Source: Gammaproteobacteria bacterium CG22_combo_CG10-13_8_21_14_all_40_8
Lineage (GTDB): Bacteria > Pseudomonadota > Gammaproteobacteria > Enterobacterales > GCA-002770795
NCBI GenBank assembly: GCA_002770795.1
Contig: PCTP01000174.1
Span: 4,615 to 49,611 of the forward strand
Direction: 5' to 3'
Length of the DNA: 44,997 nucleotides
In this document: piece after piece, positions 1-44,997 of the stretch
Layout of the letters: each line of letters begins with the position of its first letter
How positions within the stretch are numbered: position 1 is the first letter of the stretch
The notes under the pieces: model-generated
Database searches by the model: none
Told to the model about the DNA's origin: nothing
The model's input: only the letters and a program-made list of their open reading frames with translations
Translations under genes and position numbers: made by a program

Positions 1-1
1 A

Positions 2-322
2 CAGGGAGCCAACTCTGTTCTTAGTCATAAGCTTGGTCTAGCGATTCAAAAAATAGGTTTACAGGCTCAAGGTCGTGATGATGAAGTTCGAAGTTCAGAG
101 CATAATATCAAAAAATCTAAAGCCAACTATCAAAATAAAGCATCTATGCAAGCTCAAAATTTAATGATGCATGATGCCCAACTAGCATTATCATCTATGA
201 ACACATTAGCTGAAAATGGAGAAATAGCTGCATCCGAGCAACTCTTAAAAGATGCCATTGCATTCTCACAATCTCCTGATTATCATCCCTGTGACGTTAC
301 TAATGCCCCACCTAAACCTTAG
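2..322 (+). CDS. 3' end of an unidentified protein-coding gene truncated by the window edge (hypothetical protein, last 106 codons)
   Basis: Frame 2 is stop-free from base 2 to TAG at 320-322 (...[40 protein letters not shown]). It is absent from the ORF track only because the longest internal ATG ORF is under 60 aa. No motif recognised. Its stop codon overlaps the stop of the convergent kinase gene (319-321). Confidence 0.3.
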
Positions 323-2631
323 AGCAGAGGTAATTTTCCTAGAAATTCCACCAGATCATCCATTTGATAATTTTGAACCCAATGACGACAATAATTTGCT
401 AATTGCTGCTGCTCAGGACCCAGCGCCTCCATTTCTAGCAATAATTGATTGATCTCGGACAGCTGATATAGATTAGATGCATTGATCAATCTATCCCTCA
501 GACTTTGAGTCATTGGGATTTTGGTATACTTTTCATTGTTATCTTTACATTTTTTTGTAGAATTTTTATTGACAATCCCTTGAGTATTTTGCCCAATTTT
601 ATTGGGTAATTGATGCACAAGCGTTTCATACAAAGCTTCTAATCTTATGGGTTTTGCTATAAAACTATCAAATCCATACGCCTTAAATTTATCCTTATTG
701 GCATTAATAACCGATGCAGATACGGCTACACAAATCGGCTTATTTTCTGCATGATCATTTAAAATATGTTGCATGGTTTCATAGCCATCCATAACGGGCA
801 TTAAAATATCTAAAAAAACGATATCCACAGAAGTGGTGTTTAATAAGTTTAAAGCATTTTTTCCGTCGTAAGCTTCATACACCTCAATATGAAGTTCCTC
901 TAATAATTTAGTTAAAAGTCTTCTGTTTTCTTCAATATCATCGACCACCAGAGCAACAATCTTTTCTTCTGATAATATTTCAATTTTAAAAGATGTTCTA
1001 GACTCTCTGGGTTGTACTATATTCTGTGCAGGTTCTAGATCTAATGTGAAGGAAAATTCTGAGCCTTGCCCGATCTGTGAAGTTAAATTGATTTTTGAAC
1101 CCATCAAATCTAATAATCTGGTGCTAATCGCTAATCCTAAACCCGTACCACCCTTTTGATGTCCAGCTTCTGACTGCTGAAAAGCCTCAAGTATATTTTG
1201 TTGATCAGTCTCTGCAATACCAGGCCCTGAATCCTGAATAGAAAAATAATATTGATGATTATCCAAACATTTTAAGACCAAATGTATTTCACCAACATCA
1301 GTAAATTTAACCGCATTTCCCACTAAATTAAGTAAAATTTGTCTAATTTTTCTTTGGTCTGCATGAACGGGTATTGCAGAGTCGGCACTACTTTCAAGAT
1401 ACCAAGCAAGCCCTTTTTCTTGACAGTGAAAAGCGAACATTTCTGAAATACCCACGACCAATTCATAGAGATCAAAATCTTCCTTGTACAAAGTCATCAC
1501 ACCCGCTTCTATTTTTGAAAAATCTAAAATATCATTGATTAAATCCAGTAAATGATTTCCGCTTCTTTCGATGGTTACTAGCGTAGCATGTACATCTTGA
1601 GGCAGCCTGGCATCTCTTCTAAGGAGCTGTGAAAACCCCAATATTGCATTTAACGGTGTTCTAATTTCATGTGACATATTCGCTAAAAATGCACTTTTTG
1701 ATTGATTAGCTTTTTCAGCATCATTTTTAGCTTGTTTGAGATCGATCTCGGTTTTTTTCCGCACTAAAATTTCATTGGTGAGCTCCGCTGTTCTCTCTTT
1801 GACTCTTTGTTCTAAATGCAAACTTGCCTCTTTTAGAGCTCTTTCGACTTGTTGTCGTTCTAGAATTTCTGATTTTAATTTAGTATTGGTCCTTTCTGTT
1901 TCTTTTGAGATAAAAAGGAGCTTTTCTGAATCTCTAGAAATAGTTTCTATAAATTGATTGGTAATATTCACCAACAATCCTAGCTCATCATTTTGATGCT
2001 CATAAGGCATATTGATACGCACATTTTTTATTTTTGACAAATTTATTTGTTGTAATGAATGAGTAATATCCAAAAGCGGTCGAGTTACGTTTCTATTAGA
2101 GATAACTAAAAACATAAAAGATAAAATAATGATTTCAATAATAGTCGACAAAAATATGCGCAGTGAACGTTGATACCAATTAAAAGCGATTTGATAGGTA
2201 GAAACAAAAACATCCAAAACTCCAATCTTATTCTCATTAATACCATCATTATGAATGAGACTAATATGGAACTCTTGGCTCACACCTAATCCAAAATCTG
2301 AAATCCAATCAAAGCGTCCAGATTGCGGTATTCGTTCTCTCTCTGCTAGCACAGAACCAAAACTCTCCGTAATCTGAGCCTTGTAAATGGGATTAAACTC
2401 AAATAATCCATTCACAACCTGTATGGCAGCTTCATTATCAAAACTATAAGCAGCTTGTACAGCATTACGTTTAGAGGTATTAATTACTTGAGAGACATTT
2501 TTTTCAAAATTTGCTTTTGTTTCTTTAAATTCTTGCCATATTTGTAATGATGAGAGTAAAAAGCCAATAAAAAATGCCGCGAGTACCACTTGAATGGATT
2601 GTTTGTAGGAAAGGCCTTCTCTTTTAAGCAT
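319..2631 (-). CDS. Hybrid sensor histidine kinase / response regulator (periplasmic sensor, HAMP/coiled coil, HisKA, HATPase_c, REC)
   Basis: Two hydrophobic segments ([15 protein letters not shown] and [19 protein letters not shown]) flank a roughly 130 aa extracytoplasmic region. H-box [15 protein letters not shown]-box [13 protein letters not shown]1 DSGPGI, G2 [10 protein letters not shown]. Receiver domain with VVDDIEENR and [16 protein letters not shown]. About 90 aa follow the receiver and carry no Hpt HxxKG signature. Confidence 0.9.
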
Positions 2632-2818
2632 AGGCTATAGATAGATCATTGTTTAATGACCCTAAGTTTAGCACTAAAATGCTTTGTGTTTTTATTAAGT
2701 GAGTTTTTAGCCAGGGCAACCGCACGAATGGTCACACCAGAAAAGTTAAAACTATCACCTTATGCTATAAAACTGATCACTCCCCCAGTTTGCCTTGTTT
2801 TTCTAAAAAACTCTGTGC

Positions 2819-2893
2819 TCTCTGTGTCCTTTGTGGTTCATTGATTGATCTCTAACCTCTTTCCAAACCATTGAACCACAGAGGACACAGAGA
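2819..2893. repeat. Long imperfect palindrome (25-nt arms, 23/25 complementary, 25-nt spacer) in a divergent intergenic region; REP/MITE-like element or regulatory hairpin
   Basis: Left arm is TCTCTGTGTCCTTTGTGGTTCATTG (2819-2843). The reverse complement of the right arm (2869-2893) is TCTCTGTGTCCTCTGTGGTTCAATG. The left flank adds further CTCTGTG-like heptamers (2811-2820). Confidence 0.7.
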
Positions 2894-3042
2894 CCGCCGA
2901 GAAAATATGGTTTCAGTGATTGTTATGGCTATTTGATCATATCTCCCTGAATATGAATCGTTTTTCGTGATCTAGCCCTGAATTTTTAGCAAAATTATAA
3001 AAATCGACTATATTTAGACTAATCAGATCCCTAATCATAGTT

Positions 3043-3858
3043 TTGATGATCTTTAAAGCAAGAAGTACTATGACATCAGCTCTCAATAAACTTTTGTTCC
3101 TCTTAGTAATTGCTATGCAGCCTGTATACAACCTTGTGTTAGCCTCTAATACCATGACTGATTCGACTATAGCACCCATCAAAACCATTAAGTTGGCCAG
3201 TTTGGAGTGGTATCCCTACCAAGGCTCAAACTTACCTAATCAAGGCGTCGCAACCGATATTGTAATGACCGTTCTAAAAAGTAAGGGATATGAAGTAGAG
3301 ATTGATTATCTACCTTGGTCTAGACAAATGAGAGAATTAGAAAATCATCGATTCGATGGGATACTAGGAGCCTACTTTACCAAAGAGCGAACACAGAAGT
3401 TCATTTATAGTGATTGTTACTTAACAAGTAGTGAATACTTTTATAAACGCAGCGATAGTAAGATTTCTTGGAAAAAACTCAGTGATTTAAAGGGGTATAA
3501 AATTGGTTTAGTTCGAGATTATGCCAATAGCCCCCAGCTAGATAACGCTGATTTTCTGCACAAGGAATATGTAAACTCTGATATTGCAAATATCAAAAAA
3601 TTATTAAATGGTTCTTTGGATTTGATTGTCATTAACAAAAAGACTGCTGAATATCTTCTCATCACCAGCATGGCTCCCTTCTTTAATGATATAGAAGCGA
3701 TTAAGCCACCCTTAATAACTCATAAATTGTGTATATTATTTAATCGAGATGATCCGAAAAGCAAACAATACATTGCCGATTTCAATCAGGGCTTAGCTAA
3801 GATCCGCAAAGATGGAACCTACAAAAAGATTCTGCAACGTCATGGATTCACGCCCTAG
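3043..3858 (+). CDS. Periplasmic substrate-binding protein, family 3 (amino-acid/polar solute SBP fold), orphan (no adjacent permease or ATPase)
   Basis: N-terminal signal-like segment (LNKLLFLLVIAMQPVYNLVLA). SBP_bac_3-like features: LASLEWYPYQG, DGILGAYFTKERT, YKIGLVRDY, LDLIVINK, C-terminal DGTYKKILQRHG. A more likely start is the ATG at 3070 (MTSALNKLL...). Confidence 0.7.
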   Translation: MMIFKARSTMTSALNKLLFLLVIAMQPVYNLVLASNTMTDSTIAPIKTIKLASLEWYPYQGSNLPNQGVATDIVMTVLKSKGYEVEIDYLPWSRQMRELENHRFDGILGAYFTKERTQKFIYSDCYLTSSEYFYKRSDSKISWKKLSDLKGYKIGLVRDYANSPQLDNADFLHKEYVNSDIANIKKLLNGSLDLIVINKKTAEYLLITSMAPFFNDIEAIKPPLITHKLCILFNRDDPKSKQYIADFNQGLAKIRKDGTYKKILQRHGFTP

Positions 3859-3860
3859 CT

Positions 3861-5207
3861 TTATGCATCTTTTTGTTCATTGTTCATTAAGGCAACCACT
3901 CTATTTCTCCCCTGCTTTTTGGCCTTATACAAAGCAGAATCGGCCCCTTCAATTAACAACCTTCTTGACACAGCTGCATTGGGTTGCATGGTACAAATAC
4001 CTAAGCTCAATGTCACTATCGGCATCACATTTGATTTAACATGGGGTATTTTTAATTGGCGAATATTATTCAATATAAATTCAGCACAGGCTTTGGCTTT
4101 GTCAGCATCATACTGAGGTAGCACAATCACAAACTCTTCCCCTCCATATCTTGCCACCAAGCAATTGTCATTTTTGCAAGTCGTAGCGATACATTCAGCA
4201 ACCATTTTTAAGCAATCATCACCCTGCTGATGACCATATTCATCATTATATTGTTTAAAAAAATCAATATCCGCCATAATCAAAGAAATTTGTCCATTCT
4301 GTGCAATAATATTTTTCCAACTGTTTTCAAAAAACTCTTCAAAGCGACGTCGATTGCTGATATTGGTTAATTTATCCACATTAGAAATATCTATCAATTG
4401 TTGTATGACTTTTTTACTTTCAGTTAAATCCTGCAAATGGCAGACAAATAAAGGATAGTTTAAACTTAAAGGCTCTATGTTAAGTTTGGCGGTAAATTGT
4501 GAACGATGTTTGGAAGCTAGCACGACTTCATTTGAAAAACGTCTATCTAATGTGGCTGCTTGCTTGAGACTTAGAAACTCTTGTGCTGCACTCTTGTCCT
4601 CTCCTTGTAAAAACTCAAGAAAATGCTGCCCTACAAGCCCCTTTTCATCACACCCAAACAGAGCTAAAGCAGCTGGATTGGCTGATTCAATCAGATCGGG
4701 TGGCACTAAGGTGATAATAGCTTGGGCAATCTCATTAATAATCGCTCGATTTCTCACTTCATAATCTTGTAGCATTTCAACCAGCTGTTCTTGGTGCCGA
4801 GTTAAAGATTGTATTTTGAGATGAGTGGCAATACGGGCAAGTACTTCTTCTTGTTTGATGGGTTTGGAAATATAATCAACCGCCCCTGCTGCAAACCCTT
4901 CGACTATATCAGCGACTTCAGTTTTAGCGGTAACAAATATGACTGGAATATTCGCGGTACTTTCTGCTTGTTTAAGTAGCCTGCAGGTTTCTATGCCATT
5001 TGGGTGTGGCATCATCACATCCAGTAAAATCAGATCGGGTTGTAACTTTGGCGCAATTTTAAGCGCTATTTCACCATTGGGTGCTGCTGCTACTTTATAT
5101 CCTTTTTGAGTCAGGATCTTATACAACAAATCAATATTGGCTGGCGTATCATCTACAATTAATATTTCAGATCCTTGAATATTTTGCGCTATCATTTTAA
5201 AAGGCAT
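3861..5207 (-). CDS. Response regulator-diguanylate cyclase (REC-PAS-GGDEF)
   Basis: REC domain: ILIVDDTPANIDLL, DLILLDVMMPHPNGIE, VIFVTAK. The central region is PAS-like (AQAIITLVP...GCDEKGLVGQHFLEF). GGDEF domain with ARYGGEEFVIVLP. The canonical RxxD I-site position upstream of GGEEF reads NDNC, so it is absent. Confidence 0.9.
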   Translation of the reverse strand: MPFKMIAQNIQGSEILIVDDTPANIDLLYKILTQKGYKVAAAPNGEIALKIAPKLQPDLILLDVMMPHPNGIETCRLLKQAESTANIPVIFVTAKTEVADIVEGFAAGAVDYISKPIKQEEVLARIATHLKIQSLTRHQEQLVEMLQDYEVRNRAIINEIAQAIITLVPPDLIESANPAALALFGCDEKGLVGQHFLEFLQGEDKSAAQEFLSLKQAATLDRRFSNEVVLASKHRSQFTAKLNIEPLSLNYPLFVCHLQDLTESKKVIQQLIDISNVDKLTNISNRRRFEEFFENSWKNIIAQNGQISLIMADIDFFKQYNDEYGHQQGDDCLKMVAECIATTCKNDNCLVARYGGEEFVIVLPQYDADKAKACAEFILNNIRQLKIPHVKSNVMPIVTLSLGICTMQPNAAVSRRLLIEGADSALYKAKKQGRNRVVALMNNEQKDA

Positions 5208-5304
5208 ATGGCCTCATCAAGTTCGAAGTTGAAATTTAAGGCATAAAACTACGGACGATCTGTTTAACTTTAGTCGATATTTAATTATTTTTCCATTTTT
5301 GTAA

Positions 5305-6663
5305 TTAATTCAAAATTTGCAGTAAAATTTTATTCAGATCTTCTACGGGTTTCTGGTGGCTCAGTTTGTCACAACTTAAATGCAATTTTTTTTGTTCACT
5401 CACCTCTAGTTGATTTATTTTTTCTTTTAAATCAATAGGATTAATATCTAAAATCTCTCTGAGTGCATGATTTCGGGTACTGATTTTCTGATACAAGGTA
5501 AGAAAACGTCCTATAACCACGTAAGGAAAGTTTTGATGTGATATTGGGCCAAAGCTTGCATCGTAACCCCCAATAGGTAATCCTTGTAATCTCATGTCGA
5601 CTAGTTTATTTGCGCCTAACCAAGCGCTTGCCAACCCTACCATACCGCCGCCAACTGCCCCTAACATTAAACTTGTTCCCGCTAAAGCCAAATCAATTGC
5701 CGATCCAGCCGCGGCCCCTGTAATTGCCGCCGAGGTCATTAATTGGTTTTTGGTCAAGCCCCATAAATACCATTGTTCACAATCAAAGAGATCATGGGGT
5801 AAGCTCATATCTTCTATATGAATTTGAGTATGATAATGGCTATATAGGGTTAACATTTCCTGAATAGCTTTTTGCTCTCGATTGACCATCCATTTCAGAT
5901 ATTGATTTTTTAATAAGGGTTCGACTAAGTTAGCTTGAGCTTTAGATAAGACTTTTTGCGTGGTTTTATGATGGCATAAATCTTCTAACAAACGAGCTAA
6001 AATAATGGAACATTGCTGACTTTGTTCTAGTCGTTTTAGCTCTAAATCCTGAGTCACTAACTTTAATTTCTGAGCCCATTGAGGTTGAAGATGGGCAAAG
6101 ACATTTAATAAGTCCATCTGTTTATGAAAATCTGCTTCCATAGGATTAAAAACTCTGACAGTACGAAAGTATTGTACCAATACGCGTTCCCATTCCTCGA
6201 CATATTGACTATTCTCGATGGGATTGATTAAGGCCATACTGGGTGCGCCTGTCCATTGCAGGATCTCCATTTCAGCCTCATATTCAATACCAAAAGGTCT
6301 GGAACCATCCACCACATACAAAATAGCCGCTCCCGCTGTTAAGGGTTTTAAAAGCTCAATTTCATCCGGAAAAAGCTGTTGGCAGCTGGCATCATCAACA
6401 AACTTTTGCACAGCTTGTGATCGTTTATCTGCACTTTTGGCTTGATTTTTTAACCAAGCCAATACCTTACTGGGACGCTGAAAACCTGGGGTATCAAATA
6501 GTTCATAACTAGAATGGGTGGTTTTAATCTCAAAACATTGTGCCTGCTGAGTAGTACCACTTCTTTTCGAGATCTCTATGGAGTCATTATGGGATAATGT
6601 TGCCACAATAGAAGACTTTCCCTTATTGGGGTGTCCTACCACAGCAAACTTTGGGCTATTCAT
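5305..6663 (-). CDS. Membrane-associated GTPase (MMR_HSR1-type G domain plus DUF3482-like C-terminal region)
   Basis: G1 GHPNKGKS, G3 DTPGF. The C-terminal half carries a Gly/Ala-rich hydrophobic glycine-zipper segment (AAITGAAAGSAIDLALAGTSLMLGAVGGGMVGLASAWLGA). The start overlaps the upstream gene by 8 nt. The DUF3482 assignment is from memory of the architecture and is not verified. Confidence 0.7.
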   Translation of the reverse strand: MNSPKFAVVGHPNKGKSSIVATLSHNDSIEISKRSGTTQQAQCFEIKTTHSSYELFDTPGFQRPSKVLAWLKNQAKSADKRSQAVQKFVDDASCQQLFPDEIELLKPLTAGAAILYVVDGSRPFGIEYEAEMEILQWTGAPSMALINPIENSQYVEEWERVLVQYFRTVRVFNPMEADFHKQMDLLNVFAHLQPQWAQKLKLVTQDLELKRLEQSQQCSIILARLLEDLCHHKTTQKVLSKAQANLVEPLLKNQYLKWMVNREQKAIQEMLTLYSHYHTQIHIEDMSLPHDLFDCEQWYLWGLTKNQLMTSAAITGAAAGSAIDLALAGTSLMLGAVGGGMVGLASAWLGANKLVDMRLQGLPIGGYDASFGPISHQNFPYVVIGRFLTLYQKISTRNHALREILDINPIDLKEKINQLEVSEQKKLHLSCDKLSHQKPVEDLNKILLQILN

Positions 6664-7831
6664 GAGGCAAATACTCCTTATTCACAAAAAGAGTCCAGTT
6701 TGGCAACTGTTCGAGTAATCTTTGCCATTCTTCTAAATCAGATTGCTTCAGGGATTGTAATTGCTCCCCTTGCCAATCCATAGGGCAAAGATAGCCACAA
6801 CCTAGCTTCAAAAAATCTTCAAGTTCCCCTAAAGGAGGTTCCCATGCTCTTGTGAGTACTAGCTGCTTTTGGGTACAACTTATGGTGTTGTATTGTTGTG
6901 CTTCTGTCGCTGTGGGATCTGAGATCATTTCGTCGATAAAATACCGCGTCATCAGATCTTCATCACTTAAATTTTCCGCATCAGCTTGGGTAGAACGAAG
7001 ATTTTGACTGATCAGTTTTCTCGGCACTTGCCCCCAATTGTTTAACACCAAAGGAGGAATTAGTTGATGCGTGATAATCGATTGATTGGGACTAGCTGGT
7101 TCCCTGATATCAGGTTTGATCTGCCGTTTTTGAAGCTTTATTTCGAAATCATTCTCATAGGTTAAATGTATCCAAACCCTCAACGAGACAAAAACGATGC
7201 TTCTTAAAAAAAGACTATAAAAAAGTTGTGTGGCCAAGATAAACTTCCACCATAATCCCAAATTAGACGCCACATTATGGGTTTCAAGTAGACGCGAATC
7301 TTGAGTCTGTGTTAATAATGTGAAATCGGGTTGCGCCTGTTGCCAAAAATACCAAGGTTTAGCAATCCATTGTAGAAAAGGAAAAATATCTGTGGCATCT
7401 AATAGGGTGCTGCGCCATATAAAATTGATATCGGTAACGAGCAACAAAAACACAAAGGTCAATAAACTGGCGATTGAAAATGCAAGGGCAGCGGCCTGAC
7501 TTTGCATTAACAACCAAAACTTATCCAAATGATATTGCCTGAGTTTAACCCACTGTGGCGATGATTTTCGCTGCAATCCAGGAATGGCATAAAGCAAACC
7601 GGCAAGATTAAGTCCCTTTCCAAACAACGCACTGCCAAGGGAAACGATGATACTCAAAATAGGGATGAGCATGTAAACCACCAAAAGATGAAACAGATTC
7701 ACTCGACCCTGAGCATCACCAGTTAAACTGCCCCAACTCAGTATAAAGCCCAAGGAGGCCCCGATAGAAACAATGAGCCAGCTTAATTTAAGAGGATGTA
7801 AATCAAAGGTATTATTCACAGATATGCACAC
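6656..7831 (-). CDS. Polytopic membrane protein, DUF2868-like (conserved partner of the DUF3482 GTPase)
   Basis: GTG start at 7831. About 6 hydrophobic segments lie in the N-terminal 220 aa, followed by a soluble C-terminal region (…WEPPLGELEDFLKLGCGYLCPMDW…). Overlaps and is co-oriented with the GTPase gene. Confidence 0.5.
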   Translation of the reverse strand: MCISVNNTFDLHPLKLSWLIVSIGASLGFILSWGSLTGDAQGRVNLFHLLVVYMLIPILSIIVSLGSALFGKGLNLAGLLYAIPGLQRKSSPQWVKLRQYHLDKFWLLMQSQAAALAFSIASLLTFVFLLLVTDINFIWRSTLLDATDIFPFLQWIAKPWYFWQQAQPDFTLLTQTQDSRLLETHNVASNLGLWWKFILATQLFYSLFLRSIVFVSLRVWIHLTYENDFEIKLQKRQIKPDIREPASPNQSIITHQLIPPLVLNNWGQVPRKLISQNLRSTQADAENLSDEDLMTRYFIDEMISDPTATEAQQYNTISCTQKQLVLTRAWEPPLGELEDFLKLGCGYLCPMDWQGEQLQSLKQSDLEEWQRLLEQLPNWTLFVNKEYLPHE

Positions 7832-7858
7832 TTAATCAGAATGTTAAAAGGACAAATA

Positions 7859-7882
7859 ATTTCCACTACTATTTCCACTACT
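7859..7882. repeat. Perfect 12-bp tandem duplication (ATTTCCACTACT x2)
   Basis: Read directly at 7859-7870 and 7871-7882, about 30 bp upstream of the GTG start of the DUF2868-like gene. Confidence 0.8.
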
Positions 7883-8210
7883 AGCATTTTTCCATGGGTT
7901 GATCCAATCAAAAGGTTAACCCCTGTCCTAAACTTAACGCTTTAGTTCGAGCATAATGACTAAAACGCCAATGCACCTATTGCTCTAAGCTATAGGGATC
8001 TAGACCCATGATACCTGGAAATACCGGATTTCAGAGCTTGGGTGGGACGTGGGAACAAGGCGTAGTTCGTAGAGAATGACTGGTTATTGACAAGAGCTAC
8101 AAAGCTTTGGCTATGCTGCTCAAGCCCCTTACCTACGCTAATAATCTTTTCACTTTATGACCCATGAGCAGTTATGGTTATAGTTAGAATTAGATTGCAA
8201 CTTTCAGGGT

Positions 8211-8262
8211 AAACGTTAGCCCCTAACGAATTAGCGCGTCAATACAAACGTTAGCCTCTAAC
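8211..8262. repeat. Two copies of a 17-nt direct repeat, each containing a small GTTAG-N3-CTAAC hairpin
   Basis: AAACGTTAGCCCCTAAC (8211-8227) and AAACGTTAGCCTCTAAC (8246-8262), 16/17 identical. Confidence 0.7.
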
Positions 8263-8377
8263 ACATACATCGTAAAATATTCTAAAAGGTATATTTAATA
8301 GAAGATAGTGTTATATCAGTGAACCAATTCTAAGACAATCAGAAATTAAGGAGAAATGTGATCTGAAAAATAAAACT

Positions 8378-8452
8378 TGGAGCGGGAAACGAGGCTCGAA
8401 CTCGCGACCCCAACCTTGGCAAGGTTGTGCTCTACCACTGAGCTATTCCCGC
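8378..8452 (-). tRNA. tRNA-Gly (anticodon GCC), CCA encoded
   Basis: The reverse complement reads GCGGGAATAGCTCAGTGGTAGAGCACAACCTTGCCAAGGTTGGGGTCGCGAGTTCGAGCCTCGTTTCCCGCTCCA. Acceptor stem GCGGGAA/TTCCCGC, anticodon loop CTTGCCAAG, T-arm GGTTCGAG-type. Nearly identical to E. coli tRNA-Gly(GCC) as I recall it. Confidence 0.93.
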
Positions 8453-8592
8453 TAAATTTCAAATTTACTATTAAATTCAATGAATTAGCTATACTGGATT
8501 AAATCCTTCATCAAATTGGATGCGTATTTTAATCAAAAATAAAATGCAAATCAAATGATTTAAAACATTCTCAAAAAATAATGTGTAAAAAG

Positions 8593-9492
8593 CTATCTAA
8601 ATAGTACCTCTTGTAGCATTCTATCACAATGATAGTGCCACTCAGACAAAACAACCCCAAATGCTTGTTCAATTTTGTCAACACAAAGTTTCGAGTTTAA
8701 AGGGCGTGTTGCGGCGACTGGGTATGCACTTGAGGGAATGGGATGGATCTCTCGACATTGAATGGATACACCATTAGGGCCTTCTTTTGCTTTAGACAAA
8801 ATATACTCTGCGTAATCAAACCATGTTGTAGCTCCTTTGGCTACAAGATGGTAAATACCAGAAAGATCTAGGGGATCTGTATCTTTAGCTTGCGCAATTT
8901 GCCTTAAGCAAAGTGCACTTACATCGGCAATTAATTCTGCGCTTGTTGGCGCCCCTTGTTGATCGGCTACAATATTCAACTGTTCTCTTTCTGCAAATAA
9001 ACGTAACATGGATTTTGCAAAATTTGCACCTCTTGTGGCATACACCCAACTGGTTCTGAAAATAAGATGGTTACAACCTGAATCAATAATCGACCTTTCT
9101 CCAGCCAATTTGCTTTTGCCATAAATAGACAATGGATTCACTTCTTCGGTTTCCTTGTAGAAGCCTTCCTTATTACCATCAAAAACATAATCAGTGGAAT
9201 AATGAAGCAACCAAGCGCCTAGATTAAAAATTTCCTGTGCCATCACAGCTAAAGCCTCTGCATTAATGGCATAGGCATTGGCTTGATCAGTTTCCGCTTT
9301 ATCCACTGCGGTATAAGCAGCCGCATTGACTAACCAATCGGGTTTATGTTGACGGATAACATACCTTAAAGCGTCTGCATCAGATAAATTAAGTTGTGAG
9401 CGATCTAAGGAGATTAAAGTCCCCAATGGCGCAAGCGCACGTTGTAACTCCCAACCCACTTGACCATTTTTACCCAGTAGTAATATTTTCAT
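8593..9492 (-). CDS. rfbD: dTDP-4-dehydrorhamnose reductase
   Basis: MKILLLGKNGQVGWELQRALAPLG, NAAAYTAVDKAE, HYSTDYVFDG, YGKSKLAGE, IFRTSWVY and QQGAPTSAELIAD align along the full length with E. coli RfbD/RmlD from memory. Confidence 0.88.
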   Translation of the reverse strand: MKILLLGKNGQVGWELQRALAPLGTLISLDRSQLNLSDADALRYVIRQHKPDWLVNAAAYTAVDKAETDQANAYAINAEALAVMAQEIFNLGAWLLHYSTDYVFDGNKEGFYKETEEVNPLSIYGKSKLAGERSIIDSGCNHLIFRTSWVYATRGANFAKSMLRLFAEREQLNIVADQQGAPTSAELIADVSALCLRQIAQAKDTDPLDLSGIYHLVAKGATTWFDYAEYILSKAKEGPNGVSIQCREIHPIPSSAYPVAATRPLNSKLCVDKIEQAFGVVLSEWHYHCDRMLQEVLFR

Positions 9493-9507
9493 GAGGCTCC
9501 TTCAGTA

Positions 9508-10641
9508 TTAATTAAATATTGCTAATAAAGTATTAAACAATATGTCTTTGTCTTTTAATGCCATTTTGCTATGAAATGGGATGCCTAAACAGTTTCTATT
9601 GAGATCGTTGGTTACAGTCATTGCCGTCGCGCAAGAAATAGGAGAGATAGCGCTTTCAGAATAAATTGGCATTTTATGAACGGCTGGACAATACCATTTT
9701 CTCGTTTCAATTTTAGCTTCAATAAATTTTTCACAAACCAAATCCATGGACATAAATTGATCAAATTTAATCACATAGGTACTGGGAGCAAATTCAAAGC
9801 GATCATCAATAGCTTGTAGAGTGAGAGGTAATTGATACGAAAGAATAAAATGATTATAGTCTTTCCACATTTGGTGCTTTAAAGATTTGATCGCTTGCCA
9901 ACGTCGCATTTGTGCTAAACCAACCGCTGCATGATATTCACTCATTTTAGCATTGTATCCATCCACCAAAACTTGAAAGTTTTTTAAGCCAAAATTACTC
10001 ATAAGCCGACATTTTTCGATGAGATTTTCCTTGGCCGAAATAATGAGCCCCCCCTCTCCGATAGCAAAGTTTTTGGTGGCGTGAAAACTGAAGGTATAAA
10101 TACATTCAGTTCCAATAGATTGGTGCCCAAAAGCCGCAGCAGCATCAACTACAACAGGTAACGCAAACTTTAAGGAAAAACTATCCCATAATTGACTATC
10201 TACAGGACTGCCTAAGGCTGCCACAGTTAACACAGCATCTATTTTATGCTTAGGTAACAAAGCTTCAACAATTGATGGCGTAAGCTGCCAAGTTGCTACA
10301 TCCACATCAGCAAGCATAGGTTTTAATCCAGCTTCTATAATAGCAGAAACTGTAGCAGGAAAAGTAAAGGACGGAACTAAAATGGTGGATTGGGGTTTTA
10401 AATTTAGAGACTTGAGTGCCAAAACAATAGCAGAAGTGCCATTGGAACAGGTTGTAAGATTTTGTGATTCACAATCAAAGCTAGCAACGGATTGAATCAA
10501 TTGGCAAAGTTGTTGTTCGAATTGTAGAACTAAGGGACCATAATTTGAATACCAAAGATTATGATCTATCTGCTTTAACCAAGGGTAAAGCTCATCTGCA
10601 CTTGGCAAGTCAGGGATCAGCAACTTTAATGTCTGGTGCAT
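9508..10641 (-). CDS. DegT/DnrJ/EryC1/StrS-family PLP-dependent sugar aminotransferase
   Basis: Fold-type I sugar aminotransferase layout. NGTSAIVLALKSL, VPSFTFPATVSAI, and the PLP-lysine context FSFHATKNFAIGEGG. Confidence 0.85.
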   Translation of the reverse strand: MHQTLKLLIPDLPSADELYPWLKQIDHNLWYSNYGPLVLQFEQQLCQLIQSVASFDCESQNLTTCSNGTSAIVLALKSLNLKPQSTILVPSFTFPATVSAIIEAGLKPMLADVDVATWQLTPSIVEALLPKHKIDAVLTVAALGSPVDSQLWDSFSLKFALPVVVDAAAAFGHQSIGTECIYTFSFHATKNFAIGEGGLIISAKENLIEKCRLMSNFGLKNFQVLVDGYNAKMSEYHAAVGLAQMRRWQAIKSLKHQMWKDYNHFILSYQLPLTLQAIDDRFEFAPSTYVIKFDQFMSMDLVCEKFIEAKIETRKWYCPAVHKMPIYSESAISPISCATAMTVTNDLNRNCLGIPFHSKMALKDKDILFNTLLAIFN

Positions 10642-10704
10642 TTATTTTCTCTCAATAATTTTTACAGGAATTATTGCCATTATTAGTGATAGGATTGCTC
10701 AATA

Positions 10705-11439
10705 TCAAAACTTTCCTCGAATAAACAACCCAATAAACTGCAAAAGTCTTAACTGTCTTGAGATCCTTGTTGGTTGAACAACTAGTCGAAACAACCATTC
10801 TAAATGAATACGTTGCATCCATCGGGGCGCTCTTTTAACCTCATCAACAAAAACATCGTAACTCCCCCCGACACCTATATATAAGGTGTTCGGGTATTTT
10901 TCCCTACATTCAGCAATAAATTTTTCCTGTTTTGGCGATCCCATGGCAACACAAACAATTTGAGCCCGACTTTTAGTAATTTGTTCGATGATAAGTCCAT
11001 TATCATCGAAATACCCTGAGTGGGCACCCACAATATTAACATGATATTGCTGTTGTAATTTTATTTGTGTTAGGGCGTTCACTCTCTCTGAAGCCCCTAA
11101 TAGATACACAAAGGACTGATGCACACCTGCCTTCTGCATAAGGGACTCCCAAAGTTCACATCCTGGAATTCTTTTACCTGCCTTTCCTTTTCTACTCATT
11201 AACCACACAACGGGTATACCATCGGCAAAAGCCACTGTGGATGTAGAAATCAGTTGCTTGTATGCGGGATCCTGATAACAAGTGACCAGTTTTTCTGCAT
11301 TGATTGCCACAGCAAATCCTGTTTTGATCTTGCCACTTGTGTTGTAAAAAGAATCAGCTGCAGAATTCACTTCTAAAAAAGGTTGAATAGCTAAATCCGC
11401 AAGAGTAATTTTAGAGAGTTGTTTAACTGTGGTGTTCAT
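10705..11439 (-). CDS. WecG/TagA/CpsF-family glycosyltransferase (GT26), likely ManNAcA/ManNAc transferase
   Basis: Family-typical blocks ADGIPVVW, IPGCELW, VYLLGA, VCVAMGSPKQEKF, GVGGSYDVF, KRAPRWMQRIHLEWLFRLVVQPTR. Confidence 0.85.
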   Translation of the reverse strand: MNTTVKQLSKITLADLAIQPFLEVNSAADSFYNTSGKIKTGFAVAINAEKLVTCYQDPAYKQLISTSTVAFADGIPVVWLMSRKGKAGKRIPGCELWESLMQKAGVHQSFVYLLGASERVNALTQIKLQQQYHVNIVGAHSGYFDDNGLIIEQITKSRAQIVCVAMGSPKQEKFIAECREKYPNTLYIGVGGSYDVFVDEVKRAPRWMQRIHLEWLFRLVVQPTRISRQLRLLQFIGLFIRGKF

Positions 11440-12409
11440 GATACCAATCTCTAAAAGTGATAAATTGATTCGTTGTTATAGTCTCTTGTAAAAACAACTT
11501 TAACTGTGACAAAGAGCACTCACTAAATGCTTTGGGATGCCCCATAATAACCATGTGTTTGTGTTTTTGCTTCCAAGTATCATAGGCTTTCATTAACAAT
11601 TTCGACTTGTATCCATCAATAGAAATCACTGACATTGAGGGAATGCTGAGCAATTTAAGGATATTAGATAAGGGGGATTCAACCGCTTTTCCATCACCAA
11701 ATGATCGATGAGTTTGCTTGTTTATTAGTTTAGCAACGACCATTCGCCAATAGAACAAAGGGGAAACTTTCATGCTTGCAATAGGTAATTCTATAAAGTG
11801 CCCCCGATTTTTCGCGACCAAAGGATCATCATCAAAATGCCAATAATCCATTATCGGGGCGTTGCGAAAATCAAATTTCTGGCCAGGTGATTGTAGATAG
11901 CCACCAGGAAAAACGGAACTATCCATTTTAATACCCTGTTCGTATAAAATGTTAGATAAAATATCAAAAGGTTGTATACACCATCCACCAGCACGATAAG
12001 CAATGGGATGAATATTAAATTCTTTCACTAGAATTGTCTTATACTTCTCAACAATTTTTGCAATAGTTTCAGTGTCAAACTGTTGAAGGCGATATCTTGT
12101 ACTAGGTAATAATATTTCTCCATCACCTTCTTTGGCATCTTCCCAATGAGGATGTATGTGCAATTGAATATCATGCCCTGCAGCCAGAATTACTTGAAGT
12201 TGCAGAATAACCATTGATCTATCATCATGCAATGACGGCATATCTAAAGAATGAAAAAGATACCCTGCATCCACGAAAAAGGTGGCTTTAACACCAAAAT
12301 CATCTAACAGTGCCAGTAGTTTATTGGTAGGCTCGATCAAACACTTTTGAGCAGTTCCAATATTTCGCCCCAAGAAGAGTTCGTAATCTAAGGTTAATAA
12401 TATCTTCAC
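11423..12409 (-). CDS. Polysaccharide deacetylase-like protein (CE4-like)
   Basis: N-terminal LTLDYELFLG is the equivalent of the CE4 TFDD/DVED motif. GHDIQLHIHPH is a His-rich metal motif, and YRAGGW is the equivalent of the R-x-P-Y/F motif. The GTG start shares a GTGA 4-nt overlap with the upstream sulfotransferase stop. Confidence 0.55.
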   Translation of the reverse strand: MKILLTLDYELFLGRNIGTAQKCLIEPTNKLLALLDDFGVKATFFVDAGYLFHSLDMPSLHDDRSMVILQLQVILAAGHDIQLHIHPHWEDAKEGDGEILLPSTRYRLQQFDTETIAKIVEKYKTILVKEFNIHPIAYRAGGWCIQPFDILSNILYEQGIKMDSSVFPGGYLQSPGQKFDFRNAPIMDYWHFDDDPLVAKNRGHFIELPIASMKVSPLFYWRMVVAKLINKQTHRSFGDGKAVESPLSNILKLLSIPSMSVISIDGYKSKLLMKAYDTWKQKHKHMVIMGHPKAFSECSLSQLKLFLQETITTNQFITFRDWYHEHHS

Positions 12410-13266
12410 AGTTTATATCGATTTAGCAAGTTCAATGGGAAAGTTAAGAAATAACCTATCCATCGTTTGAAAAGTGGAAGTTCATCGCACCATCCATCAT
12501 GAGATTGAAACTGAATAGAAGCCTTTTTAGCCAAACGATTTCCGCCGATGATATGGCCTATGTCAAAAAATTGTTCTGTCTGAATTTTGGTTAAAATAGA
12601 GATACAATCCAGATCTGTAAAGTTAGCGATATTTTGAAATACAGATTTTGGATCATTTAACAAATCTTCATATTTTACTTTTAATACTTTATTTTTTAAG
12701 AGTGTTCTGGAAATTATTTCAGCAGTAAAATTCACTAGATTATAATAAATACAAGCACTCATTAATCCTCTTGATGTTTGCACATTCTTGGCAAAGGAAT
12801 GAATAACCCCTCTAGGATCACGAACTAAATAGATATATTTTACATCTAAATTATCACATTTATTTAAGGCCAGGGCCCTGCCTATATATTTAGATGAGTC
12901 GATCACTCTTTCTTGATCGCAATGTTGAAGGATCTCAGAAAATAATTCTTCATGAAAATTTTGGTAGCATGATGGTAATTTATATGCAAAAAAATATTTA
13001 AAAATATTTATATGCTTTTCTAGAGTTCTCGCACGCTCTTGTGTCTCTTGCTCCAAAGATTTTAAACAAGAAATTTGTGACCAACATATGCAATCCGAAA
13101 GTAAACTACCGCAGCTACATTGGCTTACAGCTAAATTTCCATGGTTTAGTTGGGTTAACTCCCCTACTTGAATGGCACTTTTAGCAGCTCCCAAGAATAC
13201 ACTTAACGCCGTGCTGCCACTACGTCCTGCGCCCATGATATAAAGAATTTTAGATTTTTTCTGCAT
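12406..13266 (-). CDS. Sulfotransferase (PAPS-dependent, Sulfotransfer_3-like)
   Basis: 5'-PSB loop [12 protein letters not shown]. 3'-PB motif [14 protein letters not shown]. Cys cluster [14 protein letters not shown] moved the start to the ATG at 13266 ([19 protein letters not shown]), because the track ORF extends 84 nt further into the upstream acetyltransferase gene. Confidence 0.8.
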
Positions 13267-13777
13267 GACGATACTTAATGACTTTTGCAGGGTTTCCAAC
13301 AACAACAGCCCAAGCGGGTACATTTTTTGTGACCACAGCTCCGGCTCCAATCACAGCATGATCTTCAACAATTATGCCAGGTAGAATAATCACATTCGCG
13401 CCTATCCAAACATCATTCATTATACGAGTCTCTTTTCTGCTCTTGCCTTGCTGTTGAATATACTGATGACAATCATCAAATTTATGATTTCTGGTATAGA
13501 TTTTCACATCTGGTCCCATTATCACATAGTCCCCGATAGAAACATTGGCATGAATCAAACAATTTTGCCCCAATTCAGAATGGTTACCTATACGAATATT
13601 AGGAGAAATATCTGCATTATATTTCACTCGAATATTGTCTCCACAATTCACAACAAACTGTTTAACCAGAAGTCTACGAATACGGTGAAAGCCTAAAGAA
13701 TAAGGTCGATAATCTTCTGGCGTAAACCTGAAAAAGGCGATGTATAAAAAATAAGCCAGCTTTCTATAAAGACTCAT
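13250..13777 (-). CDS. Hexapeptide-repeat (left-handed beta-helix) O-acetyltransferase, WcaF/maltose acetyltransferase-like
   Basis: Hexapeptide repeats ([31 protein letters not shown] ... [45 protein letters not shown]). Confidence 0.85.
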
Positions 13778-14822
13778 TGGTACCTGCCATTTCTGTATAA
13801 ATAGCCATTAATTTATCACAAACCCTATCTAATGAATAATCAGTGTTAGATTGTATACATCTAACACTCATCTGTTGATAGTCTTCCTGAGATAGAAAAT
13901 GGGCTTTTACTAGCTGTTCCACTAAAGACTCTGTATTGATTTTTTCTAATAAAAATCCGTTAGATCCATCCTGAACTTGCATTTTTGGCCCAACCAAAGG
14001 GGTAGTAATTACAGGTATTCCACAATACATGGCTTCCGTAATCACCAATCCAAATGCTTCCTTGCGAGTAGGCAATACTAAATATCGACTTTTCCTGACA
14101 TAATTGGCAATAGTGGACTGTTCGGCGTCTTCGATAATGGTTACTTTATCTGGATGTGACATGGCCTGAATAGCGCACAACTCAGTCCCCGAACCGATAA
14201 AACAAAACGAAGGATATAACCCTGATTTTGTACCTAACAATTCTATAGCCTCTAGTAACATATCTAAACCTTTGGCCTTATAGAAGGAGCCTACAAAAAC
14301 AAAATCATACAACTTTTCTTCATTTTTTGGGAAAAAGATACTTCTATCAATTCCAGCAGGTATAACAGAACTCACTTTTCTATGATAAACATTTTCAAAT
14401 TCGTCAGCAATTCCAGTACCTACCGATAAAATCTGATCCACATAAACTAATCCCTTTTTCGTCAAATACCTGAATAATGTATTCTTGTAGGAAAAAGTGA
14501 CATCGTTTCCGTGTAATGTCATTAATACATGACTACCCCGTAGACGACTTTTCAATAATAAAATTAATAGAATATTAGGAAATAAAAAATGAAAATGTAC
14601 AACCTCAAACTTTATTTTTAGTTTTTGACGTAAATTGAGAAAATAGCTAATATATTTTATAAGACTTCCAATTTTTCCTGTGTTTTTTCTTTGCAAGAAA
14701 CATTGATAAAACTCGATATCTGGCCAGTTTTTTTTGAAAAAATTTAGCTGATTAACAACAAATATACCCGCATATTTTTTATGTTCTGAAGGCGCATTAT
14801 TGGATGCTATGAGTATTTTCAT
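13764..14822 (-). CDS. Glycosyltransferase family 4 (GT-B, retaining)
   Basis: C-terminal E-x7-E region [25 protein letters not shown]-terminal MKILIASN...GIFV. ATGA overlap with the upstream gene stop. Confidence 0.85.
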
Positions 14823-15772
14823 TGATTAAAACTCAATCTTCTTAAAATTGCATCTAATGGATTTTTTAATCTTGATAAGTTCAAAATTAATGCCAAAGGC
14901 ATTTTCAAAAAATACCATAATATTTTAAACCAATATAAAACCACCCAACCACCTATAGGCTTCTCTTTATAACCAGCCTTGTTTAAGAAATCAGATAAGG
15001 TTTTTTGGATCCAATACACATCAGAGCAGGGTAATTCTGCCATCCATTTTTCTGAGTTATTAGCATTAATGTGAGTATAGTTGATATCACCTAGAGTACA
15101 TTTCAAATAAGCGGACAATTCATTAAGAACCAGCTTAGGCTGTTGGGTCAACCTTTCATATTGAATAATGAAACAATGCTCTCCCTTACTTGTATTGGCA
15201 ATTTCAAAAGATCTAGCCCAAAGTTTGGCCATAAGAATCGGGTTATAATTTAGCCAAAGCCTCAAAGCTTCCCAATAACGCTTTTTCCTAAGATAATTTT
15301 TATATTTCTTCTTTTGGCTTAAAATACAATCTCTTGGGTCCCTTAACAAAAATACAAACTTAAACCGATCAGATAAGGTTAAAAATTCATCGATATAATA
15401 AATATTTCTAGGTGTACTGTCCAAGCAGTGGCTGTATTGACCTCTTATTAGCTGCAAAATTGATAAATAAAGCTGTGCGCCTTGGGTTATCTCACCATTA
15501 TTTATGCTGTTTTTCAATTGAGCTAAAAGACTTTCTCTATAATCATTTTCTTGAAACAATCCTTCTCCATAGGCTAACTTCATCATTTGTTGTTGAGCCA
15601 TTTTATTGAGTGTTTTTGGGTCTATCCTTGAGGTATCTTTGATATTCCAGATATTTTCCACAAATTGTAATTCTGGTGTATATTGAGCCAAATTTGCCTG
15701 ATGTAATATTTTGTTTAAGAGCTTAGTACCGCTCCTGGCATAGCCTGTAATCATGATAATAGCTGTATTCAC
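14819..15772 (-). CDS. Sulfotransferase (PAPS-dependent)
   Basis: 5'-PSB MITGYARSGTKLL. 3'-PB FVFLLRDPRDCILS. Hydrophobic/amphipathic C-terminus (GGWVVLYWFKILWYFLKMPLALIL). The start is placed at the GTG at 15772, which forms a GTGA overlap with the upstream stop as at other junctions in this operon. The track's TTG at 15805 and the ATG at 15754 are alternatives. Confidence 0.8.
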   Translation of the reverse strand: MNTAIIMITGYARSGTKLLNKILHQANLAQYTPELQFVENIWNIKDTSRIDPKTLNKMAQQQMMKLAYGEGLFQENDYRESLLAQLKNSINNGEITQGAQLYLSILQLIRGQYSHCLDSTPRNIYYIDEFLTLSDRFKFVFLLRDPRDCILSQKKKYKNYLRKKRYWEALRLWLNYNPILMAKLWARSFEIANTSKGEHCFIIQYERLTQQPKLVLNELSAYLKCTLGDINYTHINANNSEKWMAELPCSDVYWIQKTLSDFLNKAGYKEKPIGGWVVLYWFKILWYFLKMPLALILNLSRLKNPLDAILRRLSFNQ

Positions 15773-16779
15773 TTTGCAACGCCTCTCAGAGGATAATCGC
15801 GGCAAAGTGATTGATATAACTTAAGGCAATGATTTTCAACGAATTTAATTTGTTCGGGTGACAATTCATACTTCCATTTGCCTATATTCTTAACATCTAT
15901 GGGTTTCTGCGTATTCCTATGATGGTGGTATTTTTCTACGTCCCCTAGATTTTCTTGATCCAACCAAAACTTTAACATAGACTCTTGAAAATCAACGCCT
16001 AAATAGTCGCAAACGCTTTGCATTGTTGATTTAGGTTGTCTAATCAAATCCTCATAATGAATCACTAAAAAGCATTCTTTCCCCAAATTCTTTTTATTTT
16101 TTTCTATGGTGCCATGCGCTTTTAGCCAAAACCACACAATATAATCCGCTTCATTCATCGACTTTTTTGAAGCAAGTCCTGATTTTATATAAGATGCAAA
16201 AACTGCTCTGGGATCTCGGATTAAATGGATATATTTAGCCTTTGGAAAAAGCGCTTGGATATGATCTATAAATTGCGAATTTTTTGGTGTCTTGTCTCCC
16301 CATATCATCGCATCCTGAGGGATAAATTGTTGCGATTTTTCTACGCGATGCAGGCCATAGTTCAGGTATATCATTTCGATGATGTTAGCCAAACTTTGCT
16401 GTTTTTCGGGAAGTGCTTGGCAACTTTGTAAGGTTTTCTCTAGAGAAATATTCCAAGTACTAAATTCAGGATGCTTTTCAAATCCGTTAATTACCATTGA
16501 AGTTAATTGGTTCCAAGGTAAATATGCCTTACGATAAAACTTTCTGATTATTTTTGGAAGAACATAAGATTCTGGAGGAATAACAATCTGAGGATCTTTT
16601 GTTAACATAGTCCGCAACAAGGTACTTCCCGAACGCCCACATCCCAAAATAAAAAAGGGAGTTAAACTCTCATTACTCGATAAAGAATACCTTTTATCAA
16701 AAAAGTGGACGTGAGACTGAATTCTTAGATACCATCGAATCCATTTGAAACCAGGAGACAATAAATAACCTAATTTCAC
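15769..16779 (-). CDS. Sulfotransferase (PAPS-dependent)
   Basis: 5'-PSB FFILGCGRSGSTLLRTML. 3'-PB YIHLIRDPRAVFASY. GTG start in a GTGA overlap with the upstream stop. Confidence 0.85.
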   Translation of the reverse strand: MKLGYLLSPGFKWIRWYLRIQSHVHFFDKRYSLSSNESLTPFFILGCGRSGSTLLRTMLTKDPQIVIPPESYVLPKIIRKFYRKAYLPWNQLTSMVINGFEKHPEFSTWNISLEKTLQSCQALPEKQQSLANIIEMIYLNYGLHRVEKSQQFIPQDAMIWGDKTPKNSQFIDHIQALFPKAKYIHLIRDPRAVFASYIKSGLASKKSMNEADYIVWFWLKAHGTIEKNKKNLGKECFLVIHYEDLIRQPKSTMQSVCDYLGVDFQESMLKFWLDQENLGDVEKYHHHRNTQKPIDVKNIGKWKYELSPEQIKFVENHCLKLYQSLCRDYPLRGVAK

Positions 16780-17777
16780 GACAAACTATCCTTTTCAGAT
16801 TGAGCACTATAACCATATTGTGCAAGACTTATTCCTAAAAGTTTCTCTAGCTTTGAGTTACTCAGGCAATACAATTCACGAAGATTGGACTTTTGTTCAC
16901 TAGAAAGTAAGGAGAGATACCGATACTTGCGAGGAATGAAACGATCTATCCCCTCGTACAATTTCTTAAAAATCACATCGATATAAGGGATATGGATAAA
17001 GGAATGCCTGGCAATAGGATCATGTCGTGATAATCGATTGAAAACCTTTGCTAAAATTAAAGACAAATTACTTAAACTTTTATTGCTTGTTTTTTGTCCA
17101 TCCAGCAATTTTAACCCATCTCTTATTGCTACTTCCAATTTTTGAGAACCTAAAAGTTTCCCCAATTCAGCATAAACTTCATTAGGCTTCTCACAAAATT
17201 TCTCATAAGGTAGTGCCAATACATTTTTTTTACTCATTTTACGCTGTAGATGCTCTATCGCATCATGATACATAAAGTGTTCTAATGAGAAAGCAGCAAA
17301 TCGGTGTCTAACAGCAGACTTAGGCGGGTAAATATAATTTTGGATGGAATAACAGCCTCCTTTTTTAACATATTGACGGTAACATGATTCAATCATGGAG
17401 GTTTGCTCCCTGAAGAAGAGCAAAATGTATAGTTCCACACCCTCAATTGCCGCTATTCTTTCGATCACCTCATAAGTAATACTGCCACCATTTCCTCCAG
17501 TGTGGATATTGCCTAATAATTCCTCATCTGAAATAACATTCATTTTATTGGGGTCGATAACCTGGGCAAGCCACTCATTGAGAGCCTTTGCAGAGAAATT
17601 ATAGGGTGTTTTCTCTAAAAAATGTGCTTGTGATTGCAATCTATCAATTAAATTAAAACAAGGTATGCTGAAAACTTGGCGTTGCCAAAATGTTGTGGCG
17701 GTTTTATGATATCCCATATGAATCAACAGCTTGGGCTTTTTTGGCACAATATTTTCTGTAGAGTTCAATGGGTTCAT
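16776..17777 (-). CDS. Probable divergent sulfotransferase-fold protein
   Basis: The P-loop-like LIHMGYHKTATTFWQ and the downstream LLFFREQTSMIESCYRQY match the positions and spacing of the 5'-PSB (K-T-x-T-T) and 3'-PB (R-x6-S-x-Y) motifs. It is the first gene of the sulfotransferase run. The family assignment is weaker than for its neighbours. Confidence 0.5.
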   Translation of the reverse strand: MNPLNSTENIVPKKPKLLIHMGYHKTATTFWQRQVFSIPCFNLIDRLQSQAHFLEKTPYNFSAKALNEWLAQVIDPNKMNVISDEELLGNIHTGGNGGSITYEVIERIAAIEGVELYILLFFREQTSMIESCYRQYVKKGGCYSIQNYIYPPKSAVRHRFAAFSLEHFMYHDAIEHLQRKMSKKNVLALPYEKFCEKPNEVYAELGKLLGSQKLEVAIRDGLKLLDGQKTSNKSLSNLSLILAKVFNRLSRHDPIARHSFIHIPYIDVIFKKLYEGIDRFIPRKYRYLSLLSSEQKSNLRELYCLSNSKLEKLLGISLAQYGYSAQSEKDSLS

Positions 17778-17976
17778 TTTAGTTAATTAAAGCCTTTAAG
17801 CCAGCAGTCATCATATTTGAAATATAAGTATTGAAATAAATTCAAACTTATCGCGGATAGAGATATTGAATCATATCCTAAATTGGTTAATTTCTCAGTA
17901 TAAGCTTACACAAAAGCCATAATCAGGAAAAATATGCTAATATCCATGCAAATTAAACTCACATTATCAACCTCAC

Positions 17977-19341
17977 TTGAACAAGCAATCTCACTCAGGT
18001 TTGAATAAATTGATTTCTGCCCTCAAGTCAGACAAACGCTTTCATGAAATATTTAGAGGCGGTGCCTATGTACTGATTGCCAAAGGCATTGTGAGCCTCT
18101 TAGGCCTTTTCACAAACTTATTTATGGCTCGTTATTATGGCGCTGAGATTATCGGTTACGTAGCCACAATTAACTCTATATTAGCCATATTGATTACGCT
18201 TTCCTTATTAGGTAACCAAACCGCTATATTAAGATTTATCCCAGAATTCCTCAATAAATACAATTTCAAAACTACTTATCTGTTGATTCGAAAACTTGCC
18301 TTGGTGATTTTACTTATGGCAACTCTTTTAACTGTTATCTTTGTATTGAATCTTTCACAAATCAGTGCGAACTTGTTTCACAAACCTGTTATCGAACAAC
18401 CTTTATTCATCAGTCTGCTATTTTTGCTCGTATTTTCTCTGATGGCCTTCAGTCAACAAGTGCTTAGAGGATTAAAGCTCATTCACCAATATGTTTTGAA
18501 TTTAATCACCATTCCTCTACTCAACTTGTTGTTATTAATTCTATCAACCTTTTTCTTTTATCATACTTTCAATGCGATATACACAAGGGTGATAGCGACT
18601 CTTTGTGTGGCGATTTTTAATTTTGCTCTGATACACCGCTACTTCCATCTGCAAGTTAGTTTGAACGCTAGCAGTATTCAATTCGATACTAAACCTCTAC
18701 TTATCACGGCTCTACCTATGTTAGCAACGACTTCCCTAGCGACGATTATGGGTCAAGTTGATACTTTGATGATTGCTAAATACCTCCCTGCAACGCAAGT
18801 GGGCCTGTATCACGTGGCGTTAAAAATTGCACTTTTAACCACATTAATTATTCAATCCGTTAACACCCTATCAGCCCCCAATTATTCAGAATTATTCCAT
18901 ACAAAACAAACTCAAGAGCTCAGAAAAATTATTACAAAAACATCCATTCTGCTCTTTGTTCTAGTATCACCGATATTCTTAATCTTTTTCTTTTTTGGAG
19001 ATGCTATTATTTCTTTAACATTCGGACCAATATTTAGTGCGAGTAATTCTAGTCTATTAGTGTTAGTGAGCGGATTCTATATCGCTACTTTATTTGGCTC
19101 TAACTCATTATTTCTTTCCATGACAGGCCATCAAAATACCTTATTAGTATTAATTCTGATCACATTTATCTTAAATGTGTTACTAAACACTCTACTCATA
19201 CCAAAATTTGGAATTGTTGGTGCAGCCATAGCAACCTCCAGTTCCATTTTTATAAAAAACCTAATGGCAACCTTATTTATCTATCACCGCCATCGAATAA
19301 ATACCTCTATATTTAGCCTTGAGATTTTACGGCATGAATAG
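17977..19341 (+). CDS. Wzx-like oligosaccharide flippase (MOP superfamily polysaccharide biosynthesis protein), copy 1
   Basis: 454 aa and hydrophobic throughout, with about 12-14 predicted helices. Sits in polysaccharide-locus context. TTG start in the track, so the start is uncertain. Confidence 0.75.
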   Translation: MNKQSHSGLNKLISALKSDKRFHEIFRGGAYVLIAKGIVSLLGLFTNLFMARYYGAEIIGYVATINSILAILITLSLLGNQTAILRFIPEFLNKYNFKTTYLLIRKLALVILLMATLLTVIFVLNLSQISANLFHKPVIEQPLFISLLFLLVFSLMAFSQQVLRGLKLIHQYVLNLITIPLLNLLLLILSTFFFYHTFNAIYTRVIATLCVAIFNFALIHRYFHLQVSLNASSIQFDTKPLLITALPMLATTSLATIMGQVDTLMIAKYLPATQVGLYHVALKIALLTTLIIQSVNTLSAPNYSELFHTKQTQELRKIITKTSILLFVLVSPIFLIFFFFGDAIISLTFGPIFSASNSSLLVLVSGFYIATLFGSNSLFLSMTGHQNTLLVLILITFILNVLLNTLLIPKFGIVGAAIATSSSIFIKNLMATLFIYHRHRINTSIFSLEILRHE

Positions 19342-20173
19342 AAAAAAACGCTTATTTTCAAATCGAATTCTATTAGAACTCATTTTGTGGTTTAGAGTTC
19401 TTTTAGTAAAGATTTTAATCAGGAGATCTCAACCCGATTTTATGATCATTGGTGCTCAAAAATGTGGCACTACCTCACTTTTTAACTACATCTGTCAATA
19501 TTCAACGAACTTCAAACCTCCATTAGTCAAAGAAACACAATTTTTTACGCAAAATTATGCAAAAGGTTTAGACTATTACTACGCTCACTTTCCATTATTT
19601 AAGTCCCCCACACAGATCACTGGAGAAGCAAGTCCAACCTATTTATTCTTTAAAAAGGCTGCAAAAAGAACACATCTGCATTTTCCACAACTGAAATTAG
19701 TGGTTTTATTGAGAGATCCTGTTGATAGAGCCTATTCTCATTATCATTTTTCCATGCGTAATTTGCCAGAATCACAAAAAATAAGCTTTGAAGAAGCATT
19801 AGAGAGAGAGGACAAACTTAATTTTCAGACATATTCTGATTATTTGTCTACTGCAGAAAAAAAATCCTCGTATAAATCAAGAGGATTGTATGCTGATCAA
19901 ATAGAATATTGGCTTGAGTTTTTCAATATGGAAAATATTTACTTTATTGAAGCCGATGAACTTAAAAAATCACCAGATAAAATACTCACCAATCTTTTTC
20001 TATTTTTAGGTTTAAAAAAAGAAAATTCAGCCGATTTCAACAACTTAAAAAAATACAATCGGAATAGTTACCCTAATATGGCAACAAAGACACAAGGCGC
20101 CTTAAGGAAATTTTTTCAAGCTCCCAATCAAAAGCTATTTGCATTATTGAATAAAACTTATCCTTGGAAATAA
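19334..20173 (+). CDS. Sulfotransferase, Sulfotransfer_1 (heparan-sulfate sulfotransferase-like) type, with N-terminal hydrophobic anchor
   Basis: 5'-PSB FMIIGAQKCGTTSLFNYI. 3'-PB VVLLRDPVDRAYSHYHF. The N-terminus NRILLELILWFRVLLVKILI is hydrophobic. The ATG at 19334 overlaps the flippase TAG (ATGAATAG). The track ORF begins 15 nt upstream at a TTG. Confidence 0.85.
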   Translation: MNRKKRLFSNRILLELILWFRVLLVKILIRRSQPDFMIIGAQKCGTTSLFNYICQYSTNFKPPLVKETQFFTQNYAKGLDYYYAHFPLFKSPTQITGEASPTYLFFKKAAKRTHLHFPQLKLVVLLRDPVDRAYSHYHFSMRNLPESQKISFEEALEREDKLNFQTYSDYLSTAEKKSSYKSRGLYADQIEYWLEFFNMENIYFIEADELKKSPDKILTNLFLFLGLKKENSADFNNLKKYNRNSYPNMATKTQGALRKFFQAPNQKLFALLNKTYPWK

Positions 20174-20260
20174 ATTACCGCATAGGCATCTATACTTTGT
20201 GAAATTTTGCTATACTCCTGATCTTGTCTGTCAAAACTCTTTAATTAACTAGTATCCCTT

Positions 20261-22162
20261 ATGTACAAGACTAATATATTCAAGAACATAGCCCTAAAGG
20301 TGCTATCTTTAAGCAGACAAAAAAAACAAATTATTGCCATGCTTTTTGATTTTATAGCATTGACTACCGCTTTTTTAATCTCATGGCGTCTCACTAATCA
20401 TCGGCTAGCATTAGAAACCTCATTATTATTTGCTTTCTTACTGCTCACCAACTATTTGGCTACATTATTTCTTTTTCATCGTTTCTCTGTCTACAAAACC
20501 GTCGTTCGATATCTGGATCTCACCGTTCTAACAAGCATTTTTGCAAGTTTGTTTGTTGGTTCACTGATGTTTTATCTTATCTTGTATTATTTTAATATCG
20601 CACGGCCTTTAGCACTTTCTATTATATTTTTAGCCTCTAGTCTCCTTATCATTTCTGGTACTCGTTTGGTTGTTCGAGCCCTGTTAAGATATATTCACCC
20701 CAGTAACCTCAAACGAGTTCTAATATATGGCGCTGGATCCGCAGGAAGACAACTTTCTGCGGCTTTAAAGCGAGGAAATGAATATTCACCTATCGCCTTT
20801 ATGGATGATGATCTCTCTCTACAAGGTACGAAAATAGAAGGCTTAACCGTTTATTCAGTAGCCGAAATAAAAAGTCAAATCACCTCTTTGAGGGTAGATG
20901 TTATTCTTTTAGCCATGCCCAGAAACTCATCTCAAAAACAACGTGTTTTGGTCACTGAACTGGAATCACTTCAAGTCGAAGTTAAATCATTACCTAGTTT
21001 TGCAGATTTAGTCAGCGGTAAAGCGAAAATTGATGAATTACGCGATGTACAAATTGAAGATCTACTCGGACGTGACGCAGTATTTGCCAACCCAGATCTT
21101 CTGACACAATGTATCATCCATAAAAATGTATTAGTCACAGGTGCAGGAGGTTCAATTGGCTCTGAACTCTGTAGACAGATTATTCAACTTTCACCAAAGA
21201 CACTGATCCTCTTTGATGTCTCTGAATTTAATCTCTACCAAATTGAACAAGAATTACTTCAACAACAATCAGACACTAAAATATTTGCTGTATTGGGTAG
21301 CATACAAAATAAATCACGACTTCTATCCACTCTAACCAGCTTCAAAGTTGAAACAGTTTATCATGCGGCAGCCTATAAACATGTTCCCATGGTTGAACAG
21401 AATACTATAGAAGGAGTCAGAAACAATATATTCGGTTCGCTCAATACAGCACAGGCAGCCATTGAAGCGGGCGTTGAGGTTTTTGTTCTGATATCGACAG
21501 ACAAAGCTGTTAGGCCTACCAATACTATGGGTGCAACGAAAAGAGTTGCTGAGTTAATTTTACAGGGACTCAATAGCCAAAATCATTCAACCAAGTTTTG
21601 CATGGTTCGATTTGGAAATGTCCTAGGTTCTTCTGGTTCTGTAGTTCCTCTATTCCATAGACAAATTAGAGAAGGTGGCCCCATTACTGTCACAGATCCC
21701 AAAATTATTCGCTATTTTATGACAATCCCAGAAGCTGCCCTATTAGTTATTCAGGCAGGTTCAATGGCCAATGGCGGGGATGTTTTTGTTCTCGATATGG
21801 GAGAGCCTGTTTTAATACATGACTTAGCTAAAAGAATGATCGAATTATCAGGCCTAGAAGAAAAAACAGAAGAAAACCCTGATGGCGATATTGAAATAAT
21901 ATTCACTGGTCTTAGACCAGGAGAAAAACTCTATGAAGAGTTATTAATCGGGGAGAATAACGTGACCAGCACTCAACATCCTAGAATTATGAGTGCTCAA
22001 GAAAGCTTTATGAAATGGGAAGAACTACATCAACTTTTAGGGCAGTTAGACATTGCTTGCTCTGACAGAAATGCATCAAAAATTAGGCAGTTACTTATTA
22101 ATGCCCCAATTGACTTTAGGCCTATTTCTTCCAATAGTGATCATTTGGAAAATCATCATTAA
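20261..22162 (+). CDS. Membrane-anchored UDP-HexNAc 4,6-dehydratase (CapD/WbpM/PglF family)
   Basis: Four N-terminal TM helices. Rossmann motifs YGAGSAGRQL and VTGAGGSIGSEL. SDR core STDKAVRPTNTMGATKR, then FGNVLGSSGSV and MTIPEA, as in the CapD/PglF family. Confidence 0.9.
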   Translation: MYKTNIFKNIALKVLSLSRQKKQIIAMLFDFIALTTAFLISWRLTNHRLALETSLLFAFLLLTNYLATLFLFHRFSVYKTVVRYLDLTVLTSIFASLFVGSLMFYLILYYFNIARPLALSIIFLASSLLIISGTRLVVRALLRYIHPSNLKRVLIYGAGSAGRQLSAALKRGNEYSPIAFMDDDLSLQGTKIEGLTVYSVAEIKSQITSLRVDVILLAMPRNSSQKQRVLVTELESLQVEVKSLPSFADLVSGKAKIDELRDVQIEDLLGRDAVFANPDLLTQCIIHKNVLVTGAGGSIGSELCRQIIQLSPKTLILFDVSEFNLYQIEQELLQQQSDTKIFAVLGSIQNKSRLLSTLTSFKVETVYHAAAYKHVPMVEQNTIEGVRNNIFGSLNTAQAAIEAGVEVFVLISTDKAVRPTNTMGATKRVAELILQGLNSQNHSTKFCMVRFGNVLGSSGSVVPLFHRQIREGGPITVTDPKIIRYFMTIPEAALLVIQAGSMANGGDVFVLDMGEPVLIHDLAKRMIELSGLEEKTEENPDGDIEIIFTGLRPGEKLYEELLIGENNVTSTQHPRIMSAQESFMKWEELHQLLGQLDIACSDRNASKIRQLLINAPIDFRPISSNSDHLENHH

Positions 22163-22175
22163 GAGTAAAGTTTAC

Positions 22176-24008
22176 CTAAATGCAGTCATGTTCAATATTC
22201 GAATAAAAAATCTCATTCCAAAGATGAACCTGATAAAGCCTAAACATGAATCTTTCATATTTAGGCATAAGTAAAGTTGTACTATTAACATAAGTTTTGA
22301 CATTTTTAGAAAAAATTGGCCAATCAAAGATTGGAGATGTCTCCAAATCAAGAACCATCTTCTTTTTAGTTTCTAACTTTATATTTGAAGAAAATCCAAT
22401 TTTTTTCCTTTCTAGTTGTTGACGAAAAACCTGATAGCCAGTTAATTTCCTCAGTACATATTTATTCTTCGCATTCCAAATTTTTAGTTTATCTCCATAT
22501 TTAAAAACAAAATCTACCAGCCGGTGATCCATAAATGGTGAGCGATTCTCAACAGAATTATTCATTGCAACAATATCACCATAATAAAGTAAATTAGAAA
22601 GTCCTTTGGAGTGTTGCTGCATTAAATAACCATTTATGTCTGTACGTTTATTTGGAGCTACACTATCTTCCTCTAACAGAGTCTTTTCCGAATCTTTGAA
22701 ATCAGAAAAGAATTTCTCATAGCCGATAAAATTTCGTAGAACTTTTTTACTTGGCTCACTTAAATTAGTACGTAATGACAACTTTAATGAACTTAAGAAT
22801 CCATCTTTTATCATGTCTTTAGTTAAAAGATATGCCTGTTTGAACTGCATAGATTTAAGATAGTAGGGTAATAAAACTAAGAAATAGGTTTTGTATCCCC
22901 CTAGTAACTCATCTGCTCCTTGCCCATCCAGGCTAACTTTTATATTTGAACTTGCAATTTTTTCATATAAATAATCAATTGATACAATTGCTGGTGAAGA
23001 ATGTCCCTTGCCCAGATGTTGTACTAATCGCTTTAACCTTAATATATAATCATCTGGATTATTATCCTGTTTACTTATAACTAAAGACATTTTTAATTGA
23101 TTAGCAATAATTTGTGCATACTGGCTTTCATCATTGTGATCTTCTGACGCATATGTAAATGCTAGTATTTTTTCATTTGTATTTTCTTTTCGCATGTAAT
23201 ATGCAACTAAAGTACTATCTATTCCACCAGAAAGTAGTACGCTTAGAGGGACATCTGCTCTTAGTCGTAGTTTGACAGAATCTTCAAATAAATGTTCAAA
23301 TTCATCAAAAACCTTATCATTAGTTTCAGCTATAGCTCCATCAAAATATTTCCAATAACTATTTTTCTCTATTGAACCATCTGATTTTACTTTCCAATAC
23401 TCAGATTTTGGGAAGGTTTTTATGTCTTTAAAAAAAGTTCTCCCACCTAAATCAGCATCGCCTTCTTTCAGAAAACTTTGGATCATAAAATAATCAACCG
23501 CCAACTGTTTTTGCATTGTTAACTGTTGAATTTCACTCGCAAAATAAAGAACATCATCACTTTGCATATAAAATAAAGGCTTTTGACCAAATCTATCTCT
23601 TGATACATAAATTTCTTTAGAATGAGTATCATAAATCACCAACGACCACATACCATTAAAATGAGAAAAACACTGTTCTCCCCATTTGTGAAATGATTTT
23701 ATCACCACTTCGGTATCTGAATCGGTATCGAAGTGGTAGCCATGACATTCTAATTCGCTTCTTAGTTCTATATAATTAAAAATCTCCCCATTATAAATCA
23801 TTTTCAGATATTCAAAATAAAATGGCTGATTTCCACTTTCCTGTAGACCGATGATAGACAGTCTTGTATGACCTAAGAAGCAGCGTTCATCGCTTTCATA
23901 TCCGATATGGTCTGGACCTCTATGTTTGACTTTTTCTATTGCTTTTATACAGTTTTCAATATTAAGCGCTTTCTTAGAGTAATTAAAAGCCGTAAAAATA
24001 CCACACAT
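22176..24008 (-). CDS. Asparagine synthase (glutamine-hydrolysing)-like amidotransferase; in this context probably a uronic-acid amidotransferase (WbpS/WbtH-like)
   Basis: N-terminal nucleophile MCGI. GATase_7 blocks HRGPD, NGEIFNY, SDTEV. PP-loop SGGIDST in the synthetase domain. Confidence 0.88.
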   Translation of the reverse strand: MCGIFTAFNYSKKALNIENCIKAIEKVKHRGPDHIGYESDERCFLGHTRLSIIGLQESGNQPFYFEYLKMIYNGEIFNYIELRSELECHGYHFDTDSDTEVVIKSFHKWGEQCFSHFNGMWSLVIYDTHSKEIYVSRDRFGQKPLFYMQSDDVLYFASEIQQLTMQKQLAVDYFMIQSFLKEGDADLGGRTFFKDIKTFPKSEYWKVKSDGSIEKNSYWKYFDGAIAETNDKVFDEFEHLFEDSVKLRLRADVPLSVLLSGGIDSTLVAYYMRKENTNEKILAFTYASEDHNDESQYAQIIANQLKMSLVISKQDNNPDDYILRLKRLVQHLGKGHSSPAIVSIDYLYEKIASSNIKVSLDGQGADELLGGYKTYFLVLLPYYLKSMQFKQAYLLTKDMIKDGFLSSLKLSLRTNLSEPSKKVLRNFIGYEKFFSDFKDSEKTLLEEDSVAPNKRTDINGYLMQQHSKGLSNLLYYGDIVAMNNSVENRSPFMDHRLVDFVFKYGDKLKIWNAKNKYVLRKLTGYQVFRQQLERKKIGFSSNIKLETKKKMVLDLETSPIFDWPIFSKNVKTYVNSTTLLMPKYERFMFRLYQVHLWNEIFYSNIEHDCI

Positions 24009-24147
24009 TGATGACCCCTAAAGGAATTTTGATTTTTAAAATCGGTACTTATACTTATGCCACCTCAAAATGCAGGTAGCACGAGTATATCACTTTGTTT
24101 GAGATGAAGAATCTTGTTACATAATTATCGTGAATTCACATAAAATA

Positions 24148-25326
24148 TCATTTGTATTCTGCATGACCTAACACAGTTTCAATGACATTCGACATAAAAG
24201 TCATATCACTCAAGCACAAAGTTGGATGAATCAAAAACATTAAACTAGTTTCCCCTAACTCTTTGGCAATTGATAACCGTTGTTTAGGTCGAAATCCTGT
24301 ATTATCAAAAGCCTTTTCTAAATATATTTCAGAGCAAGATCCTTGAAAGCATGGAACACCCAATTTATTAATTGCATTTACAATACGATCTCTATCCCAA
24401 TCTGATTTCAAGTTTTTGGGCTTAACAAAAGCATAATATTTATAATACGCATGTACTATATTGTCTGCAGGTTTAGCTATTCGAATACAATCAAATTCTG
24501 TCAGAACCTTTTCAAGCATCTTTGCGTTTTGATTTCTTTTTTCAGTCCAATCTTTCATTTGTGTGATCTGGTAGCGGCCGATAGCAGATTGCATCTCAGT
24601 TAATCGAAAATTTGTGCCAAAACTTTCATGAAGCCACCTAAAACCTGGTGCATGTTGACGATTATAAACCGCATCCCAAGATTTCCCATGATCCTTATAA
24701 GCCCACATTTTTTTCCAGAGAGACTCATTATTTGTCGTGACCATACCCCCTTCACCCCCAGTTGTCATAATTTTATCTTGGCAAAAAGACCAGGCATTAA
24801 TATGACCGATAGAGCCTACAGATCGACCTTTATATTTTGCACCATGGGCTTGAGCACAATCTTCGATCACAAACAGATTCTTCTGAACCGCCAAATCCAT
24901 AATAGGGTCCATATCGCAGGGCCAGCCAGCCAGGTGAACACAGATAATCGCTTTGGTTCTATTTGTTAAAACTTTAGATATAGTTTCAGCAGTAATATTT
25001 TGCGAATTTGGATCTACATCTGCAAAAACTGGTATAGCACCAGCATTTACGATACTGCTTGCTGAAGCTAAAAATGTTCTAGGCGTCACAATGACCTCAT
25101 CGCCAACACCTATATCTAGAGCATGAAGTGCTAAATCGATAGCAACAGTTCCATTAGCCAAAGCAATAGCATATTGTGATTGCGTATAGGCTGCAAATTC
25201 TTTCTCAAAACATCGTCCCTCATCCCCTGTCCAATAATTCACTTTGCCTGAAGCAAGCACTCTTGAAACCGCTGATATTTCATATTCTGAAAATACAGGC
25301 CAAGAACCAAGTAATTTATCATTCAT
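24148..25326 (-). CDS. DegT-family aminotransferase, PglE-like (UDP-4-keto-6-deoxy-HexNAc 4-aminotransferase)
   Basis: WPVFSEYEISAV, ALANGTVAIDLAL, VIVTPRTFLASASS, EDCAQAHGA, SFCQDKIMTTGGEGG (PLP lysine). Adjacent to a NeuD/PglD-type acetyltransferase and a small phosphoglycosyl transferase. Confidence 0.85.
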   Translation of the reverse strand: MNDKLLGSWPVFSEYEISAVSRVLASGKVNYWTGDEGRCFEKEFAAYTQSQYAIALANGTVAIDLALHALDIGVGDEVIVTPRTFLASASSIVNAGAIPVFADVDPNSQNITAETISKVLTNRTKAIICVHLAGWPCDMDPIMDLAVQKNLFVIEDCAQAHGAKYKGRSVGSIGHINAWSFCQDKIMTTGGEGGMVTTNNESLWKKMWAYKDHGKSWDAVYNRQHAPGFRWLHESFGTNFRLTEMQSAIGRYQITQMKDWTEKRNQNAKMLEKVLTEFDCIRIAKPADNIVHAYYKYYAFVKPKNLKSDWDRDRIVNAINKLGVPCFQGSCSEIYLEKAFDNTGFRPKQRLSIAKELGETSLMFLIHPTLCLSDMTFMSNVIETVLGHAEYK

Positions 25327-25959
25327 TTAGTTCGTTTTTCCTTTAATAATTTTAGTGGGAACACCAACAGCAGTTATATCACTTGGAAGGTTTCGAATCG
25401 CAACACTCCCTGCACCCACAATCGAGTTTGAACCAATGGTAAGATTTTGAATAATTGTAGATCCAATCCCTATCCAGGAATTTTTACCAATCGAAACATT
25501 GCCGGCTATGTGTACACCAGGGCAAATATGCACATAATCACTGATACAACAATCGTGATCAATAGTTGCTGCGGTGTTGATAATAACGCCATTTCCGAGT
25601 TTTGAATCAATGTTAATACAGGCTCCATTAGCAACCAAGTTACCAAGTCCTATTTCGACGTAGGTGCTAATAATGGCTGAAGGCGAAATCAAATTAACCA
25701 CATTATTTGATGTTTTAAATAATGCTTCAAGTTTCTGTTTACGTGCTGAGTTATTTCCAATCGCCACAAAAGTAGCATCATATTCTTTCGCTTTTAAAAA
25801 GAAACTCTTCTCATCACCGATGACTTTCCATTTACATAAATTTTTCTCATTTAGCCAATTGACATCATAAAAATCTATCTGTTGCCACCCCAAAGCAAGA
25901 GCAATTTCTGCAGCTACTTTTCCATGTCCACTGGCGCCAAGAATAGCAAGTGTTTTCAT
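25327..25959 (-). CDS. NeuD/PglD-family sugar N-acetyltransferase (hexapeptide repeat)
   Basis: N-terminal Rossmann-like LAILGASGHGKV, then a beta-helix (IGLGNLVANGACINIDSKLGNGVIINTAATIDHDCCISDYVHICPGVHIAGNVSIG...). The start is placed at the ATG at 25959, preceded by GAGGAAA 8 nt upstream. The track ORF starts 27 nt earlier. Confidence 0.85.
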   Translation of the reverse strand: MKTLAILGASGHGKVAAEIALALGWQQIDFYDVNWLNEKNLCKWKVIGDEKSFFLKAKEYDATFVAIGNNSARKQKLEALFKTSNNVVNLISPSAIISTYVEIGLGNLVANGACINIDSKLGNGVIINTAATIDHDCCISDYVHICPGVHIAGNVSIGKNSWIGIGSTIIQNLTIGSNSIVGAGSVAIRNLPSDITAVGVPTKIIKGKTN

Positions 25960-25972
25960 AATGATTTTTCCT

Positions 25973-26575
25973 CTAAGGCTTTCCATTAGAACCTGAAAAT
26001 TTTGACATAGTCACCTCTCCTTGTGCTGAGATCCCTTCACGGAAAAAAACTTTCTTTACTGTTAAACAAAGAATTTTTATATCTAACCAAAAACTCTGAT
26101 TATCAACGTACCAAACATCTAATGTGAATTTATCTTCCCAGCTTATCGCATTGCGACCATTGATCTGTGCCCAACCTGTAATACCTGGCTTCACCTCGTG
26201 ACGTCGTGCTTGTTGTGAATTGTACAAGGGGAGATATTCAGTCAGCAAAGGTCTTGGTCCCACTAAACTCATGTCTCCTTTGAGCACGTTCCACAAACCT
26301 GGTAACTCATCTAAACTTAAACTGCGTATTAGTTTACCAAAACTGGTGATCCTTTCCTCGTCAGAAAGAGGATTGCCATGATTATCTAAAGCATTTTTCA
26401 TAGAACGAAATTTTATCATCTCAAAAATAATATTATTTTTTCCGGGTCTTGATTGCCGAAAAAGAACAGGTGGGCCAAAGTTTATGGCCACGAGCAGGCC
26501 AGTCAATAGCAATATTGGCCAAAGAATTAAAAGTGCAGAAAAAGAAATAATAATATCAAATAACCTTTTCAACAT
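25973..26575 (-). CDS. Small monotopic phosphoglycosyl transferase (PglC/WbgY-like undecaprenyl-phosphate sugar-phosphate transferase), initiating enzyme
   Basis: LKRLFDIIISFSALLILWPILLL re-entrant helix. KFRSM, DELPGLWNVLKGDMSLVGPRP, PGITGWAQ are bacterial sugar transferase family motifs. About 200 aa if it starts at the ATG at 26575; the track uses the GTG at 26602. Confidence 0.88.
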   Translation of the reverse strand: MLKRLFDIIISFSALLILWPILLLTGLLVAINFGPPVLFRQSRPGKNNIIFEMIKFRSMKNALDNHGNPLSDEERITSFGKLIRSLSLDELPGLWNVLKGDMSLVGPRPLLTEYLPLYNSQQARRHEVKPGITGWAQINGRNAISWEDKFTLDVWYVDNQSFWLDIKILCLTVKKVFFREGISAQGEVTMSKFSGSNGKP

Positions 26576-27798
26576 GATTTTTCCCAACTTGTCTCTAACC
26601 ACAACACAAATTGTTCAGCCAATATTTCTCGATTAAACTGTGAAACGGCTAACTCTTTTGCAGCTAAACTCATAGGTTTCAATTGTTCTGAATTATCAGC
26701 TAAATTTTCTATAGCGAGAACAAAGGCTTCAGGATCATCGGCGTCGACAGCAACCCCACATTTTACATTGGTAATCAGATCAGCAATCCAACCTGGATAG
26801 TTACATAAAACAGGTAGTCCAGATGATAAATAATCGAAGAACTTATTTGGTGATGTGCCATAATAAAATGCTGGTACATTCGCTAGAATTTGTAAGCCCA
26901 AATTCGCTGACTTGGTTAATCCGGTGAGTTGGTGTTTTGAAACTGGATCGTGGAACACAATGTTTTCTAAACCTTTATTAGTCGCTAACTGTTGTAATTG
27001 TGCTTTTTCCTTTCCCTGTCCAACTAAAAGTATTTTAATATCATATCGTTGATGTTTTTGGAGAATTTCTGCTACTTTTATCAGTGCCCCCAATCCATTC
27101 GCCAAGCCATGAGTGCCGGTAAATATTGCCAGGAAATCAGAATCATTAATGGATGCAGGCCGCCAAGGAGCAGCTGATTTTTTATCAAAAAAATCAATAT
27201 CACATCCATTAGGGATTAGGATAACTCTTGATTCATCCTTTATTATCCTTAAAATTCCTTGTTTTATCCCGGGAGATAAAGCAATTAACCTATCAGCACT
27301 CTTATACGCAGTCCATTCCAAGAAGCTCATTAACCCTAAAACAATCGGATTTTTAATCACGCCCATGGCTTTGGGAAGCTCTGGCCATAAATCTCTTACT
27401 TCAAATACAAAAGGCTTTCGTCTAATCAATTTCGCAAAAATACCAGGTATTGCAGCAGTCAGTGGTGTTGTTGTTGCAAATAAAAGATCATAGTTTTCAA
27501 ACATGGCGACTTGAATACTCTTAACCGCAAAAGATAAAAACAATAGTGTCCTTGTCATAAAACCATCTTGATTTGAATAATTTAATTTAAACTCTACAAC
27601 ATGAATACCATCCACAACTCCTTTTCTAACGCCCTTTATGAAATCATTTTTTAACCCCGTTTCCCCACCTGAATAGGATCCACAAACCATGGTTACATGG
27701 TGGCCATGACTAATTAATCTTTTTGCCATTTCATAAGAGCGCGTGCCTGCCGCACCCGAAGGCGTAGAGAAATGTTGATGAAAATAAAGGACTTTCAT
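26569..27798 (-). CDS. Glycosyltransferase family 4, WbuB/WcaI-like
   Basis: MKVLYFHQHFSTPSGAAGTRSYEMAKRL is the characteristic WbuB/WcaI N-terminus. C-terminal TSPNKFFDYLSSGLPVL. Confidence 0.85.
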   Translation of the reverse strand: MKVLYFHQHFSTPSGAAGTRSYEMAKRLISHGHHVTMVCGSYSGGETGLKNDFIKGVRKGVVDGIHVVEFKLNYSNQDGFMTRTLLFLSFAVKSIQVAMFENYDLLFATTTPLTAAIPGIFAKLIRRKPFVFEVRDLWPELPKAMGVIKNPIVLGLMSFLEWTAYKSADRLIALSPGIKQGILRIIKDESRVILIPNGCDIDFFDKKSAAPWRPASINDSDFLAIFTGTHGLANGLGALIKVAEILQKHQRYDIKILLVGQGKEKAQLQQLATNKGLENIVFHDPVSKHQLTGLTKSANLGLQILANVPAFYYGTSPNKFFDYLSSGLPVLCNYPGWIADLITNVKCGVAVDADDPEAFVLAIENLADNSEQLKPMSLAAKELAVSQFNREILAEQFVLWLETSWEKSC

Positions 27799-27801
27799 AA
27801 A

Positions 27802-29622
27802 TTAAAAGAAATACTCTGTATGTATTTGTCCAGCTTGATTGAACTCAATTTCAATCACTGGAATTTTTGTCTTTTGCAGATAATAGAGGGATTCTTCGCC
27901 AATCGTTAACTCCATACGGATAATCGGTATATCTGCGGATATTTCGATACAATGTATACCGTTTGTCACTTTATTTCCTTCTAAAACCCAATCACTAGGT
28001 TTTAGCCTCCAACGCAATACGGCTTTTTCTTTAAACCCAGAAACATTGTCCGTCACAATCAATCTATTGGGTTCCAAAACCACTTCCCGAGAGTGACTGA
28101 CTCCTTGCCTGGTTCGATAAGAGGCATTGCATTGCCATTTATCATCCAACAAAAAATCGACATCATTAGTTTTTAACCAATCACCAAACAAAAAACGACC
28201 AATTCTGGGCATCTGTTCATTTCCATCAAACTGAATGGTATTATGTGACGAAACCCCAGAAAAATAATAATAATCATGCTGACTTGCATTATAACTGTAG
28301 CTTCCACCATCACGAAGTAAATTTTCACCTCTATGCCAGAAATCAACATGTAAAACATCCGCTTGGCCTGGCCGAAATTTAAAACGTGCATATCTCTGCA
28401 GGACAAATGCTTGCTTATTGATTAACAGGTTATATCCACCTTGATCAAACTGTATAGAAGTTTTTGGAGTCAGTAATTCTGTAGGGATTTCAATCTTTAG
28501 CCAATTGAGTTGATCATTCATGGGACCTTCAGATTCAAACGCAATTTTCTTGAGAAATAATGCTGAGGCCAACTGTGTAGAAGGCCTAAAATCTCGGTAA
28601 TCCGCTGAAGTGAGAGGCAGTAGATTTGCGCCATCATTAGCGCCTAAATTCGGCACAAATCCATTCTCTGATTGGATAAAATGATAAATCCATAAAGTGG
28701 CTTTTGCCAATTTCTCATAAAAATTGGTAGAAAACTTGGATAAATTTAGCTTGAGTCGCCAAATTTCAACAATAGATAAAGTATCTAACATAAGACGGTG
28801 ATAATTGATAGAGTACTGGCTAAAACTCCCATCATTTTCAATAAGGCTTAACACGCATTTTTCCAACCATTTTTCTCCTAACTTACACCAATCCTTACCA
28901 TCCTTATTTCCATTTTTTTGTAACCAACTCCCTCCTATGTATAAAGCTGCCGCTTCAGAAGTACCGTGGTTATTATTTTGTGCAATAGCATAAGAGAGCG
29001 TAGGAGCTATTCTTTGAAGATGGAGATGAACAAGATTCAAAAGAGCAGGTGTTGTTTTAGTCGATTGATTTAAAATCAATGCTGCTACCGCTAAATGAAT
29101 AATTCTTATAGAAGCCTCCTGTCCACATTTCCAATTTTCTCCCTTATATGGAGGATTATTCAAAATCCAGTCGGCTATCCATATATTTAGTTTGGGTAAA
29201 TTTTCATTTTTACCGAGAATTGTTTGTTGCGCAAAACCAATAACCCAATCAAATCTTGAAACTTCCCAAACCACTTTAATATCAACATGATCCGAAGCAA
29301 AATCTGGCAACTTCCACCAATCAAATTGAACACTAGAGATTATTTTATTCATAAATGGATTTAAGTGCCATTGAGGGACTTCAGCGTGATTTAAGGTAAA
29401 CCATCCAAAATAAGTGTTCTGATTCATCCAAGCCAGATTGCTATCAAGATGGTTTAGTTCTAAATCATTTGGCGGTTGGAAAAATATACCTGTAGGAATA
29501 TCAGCACCCATTCTCAATACTGGATTAGTGCCAAACTTGATACTTAACTTATACAGAATATATCGATAGATACTTCTTATACCTATGTCAAACGCAGTTC
29601 GCACAAGAATAAGATAACTCAT
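27802..29622 (-). CDS. Heparinase II/III-like family protein (lyase/epimerase fold) embedded in the biosynthetic operon
   Basis: Central NNHGTSEAAALYIGG (family N-H block). C-terminal ADVLHVDFWHRGENLLRDGGSYSY and SSHNTIQFDG match the Hepar_II_III C-terminal blocks H-A-D-x-L-S-F ... D-x-G-x-Y-x-Y ... H-N-T. No obvious signal peptide at MSYLILVRTAFDIGIRSIYRY. Confidence 0.75.
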   Translation of the reverse strand: MSYLILVRTAFDIGIRSIYRYILYKLSIKFGTNPVLRMGADIPTGIFFQPPNDLELNHLDSNLAWMNQNTYFGWFTLNHAEVPQWHLNPFMNKIISSVQFDWWKLPDFASDHVDIKVVWEVSRFDWVIGFAQQTILGKNENLPKLNIWIADWILNNPPYKGENWKCGQEASIRIIHLAVAALILNQSTKTTPALLNLVHLHLQRIAPTLSYAIAQNNNHGTSEAAALYIGGSWLQKNGNKDGKDWCKLGEKWLEKCVLSLIENDGSFSQYSINYHRLMLDTLSIVEIWRLKLNLSKFSTNFYEKLAKATLWIYHFIQSENGFVPNLGANDGANLLPLTSADYRDFRPSTQLASALFLKKIAFESEGPMNDQLNWLKIEIPTELLTPKTSIQFDQGGYNLLINKQAFVLQRYARFKFRPGQADVLHVDFWHRGENLLRDGGSYSYNASQHDYYYFSGVSSHNTIQFDGNEQMPRIGRFLFGDWLKTNDVDFLLDDKWQCNASYRTRQGVSHSREVVLEPNRLIVTDNVSGFKEKAVLRWRLKPSDWVLEGNKVTNGIHCIEISADIPIIRMELTIGEESLYYLQKTKIPVIEIEFNQAGQIHTEYFF

Positions 29623-29726
29623 CTGAAAAAAAAACTTCTTGGACCAAAATATTTTTTGGCCATTACAATCTTTCTATTGGACTGGTTAAGTAACATCATA
29701 TAATGCTCATTCAATACTGTTTGGGA

Positions 29727-30848
29727 TCACTTCATTAACGCTTGATTGACCCTATCAATCATGATGGAACTATTCCAATGATTTTTTGTTAAATTCAAGC
29801 TATATTGACACATTTCATGGTAATTCTGATTATCAAGTACCTTAGTTATAGCTTCAGCGAGATTGTGATTTGAATAATCATTTAAGATATAACCATTTTT
29901 ACCTTCGTGAATAAGATCATACTCAGTACCATCTGCAACACGAGAAACTACAGGTTTACCCAATAATGTCGCATGATGAATAACTAACCCCCCCATGCCA
30001 GGAACCACCACCACATCAGCTCTTTTGAAGTAATGTCCCACTCCATTAAATATTGCACCATAGAAGTTAACGGACTTCTCTAGCTCAAGCTGTTTTGTCA
30101 CCTCTTGTAATTGCTCAAGCTCAGGACCTGCACCTACAAACCATAGAAAAACATCTTGGCTCTCCCTCTCTGCTCGCATTATTTTAAATGCGTACAGAAG
30201 ATCCAGAGGTCTTTTTGATTTAATCAGAGAACCTACATAGAGTATGATCCTGCCCTCAATACTAAAGTTTGGTGCTGGATATTCTAAATCATCCAAAACC
30301 AGTCTGGTATTCATACTATTGGGAGCCAATATTATCTTGTCTTCATTGACATTTTTACAATCTAAATAATAGGTTTTAGCCAAAGTATTTCTAGCTAATA
30401 CACAACTACTTCGTTTAATTAAAAAATTAATAATAGGCTCAAAAAATCGAGTTAAAGCATTTGGTTTTCTATCTCTTACCTTTCCAAGACTCCACCAAAT
30501 AAATTTTTTTCTAAACAGAAAGCAATATAAAAATATAGAAATATTATTTAGGAAATTGATTTCACCTTCCGTGATAATCCTATCTGGCCTATCTTTGATT
30601 AATCTGAAGAATAAAAAAGGAGAGAAATAAAGTGGATAATCCTGATTTTTGTATTTGAAAACCCAAGAAGCATTCCATAGTCTTGTAATTGAAAAGTTGG
30701 CATCATGCCCTGATAAAGATTTAGGATCATCCTTTTGTTTAAACCCACCATCATAAACAATCACGTCATGTGAATTTTGCTCTATAAAAGCACTTAAAAA
30801 ACCAATTCGCCAATTAGCTAAATAAGGCTGAAAAAATGCAACTCTCAT
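29727..30848 (-). CDS. Glycosyltransferase (GT-B, GT1/GT4-like)
   Basis: Two-domain GT-B layout. C-terminal GMGGLVIHHATLLGKPVV...ADGTEYDLIHEGKNGY. Locus context. Confidence 0.75.
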   Translation of the reverse strand: MRVAFFQPYLANWRIGFLSAFIEQNSHDVIVYDGGFKQKDDPKSLSGHDANFSITRLWNASWVFKYKNQDYPLYFSPFLFFRLIKDRPDRIITEGEINFLNNISIFLYCFLFRKKFIWWSLGKVRDRKPNALTRFFEPIINFLIKRSSCVLARNTLAKTYYLDCKNVNEDKIILAPNSMNTRLVLDDLEYPAPNFSIEGRIILYVGSLIKSKRPLDLLYAFKIMRAERESQDVFLWFVGAGPELEQLQEVTKQLELEKSVNFYGAIFNGVGHYFKRADVVVVPGMGGLVIHHATLLGKPVVSRVADGTEYDLIHEGKNGYILNDYSNHNLAEAITKVLDNQNYHEMCQYSLNLTKNHWNSSIMIDRVNQALMK

Positions 30849-30850
30849 AG

Positions 30851-31306
30851 TTAGTATATATTTTCCAGTAAACTATACACATCTTCTTCTATCGTTCTGA
30901 TCACTCTAGCAGGACTTCCAGCAACAATAGAGTTATCGGGCACATCATGTAAAACAACAGAGTTTGCACCGATAATGACATTATTTCCAACACGAATATC
31001 TCCGAGTATCCGTGAACCAGCTGAGATATAAACATTATTTGCGATAGTGGGTACACCATGAGGAGATAGTTTTCTTCCAATGGTAACATTTTGACCGATG
31101 ATCACCTTATCACCAATAATCGCTTTGCTATGGATAACCACACCAATTCCACCATAAGCAAATTTGCTATCTTTCCCAATTTTGGTTGTATAAGGAACAA
31201 CTGAATTATAGAAGAGGAAAATTAGCCCTTTAATAATTTTAGGTAGCAAAGGTATGCCTAACTCATATAATTTATTTGCTATTCTATATAATACTATTGC
31301 ATTCAT
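30851..31306 (-). CDS. Serine-acetyltransferase-like hexapeptide O-acetyltransferase
   Basis: PLLPKIIKGLIFLFYNSVV is a CysE-like helix. It is followed by hexapeptide repeats (IGDKVIIGQNVTIG ... VYISAGSRILGDIRVGNNVIIGANSVVLHDVPDNSIVAGSPARVI). Confidence 0.8.
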   Translation of the reverse strand: MNAIVLYRIANKLYELGIPLLPKIIKGLIFLFYNSVVPYTTKIGKDSKFAYGGIGVVIHSKAIIGDKVIIGQNVTIGRKLSPHGVPTIANNVYISAGSRILGDIRVGNNVIIGANSVVLHDVPDNSIVAGSPARVIRTIEEDVYSLLENIY

Positions 31307-31617
31307 AACCAGACCTGTACAACCCAGAGAGCTTGTCGATAATGATATATTTTTTGATTAAATCCTAGAAGCCTGTCCGAGAACAGACTGAACTACTGCG
31401 GCCAATGTTGATTGGCCAGCTTTCCCGATGAATTTCGTTACATACGACTGCATGGATGCAGAGCAACGCAGGAGCAGTTGCCGAGAATGACTATTCACCT
31501 CAATCCAGCGAAAAATCTGACTCAAACGGGCTTTGATTACCACCAATTATAAGAAAATACAGGAAAGCGGTACTATTATTACATAAAAATATATCCACTG
31601 CATGTACCAAAATATGA

Positions 31618-32811
31618 TTAGCGCTTTTTAGATCTAAAATCATTGAAATGATACAAGGTCATTGATATGGCGTACAAGGTAAAATAGGATATTAGGGTAG
31701 AGAGTGCAGCCCCCATAACTCCCTTGGTTGGGATTAGATAGAAATTCATAGCAATGTTAATGATGGCTGCTATCAATGAAGATATTGTTATTAAGTATGT
31801 TTTTTCAATTTTTGCCAGAAGGTAATTCATTTTAAAGAAAAATGGCATAATCAAATGTCCCAACAAAACCAATATAAATGAAATCAGGGAATCTTGTTCT
31901 CCATAATGCATTTTGGATAAAAAATAATTATAAAAAATCACTACCCCTAGGCTTACAGCTCCTCCTAATATAAGACATTGCCTCAAAAACTTATTCGCAT
32001 AATTCTCAGCCAACTCTATTGTTTTTGCATTATAGATAACGACTTCCCATTTCACCGCGAGTATGACATAAATAAAAGTTAGGCTAGAAGCAAATGTATA
32101 CAAAGCACCATATTGACCAACAACAACTATGGGCAAATAAATAGACAGTATTAATCTATCAGAATAAGCTAAAACAAATGAAGTCAGGGCGTGTAAGGTA
32201 AGAGGTGTACCAAATCTGAGTGATTTTTTAAAGTATCCATTCCTGAAGCTACCAGAAAAACCAGTAAAAGTTTTAAATATTGTTTTTTTGACAAACAAAC
32301 CAAAAATTAGAGCAAGCAATTCAGCGACTAGGTAATAAACTGCCTGCTCAAAAACAACAATCAACAAAAATCCAATCAATAATCTTGCAAACGCATAACT
32401 AATGCGTATCCAACCAAATTCGCTGGCTGTTGCTGTTTTTCTCGCCAGGGCGATATGTAAACTATAACTGGTATATAAAATCGCTGTAAAAAAGAGTAGT
32501 AAATGATAGCTATTATCGAGTTTCCCCCATAAAAGCATGACTAGATAAGTCAAAATTGTACCTAAAAGGCTTATTAGTAAATTATATGGAATGTTTTTTG
32601 TATTAGAACTATCAATATATCGCAGAATAACAGTATTTTGTCCTAGAGCTCCAACACTTGATACAAACAATAAATAACTGGACAACAAAACTATATTTCC
32701 ATATGTTTTTGGCTCAATAAAAAATGGCAGTATAGCTAACAGTAGCCAATTACCTCCTTTCGCTATCGCTTCAAAGATGCTTAAGTTCAAAAAGATATTT
32801 TTTATATTCAC
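31618..32811 (-). CDS. Wzx-like flippase / polysaccharide biosynthesis membrane protein, copy 2
   Basis: 397 aa with about 10-12 hydrophobic helices. Directly downstream of the Wzy-like gene in the same operon. Confidence 0.65.
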   Translation of the reverse strand: MNIKNIFLNLSIFEAIAKGGNWLLLAILPFFIEPKTYGNIVLLSSYLLFVSSVGALGQNTVILRYIDSSNTKNIPYNLLISLLGTILTYLVMLLWGKLDNSYHLLLFFTAILYTSYSLHIALARKTATASEFGWIRISYAFARLLIGFLLIVVFEQAVYYLVAELLALIFGLFVKKTIFKTFTGFSGSFRNGYFKKSLRFGTPLTLHALTSFVLAYSDRLILSIYLPIVVVGQYGALYTFASSLTFIYVILAVKWEVVIYNAKTIELAENYANKFLRQCLILGGAVSLGVVIFYNYFLSKMHYGEQDSLISFILVLLGHLIMPFFFKMNYLLAKIEKTYLITISSLIAAIINIAMNFYLIPTKGVMGAALSTLISYFTLYAISMTLYHFNDFRSKKR

Positions 32812-32876
32812 GAGGAGTAAGGCATACTAATTAGTGATAATTCTAATAGTCTCAGAACAATCATATGATGCCTCCA

Positions 32877-34124
32877 TTATATTGCTTCAACTGAATGAGA
32901 AGTTTCGGATGCCTTGGTTTCAAAAGCTTTTATTGCAACAGGAACAAAAAACCACATAAAAAGCATTAACCCCATGGCGTCCAAAGATCCAGCCTTTAAA
33001 TCGTGGCCAACCATAAATAATCCCAAAAATGAAAATAATACAATTTCCGTATTCCACATGAAATTCTTAAACGGCCTCATTACTTTTACTGATGTATAAA
33101 CAATAGAGAACACGATATATGTCATAACCACCCCTCCCAAAAGGCCTAATTCATAAAAAGCTTCTACAATATCATTATGGGGATAGACATTATTTCCAGG
33201 GAAATCAACAGCAAAAGATGCTAAACCTCCCCCAAAAGGGTTATTTGCTATTCCTTCAAATGCAAAATCGTATAATATTTTACGGGAATTAGTCGCTTCA
33301 CCTTCTAAAACCTGAGACCAATATAAGAACAACCTCTGATCATAGATTTCAGAAACATCAATTATGGTCAATACGTAGAGTAAAATAACACTGAGCACAA
33401 AAAAACTTAAGAAAACCGATAGCATACCAGCGCGTCTATATATAAAAAAACACATCAATACAAATAACATCATGGCATGGGCACGTTGTCCAAGGATGAG
33501 AATTAAAAATATTAACAAAAAAATGTATAAATAACGGATGCTATTTATAAACCAGTTTCTTTTCTTGGGAAGAATTAACCCCATTAAGGTAAATGTAAAT
33601 ATCAAAGACATACTGATAATAGAAAACTCTTCCATCTCAACAAACTCTTTACTTGATCGCCATGTCGAAAAAATCACATATTCTCTATATTGATAAACAA
33701 AAATAACACCAATTATCGAAATCAATAGAAATCCGTCAAAAATGCCATAAATATATGATTTTTTATTCTGATTGGATAATGCAAAGGCGACCAGAATGGT
33801 TGGTAGAAAAACTGAATACACAAAATAAGATAACTTTACCTCAACATAATTTCCATATCCAGGAGAGAAAATTGAATATATTTGATTTTGTGATGAATAC
33901 AGAAGAATAATGATAAATAGTATAAATAAAACCATGAGTTTTTTGCTGTTTGTTTTATCGAGAGAGCCTCTCATTATATTAACCAAGGCTGCTATTGATA
34001 AAAAAAGGAGTCCTATTATTTTATTATGGATTCCCAAATCCAGGCCTCTCCCCAAATAGGGCCATAACACGCCAATGCCTAGTATAAACCCCTCTCTCCG
34101 AGCTAATATATAGGTATTAACCAC
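32877..34124 (-). CDS. O-antigen polymerase/ligase-family membrane protein (Wzy-like)
   Basis: About 10-11 TM helices. There is a larger loop region (…LFLYWSQVLEGEATNSRKILYDFAFEGIANNPFGGGLASF…) and a GQRAHAMM block, typical of the Wzy_C/O-antigen ligase domain. Confidence 0.7.
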   Translation of the reverse strand: MVNTYILARREGFILGIGVLWPYLGRGLDLGIHNKIIGLLFLSIAALVNIMRGSLDKTNSKKLMVLFILFIIILLYSSQNQIYSIFSPGYGNYVEVKLSYFVYSVFLPTILVAFALSNQNKKSYIYGIFDGFLLISIIGVIFVYQYREYVIFSTWRSSKEFVEMEEFSIISMSLIFTFTLMGLILPKKRNWFINSIRYLYIFLLIFLILILGQRAHAMMLFVLMCFFIYRRAGMLSVFLSFFVLSVILLYVLTIIDVSEIYDQRLFLYWSQVLEGEATNSRKILYDFAFEGIANNPFGGGLASFAVDFPGNNVYPHNDIVEAFYELGLLGGVVMTYIVFSIVYTSVKVMRPFKNFMWNTEIVLFSFLGLFMVGHDLKAGSLDAMGLMLFMWFFVPVAIKAFETKASETSHSVEAI

Positions 34125-34353
34125 GGTTTAGTTCCTGTGTAGAAAGGGGGCCTTCTTCAAATATTAGCGACGGATTAAAGCAACAACACTTTAATTGAGT
34201 CAATTGCAAAAATAATTTGTAATATATAATCATAACCATTCAAGAGAACAGAACTAAGAGAGAAAGCACATTATTTTTATCCATTGAATGCAAAAAATAT
34301 CTGGTAAACTACATTTTAGAAATAAGGATGTCGTTGTGCATCTGTCGTAGTGA

Positions 34354-35631
34354 TCAAAACCAAATTCCTTTGGTATCGATACACCTTTTACCCTTTAACA
34401 CTTCGGGATCAATTTTTTTAAATTCGTCATGCTCAACTAACAGCAAAATAACATCCGCTAAATCTATAGCCGTATTTAAATCCACAATTTCAAATGAGAA
34501 TTTATGATGTTCAATTTTTAAATTGGGTTCAACAGAGATAAGCTTACAAGCAAGCTCTTGATGTAATATTTCAGTAATTTTTAAAGCGGGGCTTTCTCTA
34601 ATATCATCAATATTGGCCTTAAATGATAAGCCCAAGCAAGCCAAAGTCAAATCTTGGATATTTTTATGCGGGTTATCTGTACAAACATCTAAAAGAACAG
34701 ATTTAACTTTATCCATCACCCAATTAGGTTTACTGTCATTGACTAATCTAGCTTGATGGATAAGTTTCGCTTGAGCAGGGTTTTTTGACACAATGAACCA
34801 TGGATCAACGGCGATACAATGCCCCCCTACTCCAGGACCAGGTTGTAAAATATTAACCCTTGGATGTCTATTAGCTAGCGATATAAGTTCCCAAACATCA
34901 ATCCCAAGATCATCACAAATAATTGACAACTCATTAGCGAAAGCAATACCTACATCACGAGATGCATTCTCAGTTAATTTTGCCATCTCTGCTGTTCTTA
35001 CATTTGTAATGACGCATTCTCCTTCAACAAAAATCCGATACAACTCTAACGCTTTATGAGAACAAGCTGGTGTAATGCCACCAATAACACGATCATTTTC
35101 TCGCAACTCTCTCATAACTTGTCCAGGCAGTACCCTTTCAGGACAATGTGCAATGTAAACATCTACATTATCCCGACCTTGCTCGGCAAATACCAAGTCT
35201 GGCCGAGCTGCTTGTAGCCATAAAGCCATCTGTTCTGTTGCCCCTACTGGAGATGTCGATTCCAGTACCACAAGATTTCCTTTCTTTAAAACAGGTGCAA
35301 TCGCTTTTGCTGCCGCTTCAATGTAACTCAAATCAGGTTGAGGGATTTCTTCCTGATTTTTTACTGGAAAAAAAGGCGTTGGAACAGCGATTAGAAACGC
35401 ATCAGCACATTCAGGAACTGTGGTTGCACGCAGATAGCCACTTTGTACTGATCTCAGCACATAGTTATCTAACTCAGGTTCAATAATGTGAATTTCCCCA
35501 CGATTAATGGTATCTACAGTCGACTGGTTCACATCAACTCCAATCACTTTTATTTGTTTTGATGCAAATGCTGCAGCAGTGGGTAATCCAATATAGCCGA
35601 GTCCAACAACAGAAATAGTTTCAAATGACAT
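34354..35631 (-). CDS. wecC: UDP-N-acetyl-D-mannosamine dehydrogenase
   Basis: MSFETISVVGLGYIGLPTAAAFASKQIKVIGVDVNQSTVDTINRGEIHIIEPELD is near-identical in pattern to E. coli WecC. Catalytic GVGGHCI. Confidence 0.9.
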   Translation of the reverse strand: MSFETISVVGLGYIGLPTAAAFASKQIKVIGVDVNQSTVDTINRGEIHIIEPELDNYVLRSVQSGYLRATTVPECADAFLIAVPTPFFPVKNQEEIPQPDLSYIEAAAKAIAPVLKKGNLVVLESTSPVGATEQMALWLQAARPDLVFAEQGRDNVDVYIAHCPERVLPGQVMRELRENDRVIGGITPACSHKALELYRIFVEGECVITNVRTAEMAKLTENASRDVGIAFANELSIICDDLGIDVWELISLANRHPRVNILQPGPGVGGHCIAVDPWFIVSKNPAQAKLIHQARLVNDSKPNWVMDKVKSVLLDVCTDNPHKNIQDLTLACLGLSFKANIDDIRESPALKITEILHQELACKLISVEPNLKIEHHKFSFEIVDLNTAIDLADVILLLVEHDEFKKIDPEVLKGKRCIDTKGIWF

Positions 35632-35649
35632 TAATTTTCTCTATATATA

Positions 35650-36777
35650 TCAGGATGCAATAATAGCGTTAAGTATTTTTTGACTAGCGGTCCCATCTCC
35701 ATATGGATTATGGGCTTTACTCATTTTTTGATACAGCTGTTCATTTTCTAATAATTCAATAAGTGCTTCGGATATTTTATTAGAATTTGTACCAACTAAT
35801 CTTACAGTTCCAGCTTCAACAGCTTCCGGTCTTTCAGTCGTATCTCTCATCACTAAAACCGGTTTTCCTAGAGTAGGCGCCTCTTCTTGAATACCGCCAG
35901 AATCGGTTAATATAATGTATGATCGACTCATTAAATAGACAAATGGTAAATAGTCTAAGGGATTAATCAAAAAGATATTACTTTTGTTGGATAATAAACG
36001 TTTTACAGGTTCTTGAACATTTGGATTAAGATGAACAGGGTAAACAATTTGTAATTGAGGGTATTTATCTGCAATCTTGGCTAGTGCACAGCATATACTT
36101 TCAAAACCTTCACCAAAACTCTCTCTTCTATGCCCCGTCACTAAAATTATTTTTTCCTCATCATTTAAGAAATCAAACTGCTCACTACATTCTTTTGCTA
36201 ACGCTTTATTATTTTTAATTTTATTGACAACTGTAATCAAAGCATCTGTGACAGTATTACCCGTTATATAAATTTTATCGGTAGTTACACCTTCGCGTTT
36301 TAAATTATCGGCAGCTTTCTCAGTGGGAGCAAAATGATATTCAGTCAAAACGCTTGTCAATTTTCTATTGGCTTCTTCAGGCCAAGGAGAATACAAATCT
36401 CCTGTTCTAAGTCCAGCTTCAACATGACCAACTTTGATCTGTTCATAAAATGCAGCCAGGGCAGCTGCAAATGTTGTGGTGGTATCACCATGAACCAACA
36501 CAATTTCTGGAGCCAATTCTCTAAGTATAGGGCGTAACCCATTTAATATACTGGTAGTAATACTGCTCAAAGACTGTCCTGGTTTCATTATATCTAAATC
36601 AAAATCAGGTGTTATTTCAAATAAGCTCAGTACTTGATCCAACATTTGACGGTGTTGAGCAGTTACACAGATCTTTACATCAAATTCTTTTCTCAACGAA
36701 AGACACTTCACTAAGGGAGCCATTTTTATCGCTTCAGGACGAGTCCCAAACACGAATAGAATTTTCTTTTTTAACAT
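35650..36777 (-). CDS. wecB: UDP-N-acetylglucosamine 2-epimerase (non-hydrolysing)
   Basis: [78 protein letters not shown]. The start is placed at the ATG at 36777 ([15 protein letters not shown]) by analogy with the E. coli WecB N-terminus. The track's TTG at 36834 and the ATG at 36792 are alternatives. Confidence 0.92.
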
Positions 36778-36885
36778 ATTTTCAACTTTCATATTTACAA
36801 TTTTTGAGGAAATTGATTCATGAACAGGAACCAAACAAGAAAGCCTTGTAGAAATTCTCCAGATGCTGCAAGTTCAACTCGGTGT

Positions 36886-38214
36886 TTATGCATTGATAAC
36901 ATTTGTAGATATATTATGTTGAAACCTTCCTCTGGTATCAATGATCAATTTGGCATTAGATAAAATTAGATCATAATTAAATTTATCGTGATCTGTTGCC
37001 AGTAAAACAACATCAAATGATTTTATCACAGTTGATGTTAAAGCAATGCTGGTTAGGTTGAAATGATGTTGTTTCATTTTTGGGAAAACTGGAACATGGG
37101 GATCTGAATATTCAAGAATGGCGCCTTTGCTCTGTAGAATCTCCATTAATTTTACTGAGGGTGATTCTCTCATATCATCGACATTTTTTTTATAAGCAAT
37201 CCCTAATAAGAGTATTCGACTTCCTTTCACCGACAAACCCAGGTCATTTAAAGCATTGACTAATTTCTCAATAACCCAATGGGGCATTGAAGAATTCACT
37301 TCACCAGCTAATTCGATAAAACGGGTATGTACTCCATATTCTCTTGCCTTCCAAGTAAGATAGAATGGATCAATTGGGATACAGTGTCCTCCTAATCCTG
37401 GGCCGGGGTAATACGCAGTAAATCCGAATGGCTTGGTTGCTGCGGCTCTGATCACTTCATGAATATCAATTCCCATTTTATCAGCAACAACTTTCATCTC
37501 ATTCACTAACCCTATGTTCACAGAACGATGAATATTTTCTAATAGTTTGGTCATTTCAGCTGTTTTTGTAGAACTTACACTAACAACTTTATCTATGACA
37601 GCTTCATAAAGAGCGACTCCAACCGCTGTACACTCGGATGTATAACCCCCACAAATTTTGGGTATTGTTTGGGTAGAGAACAAATTATTTCCAGGGTCTT
37701 CTCTCTCAGGAGAATAGATCAGAAAAAAATCCTCTCCAACCTTGAAACCCATAGACTCGATTCTGGGCAATAATTCTTCGTCTGTCGTCCCAGGATAAGT
37801 GGTGCTTTCCAGTGATAATACTTGCCCCTTAACGAGATAAGGTAGCATTGCATCCATAGTGTCAAGCACATGACTTAGATCAGGTTCTCGAAACTTACTT
37901 AAAGGCGTTGGTACACATAAAATTAAAGCATCACATTGAGTGATATTTGAAAAATCTGCTGTTGGAAAGAAGCCAAAATTGATGGCATTATTTATCGAGC
38001 TTGAAGAAATATGCTCTATATAACTTTCTCCCCTTTTCAGTTTGTCGATTTTGAATGTATCAATATCAAATCCTATGACACTGAATCCAACCGCAATATA
38101 TCTCAGCATCAATGGTAAACCGACATAACCCAAACCAACAATTCCAATAGTTGCAGATTTAGAGATCAATTTGTTTTTTAGCTCATGAGCTATCGCTTGA
38201 TTCATTTTAAGCAC
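36886..38214 (-). CDS. Nucleotide-sugar 6-dehydrogenase, WbpA/WbpO/TviB-like (UDP-HexNAc to UDP-HexNAc uronic acid)
   Basis: [17 protein letters not shown]...[20 protein letters not shown], catalytic [13 protein letters not shown]-terminal [15 protein letters not shown]. Confidence 0.85.
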
Positions 38215-38327
38215 TCGTTCTAAATGATTTTGCTAAAATCCTCTATCTAACAAAATCAAGTGAAATTCAATATTCTTTAGGCATGCCATCTACTTACATA
38301 AACAAATGTATGGAATATACCCAAACC

Positions 38328-39290
38328 TTATTTTTGACCAACTTTCTTGCCAAACAAATACATGCTTAAAAGGCTAAAAACACCACCAATAATAGTTCCT
38401 AAAATAACAAGAATCACTCTTTTGGGTTTACTTTTTATTTCTGGCGTTAATGCTGGATCAACAGTTTTTAACACATATTCATCTCTAACATTCGCTAACA
38501 TCATCGTCTTGGATTGCTCTTGTATAAGATCAAAAAAAACTTGTTTCATTTCTGTTACAGTTGTTGTCTGTATTTGTTTGGTTAAAAAATCTATACTTTG
38601 CTTTGATTCTGAAATATCATCATTTCTAATGGTGTTGTTAAGATCCTCAATTATCCAAGTCAGCCAATCATGGGCAGTTTGAGGGGAAAAAAACTCAAAG
38701 CTTACTTCAACAAATCCTGACTTTTTATCCTGTGATGAATTTAATCTTTCTTTTAAGACCTTATATGCCTCCAGATCGGATGGCTTGGGAGTCAATGGCG
38801 GTTTGACGTCTCTCACCCATTGTTTTTTAGAGGTGTTATAAATATCATCATCAATAATGAGTTTATTTGTATCAGGATCCCATTTTTTTGTTGCCATTAA
38901 TGGAATTAATAGATCATGATTTTTTATAAAGTTTATTAAAAAAATTCGCGATTCCAAAGTTTCCAGTGCCAGAGCTGTTTTATCGACCCCGCTCGCACCT
39001 ACATTAATCCCAGCCATACTTGCAAGCCCGCCAAATCGACTGACTAAATTAGCAAGTTTACCTCCTCCCGCTTGATCATTAGAAGTGGTTGGCGCCAACA
39101 ACACTTCAGACTTATATTGGTCAGGTAACTGTAAAGAAATAATTATGCTCGCGACAATGAATATTCCAGTAATGGATATGACCATAATTTTATTTAACCA
39201 CAGCATTTGCCATAGCTCTTTCAAACTGATCACTTCATTCTGCTTTGGGAATTCTGTAGAACTCTGCAGTTCTGATTGCTGTACATTCAT
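38328..39290 (-). CDS. Wzz-like polysaccharide co-polymerase (chain-length determinant), no kinase domain
   Basis: N-terminal ISLKELWQMLWLNKIMVISITGIFIVASIIISLQLPDQYKSEVLLAP (Wzz domain plus TM1). Roughly 230 aa periplasmic region. C-terminal TM RVILVILGTIIGGVFSLLSMYLF. Confidence 0.8.
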   Translation of the reverse strand: MNVQQSELQSSTEFPKQNEVISLKELWQMLWLNKIMVISITGIFIVASIIISLQLPDQYKSEVLLAPTTSNDQAGGGKLANLVSRFGGLASMAGINVGASGVDKTALALETLESRIFLINFIKNHDLLIPLMATKKWDPDTNKLIIDDDIYNTSKKQWVRDVKPPLTPKPSDLEAYKVLKERLNSSQDKKSGFVEVSFEFFSPQTAHDWLTWIIEDLNNTIRNDDISESKQSIDFLTKQIQTTTVTEMKQVFFDLIQEQSKTMMLANVRDEYVLKTVDPALTPEIKSKPKRVILVILGTIIGGVFSLLSMYLFGKKVGQK

Positions 39291-39323
39291 AAAGTATTAG
39301 CCATTCACTCTTGTTTATTAAGC

Positions 39324-41981
39324 CTATAATCTACCCAATGTAGCTAATGCGACAACATTTTGGAATATAATTTGTGTCACTTCTGACCAAAGTGTAATTG
39401 GCTTTGTATAGTTAGTATTTAATGGCACAATAATGGTATCACCAGGTTCAAGTTGCGTACTTGAATTTGCAAACCAGACGCTTCTATTCTGAGGCATTCT
39501 CACAGCACCATTGGCTTTGATGATAAAGACTCTGTCTTCGTCTGCTCTTGAAGTTAAACCTCCACTAAGCTGTAGATAGCTTTCCATATTCAGTTTTTTA
39601 TCAAATACATGTGCTGTTGGATGTTGGACTTGCCCCATAACAGAGACTGTTTGCGCACTGGGTGGTATTGCGATTTCATCACCATCTTTTAGAACTAAAT
39701 TGTTTTCAGAATTTTTCTCGCCAACAAGCACCGAAGGAAGATCTATAACCAACCGACCTAATACCTGTGTAGAATCTAGTTTTTCAACCAAATCCAGAGA
39801 ATCATCTTTTTTTATTACCTTTTTATCATCAGTTGCTTCACTAAGTGATGCTGCTGCAAGTTCATTTTTTAAACGCTCTTGCATTTCTTTTAACAATTCT
39901 GCTTCTCGTTCTTTTAACTCTTTACGTAGAAAAATAGCGCCCTTCGCATAGGCCATATTGGTTAATCCACCCGCGCGAACCAGCACATCTTTTAATGTTT
40001 CACCTTGGCTTATCACATAGGTTCCTGGAAACTTGACCTCTCCCTTCACAATCACTTGTTTAACTTCATTCCACTCTGGTTTAATTCTTACCGTCACTAC
40101 ATCTCTAGATAATAATCTTAATTTTTCAGTGCTTTCCCCAGATATCATGTCTTTCATAGTAACGGTAATATGTTCTATATTCATTGGTTCATCAGTGTTG
40201 ATTTTACGCCGAGTTAATTCGGCGGCCACAGTATAAGCCGAATCTTTAAAACCACCCGCAGCTTTTATCAAACTTTTTATGGTGTTTTTGTCGGTAATTG
40301 GATACAGACCTGGAAAGTTGACTTCTCCCTGAATAGTATGCACTAACAGAGGAGAGTTTAATGAAGCTTGTTTTTTTAACTGTTCTATAATCGGTTTTAA
40401 AAGTGTCACTCGAGAGAAATCTTTTTCTTCTTCCTCACTTTCATTTTCGTTAATTTGAGGGACATATTTTTCTTGGTATTTAATTTTTTCTGCACGCTCT
40501 AACAACAATTGTTTTTGTTTATTTTTATTTTTAAAATCAAACTTTCCCAAATTAAACTCTTCAGCATATTTCACTGAATCTTTGACTGAAAAAACTAAGA
40601 TTTCGTCTTGAGCTTGTAATTGAATATCAAATTCATCCTTGTTTTTATGTGATAGTGCATCGGCCAAAGAGAATTGGACAAGGTTGATATCATTTTGAAT
40701 ATTTATCTTTCGTACCACTAAAGAGTATCCCAAGTCAGCATCAGGCATCAGATCTCGGTGTAAATCGCGGATCACATCAGAAATTCTTATTCCTTCCTGC
40801 CAATGATAGGCACCTTCACGGGTAACAGCGCCAATAAGTTTAACAGCGCCATCAATGAAATCAGATATTTTTCCCATGACTAGCTCATCGCCATTCCTTA
40901 AAGTCAGTTTTCTATCCTCTGGATGAGCTAAATTAAGGTTGAACGCTTCTCTGACATTGTTCGCATTAATTCGGTTTAGCAATGCCGAACTTTTATTTGA
41001 TTGAGCCTTTGCGTCACCAGCCATAAAGAGTAAATCGGCAATATTTTCATCTTTCTTGATCTCAAATATCGCAGGTCTGTTGACTTCACCCATAGCGGTC
41101 ACTCTGGCACCCGCACTGGGAATAAATACAACATCGCCTGCTTGAAGTCTTAAATCTTGATTTGTCTCCCCTTTTAGCAAAAGATCATAAAGATCCAGAG
41201 TTGCAATTAATTTACCTCGCCGCTTCAGCTGGATATTTCTTAATGAACCTGTTTTTTTAATGCCACCACTCACAAAAATAGCGTTAGTGATAGTGGTTAA
41301 TGAACTCACTTGATAAGAGCCAGGCTTAAAAGCATCTCCCAATACTAAGATGCGCATTGAGCGTAACTCACCTAAAGAAATAGACACCTCAACCCCGAGG
41401 ATTTGGCTTTGAATTTTTTTGGTGATTAGCTGTTTAACTTCCTCATATTTCATACCAGAAACAGCAATAGGCCCAATTTCAGGTAATTGAATTTTGCCAT
41501 CTCGATAAACAGATAAATTATAATTTTGGTTTTCTTTCCCATAAAGTTGCACGACCAATTCATCACCTGGGCCTAAAATATATTCCGAAGGCACTGGAAT
41601 ATCAGTGACAGGGGCAAAAGTTGTAGGTTCACCAGCAAAAAGATCATAACCAAAATACTGAGGCTCATCATTTTTTTCTGGAAACTGGGCCAGTATTTCA
41701 TCCAGATTCAATGGTTTTTCTGTTTCAGGGCGAGGATTCATCAAGTCAGGAACTTCTTGAAAATCTTTCTGCGGTCCACTAATGCCCTTTAAGTCACCAA
41801 CATCATATCCCAATTGCTTGGCTATCTTTTTTTGTTGTTGGGGCGATAGTTTTTTAAATTGTTCAATTTGCTGTGACGTTGGAGTCAAAGCATAGCTAGA
41901 TTGTATTTGCAGAATACTCATGAACAAGCTGGCGCAAATCAGCACCATATTTTTTGACAGCATCTTAGATAATTTCATCAT
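39324..41981 (-). CDS. Outer-membrane polysaccharide export protein (OPX; Poly_export domain plus multiple SLBB repeats), Wza/KpsD-like but 885 aa
   Basis: Signal peptide MMKLSKMLSKNMVLICASLFMSILQIQSSYA. PES motif region YILGPGDELVVQLYG...DGKIQLPEIGPIAVSGMKYEEV. Repeated SLBB-like modules (…GSYQVSSLTTITNAIFVSGGIKKTGSLRNIQLKR…, …GLYPITDKNTIKSLIKAAGG…, …GTYVISQGETLKDVLVRAGG…). Hydrophobic C-terminal helix LWSEVTQIIFQNVVALATLGRL. Confidence 0.85.
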   Translation of the reverse strand: MMKLSKMLSKNMVLICASLFMSILQIQSSYALTPTSQQIEQFKKLSPQQQKKIAKQLGYDVGDLKGISGPQKDFQEVPDLMNPRPETEKPLNLDEILAQFPEKNDEPQYFGYDLFAGEPTTFAPVTDIPVPSEYILGPGDELVVQLYGKENQNYNLSVYRDGKIQLPEIGPIAVSGMKYEEVKQLITKKIQSQILGVEVSISLGELRSMRILVLGDAFKPGSYQVSSLTTITNAIFVSGGIKKTGSLRNIQLKRRGKLIATLDLYDLLLKGETNQDLRLQAGDVVFIPSAGARVTAMGEVNRPAIFEIKKDENIADLLFMAGDAKAQSNKSSALLNRINANNVREAFNLNLAHPEDRKLTLRNGDELVMGKISDFIDGAVKLIGAVTREGAYHWQEGIRISDVIRDLHRDLMPDADLGYSLVVRKINIQNDINLVQFSLADALSHKNKDEFDIQLQAQDEILVFSVKDSVKYAEEFNLGKFDFKNKNKQKQLLLERAEKIKYQEKYVPQINENESEEEEKDFSRVTLLKPIIEQLKKQASLNSPLLVHTIQGEVNFPGLYPITDKNTIKSLIKAAGGFKDSAYTVAAELTRRKINTDEPMNIEHITVTMKDMISGESTEKLRLLSRDVVTVRIKPEWNEVKQVIVKGEVKFPGTYVISQGETLKDVLVRAGGLTNMAYAKGAIFLRKELKEREAELLKEMQERLKNELAAASLSEATDDKKVIKKDDSLDLVEKLDSTQVLGRLVIDLPSVLVGEKNSENNLVLKDGDEIAIPPSAQTVSVMGQVQHPTAHVFDKKLNMESYLQLSGGLTSRADEDRVFIIKANGAVRMPQNRSVWFANSSTQLEPGDTIIVPLNTNYTKPITLWSEVTQIIFQNVVALATLGRL

Positions 41982-42252
41982 TTTAATTAATATTGATTGG
42001 CAATTAATTTGTCCAGTTAAAAGAATTACAAAGTTTTTGATTCAAATTTTGGGCATGTAAACACATGAACCCTAAACTTCGCGGCGTCATTGTACCTGTG
42101 ATAGTCTAGGAGTTCCAATGAAAATTATTTCTGGAGGGTTGTCTGAATGACAAACTCAAGCTGTATACCCACTGAATCTTATAGAACCGACGGATCTATT
42201 TGATATTTAACATAATTCTAAAATGTCGCAATTTCGATAACAAATAAAGCCT

Positions 42253-42969
42253 TCATACATGTTGAGCATCATTCTTTTGTCGTAAAGCAGAAATAACGCC
42301 AGGTATACCTTCTTTCTCTAAAAGCATTCTCGTTTCTGCCTGTTTATGCCTCATCATGCTCACCCCTTCAACTCTGATATCGATGATCAACCAACCCTTT
42401 TTAGACTTTTTTTTAACATAAAAATCCAAATCTATTCCCTTATCAGCAGCAATCTTTGTATTCATACGCAACCAACAACGGTTCTTTGCGGGACAGCGAA
42501 TATCGTTCTCTAGCTTAAGCCGTTGATTGGTATAATAGGGATAGGCTTTATTGAAATAGCGAATCAATGTTCTTTTCCATTCTGATTCTAATTGCTTTTT
42601 AAGTCCATCATCCGCTTGATACCAATTCTTTCCTGCTAAAGCTTTGGCCATTAATGGGATATCCCAAAATATGAGTGCATGTTCCTGTAGCATTTGATGA
42701 AGATCTAGTGGATTTTGATCATAATCGGCTCGATTTTTATCGATAATATCCAAAAAATCATTCACAGTGGTTTCTAACCAATGTTTAGCCTCCCCCCCCA
42801 AAGTTCGAGAGCTGGCACCAGTCTGTTGTGAGTAATCTTGAGCATACACTGACTGAATCAAAGCCATTCCCAGGACAATAAATGCCCATAAAGAACCCAA
42901 AAGAAGATGAGGAACTAAATATTTTGATTTCTTTTTCATTGGCTTTTTCATAAAAATATCTTTACTCAA
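42253..42969 (-). CDS. MlaC/Ttg2D-family periplasmic lipid-binding protein-like
   Basis: Signal peptide ...LLLGSLWAFIVLGMALIQSVYA|QDY. Family-like blocks FWDIPLMAKALAGKNWYQ, EWKRTLIRYF, WLIIDIRVEGVSMMRHKQAE, GIPGVISALRQKN. The start is ambiguous among M1, M7 and M11. Confidence 0.65.
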   Translation of the reverse strand: MSKDIFMKKPMKKKSKYLVPHLLLGSLWAFIVLGMALIQSVYAQDYSQQTGASSRTLGGEAKHWLETTVNDFLDIIDKNRADYDQNPLDLHQMLQEHALIFWDIPLMAKALAGKNWYQADDGLKKQLESEWKRTLIRYFNKAYPYYTNQRLKLENDIRCPAKNRCWLRMNTKIAADKGIDLDFYVKKKSKKGWLIIDIRVEGVSMMRHKQAETRMLLEKEGIPGVISALRQKNDAQHV

Positions 42970-43070
42970 GGAATGCCAATTTCATACAGGATTGGTGGCT
43001 TTTTAGATAGAGATGATATTTTAAAGTCTTTCCTCTAAATATCAACTTATAATTAGCTTATCTACTTTAG

Positions 43071-43084
43071 CTTGTATATACAAG
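43071..43084. promoter_or_regulatory. Candidate HutC operator (perfect 14-bp palindrome CTTGTATATACAAG) upstream of hutC-hutU
   Basis: Perfect dyad read directly. Its core GTATATAC fits the HutC-subfamily GntR consensus GT-N-TA-N-AC. A perfect TATAAT lies at 43100-43105, 35 nt before the hutC start. Confidence 0.6.
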
Positions 43085-43140
43085 TACAGTAAGCTGGGAT
43101 ATAATGGCTTTATGACAACCCCCTCTGCGAACTAATTCAG

Positions 43141-43860
43141 TTGAAATCCGCTATTGCTCGTTATCTCAGAGTTAAACAGTTTATTCTTGAAGGCATTCAA
43201 ACAAATCATTGGTTGCCATCTGATAAAATACCCTCAGAGAATGAACTCACATTGCTTTGTTCGGTCAGTAGGATGACGGCTAAAAGAGCCTTGGATGAAT
43301 TGACTCAAGAAGGAATTCTTGAGCGACTGCAAGGATTGGGAACTTTTGTTAAAGTACCCGTCGCTAGCTCCTCATTGCTTAAAATTACTGATATTTCACA
43401 TGATATTCGGCTCAGAAATCATCGTCATACCAGTCAACTTTTAAAACTCGAATCAAAAACATTTAAACAATCCAGCCAGTTTCCAGAGATTATTCCCTCA
43501 GGGAATACGGTTTTTTATTCTGAATTACTCCATTTTGAAAATGATTTACCCATTCAGCTTGAACAAAGAATTATCAATCCAGCACTAGCACCAAGCTATC
43601 TTGAGCAAAATTTCTTAGAAGAAAGTCCGAGTGATTATTTATTAAAAACCATCCCTATCACAGCAGCCCAACAAAAAGTTGCAGCCACTTTAGCGTCACT
43701 ACAAATTTGTCAACATCTGCAAATAGCCATCAGCCAACCTTGTCTAGTTTTACACCGAAAAACTTGGTCGGGTTCACAATGGGCGACTATCAACACCTTT
43801 TACCACCCCGGAAATCGTTATCAATTAGAAAGCAATATTACCCAGGAGATATCATTATGA
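43141..43860 (+). CDS. hutC: Histidine utilisation repressor, GntR family (HutC subfamily, wHTH plus UTRA domain)
   Basis: [42 protein letters not shown] is a GntR wHTH. The C-terminal half is UTRA-like. The stop overlaps the hutU start (ATGA). TTG start; an in-frame TAA at 43102-43104 limits the open frame, and 43141 is the first candidate start codon in it. Confidence 0.85.
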
Positions 43861-44997
43861 AGAACAATAGACATGATCCCACAAGACATATTAGTGCAGC
43901 CAAAGGAACGGCTCTCACTGCAAAAAGTTGGATGACAGAAGCTCCACTTAGAATGTTAATGAATAACTTAGATCCCGTTGTAGCAGAACGACCAGAGGAT
44001 CTGGTGGTTTATGGTGGAATTGGTCGTGCAGCCAGAAACTGGACTTGTTATGACAAACTTGTCGAATGTTTAACAGCATTAGAAGATGATGAAACCTTAT
44101 TAGTGCCATCAGGTAAACCTGTTGGCGTTTTTAAAACCCATGCCGATGCGCCCCGAGTACTTATTGCCAACTCGAATTTAGTCCCCCATTGGGCAAACTG
44201 GGAACATTTTAATGAACTTGATAAAAAAGGCTTGATGATGTATGGCCAGATGACTGCGGGTTCATGGATCTACATTGGCAGCCAAGGCATTGTTCAGGGT
44301 ACCTATGAAACCTTTGTGGCTATGGCTAAAACACATTATCAAGGGTGTTCAAAAGGTAAGTGGGTACTCACAGGCGGTTTAGGAGGGATGGGTGGTGCTC
44401 AACCCTTAGCAGCGACCATGGCTGGATTCTCTATGTTAGCTGTAGAATGCGATCCAACGCGCATTCAAAAAAGATTAGAAACCGGCTACCTTGATGCAAA
44501 AACAACCAGCATTGAAGAAGCCCTGGCGCTTATCCATAAAGCTCATGACAATAACCAAGTGATCTCCGTGGGTTTATTGGGTAATGCAGCCGATGTATTC
44601 CCTGAATTAGTCAAACGGGGCATCAAACCTGATGTGGTCACCGATCAAACCAGTGCACACGATCCTCTCAATGGTTACCTACCTTCAGGTTGGACGCTAG
44701 AAAAAGCGGCACAACTGAGAGAAACTAACCCGACATTCGTGGTAGAAGAAGCCAAAAAATCCATGGCAATTCAAGTACAGGCCATGTTAGATTTTCATCA
44801 TCAAGGGGTTCCTACGGTAGATTATGGGAACAATATCCGCCAAATGGCCATGGAAAAAGGCGTGGCGAATGCCTTTGATTTCCCTGGTTTTGTTCCAGCT
44901 TATATTCGCCCTTTATTTTGCAAAGGCATAGGTCCTTTCCGTTGGGCGGCACTTTCCGGTGATCCCGAAGATATTTACCAAACAGATGCCAAAGTGA
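43857..44997 (+). CDS. hutU: Urocanate hydratase, N-terminal about 380 codons (gene runs off the window end)
   Basis: The translation from the ATG at 43857 reads [62 protein letters not shown]...[69 protein letters not shown]... These are classic HutU blocks. It is not in the ORF track because there is no stop in the window. Confidence 0.95.

Follow-up and report, generated by a model that had tools for sequence, protein, structure and literature searches.

A region of about 33 kb in a metagenome-assembled genome of an uncultured groundwater gammaproteobacterium (GenBank PIP80033.1 and neighbours) combines genes for polysaccharide assembly with five genes resembling PAPS-dependent sulfotransferases. 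The questions raised by this arrangement are whether a sulfated polymer is really made, whether all five enzymes act on it, and how closely it would resemble the glycosaminoglycans to which an earlier note had likened it.

Extent and content of the locus

Pfam and NCBIfam profile searches of the window, i.e. the whole stretch of 44,997 nucleotides that was analysed, revealed a single polysaccharide locus at 8593-41981. A tRNA-Gly(GCC) gene (8378-8452, minus strand; ARAGORN), outside the pathway, lies just beyond the leftmost gene, RmlD, and unrelated MlaC and GntR genes lie to the right of the OPX gene, so the limits of the locus are sound. All gene classes listed in the earlier note were recovered where it had placed them: OPX, Wzz-like polysaccharide co-polymerase (PCP), Wzy, two Wzx, a PglC-like initiating transferase, four glycosyltransferases, WecB/WecC, a second HexNAc dehydrogenase, PglF/E/D-like, AsnB-like and heparinase II/III-like proteins, five sulfotransferases, three acetyltransferases and a CE4 deacetylase. 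Gene families, motifs and operon packing support its description of a Wzx/Wzy-type surface polysaccharide locus with five PAPS-type sulfotransferase genes. Judging from sequence, the product is very probably a multiply sulfated, amino-sugar-rich surface polysaccharide.

The sulfotransferases

Four of the five sulfotransferases exceed the Pfam cutoffs: ST1, a candidate N-sulfotransferase (12406-13266, minus strand; PF13469, 52 bits), ST2 (14819-15772, minus; PF13469, 65 bits), ST3 (15769-16779, minus; PF13469, 130 bits) and ST5 (19334-20173, plus; PF00685, 87 bits). ST3 is CurM/OLS-ST- and TPST-like, with PDB sequence matches to 4gox/4gbm and TPST. ST5 resembles heparan sulfate 3-OST and NST enzymes, matching 3rnl, 3-OST-1 and the NDST1 NST domain with E values from 1e-24 to 1e-17, and the Glu in its 'KETQFF' aligns with 'ENEVHFF' of 3-OST-1. 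The remaining protein, ST4 (16776-17777, minus), is annotated as 'hypothetical protein' in GenBank (PIP80033.1); it belongs to a small family of about 21 clusters missed by Pfam, scores 16.5 bits on PF00685, under the 22-bit cutoff, and has no match in the PDB by sequence. Its AlphaFold model (pLDDT 83.5) was compared with the PDB by Foldseek, and all 49 matches at E<=1e-3 have the PAPS-sulfotransferase fold, the leading ones being 3rnl, the NDST1 NST domain and heparan sulfate 3-OSTs; residues K25, R123 and S131 are invariant or nearly so in the family alignment. The predicted fold and these Lys/Arg/Ser residues of the PAPS site indicate that ST4 is a sulfotransferase despite the Pfam miss.

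The PAPS-binding motifs attributed to the five proteins were found in all of them: a scripted scan detected a 5'-PSB-like [KR]-x-[GA]-[ST] and, downstream in the correct order, an R-x7-S 3'-PB, examples being GAGRSGST and RDPRGVIHS in ST1, GYARSGTK and RDPRDCILS in ST2, and GYHKTATT and REQTSMIES in ST4. Both are established PAPS-binding elements (PMC11625862). Pairwise identity is at most 27% and the five proteins are mostly invisible to one another in BLAST, and they therefore represent distinct subfamilies rather than recent duplicates. This divergence is the sole basis for the earlier claim of sulfation at several distinct positions, which was overstated. No further sulfotransferase emerged when the window was searched iteratively with HMMs. 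The count of sulfotransferases need not match that of sulfate groups.

PAPS is a metabolite of the cytoplasm. ST1-ST4 contain no long hydrophobic segment, and ST5 has an N-terminal anchor only (hydrophobic window at residues 7-30). With four of the five enzymes lacking such a segment, the proposal that the lipid-linked unit is sulfated in the cytoplasm is reasonable.

The sulfotransferase module

The sulfotransferase genes lie in tight, overlapping operons with glycosyltransferase and flippase genes. ST1-ST4 have reading frames overlapping with glycosyltransferases, and between ST4 and the WecG-family gene each frame overlaps the next by 4-17 nt, so that this stretch forms one operon. It includes GT4a, a GT4 glycosyltransferase (13764-14822, minus; PF00534, 92 bits), AT1, a hexapeptide-repeat acetyltransferase of the WcaF/maltose O-acetyltransferase type (13250-13777, minus; PF00132, NCBIfam partial), the deacetylase, and a WecG/TagA-family glycosyltransferase, likely a ManNAc(A) transferase (10705-11439, minus; PF03808, 174 bits), which passes the TIGR00696 superfamily model but reaches 252 bits against the 323-bit cutoff of the WecG equivalog. 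Further left are DegT1, a DegT/DnrJ-type sugar aminotransferase and conserved module member (9508-10641, minus; PF01041, 223 bits), and RmlD, a dTDP-4-dehydrorhamnose reductase (8593-9492, minus; NCBIfam NF007440, 346 bits against a cutoff of 308; PF04321), for which no rmlABC partners were found in the window. Across a divergent gap at 17778-17976, ST5 overlaps the gene of a Wzx-type flippase, Wzx1 (17977-19341, plus; PF01943, PF13440 and MurJ matches).

The deacetylase (11423-12409, minus) scores only 18.7 bits on PF01522, below threshold, and its earlier designation as deacetylase-like is upheld by a predicted CE4/NodB fold. The best Foldseek matches of its AF2 model (pLDDT 94.4) are 3rxz, HP0310 and ArnD 8t0j, the NDST1 deacetylase following at rank 36. 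Residues D8, E10, H84, H86 and H88 are invariant, and there is no N-terminal signal sequence, the first beta-strand starting from residue 2.

Precursor, assembly and export genes

The remainder of the locus begins with a PglF-like, membrane-anchored UDP-GlcNAc 4,6-dehydratase (20261-22162, plus; PF02719, 420 bits); all genes beyond it are on the minus strand. An AsnB-like glutamine amidotransferase (22176-24008; PF00733, GATase_7; TIGR01536, 370 bits), which likely amidates a uronate carboxyl group, is followed by a PglE-like aminotransferase (24148-25326; PF01041, 309 bits), a PglD/NeuD-family N-acetyltransferase (25327-25986; PF17836 and hexapeptide repeats; TIGR03570, 219 bits against a cutoff of 161), a small PglC-like polyprenyl-phosphate sugar-phosphate transferase for repeat-unit initiation (25973-26602; PF02397, 215 bits) and the GT4 glycosyltransferase GT4b (26569-27798; PF00534, PF13439). 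The heparinase II/III-like protein (27802-29622; PF07940, 81 bits; PF16889, 40 bits) has no PDB match by sequence. In two related loci such a domain adjoins Wzy-ST1-deacetylase, and in Kangiella sediminilitoris a C5-epim_C protein has a similar place; the heparinase-like protein is a candidate uronate C5-epimerase or lyase.

Next come GT4c, also a GT4 glycosyltransferase (29727-30848; PF00534, 86 bits), the CysE/WcaB-like hexapeptide acetyltransferase AT3 (30851-31306; PF00132, NCBIfam partial), a second Wzx-like membrane protein (31618-32811; PF01943, 31.7 bits against a cutoff of 28.2) and a Wzy-like polymerase (32877-34124; PF04932, 39.7 bits against 31.7). The presence of two Wzx genes may indicate a mosaic region serving more than one glycan. 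WecC, a UDP-ManNAc dehydrogenase (34354-35631; NF008286, 684 bits against 459), and WecB, a UDP-GlcNAc 2-epimerase (35650-36834; TIGR00236, 538 bits), are accompanied by a second, HexNAc-type nucleotide-sugar dehydrogenase (36886-38214), which passes TIGR03026. It had been called WbpA/TviB-like, a more specific label than the searches bear out: its equivalog models stay under cutoff, and the closest PDB entry is a Cap5O-type UDP-ManNAc dehydrogenase. The series ends with a Wzz-like PCP devoid of a kinase domain (38328-39290; PF02706, 37 bits; weak GNVR) and the OPX gene (39324-41981; PF02563, and PF10531 four times). A kinase-less PCP and an OPX protein are compatible with capsule or O-antigen.

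Proposed pathway

The reading we prefer, to which we assign a probability of roughly three in four, is a Wzx/Wzy-dependent sulfated polysaccharide (capsule, EPS or O-antigen-like), whose repeat unit would be assembled on undecaprenyl phosphate on the cytoplasmic side of the membrane and decorated before flipping. For its sugar identities, order of steps, sulfate number and position, and cytoplasmic timing of sulfation, we infer the following scheme. The PglF/E/D-like enzymes would produce a bacillosamine-type 2,4-diamino-2,4,6-trideoxyhexose, with which the PglC-like transferase would begin the unit; WecB/WecC would supply UDP-ManNAcA to the WecG-family transferase, the second dehydrogenase would provide another HexNAc uronic acid, and the three GT4 enzymes would complete a repeat of about five sugars. 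Before flipping, the CE4 deacetylase would remove an N-acetyl group, the five divergent PAPS-dependent sulfotransferases would add sulfate, and two O-acetyltransferase-like enzymes and the AsnB-like amidotransferase would introduce further groups. The unit would then be flipped by Wzx and polymerised by Wzy, the Wzz-like PCP setting chain length and OPX exporting the product. Since these genes point to a repeat of about five sugars that is polymerised by Wzy, and not to a disaccharide polymer made by a synthase, likeness to glycosaminoglycans holds only as a loose analogy.

Related loci and PAPS supply

In agreement with the earlier note, no cysD/N/C or other PAPS-supply genes were found within the window. 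They are found in relatives. A ten-gene block, ST5-Wzx1-ST4-ST2-GT4a-AT1-ST1-deacetylase-WecG-DegT1, is syntenic in an Enterobacterales MAG (locus L006) with 48-72% identity (AT1 72%, DegT1 53%, Wzx1 50%), and is directly followed there by cysD (PAPS_reduct), cysC (APS kinase), cysN and a Na/sulfate symporter family gene. PAPS or sulfate genes also lie beside related modules in a Kangiella MAG, in Kangiella sediminilitoris CP012418.1 and in one 4.0-Mb contig, and the core module is carried by cultured strains too, among them Fodinibius sediminis. Because genes for PAPS synthesis and sulfate uptake adjoin the same module in relatives, these loci provide the strongest support for real sulfation of the polymer. 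The association of PAPS genes and sulfotransferases in a polysaccharide cluster is a hallmark of sulfated polysaccharide synthesis (PMC11641403), and two papers (PMC11766843, PMC12472108) refer to a sulfated capsule from Kangiella japonica.

One or two sulfotransferases per locus had been given as the norm. This applies to characterised loci, but uncharacterised ones in public genomes hold 2-6, with six genes in 10 kb in Ilyomonas limi; five in one locus is unusual, not unique.

It is improbable that some or all of the sulfotransferases act elsewhere than on the repeat unit (lipid A/core, a glycolipid, a peptide or a small molecule), or that some are inactive paralogues, leaving a lightly sulfated polymer. 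Substrates are not readable from sequence, ST1 and ST3 are closest in the PDB to polyketide (CurM/OLS) and protein-tyrosine sulfotransferases, and ST3 has no counterpart in L006, so it may be a late, possibly dispensable addition. The PAPS-binding residues are nevertheless kept in all five proteins, four of the genes lie among overlapping frames with glycosyltransferases and the fifth overlaps the flippase gene, and the same arrangement recurs in polysaccharide loci across several phyla.

The L006 block bears on a further reading, which we regard as unlikely though less so than the preceding one: a mobile sulfotransferase unit carrying a flippase of its own (about 8.6-20.2 kb) may have been fused to a Wzx/Wzy locus that is itself complete (22.2-42.0 kb). 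The two might then serve different glycans, or alternative forms of the repeat unit, and in that case not all five sulfotransferases would decorate one polymer. The block is kept as a unit in L006, beside a transposase (rve), with no Wzy or initiating transferase within the 18 kb seen; here it adjoins a tRNA gene, the region has three transcription directions with the divergent gap noted above, and two Wzx-like genes are present. Yet the module encodes no initiating transferase, polymerase or exporter and must depend on neighbouring genes for these steps, while WecB/WecC, which supply its WecG-family transferase, are in the other half, and PglF, required by PglE/D/C of the right half, is co-transcribed with Wzx1 and ST5. 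The two halves are thus functionally interlocked.

A possible N-deacetylation and N-sulfation pair

Within the preferred reading of a polymer sulfated before flipping, a refinement can be tentatively proposed, at somewhat less than even odds: ST1 and the CE4 deacetylase may act as a two-protein counterpart of animal NDST. The deacetylase would free the 2-amino group of a lipid-linked HexNAc(A), probably the residue handled by the WecG-family transferase, and ST1 would N-sulfate the amine to a sulfamate, the other four sulfotransferases acting as O-sulfating enzymes. The two genes are translationally coupled, with a 4-nt overlap between the stop of ST1 and the start of the deacetylase. Among the 80 metagenome loci with the closest deacetylase homologues, whose selection by similarity to this deacetylase biases all frequencies, 28 have an ST1-type gene immediately before that of the deacetylase, with a junction overlapping by 1-4 nt in 22 of these, and 41 have a WecG-family gene downstream of it. 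The upstream slot is instead occupied by a GNAT Acetyltransf_6/FemAB-like protein in 16 loci and an AAC(3)-type N-acetyltransferase in 12, and Winogradskyella forsetii has a formyltransferase there. All three are known families of amino-group modifiers, and their presence in the ST1 slot suggests the NDST-like role. From the ST1 side, the deacetylase follows the homologue in 6/6 contexts seen, and the ST1 family, with 135 clusters, is far smaller than that of the deacetylase, which exceeds 1800.

The deacetylase fold, matching both ArnD, whose substrate is a lipid-linked amino sugar, and the NDST1 deacetylase domain, agrees with this, as do dye-based assays suggesting mostly N-sulfated exopolymers in Pontiella (PMC7356697). 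The argument is one of gene neighbourhood, however: ST1 is of the PF13469 (NodH/CurM) type with no specific kinship to the NST domain, no fusion of the two proteins occurs among the best 120 matches of either family, and a formyltransferase beside a CE4 enzyme could also mean ArnA/ArnD-style protection and deprotection, yielding a free amine and an O-sulfating ST1. A literature search turned up no bacterial polysaccharide of solved structure that is reported to contain an N-sulfated sugar; heparan-like N-sulfation, if true, would be new to bacteria as far as that search shows.

Comparison with known systems

The synechan xss locus of Synechocystis sp. PCC 6803 likewise encodes a Wzx/Wzy-dependent sulfated extracellular polysaccharide, with sulfotransferases among glycosyltransferases, flippase, polymerase and PCP, and modification is modelled on the lipid-linked unit at the cytoplasmic face (PMC8205485). 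It has two sulfotransferases and a neutral Rha, Man, Gal, Glc polymer, whereas five enzymes, amino sugars and HexNAc uronic acids are found or predicted here; it lacks the deacetylase, amidotransferase and heparinase-like genes, while XssQ/R/S-type regulators were not found in the present locus, which has its OPX gene inside the cluster.

The sulfated capsule regions of Vibrio sp. KMM 8419 and Cobetia marina KMM 1449 (PMC11641403, PMC11766843) are also gammaproteobacterial, and their pairing of sulfotransferase and cysD/N/C is seen in relatives of this locus. Their capsules are rhamnose-based and exported by an ABC transporter (Kps), with 1-3 sulfotransferases over 70-80 genes (three across 80 genes in Vibrio; PMC11641403), in contrast to a compact, Wzy-dependent locus with no PAPS genes in the window.

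Ilyomonas limi 17mud1-8 and Kangiella sediminilitoris CP012418.1 also have polysaccharide loci that contain several PF00685/PF13469 genes; no functional study of either was found in the literature, which was searched for Kangiella. The former differs by its six sulfotransferase-domain genes, ABC transporter, kinase-type PCP and lack of the deacetylase module. The latter has in common with the present locus the GT4-ST1-deacetylase-WecG core, WecB, a dehydrogenase of the ManNAc type and a Wzx gene; it differs in having two sulfotransferases, a gene resembling C5-epimerases and PAPS genes of its own.

In the tailoring of rhizobial Nod factors, which are soluble chito-oligosaccharides, the CE4 deacetylase NodB frees an amine that the N-acyltransferase NodA re-derivatises, and NodH, a PF13469-type PAPS sulfotransferase served by the dedicated cysDN-like PAPS genes nodPQ, O-sulfates C6. 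A CE4 deacetylase and a PF13469-type sulfotransferase are thus combined in one pathway there as here, but the present pathway is of the Wzx/Wzy polymer type, and its sulfotransferase holds the N-acyltransferase position of sister loci.

Animal heparan sulfate machinery (NDST, Glce, 2-, 6- and 3-O-sulfotransferases) differs in that deacetylase and sulfotransferase are fused in NDST, whereas they are separate proteins here, with ST1 of the PF13469 type; in that a finished GlcA-GlcNAc disaccharide polymer is modified in the Golgi, while modification here would take place on a lipid-linked oligosaccharide in the cytoplasm, before polymerisation by Wzy of a predicted repeat of about five sugars. 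The two systems have in common a deacetylase coupled to a sulfotransferase, predicted hexosamine- and uronic-acid-type sugars, the closeness of ST5 and ST4, by sequence or fold, to HS 3-OST and the NDST1 N-sulfotransferase domain and, in the Kangiella sediminilitoris relative, a gene for a D-glucuronyl C5-epimerase C-terminal domain (PF06662, 144 bits).

Gene content and organization of the locus

The polysaccharide locus spans the interval between the rmlD gene (8593) and the OPX gene (41981), in a window with a G+C content of about 36%. It is arranged in three transcription blocks, from 17777 to 8593 on the minus strand, from 17977 to 22162 on the plus strand and from 41981 to 22176 on the minus strand. 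In the first block, reading frames overlap by 4-17 nt from the sulfotransferase gene ST4 through the WecG-family gene. The longest intergenic stretch of the right-hand operon is a non-coding gap of 311 bp (31307-31617), between the hexapeptide acetyltransferase gene AT3 and the flippase gene Wzx2. No exact copy of the ops/JUMPstart core GGCGGTAG was found, and its one-mismatch matches (13 against 8.4 expected) were at chance level. Promoter and terminator scans between 7.8 and 24.2 kb gave signals at or below shuffle expectation, and for this reason no claims on operon signals were drawn from them.

All the gene classes named in the earlier note were recovered by Pfam and NCBIfam searches. Export functions are represented by an OPX protein (PF02563 and four SLBB domains, 39324-41981) and a Wzz-like PCP (PF02706, 38328-39290); no tyrosine kinase domain was detected with this pair by Pfam. 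The polymerase (Wzy_C, PF04932, 32877-34124) scores modestly above the Pfam cutoff, as does the second of two flippases (Polysacc_synt, PF01943), Wzx1 at 17977-19341 and Wzx2 at 31618-32811. Wzx2 was also considered as a truncated pseudogene, which was ruled out, as the ORF is complete (397 aa, multi-helix) and the gap following it contains no Wzx-like continuation. The initiating polyprenyl-phosphate sugar-phosphate transferase is a small Bac_transf protein (PF02397, 215 bits, 25973-26602), and sugar transfer is further represented by three GT4 and one WecG/TagA-family glycosyltransferases. Sugar precursor genes include WecB and WecC, which each score above the equivalog cutoff, PglF/E/D-like genes and a second nucleotide-sugar dehydrogenase, whose closest PDB relative is Cap5O. 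An AsnB-type amidotransferase, a heparinase II/III-like protein and three hexapeptide acetyltransferases complete the set. RmlD (8593-9492) passes its equivalog cutoff, and no rmlA, rmlB or rmlC partners were found within the window; its slot, following the aminotransferase gene DegT1 (9508-10641, minus strand), is occupied by cysD in the syntenic Enterobacterales locus described below.

The left boundary is marked by a tRNA-Gly(GCC) gene (8378-8452), separated from the locus by 140 bp. Genes beyond it (319-7831) encode a histidine kinase of the hybrid type, a periplasmic protein for solute binding, a diguanylate cyclase of response-regulator-PAS-GGDEF architecture and a DUF2868 protein paired with a DUF3482 GTPase. 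MlaC and GntR genes are located beyond OPX. A c-di-GMP link between this diguanylate cyclase and control of the adjoining polysaccharide locus is possible. Exact matches to window proteins are the GenBank entries PIP80027.1, PIP80032.1 and PIP80033.1, each annotated as "hypothetical protein", and window genes are also present on several metagenome contigs from ENA and Logan. The naming pattern of the MAG (CG22_combo_CG10-13_8_21_14) is presumably that of the Crystal Geyser groundwater series.

The five sulfotransferases

The five genes proposed as sulfotransferases in the earlier note, ST1 (12406-13266), ST2 (14819-15772), ST3 (15769-16779) and ST4 (16776-17777), all on the minus strand, and ST5 (19334-20173, plus strand), were borne out by profile and structure comparison: neither a loss of the Lys/Ser/Arg constellation of the PAPS site nor another fold was found. 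ST1, ST2, ST3 and ST5 score above the curated PF00685/PF13469 cutoff, while ST4 falls below it (16.5 bits vs 22). A 5'-PSB loop, in which Lys, or in PF13469 members Arg, precedes G/A-S/T-S/T (definitions in PMC11625862), was located by script in all five proteins, GAQKCGTT being one of the motifs, together with a 3'-PB motif R-x7-S, about 85-140 residues downstream.

A PDB sequence search gave no match for ST4, for which fold comparison was needed. All 49 Foldseek PDB matches of its AlphaFold (AF2) model (pLDDT 83.5) at E<=1e-3 have the sulfotransferase fold, with target-normalised TM-scores up to 0.72. The ST4 family comprises 21 clusters among 5.8 billion proteins; in its alignment GYHKT[GA][TS]T and R-x7-S (R123, S131) are invariant or nearly so, and the invariant residue E85 is a putative catalytic base. 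The nearest PDB relatives of ST3 are CurM/OLS (polyketide sulfotransferases) and tyrosylprotein sulfotransferases. Those of ST5 are 3rnl, heparan sulfate 3-O-sulfotransferases and the NST domain of NDST1, the animal N-deacetylase/N-sulfotransferase (E from 1e-24 to 1e-17); a Glu of ST5, aligned with the 'ENEVHFF' segment of 3-OST-1, is a candidate catalytic base.

Pairwise identity among the five proteins is 27% or less, which rules out recent duplication as their source. A sixth sulfotransferase was not found in the window by iterated HMMs. Long hydrophobic segments are missing from these proteins, with the exception of the N-terminal anchor of ST5.

Number of sulfotransferases per locus

To our knowledge, genetically defined bacterial pathways for sulfated polysaccharides are few, and those characterised contain one to three sulfotransferases. 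The synechan locus has two, called unprecedented in bacterial clusters by its authors (PMC8205485), a region of Vibrio KMM 8419 has three over 80 genes (PMC11641403), and three per genome are reported for Pontiella (PMC7356697).

Relatives were not retrieved by a GTDB genome scan using ST3 alone as query, and were found when the ST4 family alignment was used. Sulfotransferase ORFs located within 10 kb of ST4-family genes were then counted by iterated HMMs in 51 GTDB genomes, a sample biased by being centred on one sulfotransferase family: 34 loci contain one such gene, nine contain two, five contain three, two contain four, and one, from the cultured strain Ilyomonas limi 17mud1-8 (Chitinophagaceae), contains five. 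By Pfam, the latter locus (L019:7249-19804, NZ_SZQL01000009.1) includes six sulfotransferase-domain genes in 10 kb (PF00685, PF13469 and one PF03567), adjoining a kinase-type PCP, an ABC transporter, a GT4 and a GT2, and thus exceeds the five of the window, which cannot be regarded as unique. The statement that one or two sulfotransferases per locus are the norm is true of characterised loci, but uncharacterised loci with two to six are present in public genomes. Five is at the high end, and not unique; sulfated bacterial capsules, as well as multi-sulfotransferase loci in public data, are already known.

Related loci and PAPS supply

A homologue of ST4 (P0002) is located on the Enterobacterales MAG contig JBFFIY010000038.1, within a block which keeps the gene order of the window at 48-72% identity: ST5-Wzx1-ST4-ST2-GT4a-AT1-ST1-deacetylase-WecG-DegT1, where GT4a (13764-14822, minus strand, in the window) is a glycosyltransferase and AT1 a hexapeptide acetyltransferase. 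ST3 (15769-16779) has no counterpart on this contig, ST2 directly following ST4, and may have been either inserted in the window or deleted in the Enterobacterales MAG locus. Directly after the block come the genes of CysD (PAPS_reduct), CysC (APS kinase), a GTPase of the CysN type and a member of the CitMHS/Na-sulfate symporter family. The syntenic module also borders a transposase gene (rve). Taken with the tRNA-Gly gene beside the window locus, this is consistent with horizontal movement of the sulfotransferase module.

Three further loci link the module to genes for sulfate activation or uptake. A Kangiella MAG contains three sulfotransferases, two sulfotransferase-deacetylase pairs and a CysD-like gene, and a 4.0-Mb contig has CysNC at one end and a sulfate symporter at the other. 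In the cultured Kangiella sediminilitoris (CP012418.1, about 1,585,507-1,604,367; L146:1-18861) a compact locus encodes WecB, a ManNAc-type dehydrogenase, a sulfotransferase, Wzx, a C5-epim_C protein, a polymerase, a GT4, ST1, a deacetylase, WecG, a formyltransferase, a second deacetylase, CysD, CysN, a transporter and CysC. This amounts to two sulfotransferases and two CE4 deacetylases, along with a D-glucuronyl C5-epimerase C-terminal domain (PF06662, 144 bits). The joint presence of PAPS genes and sulfotransferases has been proposed as a hallmark of sulfated polysaccharide clusters (PMC11641403), and passages of PMC11766843 and PMC12472108 cite a sulfated capsule for another species of the genus, Kangiella japonica.

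The deacetylase cassette and a possible N-sulfation step

The deacetylase (11423-12409, minus strand) shows only a weak PF01522 match, and PDB searches with the single sequence or a profile gave no useful match, so that fold comparison was needed here too. Its model (pLDDT 94.4) matches CE4 enzymes, including ArnD, which removes a formyl group from a lipid-linked amino sugar, and, at lower rank, the deacetylase domain of NDST1. With its first strand starting at residue 2, the protein has no signal peptide. The family includes more than 1800 clusters, often named polysaccharide deacetylase by their sources. One homologue, P0120, is naturally fused to a WecG/TagA domain (PF01522 and PF03808, 570 aa), which supports a functional link between the deacetylase step and that of WecG (10705-11439, minus strand, in the window); in a biased sample of 80 metagenome loci, 41 have a WecG-family gene after that of the deacetylase.

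In the same sample the slot directly upstream of the deacetylase is occupied by an ST1-type sulfotransferase in 28 loci, with overlaps of 1-4 nt in 22 of them, by a GNAT Acetyltransf_6/FemAB-like protein in 16 and by an AAC(3)-type N-acetyltransferase in 12; a formyltransferase is found there in Winogradskyella forsetii. All ST1 homologues whose context was examined are followed by the deacetylase. The ST1-deacetylase-WecG cassette occurs in Gammaproteobacteria, Bacteroidota and Balneolaceae, cultured strains included, and the core module is present in the cultured Kangiella sediminilitoris, Fodinibius sediminis (FXTH01000019.1), Gangjinia marincola (BAAAFG010000015.1) and Bizionia gelidisalsuginis, which makes the N-sulfation idea directly testable.

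The alternative occupants of the ST1 slot all belong to families modifying amino groups, and in the simplest interpretation an amine is freed by the deacetylase and derivatised again by the enzyme encoded upstream. Since the upstream enzyme of the window locus is ST1, the new group would be sulfate. N-deacetylation/N-sulfation by ST1 and the deacetylase is accordingly put forward from gene neighbourhoods as a tentative proposal, with a probability of about one in three. The one line of evidence for both reactions on a single residue is the slot substitution with N-acyl and N-formyl transferases, and a protect-and-deprotect logic similar to that of ArnA and ArnD is an alternative to N-sulfation. 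NDST itself combines deacetylase and sulfotransferase in one polypeptide, whereas in the window each has its own gene, the two overlapping by 4 nt, and fusions were not found among the best 120 homologues of either family. Moreover ST1, whose best PDB matches are OLS/CurM, is not specifically related to the NST domain, which ST5 and ST4 resemble. Native N-sulfotransferases acting on bacterial polysaccharides were not found described in the literature searched.

A heparinase II/III domain also adjoins Wzy-ST1-deacetylase in Gangjinia and Bizionia, and in Kangiella sediminilitoris a glucuronyl C5-epimerase-like protein is found in a comparable position. This positional match makes an epimerase role of the heparinase II/III-like protein worth testing. 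A PDB sequence search with this protein gave nothing useful, and no functional study of such proteins in biosynthetic loci was found in the literature.

In its widest and somewhat less probable form, the N-sulfation proposal would see ST1 and the CE4 deacetylase as a native two-protein bacterial counterpart of NDST, deacetylating and subsequently N-sulfating a lipid-linked HexNAc(A), perhaps ManNAcA, to a sulfamido sugar; with heparinase II/III-like or C5-epimerase-like genes and O-sulfotransferases, the loci might then represent a prokaryotic, cytoplasmic and lipid-linked tailoring in the style of heparan sulfate.

Proposed pathway and its significance

The product of the locus is probably a sulfated surface polysaccharide, to which a probability of roughly three in four was assigned. 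As judged from the gene set, assembly is Wzx/Wzy-dependent, the initiating transferase, Wzx, Wzy, PCP and OPX being all present. One initiating transferase and four glycosyltransferases predict a repeat of about five sugars. Among these would be a sugar of the bacillosamine type, ManNAcA and a further HexNAc uronic acid, possibly amidated. Prior to flipping, the repeat would be deacetylated, sulfated up to five times and O-acetylated. PAPS is a cytoplasmic metabolite and the sulfotransferases, apart from the ST5 anchor, have no long hydrophobic segments; both facts point to sulfation in the cytoplasm.

The locus and its relatives reveal a compact, transferable module made of flippase, glycosyltransferase, acetyltransferase, deacetylase and up to five distinct sulfotransferases, which in sister genomes is directly joined to genes for making PAPS and taking up sulfate. 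It offers a source of soluble bacterial carbohydrate sulfotransferases, probably differing in position specificity. If the N-sulfation proposal is true, the ST1-deacetylase pair would be the first bacterial route to sulfamido sugars, and would bear on a recognised bottleneck of microbial heparin production, namely that animal NDST is poorly expressed in bacteria (PMC13353177, PMC11069525).

Comparison with known systems

Glycosaminoglycans have a disaccharide backbone of hexosamine and uronic acid made by a processive synthase, whereas a longer, Wzy-type repeat is predicted here, and no family match to synthases of the KfiA/C, KfoC or HAS type was found among the locus genes. Strictly speaking, the locus is therefore not one for a glycosaminoglycan. 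Precursor genes for ManNAcA and another HexNAcA lie alongside the five sulfotransferases, and may give the polymer sulfated hexosamine and uronic acid constituents; enzyme types are in common with heparan sulfate tailoring. An XssQ/XssR/XssS-type set, as in the synechan xss cluster, was not found: the locus contains no STAND/DNA-binding activator, and its flanks encode an unrelated hybrid kinase, a GGDEF response regulator and a GntR regulator. The locus shares with synechan-type systems the logic of a Wzx/Wzy pathway for sulfated polysaccharides, but departs from them in its sugar chemistry, in how many and how diverse its sulfotransferases are, and in its conserved ST1-deacetylase-WecG core.

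Follow-up and report, generated by a model that had tools for sequence, protein, structure and literature searches.

Conservation of a sulfotransferase/CE4-like gene pair in diverse bacteria and its possible role in N-sulfation of surface polysaccharides

A stretch of 44,997 nucleotides from Gammaproteobacteria bacterium CG22_combo_CG10-13_8_21_14_all_40_8 (the window) contains a sulfotransferase gene that runs directly into a gene for a putative de-N-acetylase. An earlier note, made from the letters of the DNA, suggested that the two genes might form a split bacterial analogue of animal N-deacetylase/N-sulfotransferase (NDST). This raises two questions: whether the genes form a conserved unit, and if they do, whether the sulfate is placed on the nitrogen that the deacetylase would expose.

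Both genes are on the reverse strand. The first (12406–13266, from ATG at 13266 to TGA at 12406) encodes a PAPS-dependent sulfotransferase of 286 amino acids, which belongs to a tight clade within Sulfotransfer_3, here called ST_A. The second (11423–12409, from GTG at 12409 to 11423) encodes a cytoplasmic putative de-N-acetylase of 328 amino acids, predicted to have the CE4/NodB fold. The reading frames meet in the letters aaactGTGAagata, where the stop codon TGA of the sulfotransferase and the start codon GTG of the CE4-like gene form a 4-nt overlap at 12406–12409; the GTGA junction described in the earlier note is thus correct. Both start codons are backed by homologues: relatives of the CE4-like protein open with M-x-I-x-x-T-L-D-Y-E (alignment A1), and those of ST_A open 4–8 residues ahead of the GAGRSGTT loop (alignment A4). 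A longer sulfotransferase frame in the list of open reading frames, with a TTG start at 13350, is without homologue support.

We note that each of the seven successive gene junctions from 10705 to 17777 has an overlap of 4 to 37 nt, and the overlap within the pair is therefore not distinctive inside the window. The signal above chance is the conservation of the pair across genomes, not the overlap within the window. Among 65 adjacent sulfotransferase/CE4-like pairs from other organisms, a 4-nt overlap is found in 31 (ATGA in 19, GTGA in 9, TTGA in 3) and a 1-nt overlap in 11, and the spacing is 11 nt or less in 61.

The earlier note proposed co-occurrence across genomes as a check, and the pair is indeed conserved together in Gamma-, Alpha- and Betaproteobacteria, Bacteroidota and Balneolota. 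The reverse test used 80 metagenome loci picked solely by their sulfotransferase, 67 of which have enough room downstream. A CE4-like gene lies no more than 1.5 kb downstream of ST_A in 57 of the 67, immediately in 46 and after one inserted gene in 11. Of the 10 loci with no visible CE4-like gene, six break off within an inserted gene for Wzy or a C5-epimerase, and three are the weakest sulfotransferase matches. Once contig ends are resolved, L104 is the only true case of the ST_A clade without a CE4-like gene in about 60 assessable loci. The CE4-like family is far larger, with at least 583 species-level genome matches and 1809 protein clusters, compared with 135 clusters of the sulfotransferase, and ST_A is present in only about 24 of 80 CE4-like loci (roughly 30%). 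Such an asymmetric dependence is what is expected if the sulfotransferase needs the product of the deacetylase. The best explanation is that the pair forms the core of a conserved, horizontally exchanged cassette for remodeling a single residue, with the pair present in dozens of unrelated bacteria.

Sequence and profile searches of the PDB with the CE4-like protein gave only marginal matches, so a fold search was required. Pfam domain PF01522 scores 18.7 bits, under its cut-off of 23.1, and is precomputed for about half of the close homologues. The AlphaFold2 model (pLDDT 95.7) has a NodB fold, a distorted (β/α) barrel. All of its top Foldseek matches are NodB proteins (3rxz, 3qbu, 3cl6, 8t0j, 3s6o, 7fbw, 4ny2 and 2c1g), and the best are 3rxz, 3qbu (HP0310), PuuE and ArnD. 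Human NDST1 (8cd0) ranks 36th (E 1.6e-4, TMq 0.46), which is no better than generic CE4 enzymes.

The DYE, H-x-H-x-H and RAGGW blocks that the earlier note placed at the CE4 motifs are found as TLDYE (residues 6–10), HIHPHW (84–89) and YRAGGW (138–143). The putative active site consists of D8 and E10 (motif 1, as a D-x-E variant), H84 and H88 (motif 2), R139 (motif 3) and H291 (motif 5), all at the C-terminal ends of strands in the model. They are among 16 checked residues that are invariant in 122 sequences, and the protein thus keeps a complete putative set of metal-binding and catalytic residues. A comparison of the family with Escherichia coli ArnD using hhalign pairs TLDYE with IDVD, HIHPH with HAWDH and RAGGW with AAAGW, at a probability of only 66%; the same method with the family profile found nothing for the CE4 domain of E. 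coli PgaB, and ArnD alone aligned. In place of the Asp-Asp of motif 1 (catalytic base plus metal ligand) the protein has the variant T-L-D8-Y-E10, opposite I-D-V-D of ArnD, with putative roles of the same kind. Motif 2, H-(S/T)-x-x-H, is present as H84-I-H-P-H88, matching H-A-W-D-H of ArnD and H-S-A-S-H of 5jmu, where the A1 profile aligns GHDIQLHIHPH with GHTVAIHSASH. R139 aligns with GYRAPMW of 3rxz, and H291 (in GHPK), at the end of the last strand of the model, is assigned to motif 5, as the putative catalytic acid, by position only.

These results bear on whether the protein is an amidase at all. Instead, it might hydrolyze or transfer glycosides as a member of the related (β/α)7 GH57/GH38 superfold, might act as an O-deacetylase, or might assist the neighboring GT26 glycosyltransferase with no catalytic activity of its own. 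Foldseek also gives GH57 enzymes and Golgi mannosidase II at a similar TM of about 0.5, the PF01522 score is under the gathering threshold, and the cassette contains an O-acetyltransferase-like gene. However, the top fold matches are all NodB1.2-type proteins and ArnD, the H-x3-H pair and D-x-E motif align with the metal and base residues of CE4 enzymes and ArnD, the 16 invariant residues argue against a pseudoenzyme, and an O-acetyltransferase and an O-deacetylase acting on one cytoplasmic intermediate would be futile. We consider it very improbable that the protein is something other than an amidase.

The other protein is a PAPS-type sulfotransferase, as had been claimed. It scores 52.8 bits with PF13469, for which the cut-off is 27, and the 5'-PSB loop (GAGRSGST, with R15), a putative Glu base (E36), a conserved Cys cluster (C50, C52 and C59) and the 3'-PB motif are all present. 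E36 falls opposite the Glu of ELH in CurM ST and, together with GxGRSGTT and RDxRGVxxSF, is invariant within the clade (alignment A4). The AlphaFold2 model has a pLDDT of 92.9. By both PDB sequence and fold searches, the closest solved structures are CurM ST, OLS ST, TPST1 and TPST2; HS 3-OST ranks 35th, and the NST domain of NDST is absent from the top 50 fold matches. A search with HMMER over 1.84 billion representatives for a fusion of sulfotransferase and deacetylase found none among the best 150, where the sole long proteins are tandem double sulfotransferases.

The earlier note overlooked both a third conserved partner and the larger cassette that holds the pair. The order of genes in the cassette is GT4, acetyltransferase, sulfotransferase, CE4-like, GT26. 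The third partner is a WecG/TagA/CpsF-family (GT26) glycosyltransferase (10705–11439, reverse strand), which overlaps the CE4-like gene by 17 nt. It is placed in the family by PF03808 (174 bits), and it scores 252 bits with the NCBIfam equivalog for WecG (ManNAcA transferase), under the cut-off of 323. In 39 of 80 genome loci the CE4-like gene has a GT26 gene no further than about 6 kb away, and almost without exception on the downstream side; in 27 of the 80 the GT26 gene follows directly, and it is the commonest downstream partner of the family. There is a natural CE4-GT26 fusion, P0099, and a 639-aa reading frame in L022 is probably another. The CE4-like protein has no signal peptide or transmembrane segment (peak 19-residue Kyte–Doolittle value 1.3), and its residue 8 already lies within β-strand 1 of the AlphaFold2 model, in agreement with the cytoplasmic location proposed earlier. 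This and the fusion in P0099 point to action at the cytoplasmic stage of assembly.

Directly upstream of the sulfotransferase is a hexapeptide-repeat acetyltransferase of the Mac/WcaF O-acetyltransferase type (13250–13777, reverse strand; Pfam Hexapep, with NCBIfam matches to maltose O-acetyltransferase and WcaF-like proteins), orthologues of which are upstream of ST_A in many loci. It is preceded by a GT4 glycosyltransferase (13764–14822, reverse strand; Pfam Glycos_transf_1), with orthologues in the same position in L001, L005, L008, L009, L015 and L069 and in many metagenome loci. Further away are a WecB-like UDP-GlcNAc 2-epimerase (35650–36834, reverse strand; Pfam Epimerase_2, 404 bits), a UDP-sugar 6-dehydrogenase (36886–38214, reverse strand) with the N, central and C domains of UDPG_MGDP_dh, which is a candidate UDP-ManNAc dehydrogenase, and a second UDP-sugar 6-dehydrogenase (34354–35631). 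The epimerase and the neighboring dehydrogenases may supply UDP-ManNAcA to the GT26 enzyme. A WecB homologue is present within 10 kb in 13 of 39 full-flank loci, and because the WecB and dehydrogenase genes occur in only about a third of these loci, their co-occurrence was rejected as a means of fixing the sugar as ManNAcA, which we infer.

We propose that the cassette acts at the cytoplasmic face, on repeat units still being built, in the synthesis of a Wzx/Wzy-dependent surface polysaccharide that is heavily sulfated and rich in amino sugars. The GT26 enzyme would add an N-acetyl-hexosamine-type residue, probably ManNAcA in view of the WecB and dehydrogenase genes. The CE4-like metalloenzyme would then strip the N-acetyl group from this residue, and the dedicated sulfotransferase would transfer sulfate from PAPS to the deacetylated residue, with the exposed amine as the most likely site and a sulfamate as the product. 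We infer the substrate, the order of the steps, and the placing of sulfate on N rather than O, and we would put the sequence of GT26 addition, de-N-acetylation and N-sulfation at just short of an even chance. Cytoplasmic de-N-acetylation of sugars mostly leads to re-derivatization of the amine, as with LpxC/LpxD, MshB/MshC, NodB/NodA and NDST.

No computation made here distinguishes N- from O-sulfation, and several observations count against sulfate on nitrogen. The nearest solved relatives of ST_A (listed above) are all O-sulfotransferases. The GT26, acetyltransferase and GT4 genes show just as close a linkage to ST_A, whose dependence could therefore be on the cassette or the residue and not on a free amine. 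The commonest alternative partner of the CE4-like gene, an N-acetyltransferase, would cancel the removal of the acetyl group if its target were the same nitrogen. The lack of a sulfotransferase-CE4 fusion among the best 150 representatives also weighs against it. The literature searched yielded neither an N-sulfated bacterial polysaccharide nor a native prokaryotic N-deacetylase/N-sulfotransferase.

The CE4-like enzyme may alternatively leave a free amine on the residue added by GT26, with O-sulfation there or on a neighboring residue; the amine would possibly serve as a recognition element, and would create a zwitterionic patch within a polyanionic polymer. This would suit the nearest characterized relatives of ST_A, which are all O-sulfotransferases, the NodB/NodH precedent, in which CE4 de-N-acetylation is joined with O-sulfation, and the four further sulfotransferases encoded in the window, which presumably O-sulfate. 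Some loci, for example L044, L061, L058 and L074, carry the CE4-like and GT26 genes with no transferase to cap the amine, and a free amine can therefore be an end product. It leaves unexplained, however, why members of the ST_A clade hardly ever occur in the absence of the deacetylase, and why amine-directed acyl and formyl transferases take the same position in sister lineages; GT26 genes without a CE4-like gene are also common in bacteria, which we count against it. We regard O-sulfation beside a free amine as a serious possibility, if on balance a doubtful one.

The position directly upstream of the CE4-like gene is exchangeable. In 20 loci without ST_A it holds an AAC(3)-type N-acetyltransferase, in four a GNAT or FemAB-like protein and in two a formyltransferase; characterized members of these families have amines as their targets. 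In the CE4 tree the types of partner are mixed: L016, with a sulfotransferase, is sister to L040, with a formyltransferase, and L035, with an N-acetyltransferase, is inside a sulfotransferase clade. Six neighbors first taken for slot methyltransferases are CmoB-type tRNA enzymes (PF08003, E 6e-130), and their loci were therefore left out of the argument; they lie beside CE4-like genes of sulfur-oxidizing symbionts that form an outgroup clade. Several Bacteroidota loci carry, directly between the sulfotransferase and CE4-like genes, a homologue of glucuronyl C5-epimerase of the heparan-sulfate type (PF06662, E 3e-42). A homologue search did not bring up the C5-epimerase of Bermanella marisrubri, and a more distant, long-form homologue, P0396, is in an unrelated context. 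For the one characterized bacterial enzyme of the epimerase family, the assay substrate was N-sulfated, O-desulfated heparin (PMC13308652).

The occupants of this position also allow for a transient protecting group, as in the ArnA/ArnC/ArnD pathway. The CE4-like enzyme would remove an N-acyl or N-formyl group needed only for transfer, the acyl and formyl transferases would act earlier, and the sulfotransferase would be a decorating gene in a permissive position. In fold, ArnD is one of the nearest relatives (E 1e-6), and it aligns motif for motif, and the formyltransferase, CE4 and GT26 genes of L010 and L040 represent the enzyme set of ArnA, ArnD and ArnC. The problem of futile re-acetylation vanishes for the 20 N-acetyltransferase loci, which fit the scheme of "protect, transfer, deprotect" at least as well as N-capping; the slot would then be uninformative on the sulfotransferase. 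On the other hand, such a scheme does not account for the near-obligate linkage and conserved 4-nt translational coupling of the ST_A clade to the CE4-like gene, and the FemAB-like GNAT that follows the deacetylase in NAT-CE4-GNAT6 cassettes reads more naturally as capping of the amine (aminoacylation, then N-acetylation). We think a protecting group unlikely.

If the amine is indeed sulfated, the parallel with animal NDST is one of logic. In both cases an N-acetyl group would be removed from a hexosamine within a glycan, and sulfate transferred from PAPS, by two tightly coupled activities, a deacetylase of the NodB superfold and a P-loop sulfotransferase that probably uses a Glu base; the C5-epimerase homologue (GLCE type) between the two genes in some loci echoes the order of NDST and then GLCE. 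The differences are that NDST is one polypeptide and not two genes with a 4-nt overlap, and works in the Golgi on heparosan and not in the cytoplasm on a lipid-linked Wzx/Wzy repeat unit. The window has no heparosan-synthase-type domain, its glycosyltransferases being three GT4 enzymes, GT26 and a PglC-type initiating transferase, and N-sulfation here is a proposal. The split-NDST reading is supported in part, by the folds, residues, cytoplasmic location and linkage. As regards homology to the NDST domains, the deacetylase matches NDST1 no better than at rank 36 and appears not to be a specific relative, and ST_A, with its PF13469 domain, belongs to the CurM/TPST type, not the HS-type Sulfotransfer_1.

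The closest bacterial precedent for pairing a cytoplasmic CE4 enzyme with a Sulfotransfer_3 protein is Nod-factor synthesis by NodB and NodH, where sulfate is placed on O-6 and not on the amine (PMC11625862). There too the CE4 enzyme lacks a signal peptide and works on an intermediate oligosaccharide, the amine is then re-derivatized, and a PF13469 sulfotransferase belongs to the pathway. However, the Nod-factor amine is acylated, NodB has the canonical CE4 D-D motif in place of D-x-E, and the CE4-like family is some 120 residues longer; its glycan is a polysaccharide repeat unit and its conserved partner is GT26. ArnD, the Und-P-Ara4FN deformylase, resembles the CE4-like protein as a divergent NodB1.2-like enzyme with D-x-D/E and H-x3-H motifs that acts at the cytoplasmic face on a sugar bound to a lipid, but identity is about 12–21%, and the ArnD product keeps its free amine in a pathway with no sulfotransferase. 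The best fold matches, 3RXZ from Mycobacterium smegmatis (E 4e-10) and 3QBU from Helicobacter pylori (E 1e-8), are uncharacterized NodB1.2 proteins with only 15–17% identity and a TM of about 0.5; around residues 170–260 the CE4-like protein has additional elements, and its genomic context differs. Both keep all five CE4 active residues and are the closest relatives of ArnD and of CE18 Agd3 (PMC10967932).

We therefore suggest, tentatively and at somewhat less than an even chance, that the cassette is a native bacterial N-sulfation system, a convergent split "NDST" assembled from a NodB1.2-type de-N-acetylase and a TPST/CurM-type sulfotransferase. It would form sulfamate on a hexosamine or mannosaminuronic acid of lipid-linked repeat units, and be joined in some lineages by a heparan-sulfate-type C5-epimerase. 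If true, this would be the first N-sulfation in bacteria, and the logic of NDST would have evolved twice, from parts that appear non-homologous; diverse marine and groundwater bacteria would make N-sulfated, C5-epimerized glycans like heparan sulfate. According to papers on microbial heparin production from 2024 to 2026, the key bottleneck is that no NDST activity functions in bacteria, and one group made an artificial fusion as a way around it (PMC13353177, PMC11069525). A soluble bacterial pair of deacetylase and sulfotransferase, present in cultured strains such as Kangiella sediminilitoris, Fodinibius sediminis DSM 21194 and Gangjinia marincola JCM 16082 and sometimes beside a GLCE-type epimerase, would be a directly testable source of such enzymes. 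The CE4-like family would then be a general remover of N-acetyl groups, allowing the 2-N-acetyl to be swapped for a sulfo, formyl, acyl or aminoacyl group. Even if the sulfate is on oxygen, there is a large, uncharacterized family of cytoplasmic NodB-fold proteins that is coupled, and sometimes fused, to GT26 and has an exchangeable transferase slot beside it, and these two features offer an explanation of how bacteria could replace the 2-N-acetyl group of sugars derived from UDP-GlcNAc.

The sulfotransferase gene ST_A (12406-13266, minus strand) and the adjacent gene for a CE4-like protein, a putative NodB-fold de-N-acetylase (11423-12409, minus strand), had been proposed in the earlier note to form a possible split bacterial analogue of NDST, the N-deacetylase/N-sulfotransferase. 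The overlap described there is present: on the minus strand, the TGA stop codon of ST_A (13266 to 12406; 286 aa) lies inside the GTGA that opens the CE4-like ORF (12409 to 11423; 328 aa), and the start codons of both ORFs are backed by homologues. Overlaps occur at all seven junctions between 10705 and 17777 and are exactly 4 nt long in three of them, so that within the window the ST_A/CE4-like overlap by itself carries little weight.

The association was judged from other genomes. Among 80 species-level genome loci picked by the CE4-like protein, an ST_A orthologue (E 1e-45 to 1e-90) is found immediately upstream in 21 and one gene further in 3 more, in Gamma-, Alpha- and Betaproteobacteria, Bacteroidota and Balneolota. 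In 39 of the 80, a WecG-type GT26 glycosyltransferase gene is present within about 6 kb, on the downstream side with few exceptions, and in 27 it comes directly after the CE4-like gene. The arrangement GT4, hexapeptide acetyltransferase, ST_A, CE4-like, GT26 is a recurrent set of five genes. In the reverse direction, 80 metagenome loci were picked by ST_A alone, of which 67 had enough downstream sequence to be judged; the CE4-like gene follows immediately in 46, follows after one inserted gene in 11 and is apparently absent from 10. Three of these 10 break off within a C5-epimerase gene and three within a Wzy gene, the same insertions as in the 11 one-gene-insert loci, and three are the weakest sulfotransferase matches; the only clear exception is locus L104. 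Where sulfotransferase and CE4-like genes are adjacent (65 pairs), they overlap by 4 nt in 31 and by 1 nt in 11, and 61 lie within 11 nt. The pair is thus conserved together, with the CE4-like gene downstream of ST_A in 57 of the 67 judgeable loci and in several phyla. It is clear from these counts that the linkage is real and asymmetric: the ST_A clade (135 clusters) almost never occurs without a CE4-like gene, whereas ST_A is present in only about 30% of sampled CE4-like loci. Linkage of ST_A to the genes for GT26, the acetyltransferase and GT4 is equally tight, which counts against an N-sulfation reading of the pair.

The CE4-like protein carries the expected motif blocks, DYE at residues 8-10, HxHxH at 84-88 and RAGGW at 139-143, and is cytoplasmic as proposed, with no signal peptide and no membrane segment; its first conserved catalytic-type residue is at position 8, within strand 1 of a confident model. 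It scores below the PF01522 threshold (18.7 against 23.1 bits). AlphaFold, with 34 homologues, gave a model of pLDDT 95.7, for which Foldseek ranked NodB-fold proteins first (3rxz, HP0310/3qbu, PuuE and ArnD) and canonical CE4 deacetylases next, with human NDST1 at rank 36. A published classification assigns 3RXZ and 3QBU to 'NodB1.2', a divergent subclass in which all five catalytic residues are retained, and identifies them as the closest relatives of ArnD and of the CE18 enzyme Agd3 (PMC10967932). In profile alignments, H84 and H88 fall on the CE4 motif-2 histidine pair, and against E. coli ArnD, D8 and E10 fall on D-x-D and RAGGW on AAAGW. D8, Y9, E10, D47, H79, H84, H86, H88, W89, R139, G141, G142, E207, D265, H291 and K293 are invariant in 122 non-identical family members. 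The alignments and this invariance therefore speak against the possibility, raised in the earlier note, that catalytic residues are missing.

The family is large, with 1809 clusters at E<=1e-3 and at least 583 matches in one-genome-per-species GTDB contigs; our literature searches turned up no account of the family, none of its association with GT26 and none of the cassette. P0099 (570 aa) is a natural fusion of a CE4-like domain (residues 4-329) to a WecG-type GT26 domain, and a 639-aa ORF in L022 that matches WecG and overlaps the CE4-like gene (8150-9262) is probably a second. An outgroup clade from sulfur-oxidising symbionts and Chromatiales (Thiodiazotropha, Sedimenticolaceae and an Escarpia endosymbiont; L018, L031, L032, L034, L054 and L059) adjoins a tRNA-modification gene of the cmoB type and is not part of a recognisable polysaccharide cassette.

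ST_A is a bona fide Sulfotransfer_3 protein with 5'-PSB and 3'-PB motifs. An invariant glutamate 21 residues past the PSB arginine aligns with the ELH glutamate of the CurM sulfotransferase. The structural model (pLDDT 92.9) is nearest to the CurM and OLS sulfotransferases and TPST1/2, not to the NST domain of NDST. A cysteine cluster, CSCG-x6-C-x2-W, at residues 50-62 is kept in at least 90% of the clade and could bind a metal or form a disulfide close to the acceptor side. Three distant relatives of about 660 aa (P0272, P0275 and P0292), which by composition look like proteins of high-G+C organisms, contain two complete sulfotransferase domains in tandem. Every characterised relative of ST_A is an O-sulfotransferase, which favours the main alternative to N-sulfation, namely that the product carries a free amine and an O-sulfate. 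Nod-factor synthesis is a precedent for this outcome, since it combines a CE4 enzyme with a PF13469 sulfotransferase that places sulfate on O-6. We regard a free amine with O-sulfate as a substantial possibility, well short of an even chance.

For loci that lack ST_A, Pfam and clustering were used to identify the gene occupying the position directly upstream of the CE4-like gene. This slot is most commonly occupied by an AAC(3)-type aminoglycoside N-acetyltransferase homologue (PF02522; 20 loci), followed by a CmoB-type enzyme (6 loci, beside the separate outgroup clade), a GNAT or FemAB-like protein (4), an asparagine-synthase-like amidotransferase (4), a UDP-sugar dehydrogenase (3), and a formyltransferase, Wzy or canonical CE4 (2 each). 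In the two formyltransferase loci (L010:9306-11700 and L040:9294-11721) there is translational coupling of the formyltransferase, CE4-like and GT26 genes, with 4-nt overlaps on both sides, and the enzyme set mirrors ArnA/ArnD/ArnC. L010, L013 and L101 have a second Formyl_trans_N gene after GT26, and Leptobacterium flavescens KCTC 22160 is a carrier of a formyltransferase-type locus. Twelve of the N-acetyltransferase loci have the order N-acetyltransferase, CE4-like, FemAB-like GNAT. The same order defines a second conserved cassette in Bacteroidota MAGs, with an AAC(3)-like enzyme, a FemAB/Acetyltransf_6-like GNAT, mostly 4-nt overlaps and no GT26 (L026, L027, L038, L052, L053, L056, L065, L071, L075, L079 and L080, at about 9-12 kb in full-flank loci), and may swap an N-acetyl for an N-acetyl-aminoacyl group. 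A fragment of a different sulfotransferase family (L039:306-887, Sulfotransfer_1, E 9e-12) just upstream of CE4-like and GT26 genes may be an independent recruitment to the slot. The partner types are intermingled when the CE4-like proteins are placed in a neighbour-joining tree, with a sulfotransferase-type locus sister to a formyltransferase-type locus and one N-acetyltransferase-type locus nested among flavobacterial sulfotransferase-type loci. We therefore conclude that the slot has been swapped repeatedly while CE4-like, and usually GT26, stayed. The prevalence of the N-acetyltransferase also fits an ArnA/ArnD-style 'protect, then deprotect' logic, under which the slot argument has no bearing on ST_A, and some CE4-like loci have no slot enzyme at all, so that synthesis can end with a free amine.

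Several cassettes contain a homologue of the heparan sulfate D-glucuronyl C5-epimerase (PF06662); the window contains no such gene. The long form (477-484 aa; E 3e-42) lies exactly between the ST_A orthologue and the CE4-like gene in L003 (1284-2738), L163 (8001-9434), L110, L109 and L136, in the order acetyltransferase, sulfotransferase, C5-epimerase, CE4-like, GT26, WecA. Nine other cassette loci (L017:5782-6834, L082:1645-2697, L083, L084, L106, L130, L137, L154 and L023), one of them from a Kangiella MAG, have a short form at a different place. The animal C5-epimerase needs an N-sulfoglucosamine next to its target. The homologue from Bermanella marisrubri, which is the only bacterial one characterised, was assayed on O-desulfated, N-sulfated heparin (PMC13308652). 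We take the insertion as a lead that strengthens the heparan-sulfate analogy of the cassette.

In the window (36% G+C; proteins matching or near-identical to NCBI PIP80024-PIP80028, locus tags COW84_07385 and COW84_07390, from an uncultured gammaproteobacterial MAG), the pair belongs to a locus for polysaccharide biosynthesis that spans about 33 kb (approximately 8.6-42 kb) and has most of its genes on the minus strand. This locus encodes Wza-like and Wzz-like proteins, one Wzy, two Wzx-like flippases, one UDP-GlcNAc 2-epimerase, two UDP-sugar dehydrogenases, a PglF/DegT/PglD/PglC-type set for a di-N-acetylated trideoxyhexose, one asparagine-synthase-like amidotransferase, three GT4 and one GT26 glycosyltransferases, and three hexapeptide acyltransferases. 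There are four clear sulfotransferases, ST_A and those at 14819-15805, 15769-16779 (minus) and 19319-20173 (plus), and one weak candidate (16776-17777, minus; Sulfotransfer_1, E 0.006), for which L001 has a strong orthologue; the window contains no genes for PAPS synthesis. Between GT4 genes lies the gene for a heparinase II/III-like protein (PF07940 and PF16889; 27802-29622, minus), homologues of which are present in 13 fetched loci. Instead of being a catabolic lyase, this protein could process chains or act as a uronate C5-epimerase. At 17977-22162 (plus) and 31618-32811 (minus), the two flippases and a divergently transcribed plus-strand block (Wzx, sulfotransferase and PglF-like dehydratase) in the middle of the minus-strand cluster suggest a mosaic or two-polymer locus. 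The adjoining genes at 319-7831 (a hybrid histidine kinase, a response-regulator GGDEF diguanylate cyclase and a DUF3482 GTPase/DUF2868 pair) could place the polysaccharide under c-di-GMP-linked control.

Our literature searches found neither a native bacterial N-sulfotransferase nor an N-sulfated bacterial polysaccharide; none is listed in a 2024 review of polysaccharide sulfotransferases, and a 2026 paper constructed an artificial bacterial NDST, none being available. The gene arrangement behind the split-NDST proposal is confirmed and its interpretation as N-sulfation is partly supported. The pair is to be seen as analogous to NDST and not as belonging to that family. Unlike NDST, it consists of separate genes encoding non-homologous domains that act in a different compartment, and the window locus has no heparosan synthase. 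The O-sulfotransferase relatives, the Nod precedent, the cassette-wide linkage, the N-acetyltransferase slot and the slot-less loci lead us to hold N-sulfation by ST_A after CE4-like de-N-acetylation as tentative, at best slightly below an even chance. What the analysis shows is the folds, the conservation of the active-site residues, the cytoplasmic location, the asymmetric gene linkage and the exchange of the slot gene; we infer the substrate, the order of steps and where the sulfate is placed. A bench test is worthwhile because the cassette is present in cultured strains, namely Kangiella sediminilitoris, Fodinibius sediminis (DSM 21194), F. halophilus, Gangjinia marincola (JCM 16082), Flagellimonas sp. 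C4, Psychroflexus longus, Mangrovimonas aestuarii, Mesonia oceanica and Croceitalea rosinachiae.

The simplest model to cover all slot types is de-N-acetylation followed by re-capping, a pattern seen in NodB then NodA, LpxC then LpxD, and NDST. On this model, GT26 would add a UDP-GlcNAc-derived residue, which may be ManNAcA, the best candidate in view of the WecB and two dehydrogenases encoded in the locus. The cytoplasmic CE4-like enzyme would then strip the 2-N-acetyl group, and the slot enzyme would re-cap the amine with a sulfate, formyl, acyl or aminoacyl group; in the window, the cap would be a sulfamate.

Follow-up and report, generated by a model that had tools for sequence, protein, structure and literature searches.

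Five putative sulfotransferases (A to E) are encoded between 12.4 and 20.2 kb in a surface-sugar cluster, and three of them, the consecutive A, B and C, are likely PAPS-dependent carbohydrate sulfotransferases located at the head of a ten-gene operon in a Wzx/Wzy locus. Judging from these genes, a heavily sulfated polysaccharide is the probable product. The window, i.e., the whole 44,997-nucleotide stretch of DNA that was analyzed, belongs to a metagenome-assembled genome of an uncultivated groundwater gammaproteobacterium, and its gene content is that of a Wzx/Wzy-dependent polysaccharide locus. Pfam scans of the 8.6-42 kb region identified a complete set consisting of Wzx, Wzy, a PCP (Wzz), an OPX (Wza), an initiating phosphoglycosyltransferase and four further glycosyltransferases. 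The features are listed below.

8593-9492, minus strand: RmlD-type reductase, at the distal end, transcribed in the same direction as the genes from A to WecG
9508-10641, minus strand: DegT-family sugar aminotransferase, also distal and in the same direction
10705-11439, minus strand: WecG/TagA-family glycosyltransferase of the ManNAc(A)-transferase type (Pfam, 2.6e-51; NCBIfam N-acetylmannosaminouronosyltransferase, 5.5e-75, below cutoff), the end of the overlapping block
11423-12409, minus strand: divergent CE4/NodB-type polysaccharide deacetylase-like protein (Pfam Polysacc_deac_1, 0.0018; TIGR03006, 1e-4)
12406-13266, minus strand: sulfotransferase D, 286 aa from M29, Arg loop GAGRSGST (Pfam Sulfotransfer_3, 1.1e-13)
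13250-13777, minus strand: hexapeptide-repeat O-acetyltransferase, WcaF/WbbJ/Maa-like by family models
13764-14822, minus strand: GT4 glycosyltransferase (Pfam Glycos_transf_1, 3.9e-26), directly after C here and in the syntenic locus L001
14819-15772, minus strand: sulfotransferase C (Sulfotransfer_3), 317 aa, with its GTG start within a GTGA overlap and its stop overlapping the GT4 start by ATGA
14834-14953, minus strand: tail at the C-terminus of C (residues ~274-313): an aromatic, hydrophobic helix with Pro-x-Lys at its center, then basic LNLxRxKN...RRL; candidate membrane anchor
15769-16779, minus strand: sulfotransferase B (Sulfotransfer_3, TPST/CurM/OLS-like), 336 aa, GTG start within a GTGA overlap
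16776-17777, minus strand: sulfotransferase A, 333 aa, divergent, heparan-sulfate-type fold by family profile and predicted structure
17778-17976, no strand: divergent 199-bp intergenic region between the A and Wzx genes; presumed promoter region
17977-19341, plus strand: Wzx-type flippase, divergently transcribed (Pfam Polysacc_synt and MurJ)
19319-20173, plus strand: sulfotransferase E, 279-284 aa (Sulfotransfer_1, Pfam 2e-24), heparan sulfate 3-OST/NDST-like
20261-22162, plus strand: membrane-bound PglF/WbpM-type UDP-HexNAc 4,6-dehydratase (Pfam Polysacc_synt_2, 7e-126)
22176-41981, minus strand: remaining Wzx/Wzy locus (Pfam scans), with an AsnB-like amidotransferase, DegT, a PglD-like acetyltransferase, a small PglC-like phosphoglycosyltransferase, two GT4s, a heparinase II/III-like protein, a hexapeptide transferase, a second Wzx-like gene, Wzy, two UDP-sugar dehydrogenases, a UDP-GlcNAc 2-epimerase, a Wzz-like PCP and an 885-aa Wza-type exporter

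Arrangement of the Sulfotransferase Genes

The sequence-only reading had described A, B and C as a fused, back-to-back run with 4-nt overlaps. The coordinates of the three minus-strand ORFs and the tetranucleotides at the coding-strand junctions (GTGA at A/B and B/C, ATGA at C/GT4) agree with that description except for the word "fused", since the genes overlap but remain separate. A starts with ATG and the other two with GTG. Independent gene calls on four public contigs carrying the same DNA produced identical genes of 333, 336, 317 and 352 aa with the same overlaps. The GTG start of C is backed by its L001 ortholog, which can be aligned from residue 1, and a B ortholog at another locus (L059), which begins within an ATGA overlap, also supports the GTG starts. 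The spacing across the seven junctions from A to the gene for the WecG-type transferase was -4, -4, -4, -14, -17, -4 and -17 nt, a serial overlap that spans eight genes, and the distal gaps after the WecG gene were +63 nt (DegT) and +15 nt (RmlD). Since the five junctions beyond B/C also overlap, the tight packing is a property of the operon and not specific to the sulfotransferases. A, B and C most likely open a ten-gene minus-strand operon in which the first eight genes overlap, an arrangement that probably keeps the modifying enzymes and their glycosyltransferases co-expressed. Sequences resembling Shine-Dalgarno motifs were found ahead of B (AAGGA, at -14 to -10 from the GTG) and C (GAGAGG, at -15 to -10), and those preceding the GT4 start were weak. 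Translational coupling of A, B and C may be proposed from the overlaps and from these sequences, the latter upstream of B and C only. Promoter-like matches in the 199-bp intergenic region were not more frequent than expected by chance.

No PAPS-synthesis genes (cysD, cysN, cysC) were found among the window ORFs of at least 100 aa. In L001, a locus about 50% identical that has no B, the operon runs straight into cysD, cysC, cysN and a sulfate permease, and this continuity links the operon to sulfation.

Folds and Families of A, B and C

The superfamily motif G-x-x-K/R-x-G-T/S-T/S after strand 1 (5'-PSB loop) and the 3'-phosphate-binding R...S motif (3'-PB) were found in all five sulfotransferases with consistent spacing, and the PAPS loops that had been quoted for A, B and C were present as claimed. 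In A, which GenBank lists as a hypothetical protein (PIP80033.1), they are GYHKTATT (residues 22-29) and REQTSMIES, and K25, R123 and S131 are conserved within the family. The sequence-only reading had left room for doubt about the fold of this protein, and its Pfam score is in fact below threshold (Sulfotransfer_1, E 0.0056, 16.5 bits against a cutoff of 22). Nonetheless, a profile of the A family (20 sequences) matched the PDB sulfotransferase 3rnl at 2.8e-8, and 50 of the 50 best Foldseek matches in the PDB for the AlphaFold2 model (pLDDT 83.5) were sulfotransferase-fold proteins, including 3rnl (TMt 0.72), NDST1 and 3-OSTs; the leading ones were heparan-sulfate enzymes. An hhalign comparison of A with E gave an 88% probability. 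On the predicted structure, A has a PAPS-sulfotransferase fold despite the low Pfam score. Some 100 further residues at its C-terminus form a helical region that carries separate conserved motifs. The family is present in many phyla, the cultured Thalassobacillus and Ilyomonas among them.

B, with the loop GCGRSGST at residues 46-53, was assigned to Sulfotransfer_3 at 1.4e-37 (130.5 bits against a cutoff of 27) and has at least 368 homologues. Its PDB sequence matches were the OLS sulfotransferase 4gox (9.8e-23), the CurM sulfotransferase (3.6e-16) and TPST1 (1e-13); 4gox, 4gbm and TPST are direct matches by sequence. C, with the loop GYARSGTK at residues 10-17, belongs to the same Pfam family (1.8e-17, 64.8 bits against a cutoff of 27). 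The top Foldseek matches of its AlphaFold2 model (pLDDT 95.7) were all sulfotransferases (CurM, OLS, TPST), with a weak match to the Stf9 fold. R13, S14, G15, T16, R144 and S152 are invariant in a family with 684 representative relatives.

The nearest solved relatives of B act on polyketides bound to acyl carrier protein and on protein tyrosines rather than on sugars, and several B homologues were named "protein-tyrosine sulfotransferase" by JGI. The target of one or more of the enzymes, most plausibly B or A, could then be a lipid, a small molecule or a protein tyrosine, or the enzyme could be inactive and have a structural or regulatory role; the Pfam score of A and the absence of B from L001, which makes B dispensable for at least one related polymer, point in the same direction. 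We regard this explanation as improbable. The PAPS-binding motifs are kept in A, B and C, the best structural matches of A are carbohydrate (heparan sulfate) sulfotransferases, and B partly matches the model for NoeE (54 bits against an equivalog cutoff of 500), which modifies the fucose in Nod factors, the signalling oligosaccharides of rhizobia. Furthermore, A-B pairs with the 4-nt overlap were also found in two unrelated genomes, where they are located between Wzx and GT4 genes.

Divergence and Modular Recurrence

A, B and C share 24-28% global identity, and the range for the full set of five sulfotransferases is 19-30%, a pairwise comparison that argues against recent duplication, in line with the sequence-only reading. 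B and C matched each other by BLASTP (E=2e-10), and no significant match was obtained for A with B or with C. At the DNA level, the sulfotransferase genes shared a single match (D/B, 39 nt, 79%), located over the 3'-PB motif. By these sequence comparisons A, B and C are different subfamilies, anciently diverged and not recent paralogues: A, which has a Lys loop, appears heparan-sulfate-like, the Arg-loop protein B resembles TPST, CurM and OLS, and C belongs to an Arg-loop family with a putative C-terminal anchor.

The view of the run as an assembled set is supported by the recurrence of the A-B pair elsewhere and by the presence of A and C without B in L001. Full-length orthologs are kept at 44-54% identity, and the GT4 ortholog, 52% identical, occupies the same position after C in L001. 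Divergent sulfotransferase runs are also found near other A-family genes. From gene order, the sulfotransferase set looks assembled from modules.

In L001, the A-to-RmlD block reappears together with Wzx, E and PglF, forming a separate unit that adjoins a transposase, and the A and B homologues of one metagenome contig belong to two different polysaccharide clusters, separated by about 15-20 kb. These observations, together with the two Wzx-like genes, which make more than one glycan possible, would fit sulfotransferases serving two or more glycans (e.g., O-antigen-like and capsule-like, or ECA-like), each with one or two sulfates. However, Wzy, the PCP, the OPX and the initiating phosphoglycosyltransferase were each found only once in the window, the second Wzx-like match (31618-32811) is weak (1.3e-7), and A, B and C are part of one overlapping operon that has just two glycosyltransferases. 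An arrangement with several glycans is rather unlikely.

Hydrophobic Termini and Sulfotransferases D and E

Hydrophobic termini had been suggested to place several of the enzymes at the membrane. Hydropathy was expressed as KD19, the maximum 19-residue Kyte-Doolittle value. The tail of C, modelled by AlphaFold2 as two helices (277-301 and 305-313), was kept in 40 of 40 aligned members of the family, in which N298 and R312 hardly vary. Its KD19 was at least 1.6 in 30 of these 40 (mean 1.86, against 0.99 for the core); that of the window copy was 1.46, slightly below the usual transmembrane threshold of 1.6. The family-wide conservation of this hydrophobic tail supports membrane anchoring of C. 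The N-terminal hydrophobic segment of E reached 2.03 at residues 16-34. Both termini fit action at the membrane; in A and B, hydropathy revealed no membrane signal. E matched 3rnl (5.7e-24), 3-OST-1 (1.2e-20) and NDST1 (1.6e-18) in the PDB.

D, the start of which is backed by its L001 ortholog, has a short C-terminal tail similar to that of C and overlaps the deacetylase gene by 4 nt. The CE4 assignment comes from the deacetylase family, in which 15 of 24 members matched Polysacc_deac_1 (best 1.5e-9) and the window copy is sub-threshold (0.0018); the family profile gave zero matches when searched against the PDB. D8, H84/H86/H88, R139 and H291 are invariant. A D-type sulfotransferase is immediately upstream of a homologous deacetylase gene in 23 of 66 metagenome loci; in other cases its partner is a FemAB-family or AAC(3)-type N-acyltransferase. 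The pairing of D with a CE4-type deacetylase hints at N-sulfation.

Sulfation could instead occur on nucleotide-sugar precursors before glycosyl transfer, with the membrane tails being incidental. Each sulfotransferase module adjoins enzymes that modify sugar nucleotides (DegT, RmlD, PglF-like, acetyltransferases), and A and B are apparently soluble. The hydrophobic termini of C, D and E are conserved, though, and the pairing of C with a glycosyltransferase and of D with a deacetylase and a WecG-type transferase points to lipid-linked intermediates. We know of no sulfated nucleotide-sugar donors in bacterial polysaccharide assembly, which also counts against this pathway, and we consider it highly improbable.

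Proposed Mechanism

In the pathway that we favor, the repeat unit would be assembled on the cytoplasmic side of the inner membrane with undecaprenyl-diphosphate as its carrier, and C, D and E would be held at this membrane by their hydrophobic termini. With cytoplasmic PAPS as the donor, the sulfotransferases would sulfate different positions or sugars, and we infer that each has a distinct regiospecificity on one repeat unit. The unit would then be flipped by Wzx, and polymerization and export by Wzy, Wzz and Wza would yield a multiply sulfated polymer with amino sugars and uronic acid. The activity, acceptor and timing of sulfation are all part of this proposal.

An extended version, which we hold to be unlikely, envisions a hypersulfated glycosaminoglycan-like polymer made by the swappable modules A-B, C-GT4 and D-deacetylase-WecG, in which the A family would be an unannotated bacterial one of heparan-sulfate-like sulfotransferases and the D module would be N-sulfating, following a split NDST-like logic. 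On the lipid-linked intermediate, an N-acetyl amino sugar would lose its acetyl group to the CE4-type deacetylase, and the freed amine would be sulfated by the neighboring D with its membrane tail; in other bacteria the same slot would be taken by the FemAB-type or AAC(3)-type N-acyltransferases.

Comparison with Known Systems

Published precedents that encode two or three sulfotransferases exist among sulfated EPS/CPS clusters (PMC8205485, PMC11641403), and linked cysD, cysN and cysC genes were proposed as a hallmark of such clusters (PMC11641403). The synechan (xss) cluster of Synechocystis sp. PCC 6803 is also of the Wzx/Wzy type and has more than one sulfotransferase of distinct subfamilies beside glycosyltransferases, their gene number corresponding approximately to the sulfates per repeat (PMC8205485). 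However, its two sulfotransferase genes are non-adjacent, whereas here there are five, three of them consecutive and overlapping, and its host is a cyanobacterium, whereas the host here is a gammaproteobacterium. The locus for the sulfated capsule of Vibrio sp. KMM 8419 and a similar one in Cobetia (PMC11641403, PMC11766843) are gammaproteobacterial too, and the former has three sulfotransferases and the cysNDC linkage that is seen in L001. It differs in that export is by an ABC transporter (Kps) and the sulfotransferases are scattered over an 80-gene region, while the window has a Wzx/Wzy-dependent system, a single overlapping operon and no cys genes.

The similarity of animal heparan sulfate sulfotransferases (the NDST sulfotransferase domain and 3-OSTs) to E lies in the sequence (1e-18 to 1e-20) and that to A in the predicted fold, and both A and E share the Lys-type 5'-PSB loop with them. 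The N-terminal hydrophobic segment of E recalls their membrane-anchored arrangement, and several enzymes of different specificity acting on one glycan would be a further analogy. The animal enzymes are Golgi-lumenal, whereas A and E are bacterial and presumably at the cytoplasmic face, and A has the extra C-terminal helical region. The rhizobial and mycobacterial NodH, NoeE, LpsS and Stf0/Stf9 are bacterial PAPS-dependent enzymes that act on glycolipids or oligosaccharides, and B is partly NoeE-like and C weakly Stf9-like in fold, but they are single genes for signalling lipids and not Wzx/Wzy multi-enzyme sets. The kind of cluster described here is already known, although little studied, and divergent sulfotransferase runs occur elsewhere too.

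Results

The polysaccharide locus in the window carries five predicted sulfotransferase genes, three of which (A, B and C) are consecutive.

Sulfotransferase genes (coordinates, strand, product)
16776-17777, minus strand: sulfotransferase A, 333 aa, ATG start
15769-16779, minus strand: sulfotransferase B, 336 aa, GTG start
14819-15772, minus strand: sulfotransferase C, 317 aa, GTG start
12406-13266, minus strand: sulfotransferase D
19319-20173, plus strand: sulfotransferase E

As the sequence-only reading had described, A, B and C lie back to back with 4-nt overlaps, the coding-strand junctions being GTGA, GTGA and, with the following GT4 gene, ATGA. The gene calls of four public contigs that represent the same DNA (99.9% identical) agree on these four genes and on their overlaps; in a dN/dS comparison these contigs showed 5-10 SNPs relative to the window over 8-13.5 kb, and their variant proteins were at most one residue apart. 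The GTG starts are supported by the N-termini of orthologs. The C ortholog of L001, a syntenic locus of about 50% identity, is alignable from residue 1, and the B ortholog of the related locus L059 begins within an ATGA overlap with the upstream A homologue. From A onward the junctions measure -4, -4, -4, -14, -17, -4, -17, +63 and +15 nt. The unbroken overlapping block therefore consists of eight genes (A, B, C, GT4, hexapeptide acetyltransferase, D, deacetylase-like and WecG-type transferase) and is followed by DegT and then RmlD genes. The 4-nt overlaps are real, yet they are an operon-wide trait. B and C each have a Shine-Dalgarno-like sequence ahead of them inside the upstream gene (AAGGA and GAGAGG, respectively); together with the overlaps this is compatible with possible translational coupling. 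Scans of the 8-22.5 kb region for sigma-70 promoters (46 found, 51.8 expected) and intrinsic terminators (11 found, 9.2 expected) gave chance levels, so the operon boundaries rest on gene spacing. The exact ops/JUMPStart element (GGCGGTAG) was searched for and not found, and matches with one mismatch were at chance. A 13-nt motif, CTTTAATTAACTA, occurs exactly at 17780-17792 (minus strand) and 20239-20251 (plus strand), a short distance ahead of the starts of A and the PglF-like gene and oriented alike relative to each. About 0.27 copies are expected by chance; the motif is only marginally unexpected, and it does not occur ahead of the A ortholog in L001.

A, B and C are annotated in GenBank as hypothetical proteins. 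B and C pass the Pfam Sulfotransfer_3 model (1.4e-37 and 1.8e-17, respectively). A scored 16.5 bits against Sulfotransfer_1, below the cutoff of 22, and had no match in an NCBIfam scan; almost none of its 20 homologues in a set of 5.8 billion proteins carries a Pfam domain. Nonetheless, its homologues share the motifs HIGYHKTGTTF and RNQxxMIESCYRQYVKKGG, and the family profile matches the Alicyclobacillus sulfotransferase 3rnl at 2.8e-8. The AF2 model of A (pLDDT 83.5, pTM 0.82) found sulfotransferase-fold proteins in all of its best 50 PDB matches, headed by 3rnl, the sulfotransferase domain of NDST1 and heparan sulfate 3-O-sulfotransferases. Both the profile and the model thus assign A to the sulfotransferase fold, and this "hypothetical protein" is a member of a widespread sulfotransferase family mostly missed by Pfam and NCBIfam. 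A single-sequence PDB match to dihydropteridine reductase (E 0.025) was spurious and was superseded by the family profile and the structure model. In the A family (the window's A gene and loci L009-L058) about 100 C-terminal residues form a conserved helical region with NxSLSN, TNRF, DPI and SN motifs; the family ranges over Bacteroidota, Desulfobacterota, Planctomycetota, Cyanobacteria, Bacillota (Thalassobacillus, Marinococcus) and others.

The three PAPS loops read earlier from A, B and C (GYHKTATT, GCGRSGST and GYARSGTK) are present, and each protein also has the R...S motif that binds the 3'-phosphate. That one or more of these three enzymes is inactive, or uses a non-glycan substrate, seems to us distinctly improbable. 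In sequence and structure searches the nearest matches of B were the OLS and CurM sulfotransferase domains and TPSTs, and C was closest to that group by fold. E was closest by sequence to 3rnl, 3-OST-1 and NDST1; hhalign linked the A family to E with 88% probability and did not link it to B (5%). The three consecutive proteins are mutually divergent, as had been judged by eye. Their pairwise global identity is 24-28%, the B-C pair alone was significant in BLASTP (2e-10), and DNA similarity among the sulfotransferase genes was limited to one 39-nt stretch in the 3'-PB (3'-phosphate-binding) motif of B and D. They are not close paralogues. A search for DNA repeats turned up no scars of duplication or insertion around B, its sole match being that B-D motif, and GC and GC3 stay uniform along the locus, giving no compositional hint of a recent acquisition of B.

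The idea that the three genes form an assembled set, rather than a recent duplication, fits the recurrence of such arrangements elsewhere. In L001/L008, from a MAG labelled Enterobacterales, the same block is found at about 50% identity without B, in the order E-Wzx, A-C-GT4-acetyltransferase-D-deacetylase-WecG-DegT. The A-B pair with its 4-nt overlap recurs in L059, between Wzx and GT4 genes, and in L013, a groundwater deltaproteobacterial MAG with four consecutive sulfotransferase ORFs. Genes of the A family were found in 51 genome loci of many phyla. Sulfotransferases within 10 kb of an A-family gene were counted in 51 loci besides the window (the genome loci minus the duplicate L008, plus L001): about 17 had two or more and about 8 had three or more, with five near the gene of the cultured Ilyomonas limi 17mud1-8 (L018). 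Another cultured carrier, Thalassobacillus cyri CCM7597 (L015), has A, B and one further sulfotransferase. Taken with the recurring pair, these counts indicate that consecutive divergent sulfotransferases are a recurring arrangement. L002 and L060 proved to be one contig (WANG22-1 scaffold_86), where A and B homologues belong to two distinct polysaccharide clusters separated by a type II secretion operon.

The genes lie in a complete Wzx/Wzy-type polysaccharide locus that occupies about 8.6 to 42 kb of the window.

Other genes of the locus, by role
Assembly and export: Wzx, a second, weaker Wzx-like gene, Wzy, Wzz-like PCP, 885-aa Wza-type exporter
Initiation: small PglC-like transferase with PglF-, DegT- and PglD-like partners
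Glycosyltransferases: three GT4s and the WecG-type transferase
Sugar-nucleotide enzymes: UDP-GlcNAc 2-epimerase, two UDP-sugar dehydrogenases
Others: AsnB-like amidotransferase, heparinase II/III-like protein, three hexapeptide acyltransferases

This gene content points to an acidic polymer with amino sugars and uronic acids. Among the window's ORFs of 100 aa or more, none is a PAPS-synthesis gene. In L001 (14422-18002 of JBFFIY010000038.1) the orthologous operon is followed directly by cysD-like, APS kinase (cysC), cysN-like and sulfate permease genes, and a transposase and an acyltransferase_3 gene lie upstream; of all the contextual evidence, this cysD/cysC/cysN/permease linkage argues most strongly for a role of the block in sulfation. 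Two Wzx-like genes, at 17977-19341 (plus strand) and 31618-32811 (minus strand, a weak Polysacc_synt match at 1.3e-7), may serve one glycan or two. A division of the sulfotransferases between two glycans is, in our estimate, rather unlikely. The heparinase II/III-like gene (27802-29622, minus strand) is inside the biosynthetic locus, and similar genes recur by DegT and B-type sulfotransferase genes in unrelated loci (L059 4627-6462, L060 6892-8727).

Membrane placement through hydrophobic termini had also been proposed. The C terminus is a hydrophobic, aromatic segment, and most alignments of the C family (684 representatives at E<=1e-3 in an exhaustive HMMER search) extend through residue ~313. 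Across 40 aligned members the tail is conserved: about 20-25 hydrophobic residues around a central P-x-K lead into LNLxRxKN....I.RRL, with N298 and R312 nearly invariant. Hydropathy of the tail, scored as the Kyte-Doolittle maximum over 19 residues (KD19), reaches 1.6 or more in 30 of the 40 members and 1.46 in the window copy, and the AF2 model has a long helix at 277-301 and a short helix. Sequence and model together thus give the C family a conserved tail that is a candidate membrane anchor. D has a shortened version of this tail, and E has an N-terminal hydrophobic segment (KD19 2.03) that is also found in its L001 ortholog. Hydropathy scoring showed no comparable segment in A or B. The proposal consequently has good support in the case of C, is plausible for D and E, and finds no support in A or B.

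The D gene overlaps by 4 nt a CE4-like deacetylase gene (the pair at 11423-13266, minus strand; the deacetylase-like gene at 11423-12409). The deacetylase belongs to a widespread family; its CE4 assignment rests on Pfam Polysacc_deac_1 matches in 15 of 24 members, and the family profile matched no CE4 structure in the PDB. Upstream neighbours were surveyed in the 66 metagenome loci of this family with enough flank (among L061-L140). The gene directly upstream encoded a D-type sulfotransferase in 23, a FemAB-family protein in 16, an AAC(3)-type N-acetyltransferase in 15 and an AsnB-like protein in 4. A sulfotransferase was never directly downstream in the surveyed loci, and a WecG-type transferase was downstream in 35/64. 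Amino groups are the targets of the FemAB-type and AAC(3)-type partners, so the arrangement suggests release of an amine by the deacetylase, followed by its re-derivatization. Where D is the partner, this would yield an N-sulfated sugar, a lead and not a result.

Discussion

PAPS is made in the cytoplasm, and sulfation must therefore be cytoplasmic. We consider it fairly probable that A, B and C, together with D and E, would place sulfate on different positions of an Und-PP-linked repeat unit on the cytoplasmic side, with export afterwards; their activities, acceptors and regiospecificities are predictions. Addition of sulfate to nucleotide sugars is given very little weight.

Bacterial polysaccharide sulfotransferases are almost uncharacterized, and prokaryotic enzymes acting on glycosaminoglycan-like polymers were stated as not known (PMC7356697). 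Work in 2021 on synechan, whose cluster has two sulfotransferases of distinct subfamilies, treated two in one cluster as unprecedented (PMC8205485). A Vibrio sp. KMM 8419 cluster has three sulfotransferases and cysNDC (PMC11641403), and Pontiella has candidate sulfated-polysaccharide clusters with several sulfotransferases (PMC7356697). The locus described here is the same kind of cluster, but it has more sulfotransferases, tighter packing and a different lineage, the host being an uncultivated Crystal Geyser-type MAG ("Gammaproteobacteria bacterium CG22_combo..."). As a prediction, it adds a groundwater gammaproteobacterium to the hosts of a known kind of cluster and leaves the concepts unchanged. 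Microbial production of sulfated glycans is an active engineering goal (PMC11069525, PMC13353177). With five sulfotransferases of four distinct types beside likely partner enzymes, the locus would offer, in compact form, candidate regiospecific enzymes with which microbes could produce such glycans.

At the edge of the locus, a tRNA-Gly(GCC) gene (8378-8452, minus strand) lies in the 760-bp gap between RmlD and a DUF2868/DUF3482 GTPase pair. Outside the locus, window positions 319-7831 encode a hybrid histidine kinase, a response-regulator-PAS-GGDEF diguanylate cyclase and this DUF3482 GTPase/DUF2868 pair; control of the polysaccharide by c-di-GMP is conceivable.

Follow-up and report, generated by a model that had tools for sequence, protein, structure and literature searches.

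A heparinase II/III-fold protein of a polysaccharide operon as a putative UDP-ManNAcA C5-epimerase

The gene, its operon and its product

The window, by which we mean the whole stretch of 44,997 nucleotides that was analysed, contains a heparinase-like gene (HEP) embedded among genes for nucleotide-sugar synthesis and glycosyl transfer (Table 1). The HEP reading frame is intact, and its product is referred to below as P0001. Spacings of 3 nt to the downstream GT4 gene and 104 nt to the upstream GT4 gene were measured, which agrees with the 3-4 nt and about 100 nt given in the initial annotation. WecC, WecB and the second dehydrogenase share one operon, and the window also encodes five sulfotransferases and a deacetylase. 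The order AcT-GT-HEP-GT-PglC is found in four independent assemblies, and the locus is therefore not a misassembly. The hexapeptide acetyltransferase has a 70% identical homologue in one related locus (L013), the only one among the related loci where a homologue of the upstream GT4 occupies the same position. The Ralstonia eps operon, too, has an acyltransferase at a comparable position.

Table 1. Features of the HEP operon and associated genes in the window
Feature	Position	Strand	Basis or remark
PglF-like membrane-anchored UDP-GlcNAc 4,6-dehydratase	20261..22162	+	Polysacc_synt_2 7.4e-126
AsnB-like amidotransferase, possible uronamide formation	22176..24008	-	Asn_synthase + GATase
DegT-family aminotransferase (PglE-like)	24148..25326	-	PF01041 5e-92
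PglD/NeuD-type N-acetyltransferase	25327..25986	-	PglD_N + Hexapep; TIGR03570 218 bits
PglC-type monotopic phosphoglycosyl transferase	25973..26602	-	Bac_transf 5.6e-64
GT4 (WcaI/WbuB-like)	26569..27798	-	Pfam + NCBIfam; proposed L-HexNAcA transferase onto first sugar
Heparinase II/III-fold protein (HepP/GnlB/WeeF family)	27802..29622	-	606 aa; proposed UDP-ManNAcA C5-epimerase
104-nt gap where related loci hold the bi-domain oxidoreductase gene	29623..29726	.	no relic by tblastn
Upstream GT4, non-conserved neighbour	29727..30848	-	Glycos_transf_1
Hexapeptide O-acetyltransferase	30851..31306	-	Hexapep
WecC, UDP-ManNAc dehydrogenase	34354..35631	-	NF008286 equivalog 684 bits, cut-off 459
WecB, UDP-GlcNAc 2-epimerase	35650..36834	-	Epimerase_2 4.9e-121
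Second nucleotide-sugar 6-dehydrogenase, WbpA/TviB-like	36886..38214	-	TIGR03026 417 bits

Two Pfam domains are recognised in P0001, Hepar_II_III_N (PF16889; 3.2e-10, 40.3 bits, cut-off 22) and Hepar_II_III_C (PF07940; 9.8e-23, 81.3 bits, cut-off 24). Together with the fold matches described below, they bear out the assignment to the heparinase II/III-like family that had been made from the sequence blocks NNHG (N217-G220), QADVLHVDFW (Q420-W429), DGGSYSY and SHNTIQFDG. The lack of an N-terminal secretion signal, also proposed at that stage, is confirmed by the hydropathy and charge pattern: the first 40 residues are charged at every 3-7 positions, which leaves no h-region for a signal peptide, and the Kyte-Doolittle value is at most 1.44 in every 19-residue segment, with no TM segment in the protein. 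From these features P0001 is predicted to be cytoplasmic.

As judged by sequence similarity, P0001 belongs to the already known and widespread HepP/GnlB/WeeF cassette family, and it aligns with hundreds of members, of about 610 residues, at 45-56% identity across 99-100% of its length. The family alignment contains about 75 invariant positions, and N218, H219, Y274, H275, P418, D422, H425 and D427 are among those invariant across 65 family sequences. All family-invariant residues are retained in P0001, which departs from 7 of 168 highly conserved columns (family median 4). The reading Q-A-D in place of H-A-D, regarded in the initial annotation as a peculiarity, is in fact the family norm, with Q at position 420 in 53 of the 65 sequences and H in 12; heparinase III likewise has Q. 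Five deviations of P0001 are G113V, R256C, D322F, P412A and D504T. As candidates for residues that track the loss of the partner gene discussed below, these five were rejected, being absent from the proteins of the oxidoreductase-less loci L010, L013 and L039.

Fold and active-site residues

The AF2 model of P0001 (pLDDT 92.6) is helical to about residue 375 and consists of strands beyond it, i.e., an alpha/alpha toroid followed by a beta-sandwich. Its top fold matches are all proteins of the PL12/15/17/33 type. The best solved match is heparinase III of family PL12 (PDB codes 4FNV, 5JMD and 4MMH; Foldseek E 2.5e-20, VIA Z 33), with about 480 aligned residues and 16-17% identity. Human dermatan sulfate epimerase 1 (DS-epi1; PDB code 6HZN) has a similar two-domain lyase-type fold that serves C5 epimerisation of uronic acid, and matches the model with Foldseek E 4.8e-13 and TMq 0.56 (VIA Z 19.1, rmsd 3.9 Å over 488 residues, about 11% identity). 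A single-sequence search of PDB sequences gave no match to P0001, and heparinase III was reached by sequence only with the family profile. DS-epi1 gave no sequence match even at E 10.

Comparison of the fold and of the putative catalytic residues gives a divided result. The fold is kept, and when the family profile is aligned with 5JMD and 4FNV, Asn218-His219 falls on the Asn-His pair of heparinase III, which neutralises the carboxylate, and Tyr274-His275 on its Tyr-His pair. The histidine of the H-x-Q-P-D strand in heparinase III is replaced, however, and aligns in the sequence-profile comparison with the family-invariant Pro418. On this alignment, the substitution that matters is that from His to Pro418, two residues before Q420. 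The essential histidine of heparinase III is His424 in the P. heparinus enzyme, and the equivalent residue is conserved in heparinase II and DS-epi1. For DS-epi1, where the catalytic residues are H205, Y261 and H450, counterparts of the first histidine and the tyrosine are evident in P0001 but not of the third residue; the family-invariant H425 is present. Because the third histidine is replaced by Pro418, two-base chemistry would need other residues, perhaps H425. The analogy with alginate epimerases drawn in the initial annotation holds with respect to chemistry but not to structure, since the alginate C5-epimerases (AlgG/AlgE) have a right-handed beta-helix fold. Dermatan sulfate epimerase offers a closer precedent.

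Conserved neighbourhood and the absent oxidoreductase

We compared 75 HEP-family loci from many phyla. The family spans Chlorobiota to Gemmatimonadota, with hosts that include marine, soil and phototrophic bacteria, and in every case the gene lies within a biosynthetic operon. An orthologue of the WbuB-like GT4 directly follows HEP in 70 of the 75 loci, mostly overlapping it or within 2 nt, and the window GT4 is 50-61% identical to its orthologues in most of them. PglC lies downstream in 65 of the 75 loci, usually as part of a PglC/PglD/DegT/PglF module; for the DegT protein of the window, most related loci encode an orthologue of 55-68% identity. An AsnB-like gene adjoins the cassette in 13 of 61 loci. 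A UDP-HexNAc 6-dehydrogenase, usually accompanied as WecB/WecC, is present in all clusters examined: WecC lies no more than 10 kb from HEP in 17-19 of 61 loci, and all of 15 further genomes encode either an orthologue of WecC or a dehydrogenase of the WbpA/TviB type, in most cases just past the flank. In one case Epimerase_2 and HEP are naturally fused, and a GT4 follows the fusion, and in the oxidoreductase-less loci L010, L013 and L093 HEP immediately adjoins WecB or a WecB-like gene. Of 400 genomes sampled across the class, only five were carriers, too few for co-occurrence statistics. Among 72,556 plasmids, tblastn matches were confined to Ralstonia, Sphingobium, Shinella and Chondrinema. 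No homologue came up in this search for the Shigella sonnei pINV O-antigen cluster, where one had been expected on account of its L-AltNAcA, and L-AltNAcA is therefore made differently.

The GT-heparinase-GT triad that had been suggested as a conserved unit is not found as such, since conservation is limited to the GT on the downstream side. The place directly upstream of HEP is usually taken by a 712-residue bi-domain oxidoreductase (Zn-ADH + Gfo/Idh/MocA; ZbdP/GnlA/WeeE type), found in 70 of 74 related loci and in most cases overlapping HEP. Its Gfo/Idh/MocA half resembles UDP-GlcNAc 3-dehydrogenase. The P0001 locus is unusual only in the absence of this neighbour. The oxidoreductase was found neither in the window nor in the four other assemblies of the locus, nor in the MAG (G000), which is 85.5% complete, so that the gene could sit in unassembled DNA. 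For relics, the 104-nt upstream gap and a 311-nt gap at 31307-31617 were searched by tblastn with four orthologues, which returned noise (E >1). In the genomes of the oxidoreductase-less loci L010, L013 and L039, the partner was not found elsewhere, and a fifth such case (G114) occurs in a 100%-complete genome. A single clade of oxidoreductase-less copies was considered and rejected; the state changes four times on the tree, with no clustering. The nearest homologues of P0001 (P0008 and P0003) both have the oxidoreductase directly upstream.

Proposed function and comparison with known systems

P0001 is most likely an orthologue of HepP, GnlB-WeeF and the Ralstonia eps 'heparinase', and a biosynthetic rather than a degradative enzyme of the PL12 fold. 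The evidence leans somewhat towards P0001 being a cytoplasmic UDP-ManNAcA C5-epimerase and, without the oxidoreductase, towards L-GulNAcA rather than L-GalNAcA as the product of the window. The suggestion in the initial annotation of a cytoplasmic C5 inversion that gives an L-HexNAc-uronate, as opposed to a catabolic heparinase, gains comparative support from the synteny with the GT4 and the UDP-HexNAcA supply; the occurrence of the family in loci for L-GalNAcA polysaccharides and the fold shared with DS-epi1 point the same way.

In the proposed pathway, WecB and WecC, as assigned by family membership, would supply UDP-D-ManNAcA. P0001 would then abstract the uronate H5, which is acidic because it is alpha to the carboxylate, by means of Asn218/His219 and Tyr274, with return of a proton from the opposite face, so that an L-gulo uronate results as the C5 epimer. 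Where the cassette is canonical, the bi-domain oxidoreductase would in addition invert C3, through oxidation followed by re-reduction, and so lead to UDP-L-GalNAcA. Because of the invariant gene order and the known alpha-L-GalNAcA-(1->3)-Bac structures, we predict that the WbuB-like GT4 transfers the L-sugar acid onto an Und-PP-linked 2,4-diacetamido-2,4,6-trideoxyhexose, an acceptor that the PglF/DegT/PglD/PglC module should be able to provide. Since the oxidoreductase is missing in the window, the donor is predicted to be UDP-L-GulNAcA and the unit L-GulNAcA-(1->3)-QuiNAc4NAc, possibly amidated by the AsnB-like enzyme and located inside a heavily sulfated polymer. The more specific version, in which P0001 alone serves as the UDP-ManNAcA C5-epimerase and an L-GulNAcA polymer is decorated by the five sulfotransferases and the deacetylase, is possible but doubtful. 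Several observations count against the preferred reading. Those relatives of this fold that have been solved take polymers, not nucleotide sugars, as substrates, and a WecG-like transferase at 10705-11439 may also draw on WecB and WecC of the window. The window GT4 is 54-61% identical to the GT4s of oxidoreductase-containing loci, the same as these are among themselves, and thus gives no sign of an altered donor. To our knowledge, no HEP-type gene belongs to the V. cholerae vps cluster, which makes L-GulNAcA; other routes therefore exist. In the literature searched, we found no demonstrated epimerase activity for the family and no demonstrated biosynthetic route to L-GalNAcA or L-GulNAcA.

Alternatively, HEP could have the same role but depend on the oxidoreductase by acting on a keto-intermediate, for instance as a 3,5-epimerase; either the partner would then be encoded in the 15% of the genome that is unassembled, with L-GalNAcA as the product, or the gene would be a recently orphaned, non-functional leftover. 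The near-constant association with the oxidoreductase, also in the nearest homologues, the incompleteness of the MAG and the undiverged GT4 are in line with this alternative. We nevertheless regard it as unlikely, as oxidoreductase-less loci have arisen independently in four tree lineages, in genomes where the partner is nowhere to be found and one of which is complete, P0001 has kept every invariant residue, and H5 is acidic without a keto group; moreover, A. baumannii KL215 likewise has gnlB without gnlA. Epimerisation might instead follow glycosyl transfer, on an Und-PP-linked di- or oligosaccharide at the cytoplasmic membrane face. Such a substrate would suit the cleft in which the solved relatives, DS-epi1 included, all bind oligo- or polysaccharides, as well as the translational coupling of HEP to the GT4, and two basic helices in the first 30 residues of the model could rest on the membrane. 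The WecB-HEP fusion, the position of HEP beside WecB-like genes and its pairing with a soluble NAD-type oxidoreductase speak for a nucleotide-sugar substrate, and so does the fact that WbuB-type GT4s take ready-made UDP-L-sugars, e.g., UDP-L-FucNAc, which has the L-galacto configuration like L-GalNAcA. This alternative appears very unlikely.

That P0001 catalyses a different reaction of the uronate, for instance its dehydration or isomerisation, or serves as a non-catalytic subunit of a transferase or flippase machinery, is decidedly unlikely. The roughly 75 invariant positions do suggest a precise small-molecule site, which could have another purpose, but C5 proton abstraction, the known chemistry of the fold, explains only a D-to-L change, and this change is present in every characterised cassette product. 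That P0001 is a true polysaccharide lyase is highly improbable. In the version where it trims the chains of its own cell, which the initial annotation had put forward, the predicted cytoplasmic location of P0001 argues against it, as polymerisation in the Wzx/Wzy pathway is periplasmic. As a heparinase-type virulence factor it would resemble PA14 HepP, and the PL12 fold with the retained Tyr and Asn-His is compatible with lyase activity. In the only published assay of the family, a protamine plate test, heparin was cleared by recombinant HepP, but 28 ug of protein was used, no catalytic mutant was reported and no unsaturated product was measured (PMC5732420). Its authors likewise found no export signal. 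The hepP mutant is affected in biofilm formation and C. elegans killing, phenotypes that are those expected from O-antigen loss, and LPS is nowhere mentioned in the paper. The invariant proline in place of the heparinase III histidine and the constant biosynthetic setting also argue against a lyase.

Important bacteria have L-GalNAcA and L-GulNAcA in their O-antigens, capsules or exopolysaccharides, e.g., P. aeruginosa (O3/O10/O13/O19), Ralstonia (EPS I), Acinetobacter (capsules) and Vibrio. If the family consists of C5-epimerases, nucleotide-sugar epimerisation has evolved on a lyase scaffold, the P. aeruginosa 'heparinase virulence factor' HepP is really an O-antigen enzyme, and thousands of 'heparinase II/III family' annotations in biosynthetic loci are misleading. 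If P0001 in fact works alone, the window would hold a bacterial counterpart of the uronate C5-epimerisation and subsequent sulfation that give dermatan and heparan sulfate in animals, and a natural experiment that parts the C5 step (heparinase-like) from the C3 step (oxidoreductase) of a putative UDP-L-GalNAcA pathway. Loci with HEP but without the oxidoreductase are the simplest place for testing the enzyme on its own.

Relative to heparinase III, P0001 has no signal peptide, is encoded in a biosynthetic setting and has two additional basic helices at its N-terminus (residues 3-29). DS-epi1 differs from the enzyme proposed here in that its substrate is a polymer and its site of action the Golgi lumen. 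Closer counterparts are found in polysaccharide clusters. As for P0001, PA14 HepP (PA14_23430) has heparinase II/III N and C domains and is encoded in a surface-polysaccharide cluster (O10/O19); it is placed in the family by the published description and the homologues listed there (P. fluorescens, Acinetobacter, V. vulnificus). The adjacent ZbdP (PA14_23420), a 78 kDa protein with Zn-ADH and Gfo/Idh/MocA domains, matches the oxidoreductase of the related loci and has no equivalent in the window. Both genes are O-antigen genes (PMC1794565), and the PA14 O-antigen is L-GalNAcA-(1-3)-QuiNAc-Rha (PMC2997053). HepP was published as a heparinase, whereas it is read here as an epimerase.

In Acinetobacter, GnlA/GnlB are the same as WeeE/WeeF, the postulated makers of UDP-L-GalNAcA, and GnlB of the A. 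baumannii K loci and WeeF of the A. venetianus RAG-1 emulsan (wee) cluster were compared with P0001 by their published description. KL215 resembles the window in lacking gnlA. GnlB was recently noted to be structurally heparinase-like, and a 2026 preprint takes this lyase fold as a reason to doubt a role in sugar synthesis, whereas we regard the fold as the basis for C5 inversion. The cassette is also carried by Rheinheimera pacifica (L040), whose O-polysaccharide contains L-GalNAcA. The Ralstonia solanacearum eps (EPS I) 'heparinase' (L083) is 50% identical to P0001 over the full length, and its operon follows the same gene order: wecB, wecC, transporters, GT, acyltransferase, oxidoreductase, heparinase, GT, sugar transferase, acetyltransferase and aminotransferase. 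Unlike the window, the eps operon has kept the oxidoreductase ('Gfo/Idh/MocA family oxidoreductase'), and its EPS contains alpha-L-GalNAcA-(1-3)-Bac (PMC11200240); the window adds the AsnB-like enzyme and many sulfotransferases. The cassette loci of PA14, Ralstonia EPS I and Acinetobacter all make alpha-L-GalNAcA-(1->3)-Bac/QuiNAc.

Fold and active site of the heparinase-like protein

The heparinase-like protein of the window, P0001, contains the C-terminal and N-terminal heparinase II/III domains of Pfam (9.8e-23 and 3.2e-10, respectively), and no NCBIfam model describes it, with just weak partial matches to the heparin-sulfate lyase HepC. All motifs quoted in the initial annotation are present in the protein, and the gaps to the flanking glycosyltransferase genes are 3 and 104 nt, as claimed there. 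The proposed lack of a secretion signal is borne out by the hydropathy and charge pattern of the N-terminus, where charges every few residues break the segment and therefore leave no Sec-type signal; nor is there a membrane segment in any 19-residue window of the protein (maximum Kyte-Doolittle value 1.44).

A word-indexed search matched more than 4,000 family proteins, and an exhaustive search gave 1,219 clusters (50% identity) below 1e-30; almost without exception, the members are about 605–615 residues long. About 75 positions are invariant in an alignment of 65 sequences. P0001 is intact: every family-invariant residue is kept, and of 168 highly conserved columns it departs from the family at 7 (family median, 4). 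The AlphaFold2 model built from this alignment is confident (pLDDT 92.6, pTM 0.93), and its best solved matches are heparinase III structures (Foldseek E 2.5e-20; VIA Z 33, ~480 residues), followed by PL17, PL15 and PL33 lyases and heparinase II. A further match to the model is human dermatan sulfate epimerase 1 (Foldseek E 4.8e-13, TM 0.56; VIA Z 19.1, rmsd 3.9 Å over 488 residues), so that animals are already known to use the fold of P0001 for C5-epimerisation of a uronate.

Active-site residues were mapped by a profile search of PDB sequences with the family, aligned to heparinase III. In this alignment, Asn218-His219 and Tyr274-His275 match the Asn-His and Tyr-His pairs of heparinase III, and both are invariant in the family. 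The histidine in the H-x-Q-P-D strand of heparinase III is aligned with Pro418, which is likewise invariant. The family has invariant residues of its own in His425, Asp427, Asp438, Tyr444, His510 and several arginines. Where the initial annotation read Q-A-D in place of H-A-D, the glutamine was read correctly but is no departure from the norm, being present in 53 of the 65 sequences (histidine in the other 12) and also in heparinase III. Because both residues occur in the family, the position is a tolerated alternation rather than a lesion.

Gene neighbourhood and uronate supply

The proteins of the window were compared with 80 related loci from named genomes (Gamma-, Beta- and Alphaproteobacteria, Chlorobiota, Chloroflexota, Verrucomicrobiota, Gemmatimonadota, Lentisphaerota and Legionella). 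Directly after the heparinase-like gene, 70 of the 75 loci with enough flank carry an orthologue of the downstream GT4, the two genes mostly overlapping or at most 2 nt apart, and a PglC-type transferase lies downstream in 65 of 75, accompanied in most cases by PglD, DegT and PglF. The upstream GT4 is not conserved, so that the suggested glycosyltransferase–heparinase–glycosyltransferase triad holds for its downstream member only. In its place, 70 of 74 assessable loci have a ~712-residue oxidoreductase whose N-terminal half is of the zinc-ADH (MDR) type and whose C-terminal half is of the Gfo/Idh/MocA type, the latter partially matching UDP-GlcNAc 3-dehydrogenase and inositol 2-dehydrogenase.

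AsnB-like amidotransferases are frequent neighbours of the cassette, and a WbuX/HisH-like/HisF-like amidotransferase trio accompanies it in approximately 11–17 of 61 loci, upstream of the oxidoreductase in L003, L005, L019, L022, L029, L030, L032, L038 and others. Enzymes of both types are known to modify N-acetyl sugar acids and N-acetyl groups, and the trio points to frequent conversion of the N-acetyl substituent on the L-sugar acid into an acetamidino group.

Features of the window and of two related loci
Feature	Location	Strand	Remark
Hybrid histidine kinase/response regulator and response-regulator diguanylate cyclase (GGDEF)	319-5207		borders polysaccharide region
RmlD-like reductase	8593-9492	-	adjoins next
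Second DegT aminotransferase	9508-10641	-
WecG/TagA/CpsF-family glycosyltransferase	10705-11439	-	2.6e-51; inside sulfotransferase module
Several sulfotransferases			farther left in window, as the three preceding rows
OPX exporter, Wzz		-	first in operon order
WbpA/TviB-like dehydrogenase, WecB, WecC		-	after Wzz; WecC equivalog score 684
Wzy, Wzx		-	after WecC
Acetyltransferase		-	after Wzx
Upstream GT4	29727-30848	-	directly before heparinase-like gene
Heparinase-like gene (P0001)	27802-29622	-	606 residues
WcaI/WbuB-like GT4	26569-27798	-	directly after heparinase-like gene
PglC-, PglD-, DegT-type genes, then AsnB-like amidotransferase		-	last in operon order
PglF-like dehydratase		opposite to operon
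2-Epimerase/heparinase-like fusion (P0271)	L092:317-3607		1,096-residue open frame, metagenome contig
Locus L093	G114:C2:326500-346400		sulfotransferase genes (6737-7693, 12823-13728) flank WecB-like/heparinase-like/GT4 core, as in window

WecG-type enzymes transfer ManNAc(A), and the WecB/WecC products of the window may therefore have two uses, as D-ManNAcA, possibly for the WecG-like transferase, and again after C5 inversion. RmlA, RmlB and RmlC are absent from the window despite the RmlD-like reductase, which may reduce a 4-keto-6-deoxy-HexNAc from the PglF-like dehydratase. The histidine kinase hybrid and the GGDEF protein are possible regulators of the polysaccharide locus.

WecB/WecC orthologues lie within 10 kb of the heparinase-like gene in about a third of the loci, and 15 genomes lacking them within that distance were checked further. 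A WecC orthologue (52–68% identity) was found in nine, seven within ~10 kb past the fetched flank and two far off. For the other six, a count that includes the two with distant WecC, the locus and its surroundings show only a WbpA/TviB-like dehydrogenase, except in L021, where this enzyme is encoded ~39 kb away. A divergent gene of the UDP-GlcNAc 2-epimerase family (28–35% identical to the WecB of the window) immediately adjoins the heparinase-like gene in L008, L009, L013, L015, L017, L054, L065, L073 and L093, where the sole dehydrogenase detected is WbpA/TviB-like. The product of this divergent gene may be a UDP-GlcNAcA 2-epimerase, which would provide an alternative route to UDP-ManNAcA. 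A single natural fusion (P0271) joins a UDP-GlcNAc 2-epimerase domain and the heparinase-like protein, and here too a GT4 comes next; it is the one example and could be a sequencing artefact.

Loci without the oxidoreductase

The oxidoreductase is absent from the window and from the MAG (2.6 Mb, only 85.5% complete), and the 104-nt gap upstream of the heparinase-like gene holds no relic of it. Four independent assemblies, which come from different samples, show the same gene order, likewise without the oxidoreductase. Three other loci of the 80, L010, L013 and L039, lack the partner, with no copy elsewhere in their genomes, and a fifth case is L093, in a 100%-complete genome (G114) of the same class as the organism of the window. 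These cases are scattered on the tree, and the nearest relatives of the window all have the partner. In L010, L013 and L093, the heparinase-like gene directly adjoins WecB or a WecB-like gene. Sulfotransferase genes lie beside the cassette in both the window and L093, which may be coincidence. P0001 is an ordinary member of a widespread family in a rare arrangement, which would offer a clean test case for the proposed function.

Proposed route and relation to known polysaccharides

By our derivation from Fischer configurations, L-GalNAcA and D-ManNAcA differ at C3 and C5. The most likely mechanism for the cassette is a route combining a C5-epimerase with a C3-oxidoreductase. The lyase-fold chemistry would abstract H5 beside the carboxylate, and re-protonation on the opposite face would give the C5 epimer rather than elimination, because O4 of a nucleotide sugar, being a hydroxyl, leaves poorly. 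The oxidoreductase would invert C3, one domain oxidising and the other reducing, as its 3-dehydrogenase-like matches suggest, and the GT4 would place the L-sugar acid onto the Und-PP-linked first sugar. The sugar transferred by WbuB-type enzymes is L-FucNAc (6-deoxy-L-GalNAc), and this fits a GT4 using a ready-made L-configured donor. If this division of labour is right, the organism of the window makes UDP-L-GulNAcA; its GT4 shows no sign of changed donor specificity.

The C5-epimerase proposed in the initial annotation is supported by comparative genomics and the fold, and its alternative, a polysaccharide lyase, is unlikely. A point against the epimerase reading is that the family lacks the third catalytic histidine of the lyase relatives, with Pro418 in its place. 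The one published assay favours lyase activity weakly: HepP, the relative in P. aeruginosa PA14, was reported as a heparinase from a protamine plate assay with 28 µg protein (PMC5732420). As to the substrate of the epimerase, action on a lipid-linked oligosaccharide is less favoured than action at the nucleotide-sugar level, because the protein is cytoplasmic and has an NAD-type partner, its gene can adjoin or be fused with that of WecB, and Wzy-type repeat units are strictly regular.

In Acinetobacter, the pair is known as WeeE/WeeF from the emulsan cluster of RAG-1 and as gnlA/gnlB from K loci, and UDP-L-GalNAcA synthesis has been postulated for it; KL215 has gnlB without gnlA. A 2026 preprint finds GnlB structurally heparinase-like and hence doubts its role in sugar synthesis. 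PA14_23420 and PA14_23430 appear in one list as ORF_10 and ORF_11, two genes for O-antigen biosynthesis within a strain-specific region (PMC1794565). A later paper, which gave them the names zbdP and hepP, found no export signal in HepP and does not mention LPS (PMC5732420). The PA14 O-antigen is -4)-alpha-L-GalNAcA-(1-3)-alpha-D-QuiNAc-(1-3)-alpha-L-Rha (PMC2997053), and the published "heparinase" sits in the P. aeruginosa O10/O19 O-antigen cluster; the biofilm and C. elegans phenotypes reported for it are those that would be expected from O-antigen loss.

According to a synthesis paper, O10/O19 contain alpha-L-GalNAcA-(1->3)-QuiNAc, and alpha-L-GalNAcA-(1->3)-Bac is shared by the polysaccharides of P. 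solanacearum GMI1000, Rheinheimera pacifica KMM 1406, Vibrio vulnificus YJ016, Ralstonia pickettii, Alteromonas and P. aeruginosa O3/O13/O14 (PMC11200240). In the R. pacifica locus (L040), the heparinase-like gene is accompanied by those for the oxidoreductase and the GT4. The "heparinase" of the Ralstonia solanacearum megaplasmid eps cluster is 50% identical to P0001, and the cluster has the same order as the cassette, beginning with a 2-epimerase, wecC, two transporters, a glycosyltransferase and an acyltransferase, and continuing with the Gfo/Idh/MocA oxidoreductase, the "heparinase", a glycosyltransferase, a sugar transferase, an acetyltransferase and an aminotransferase.
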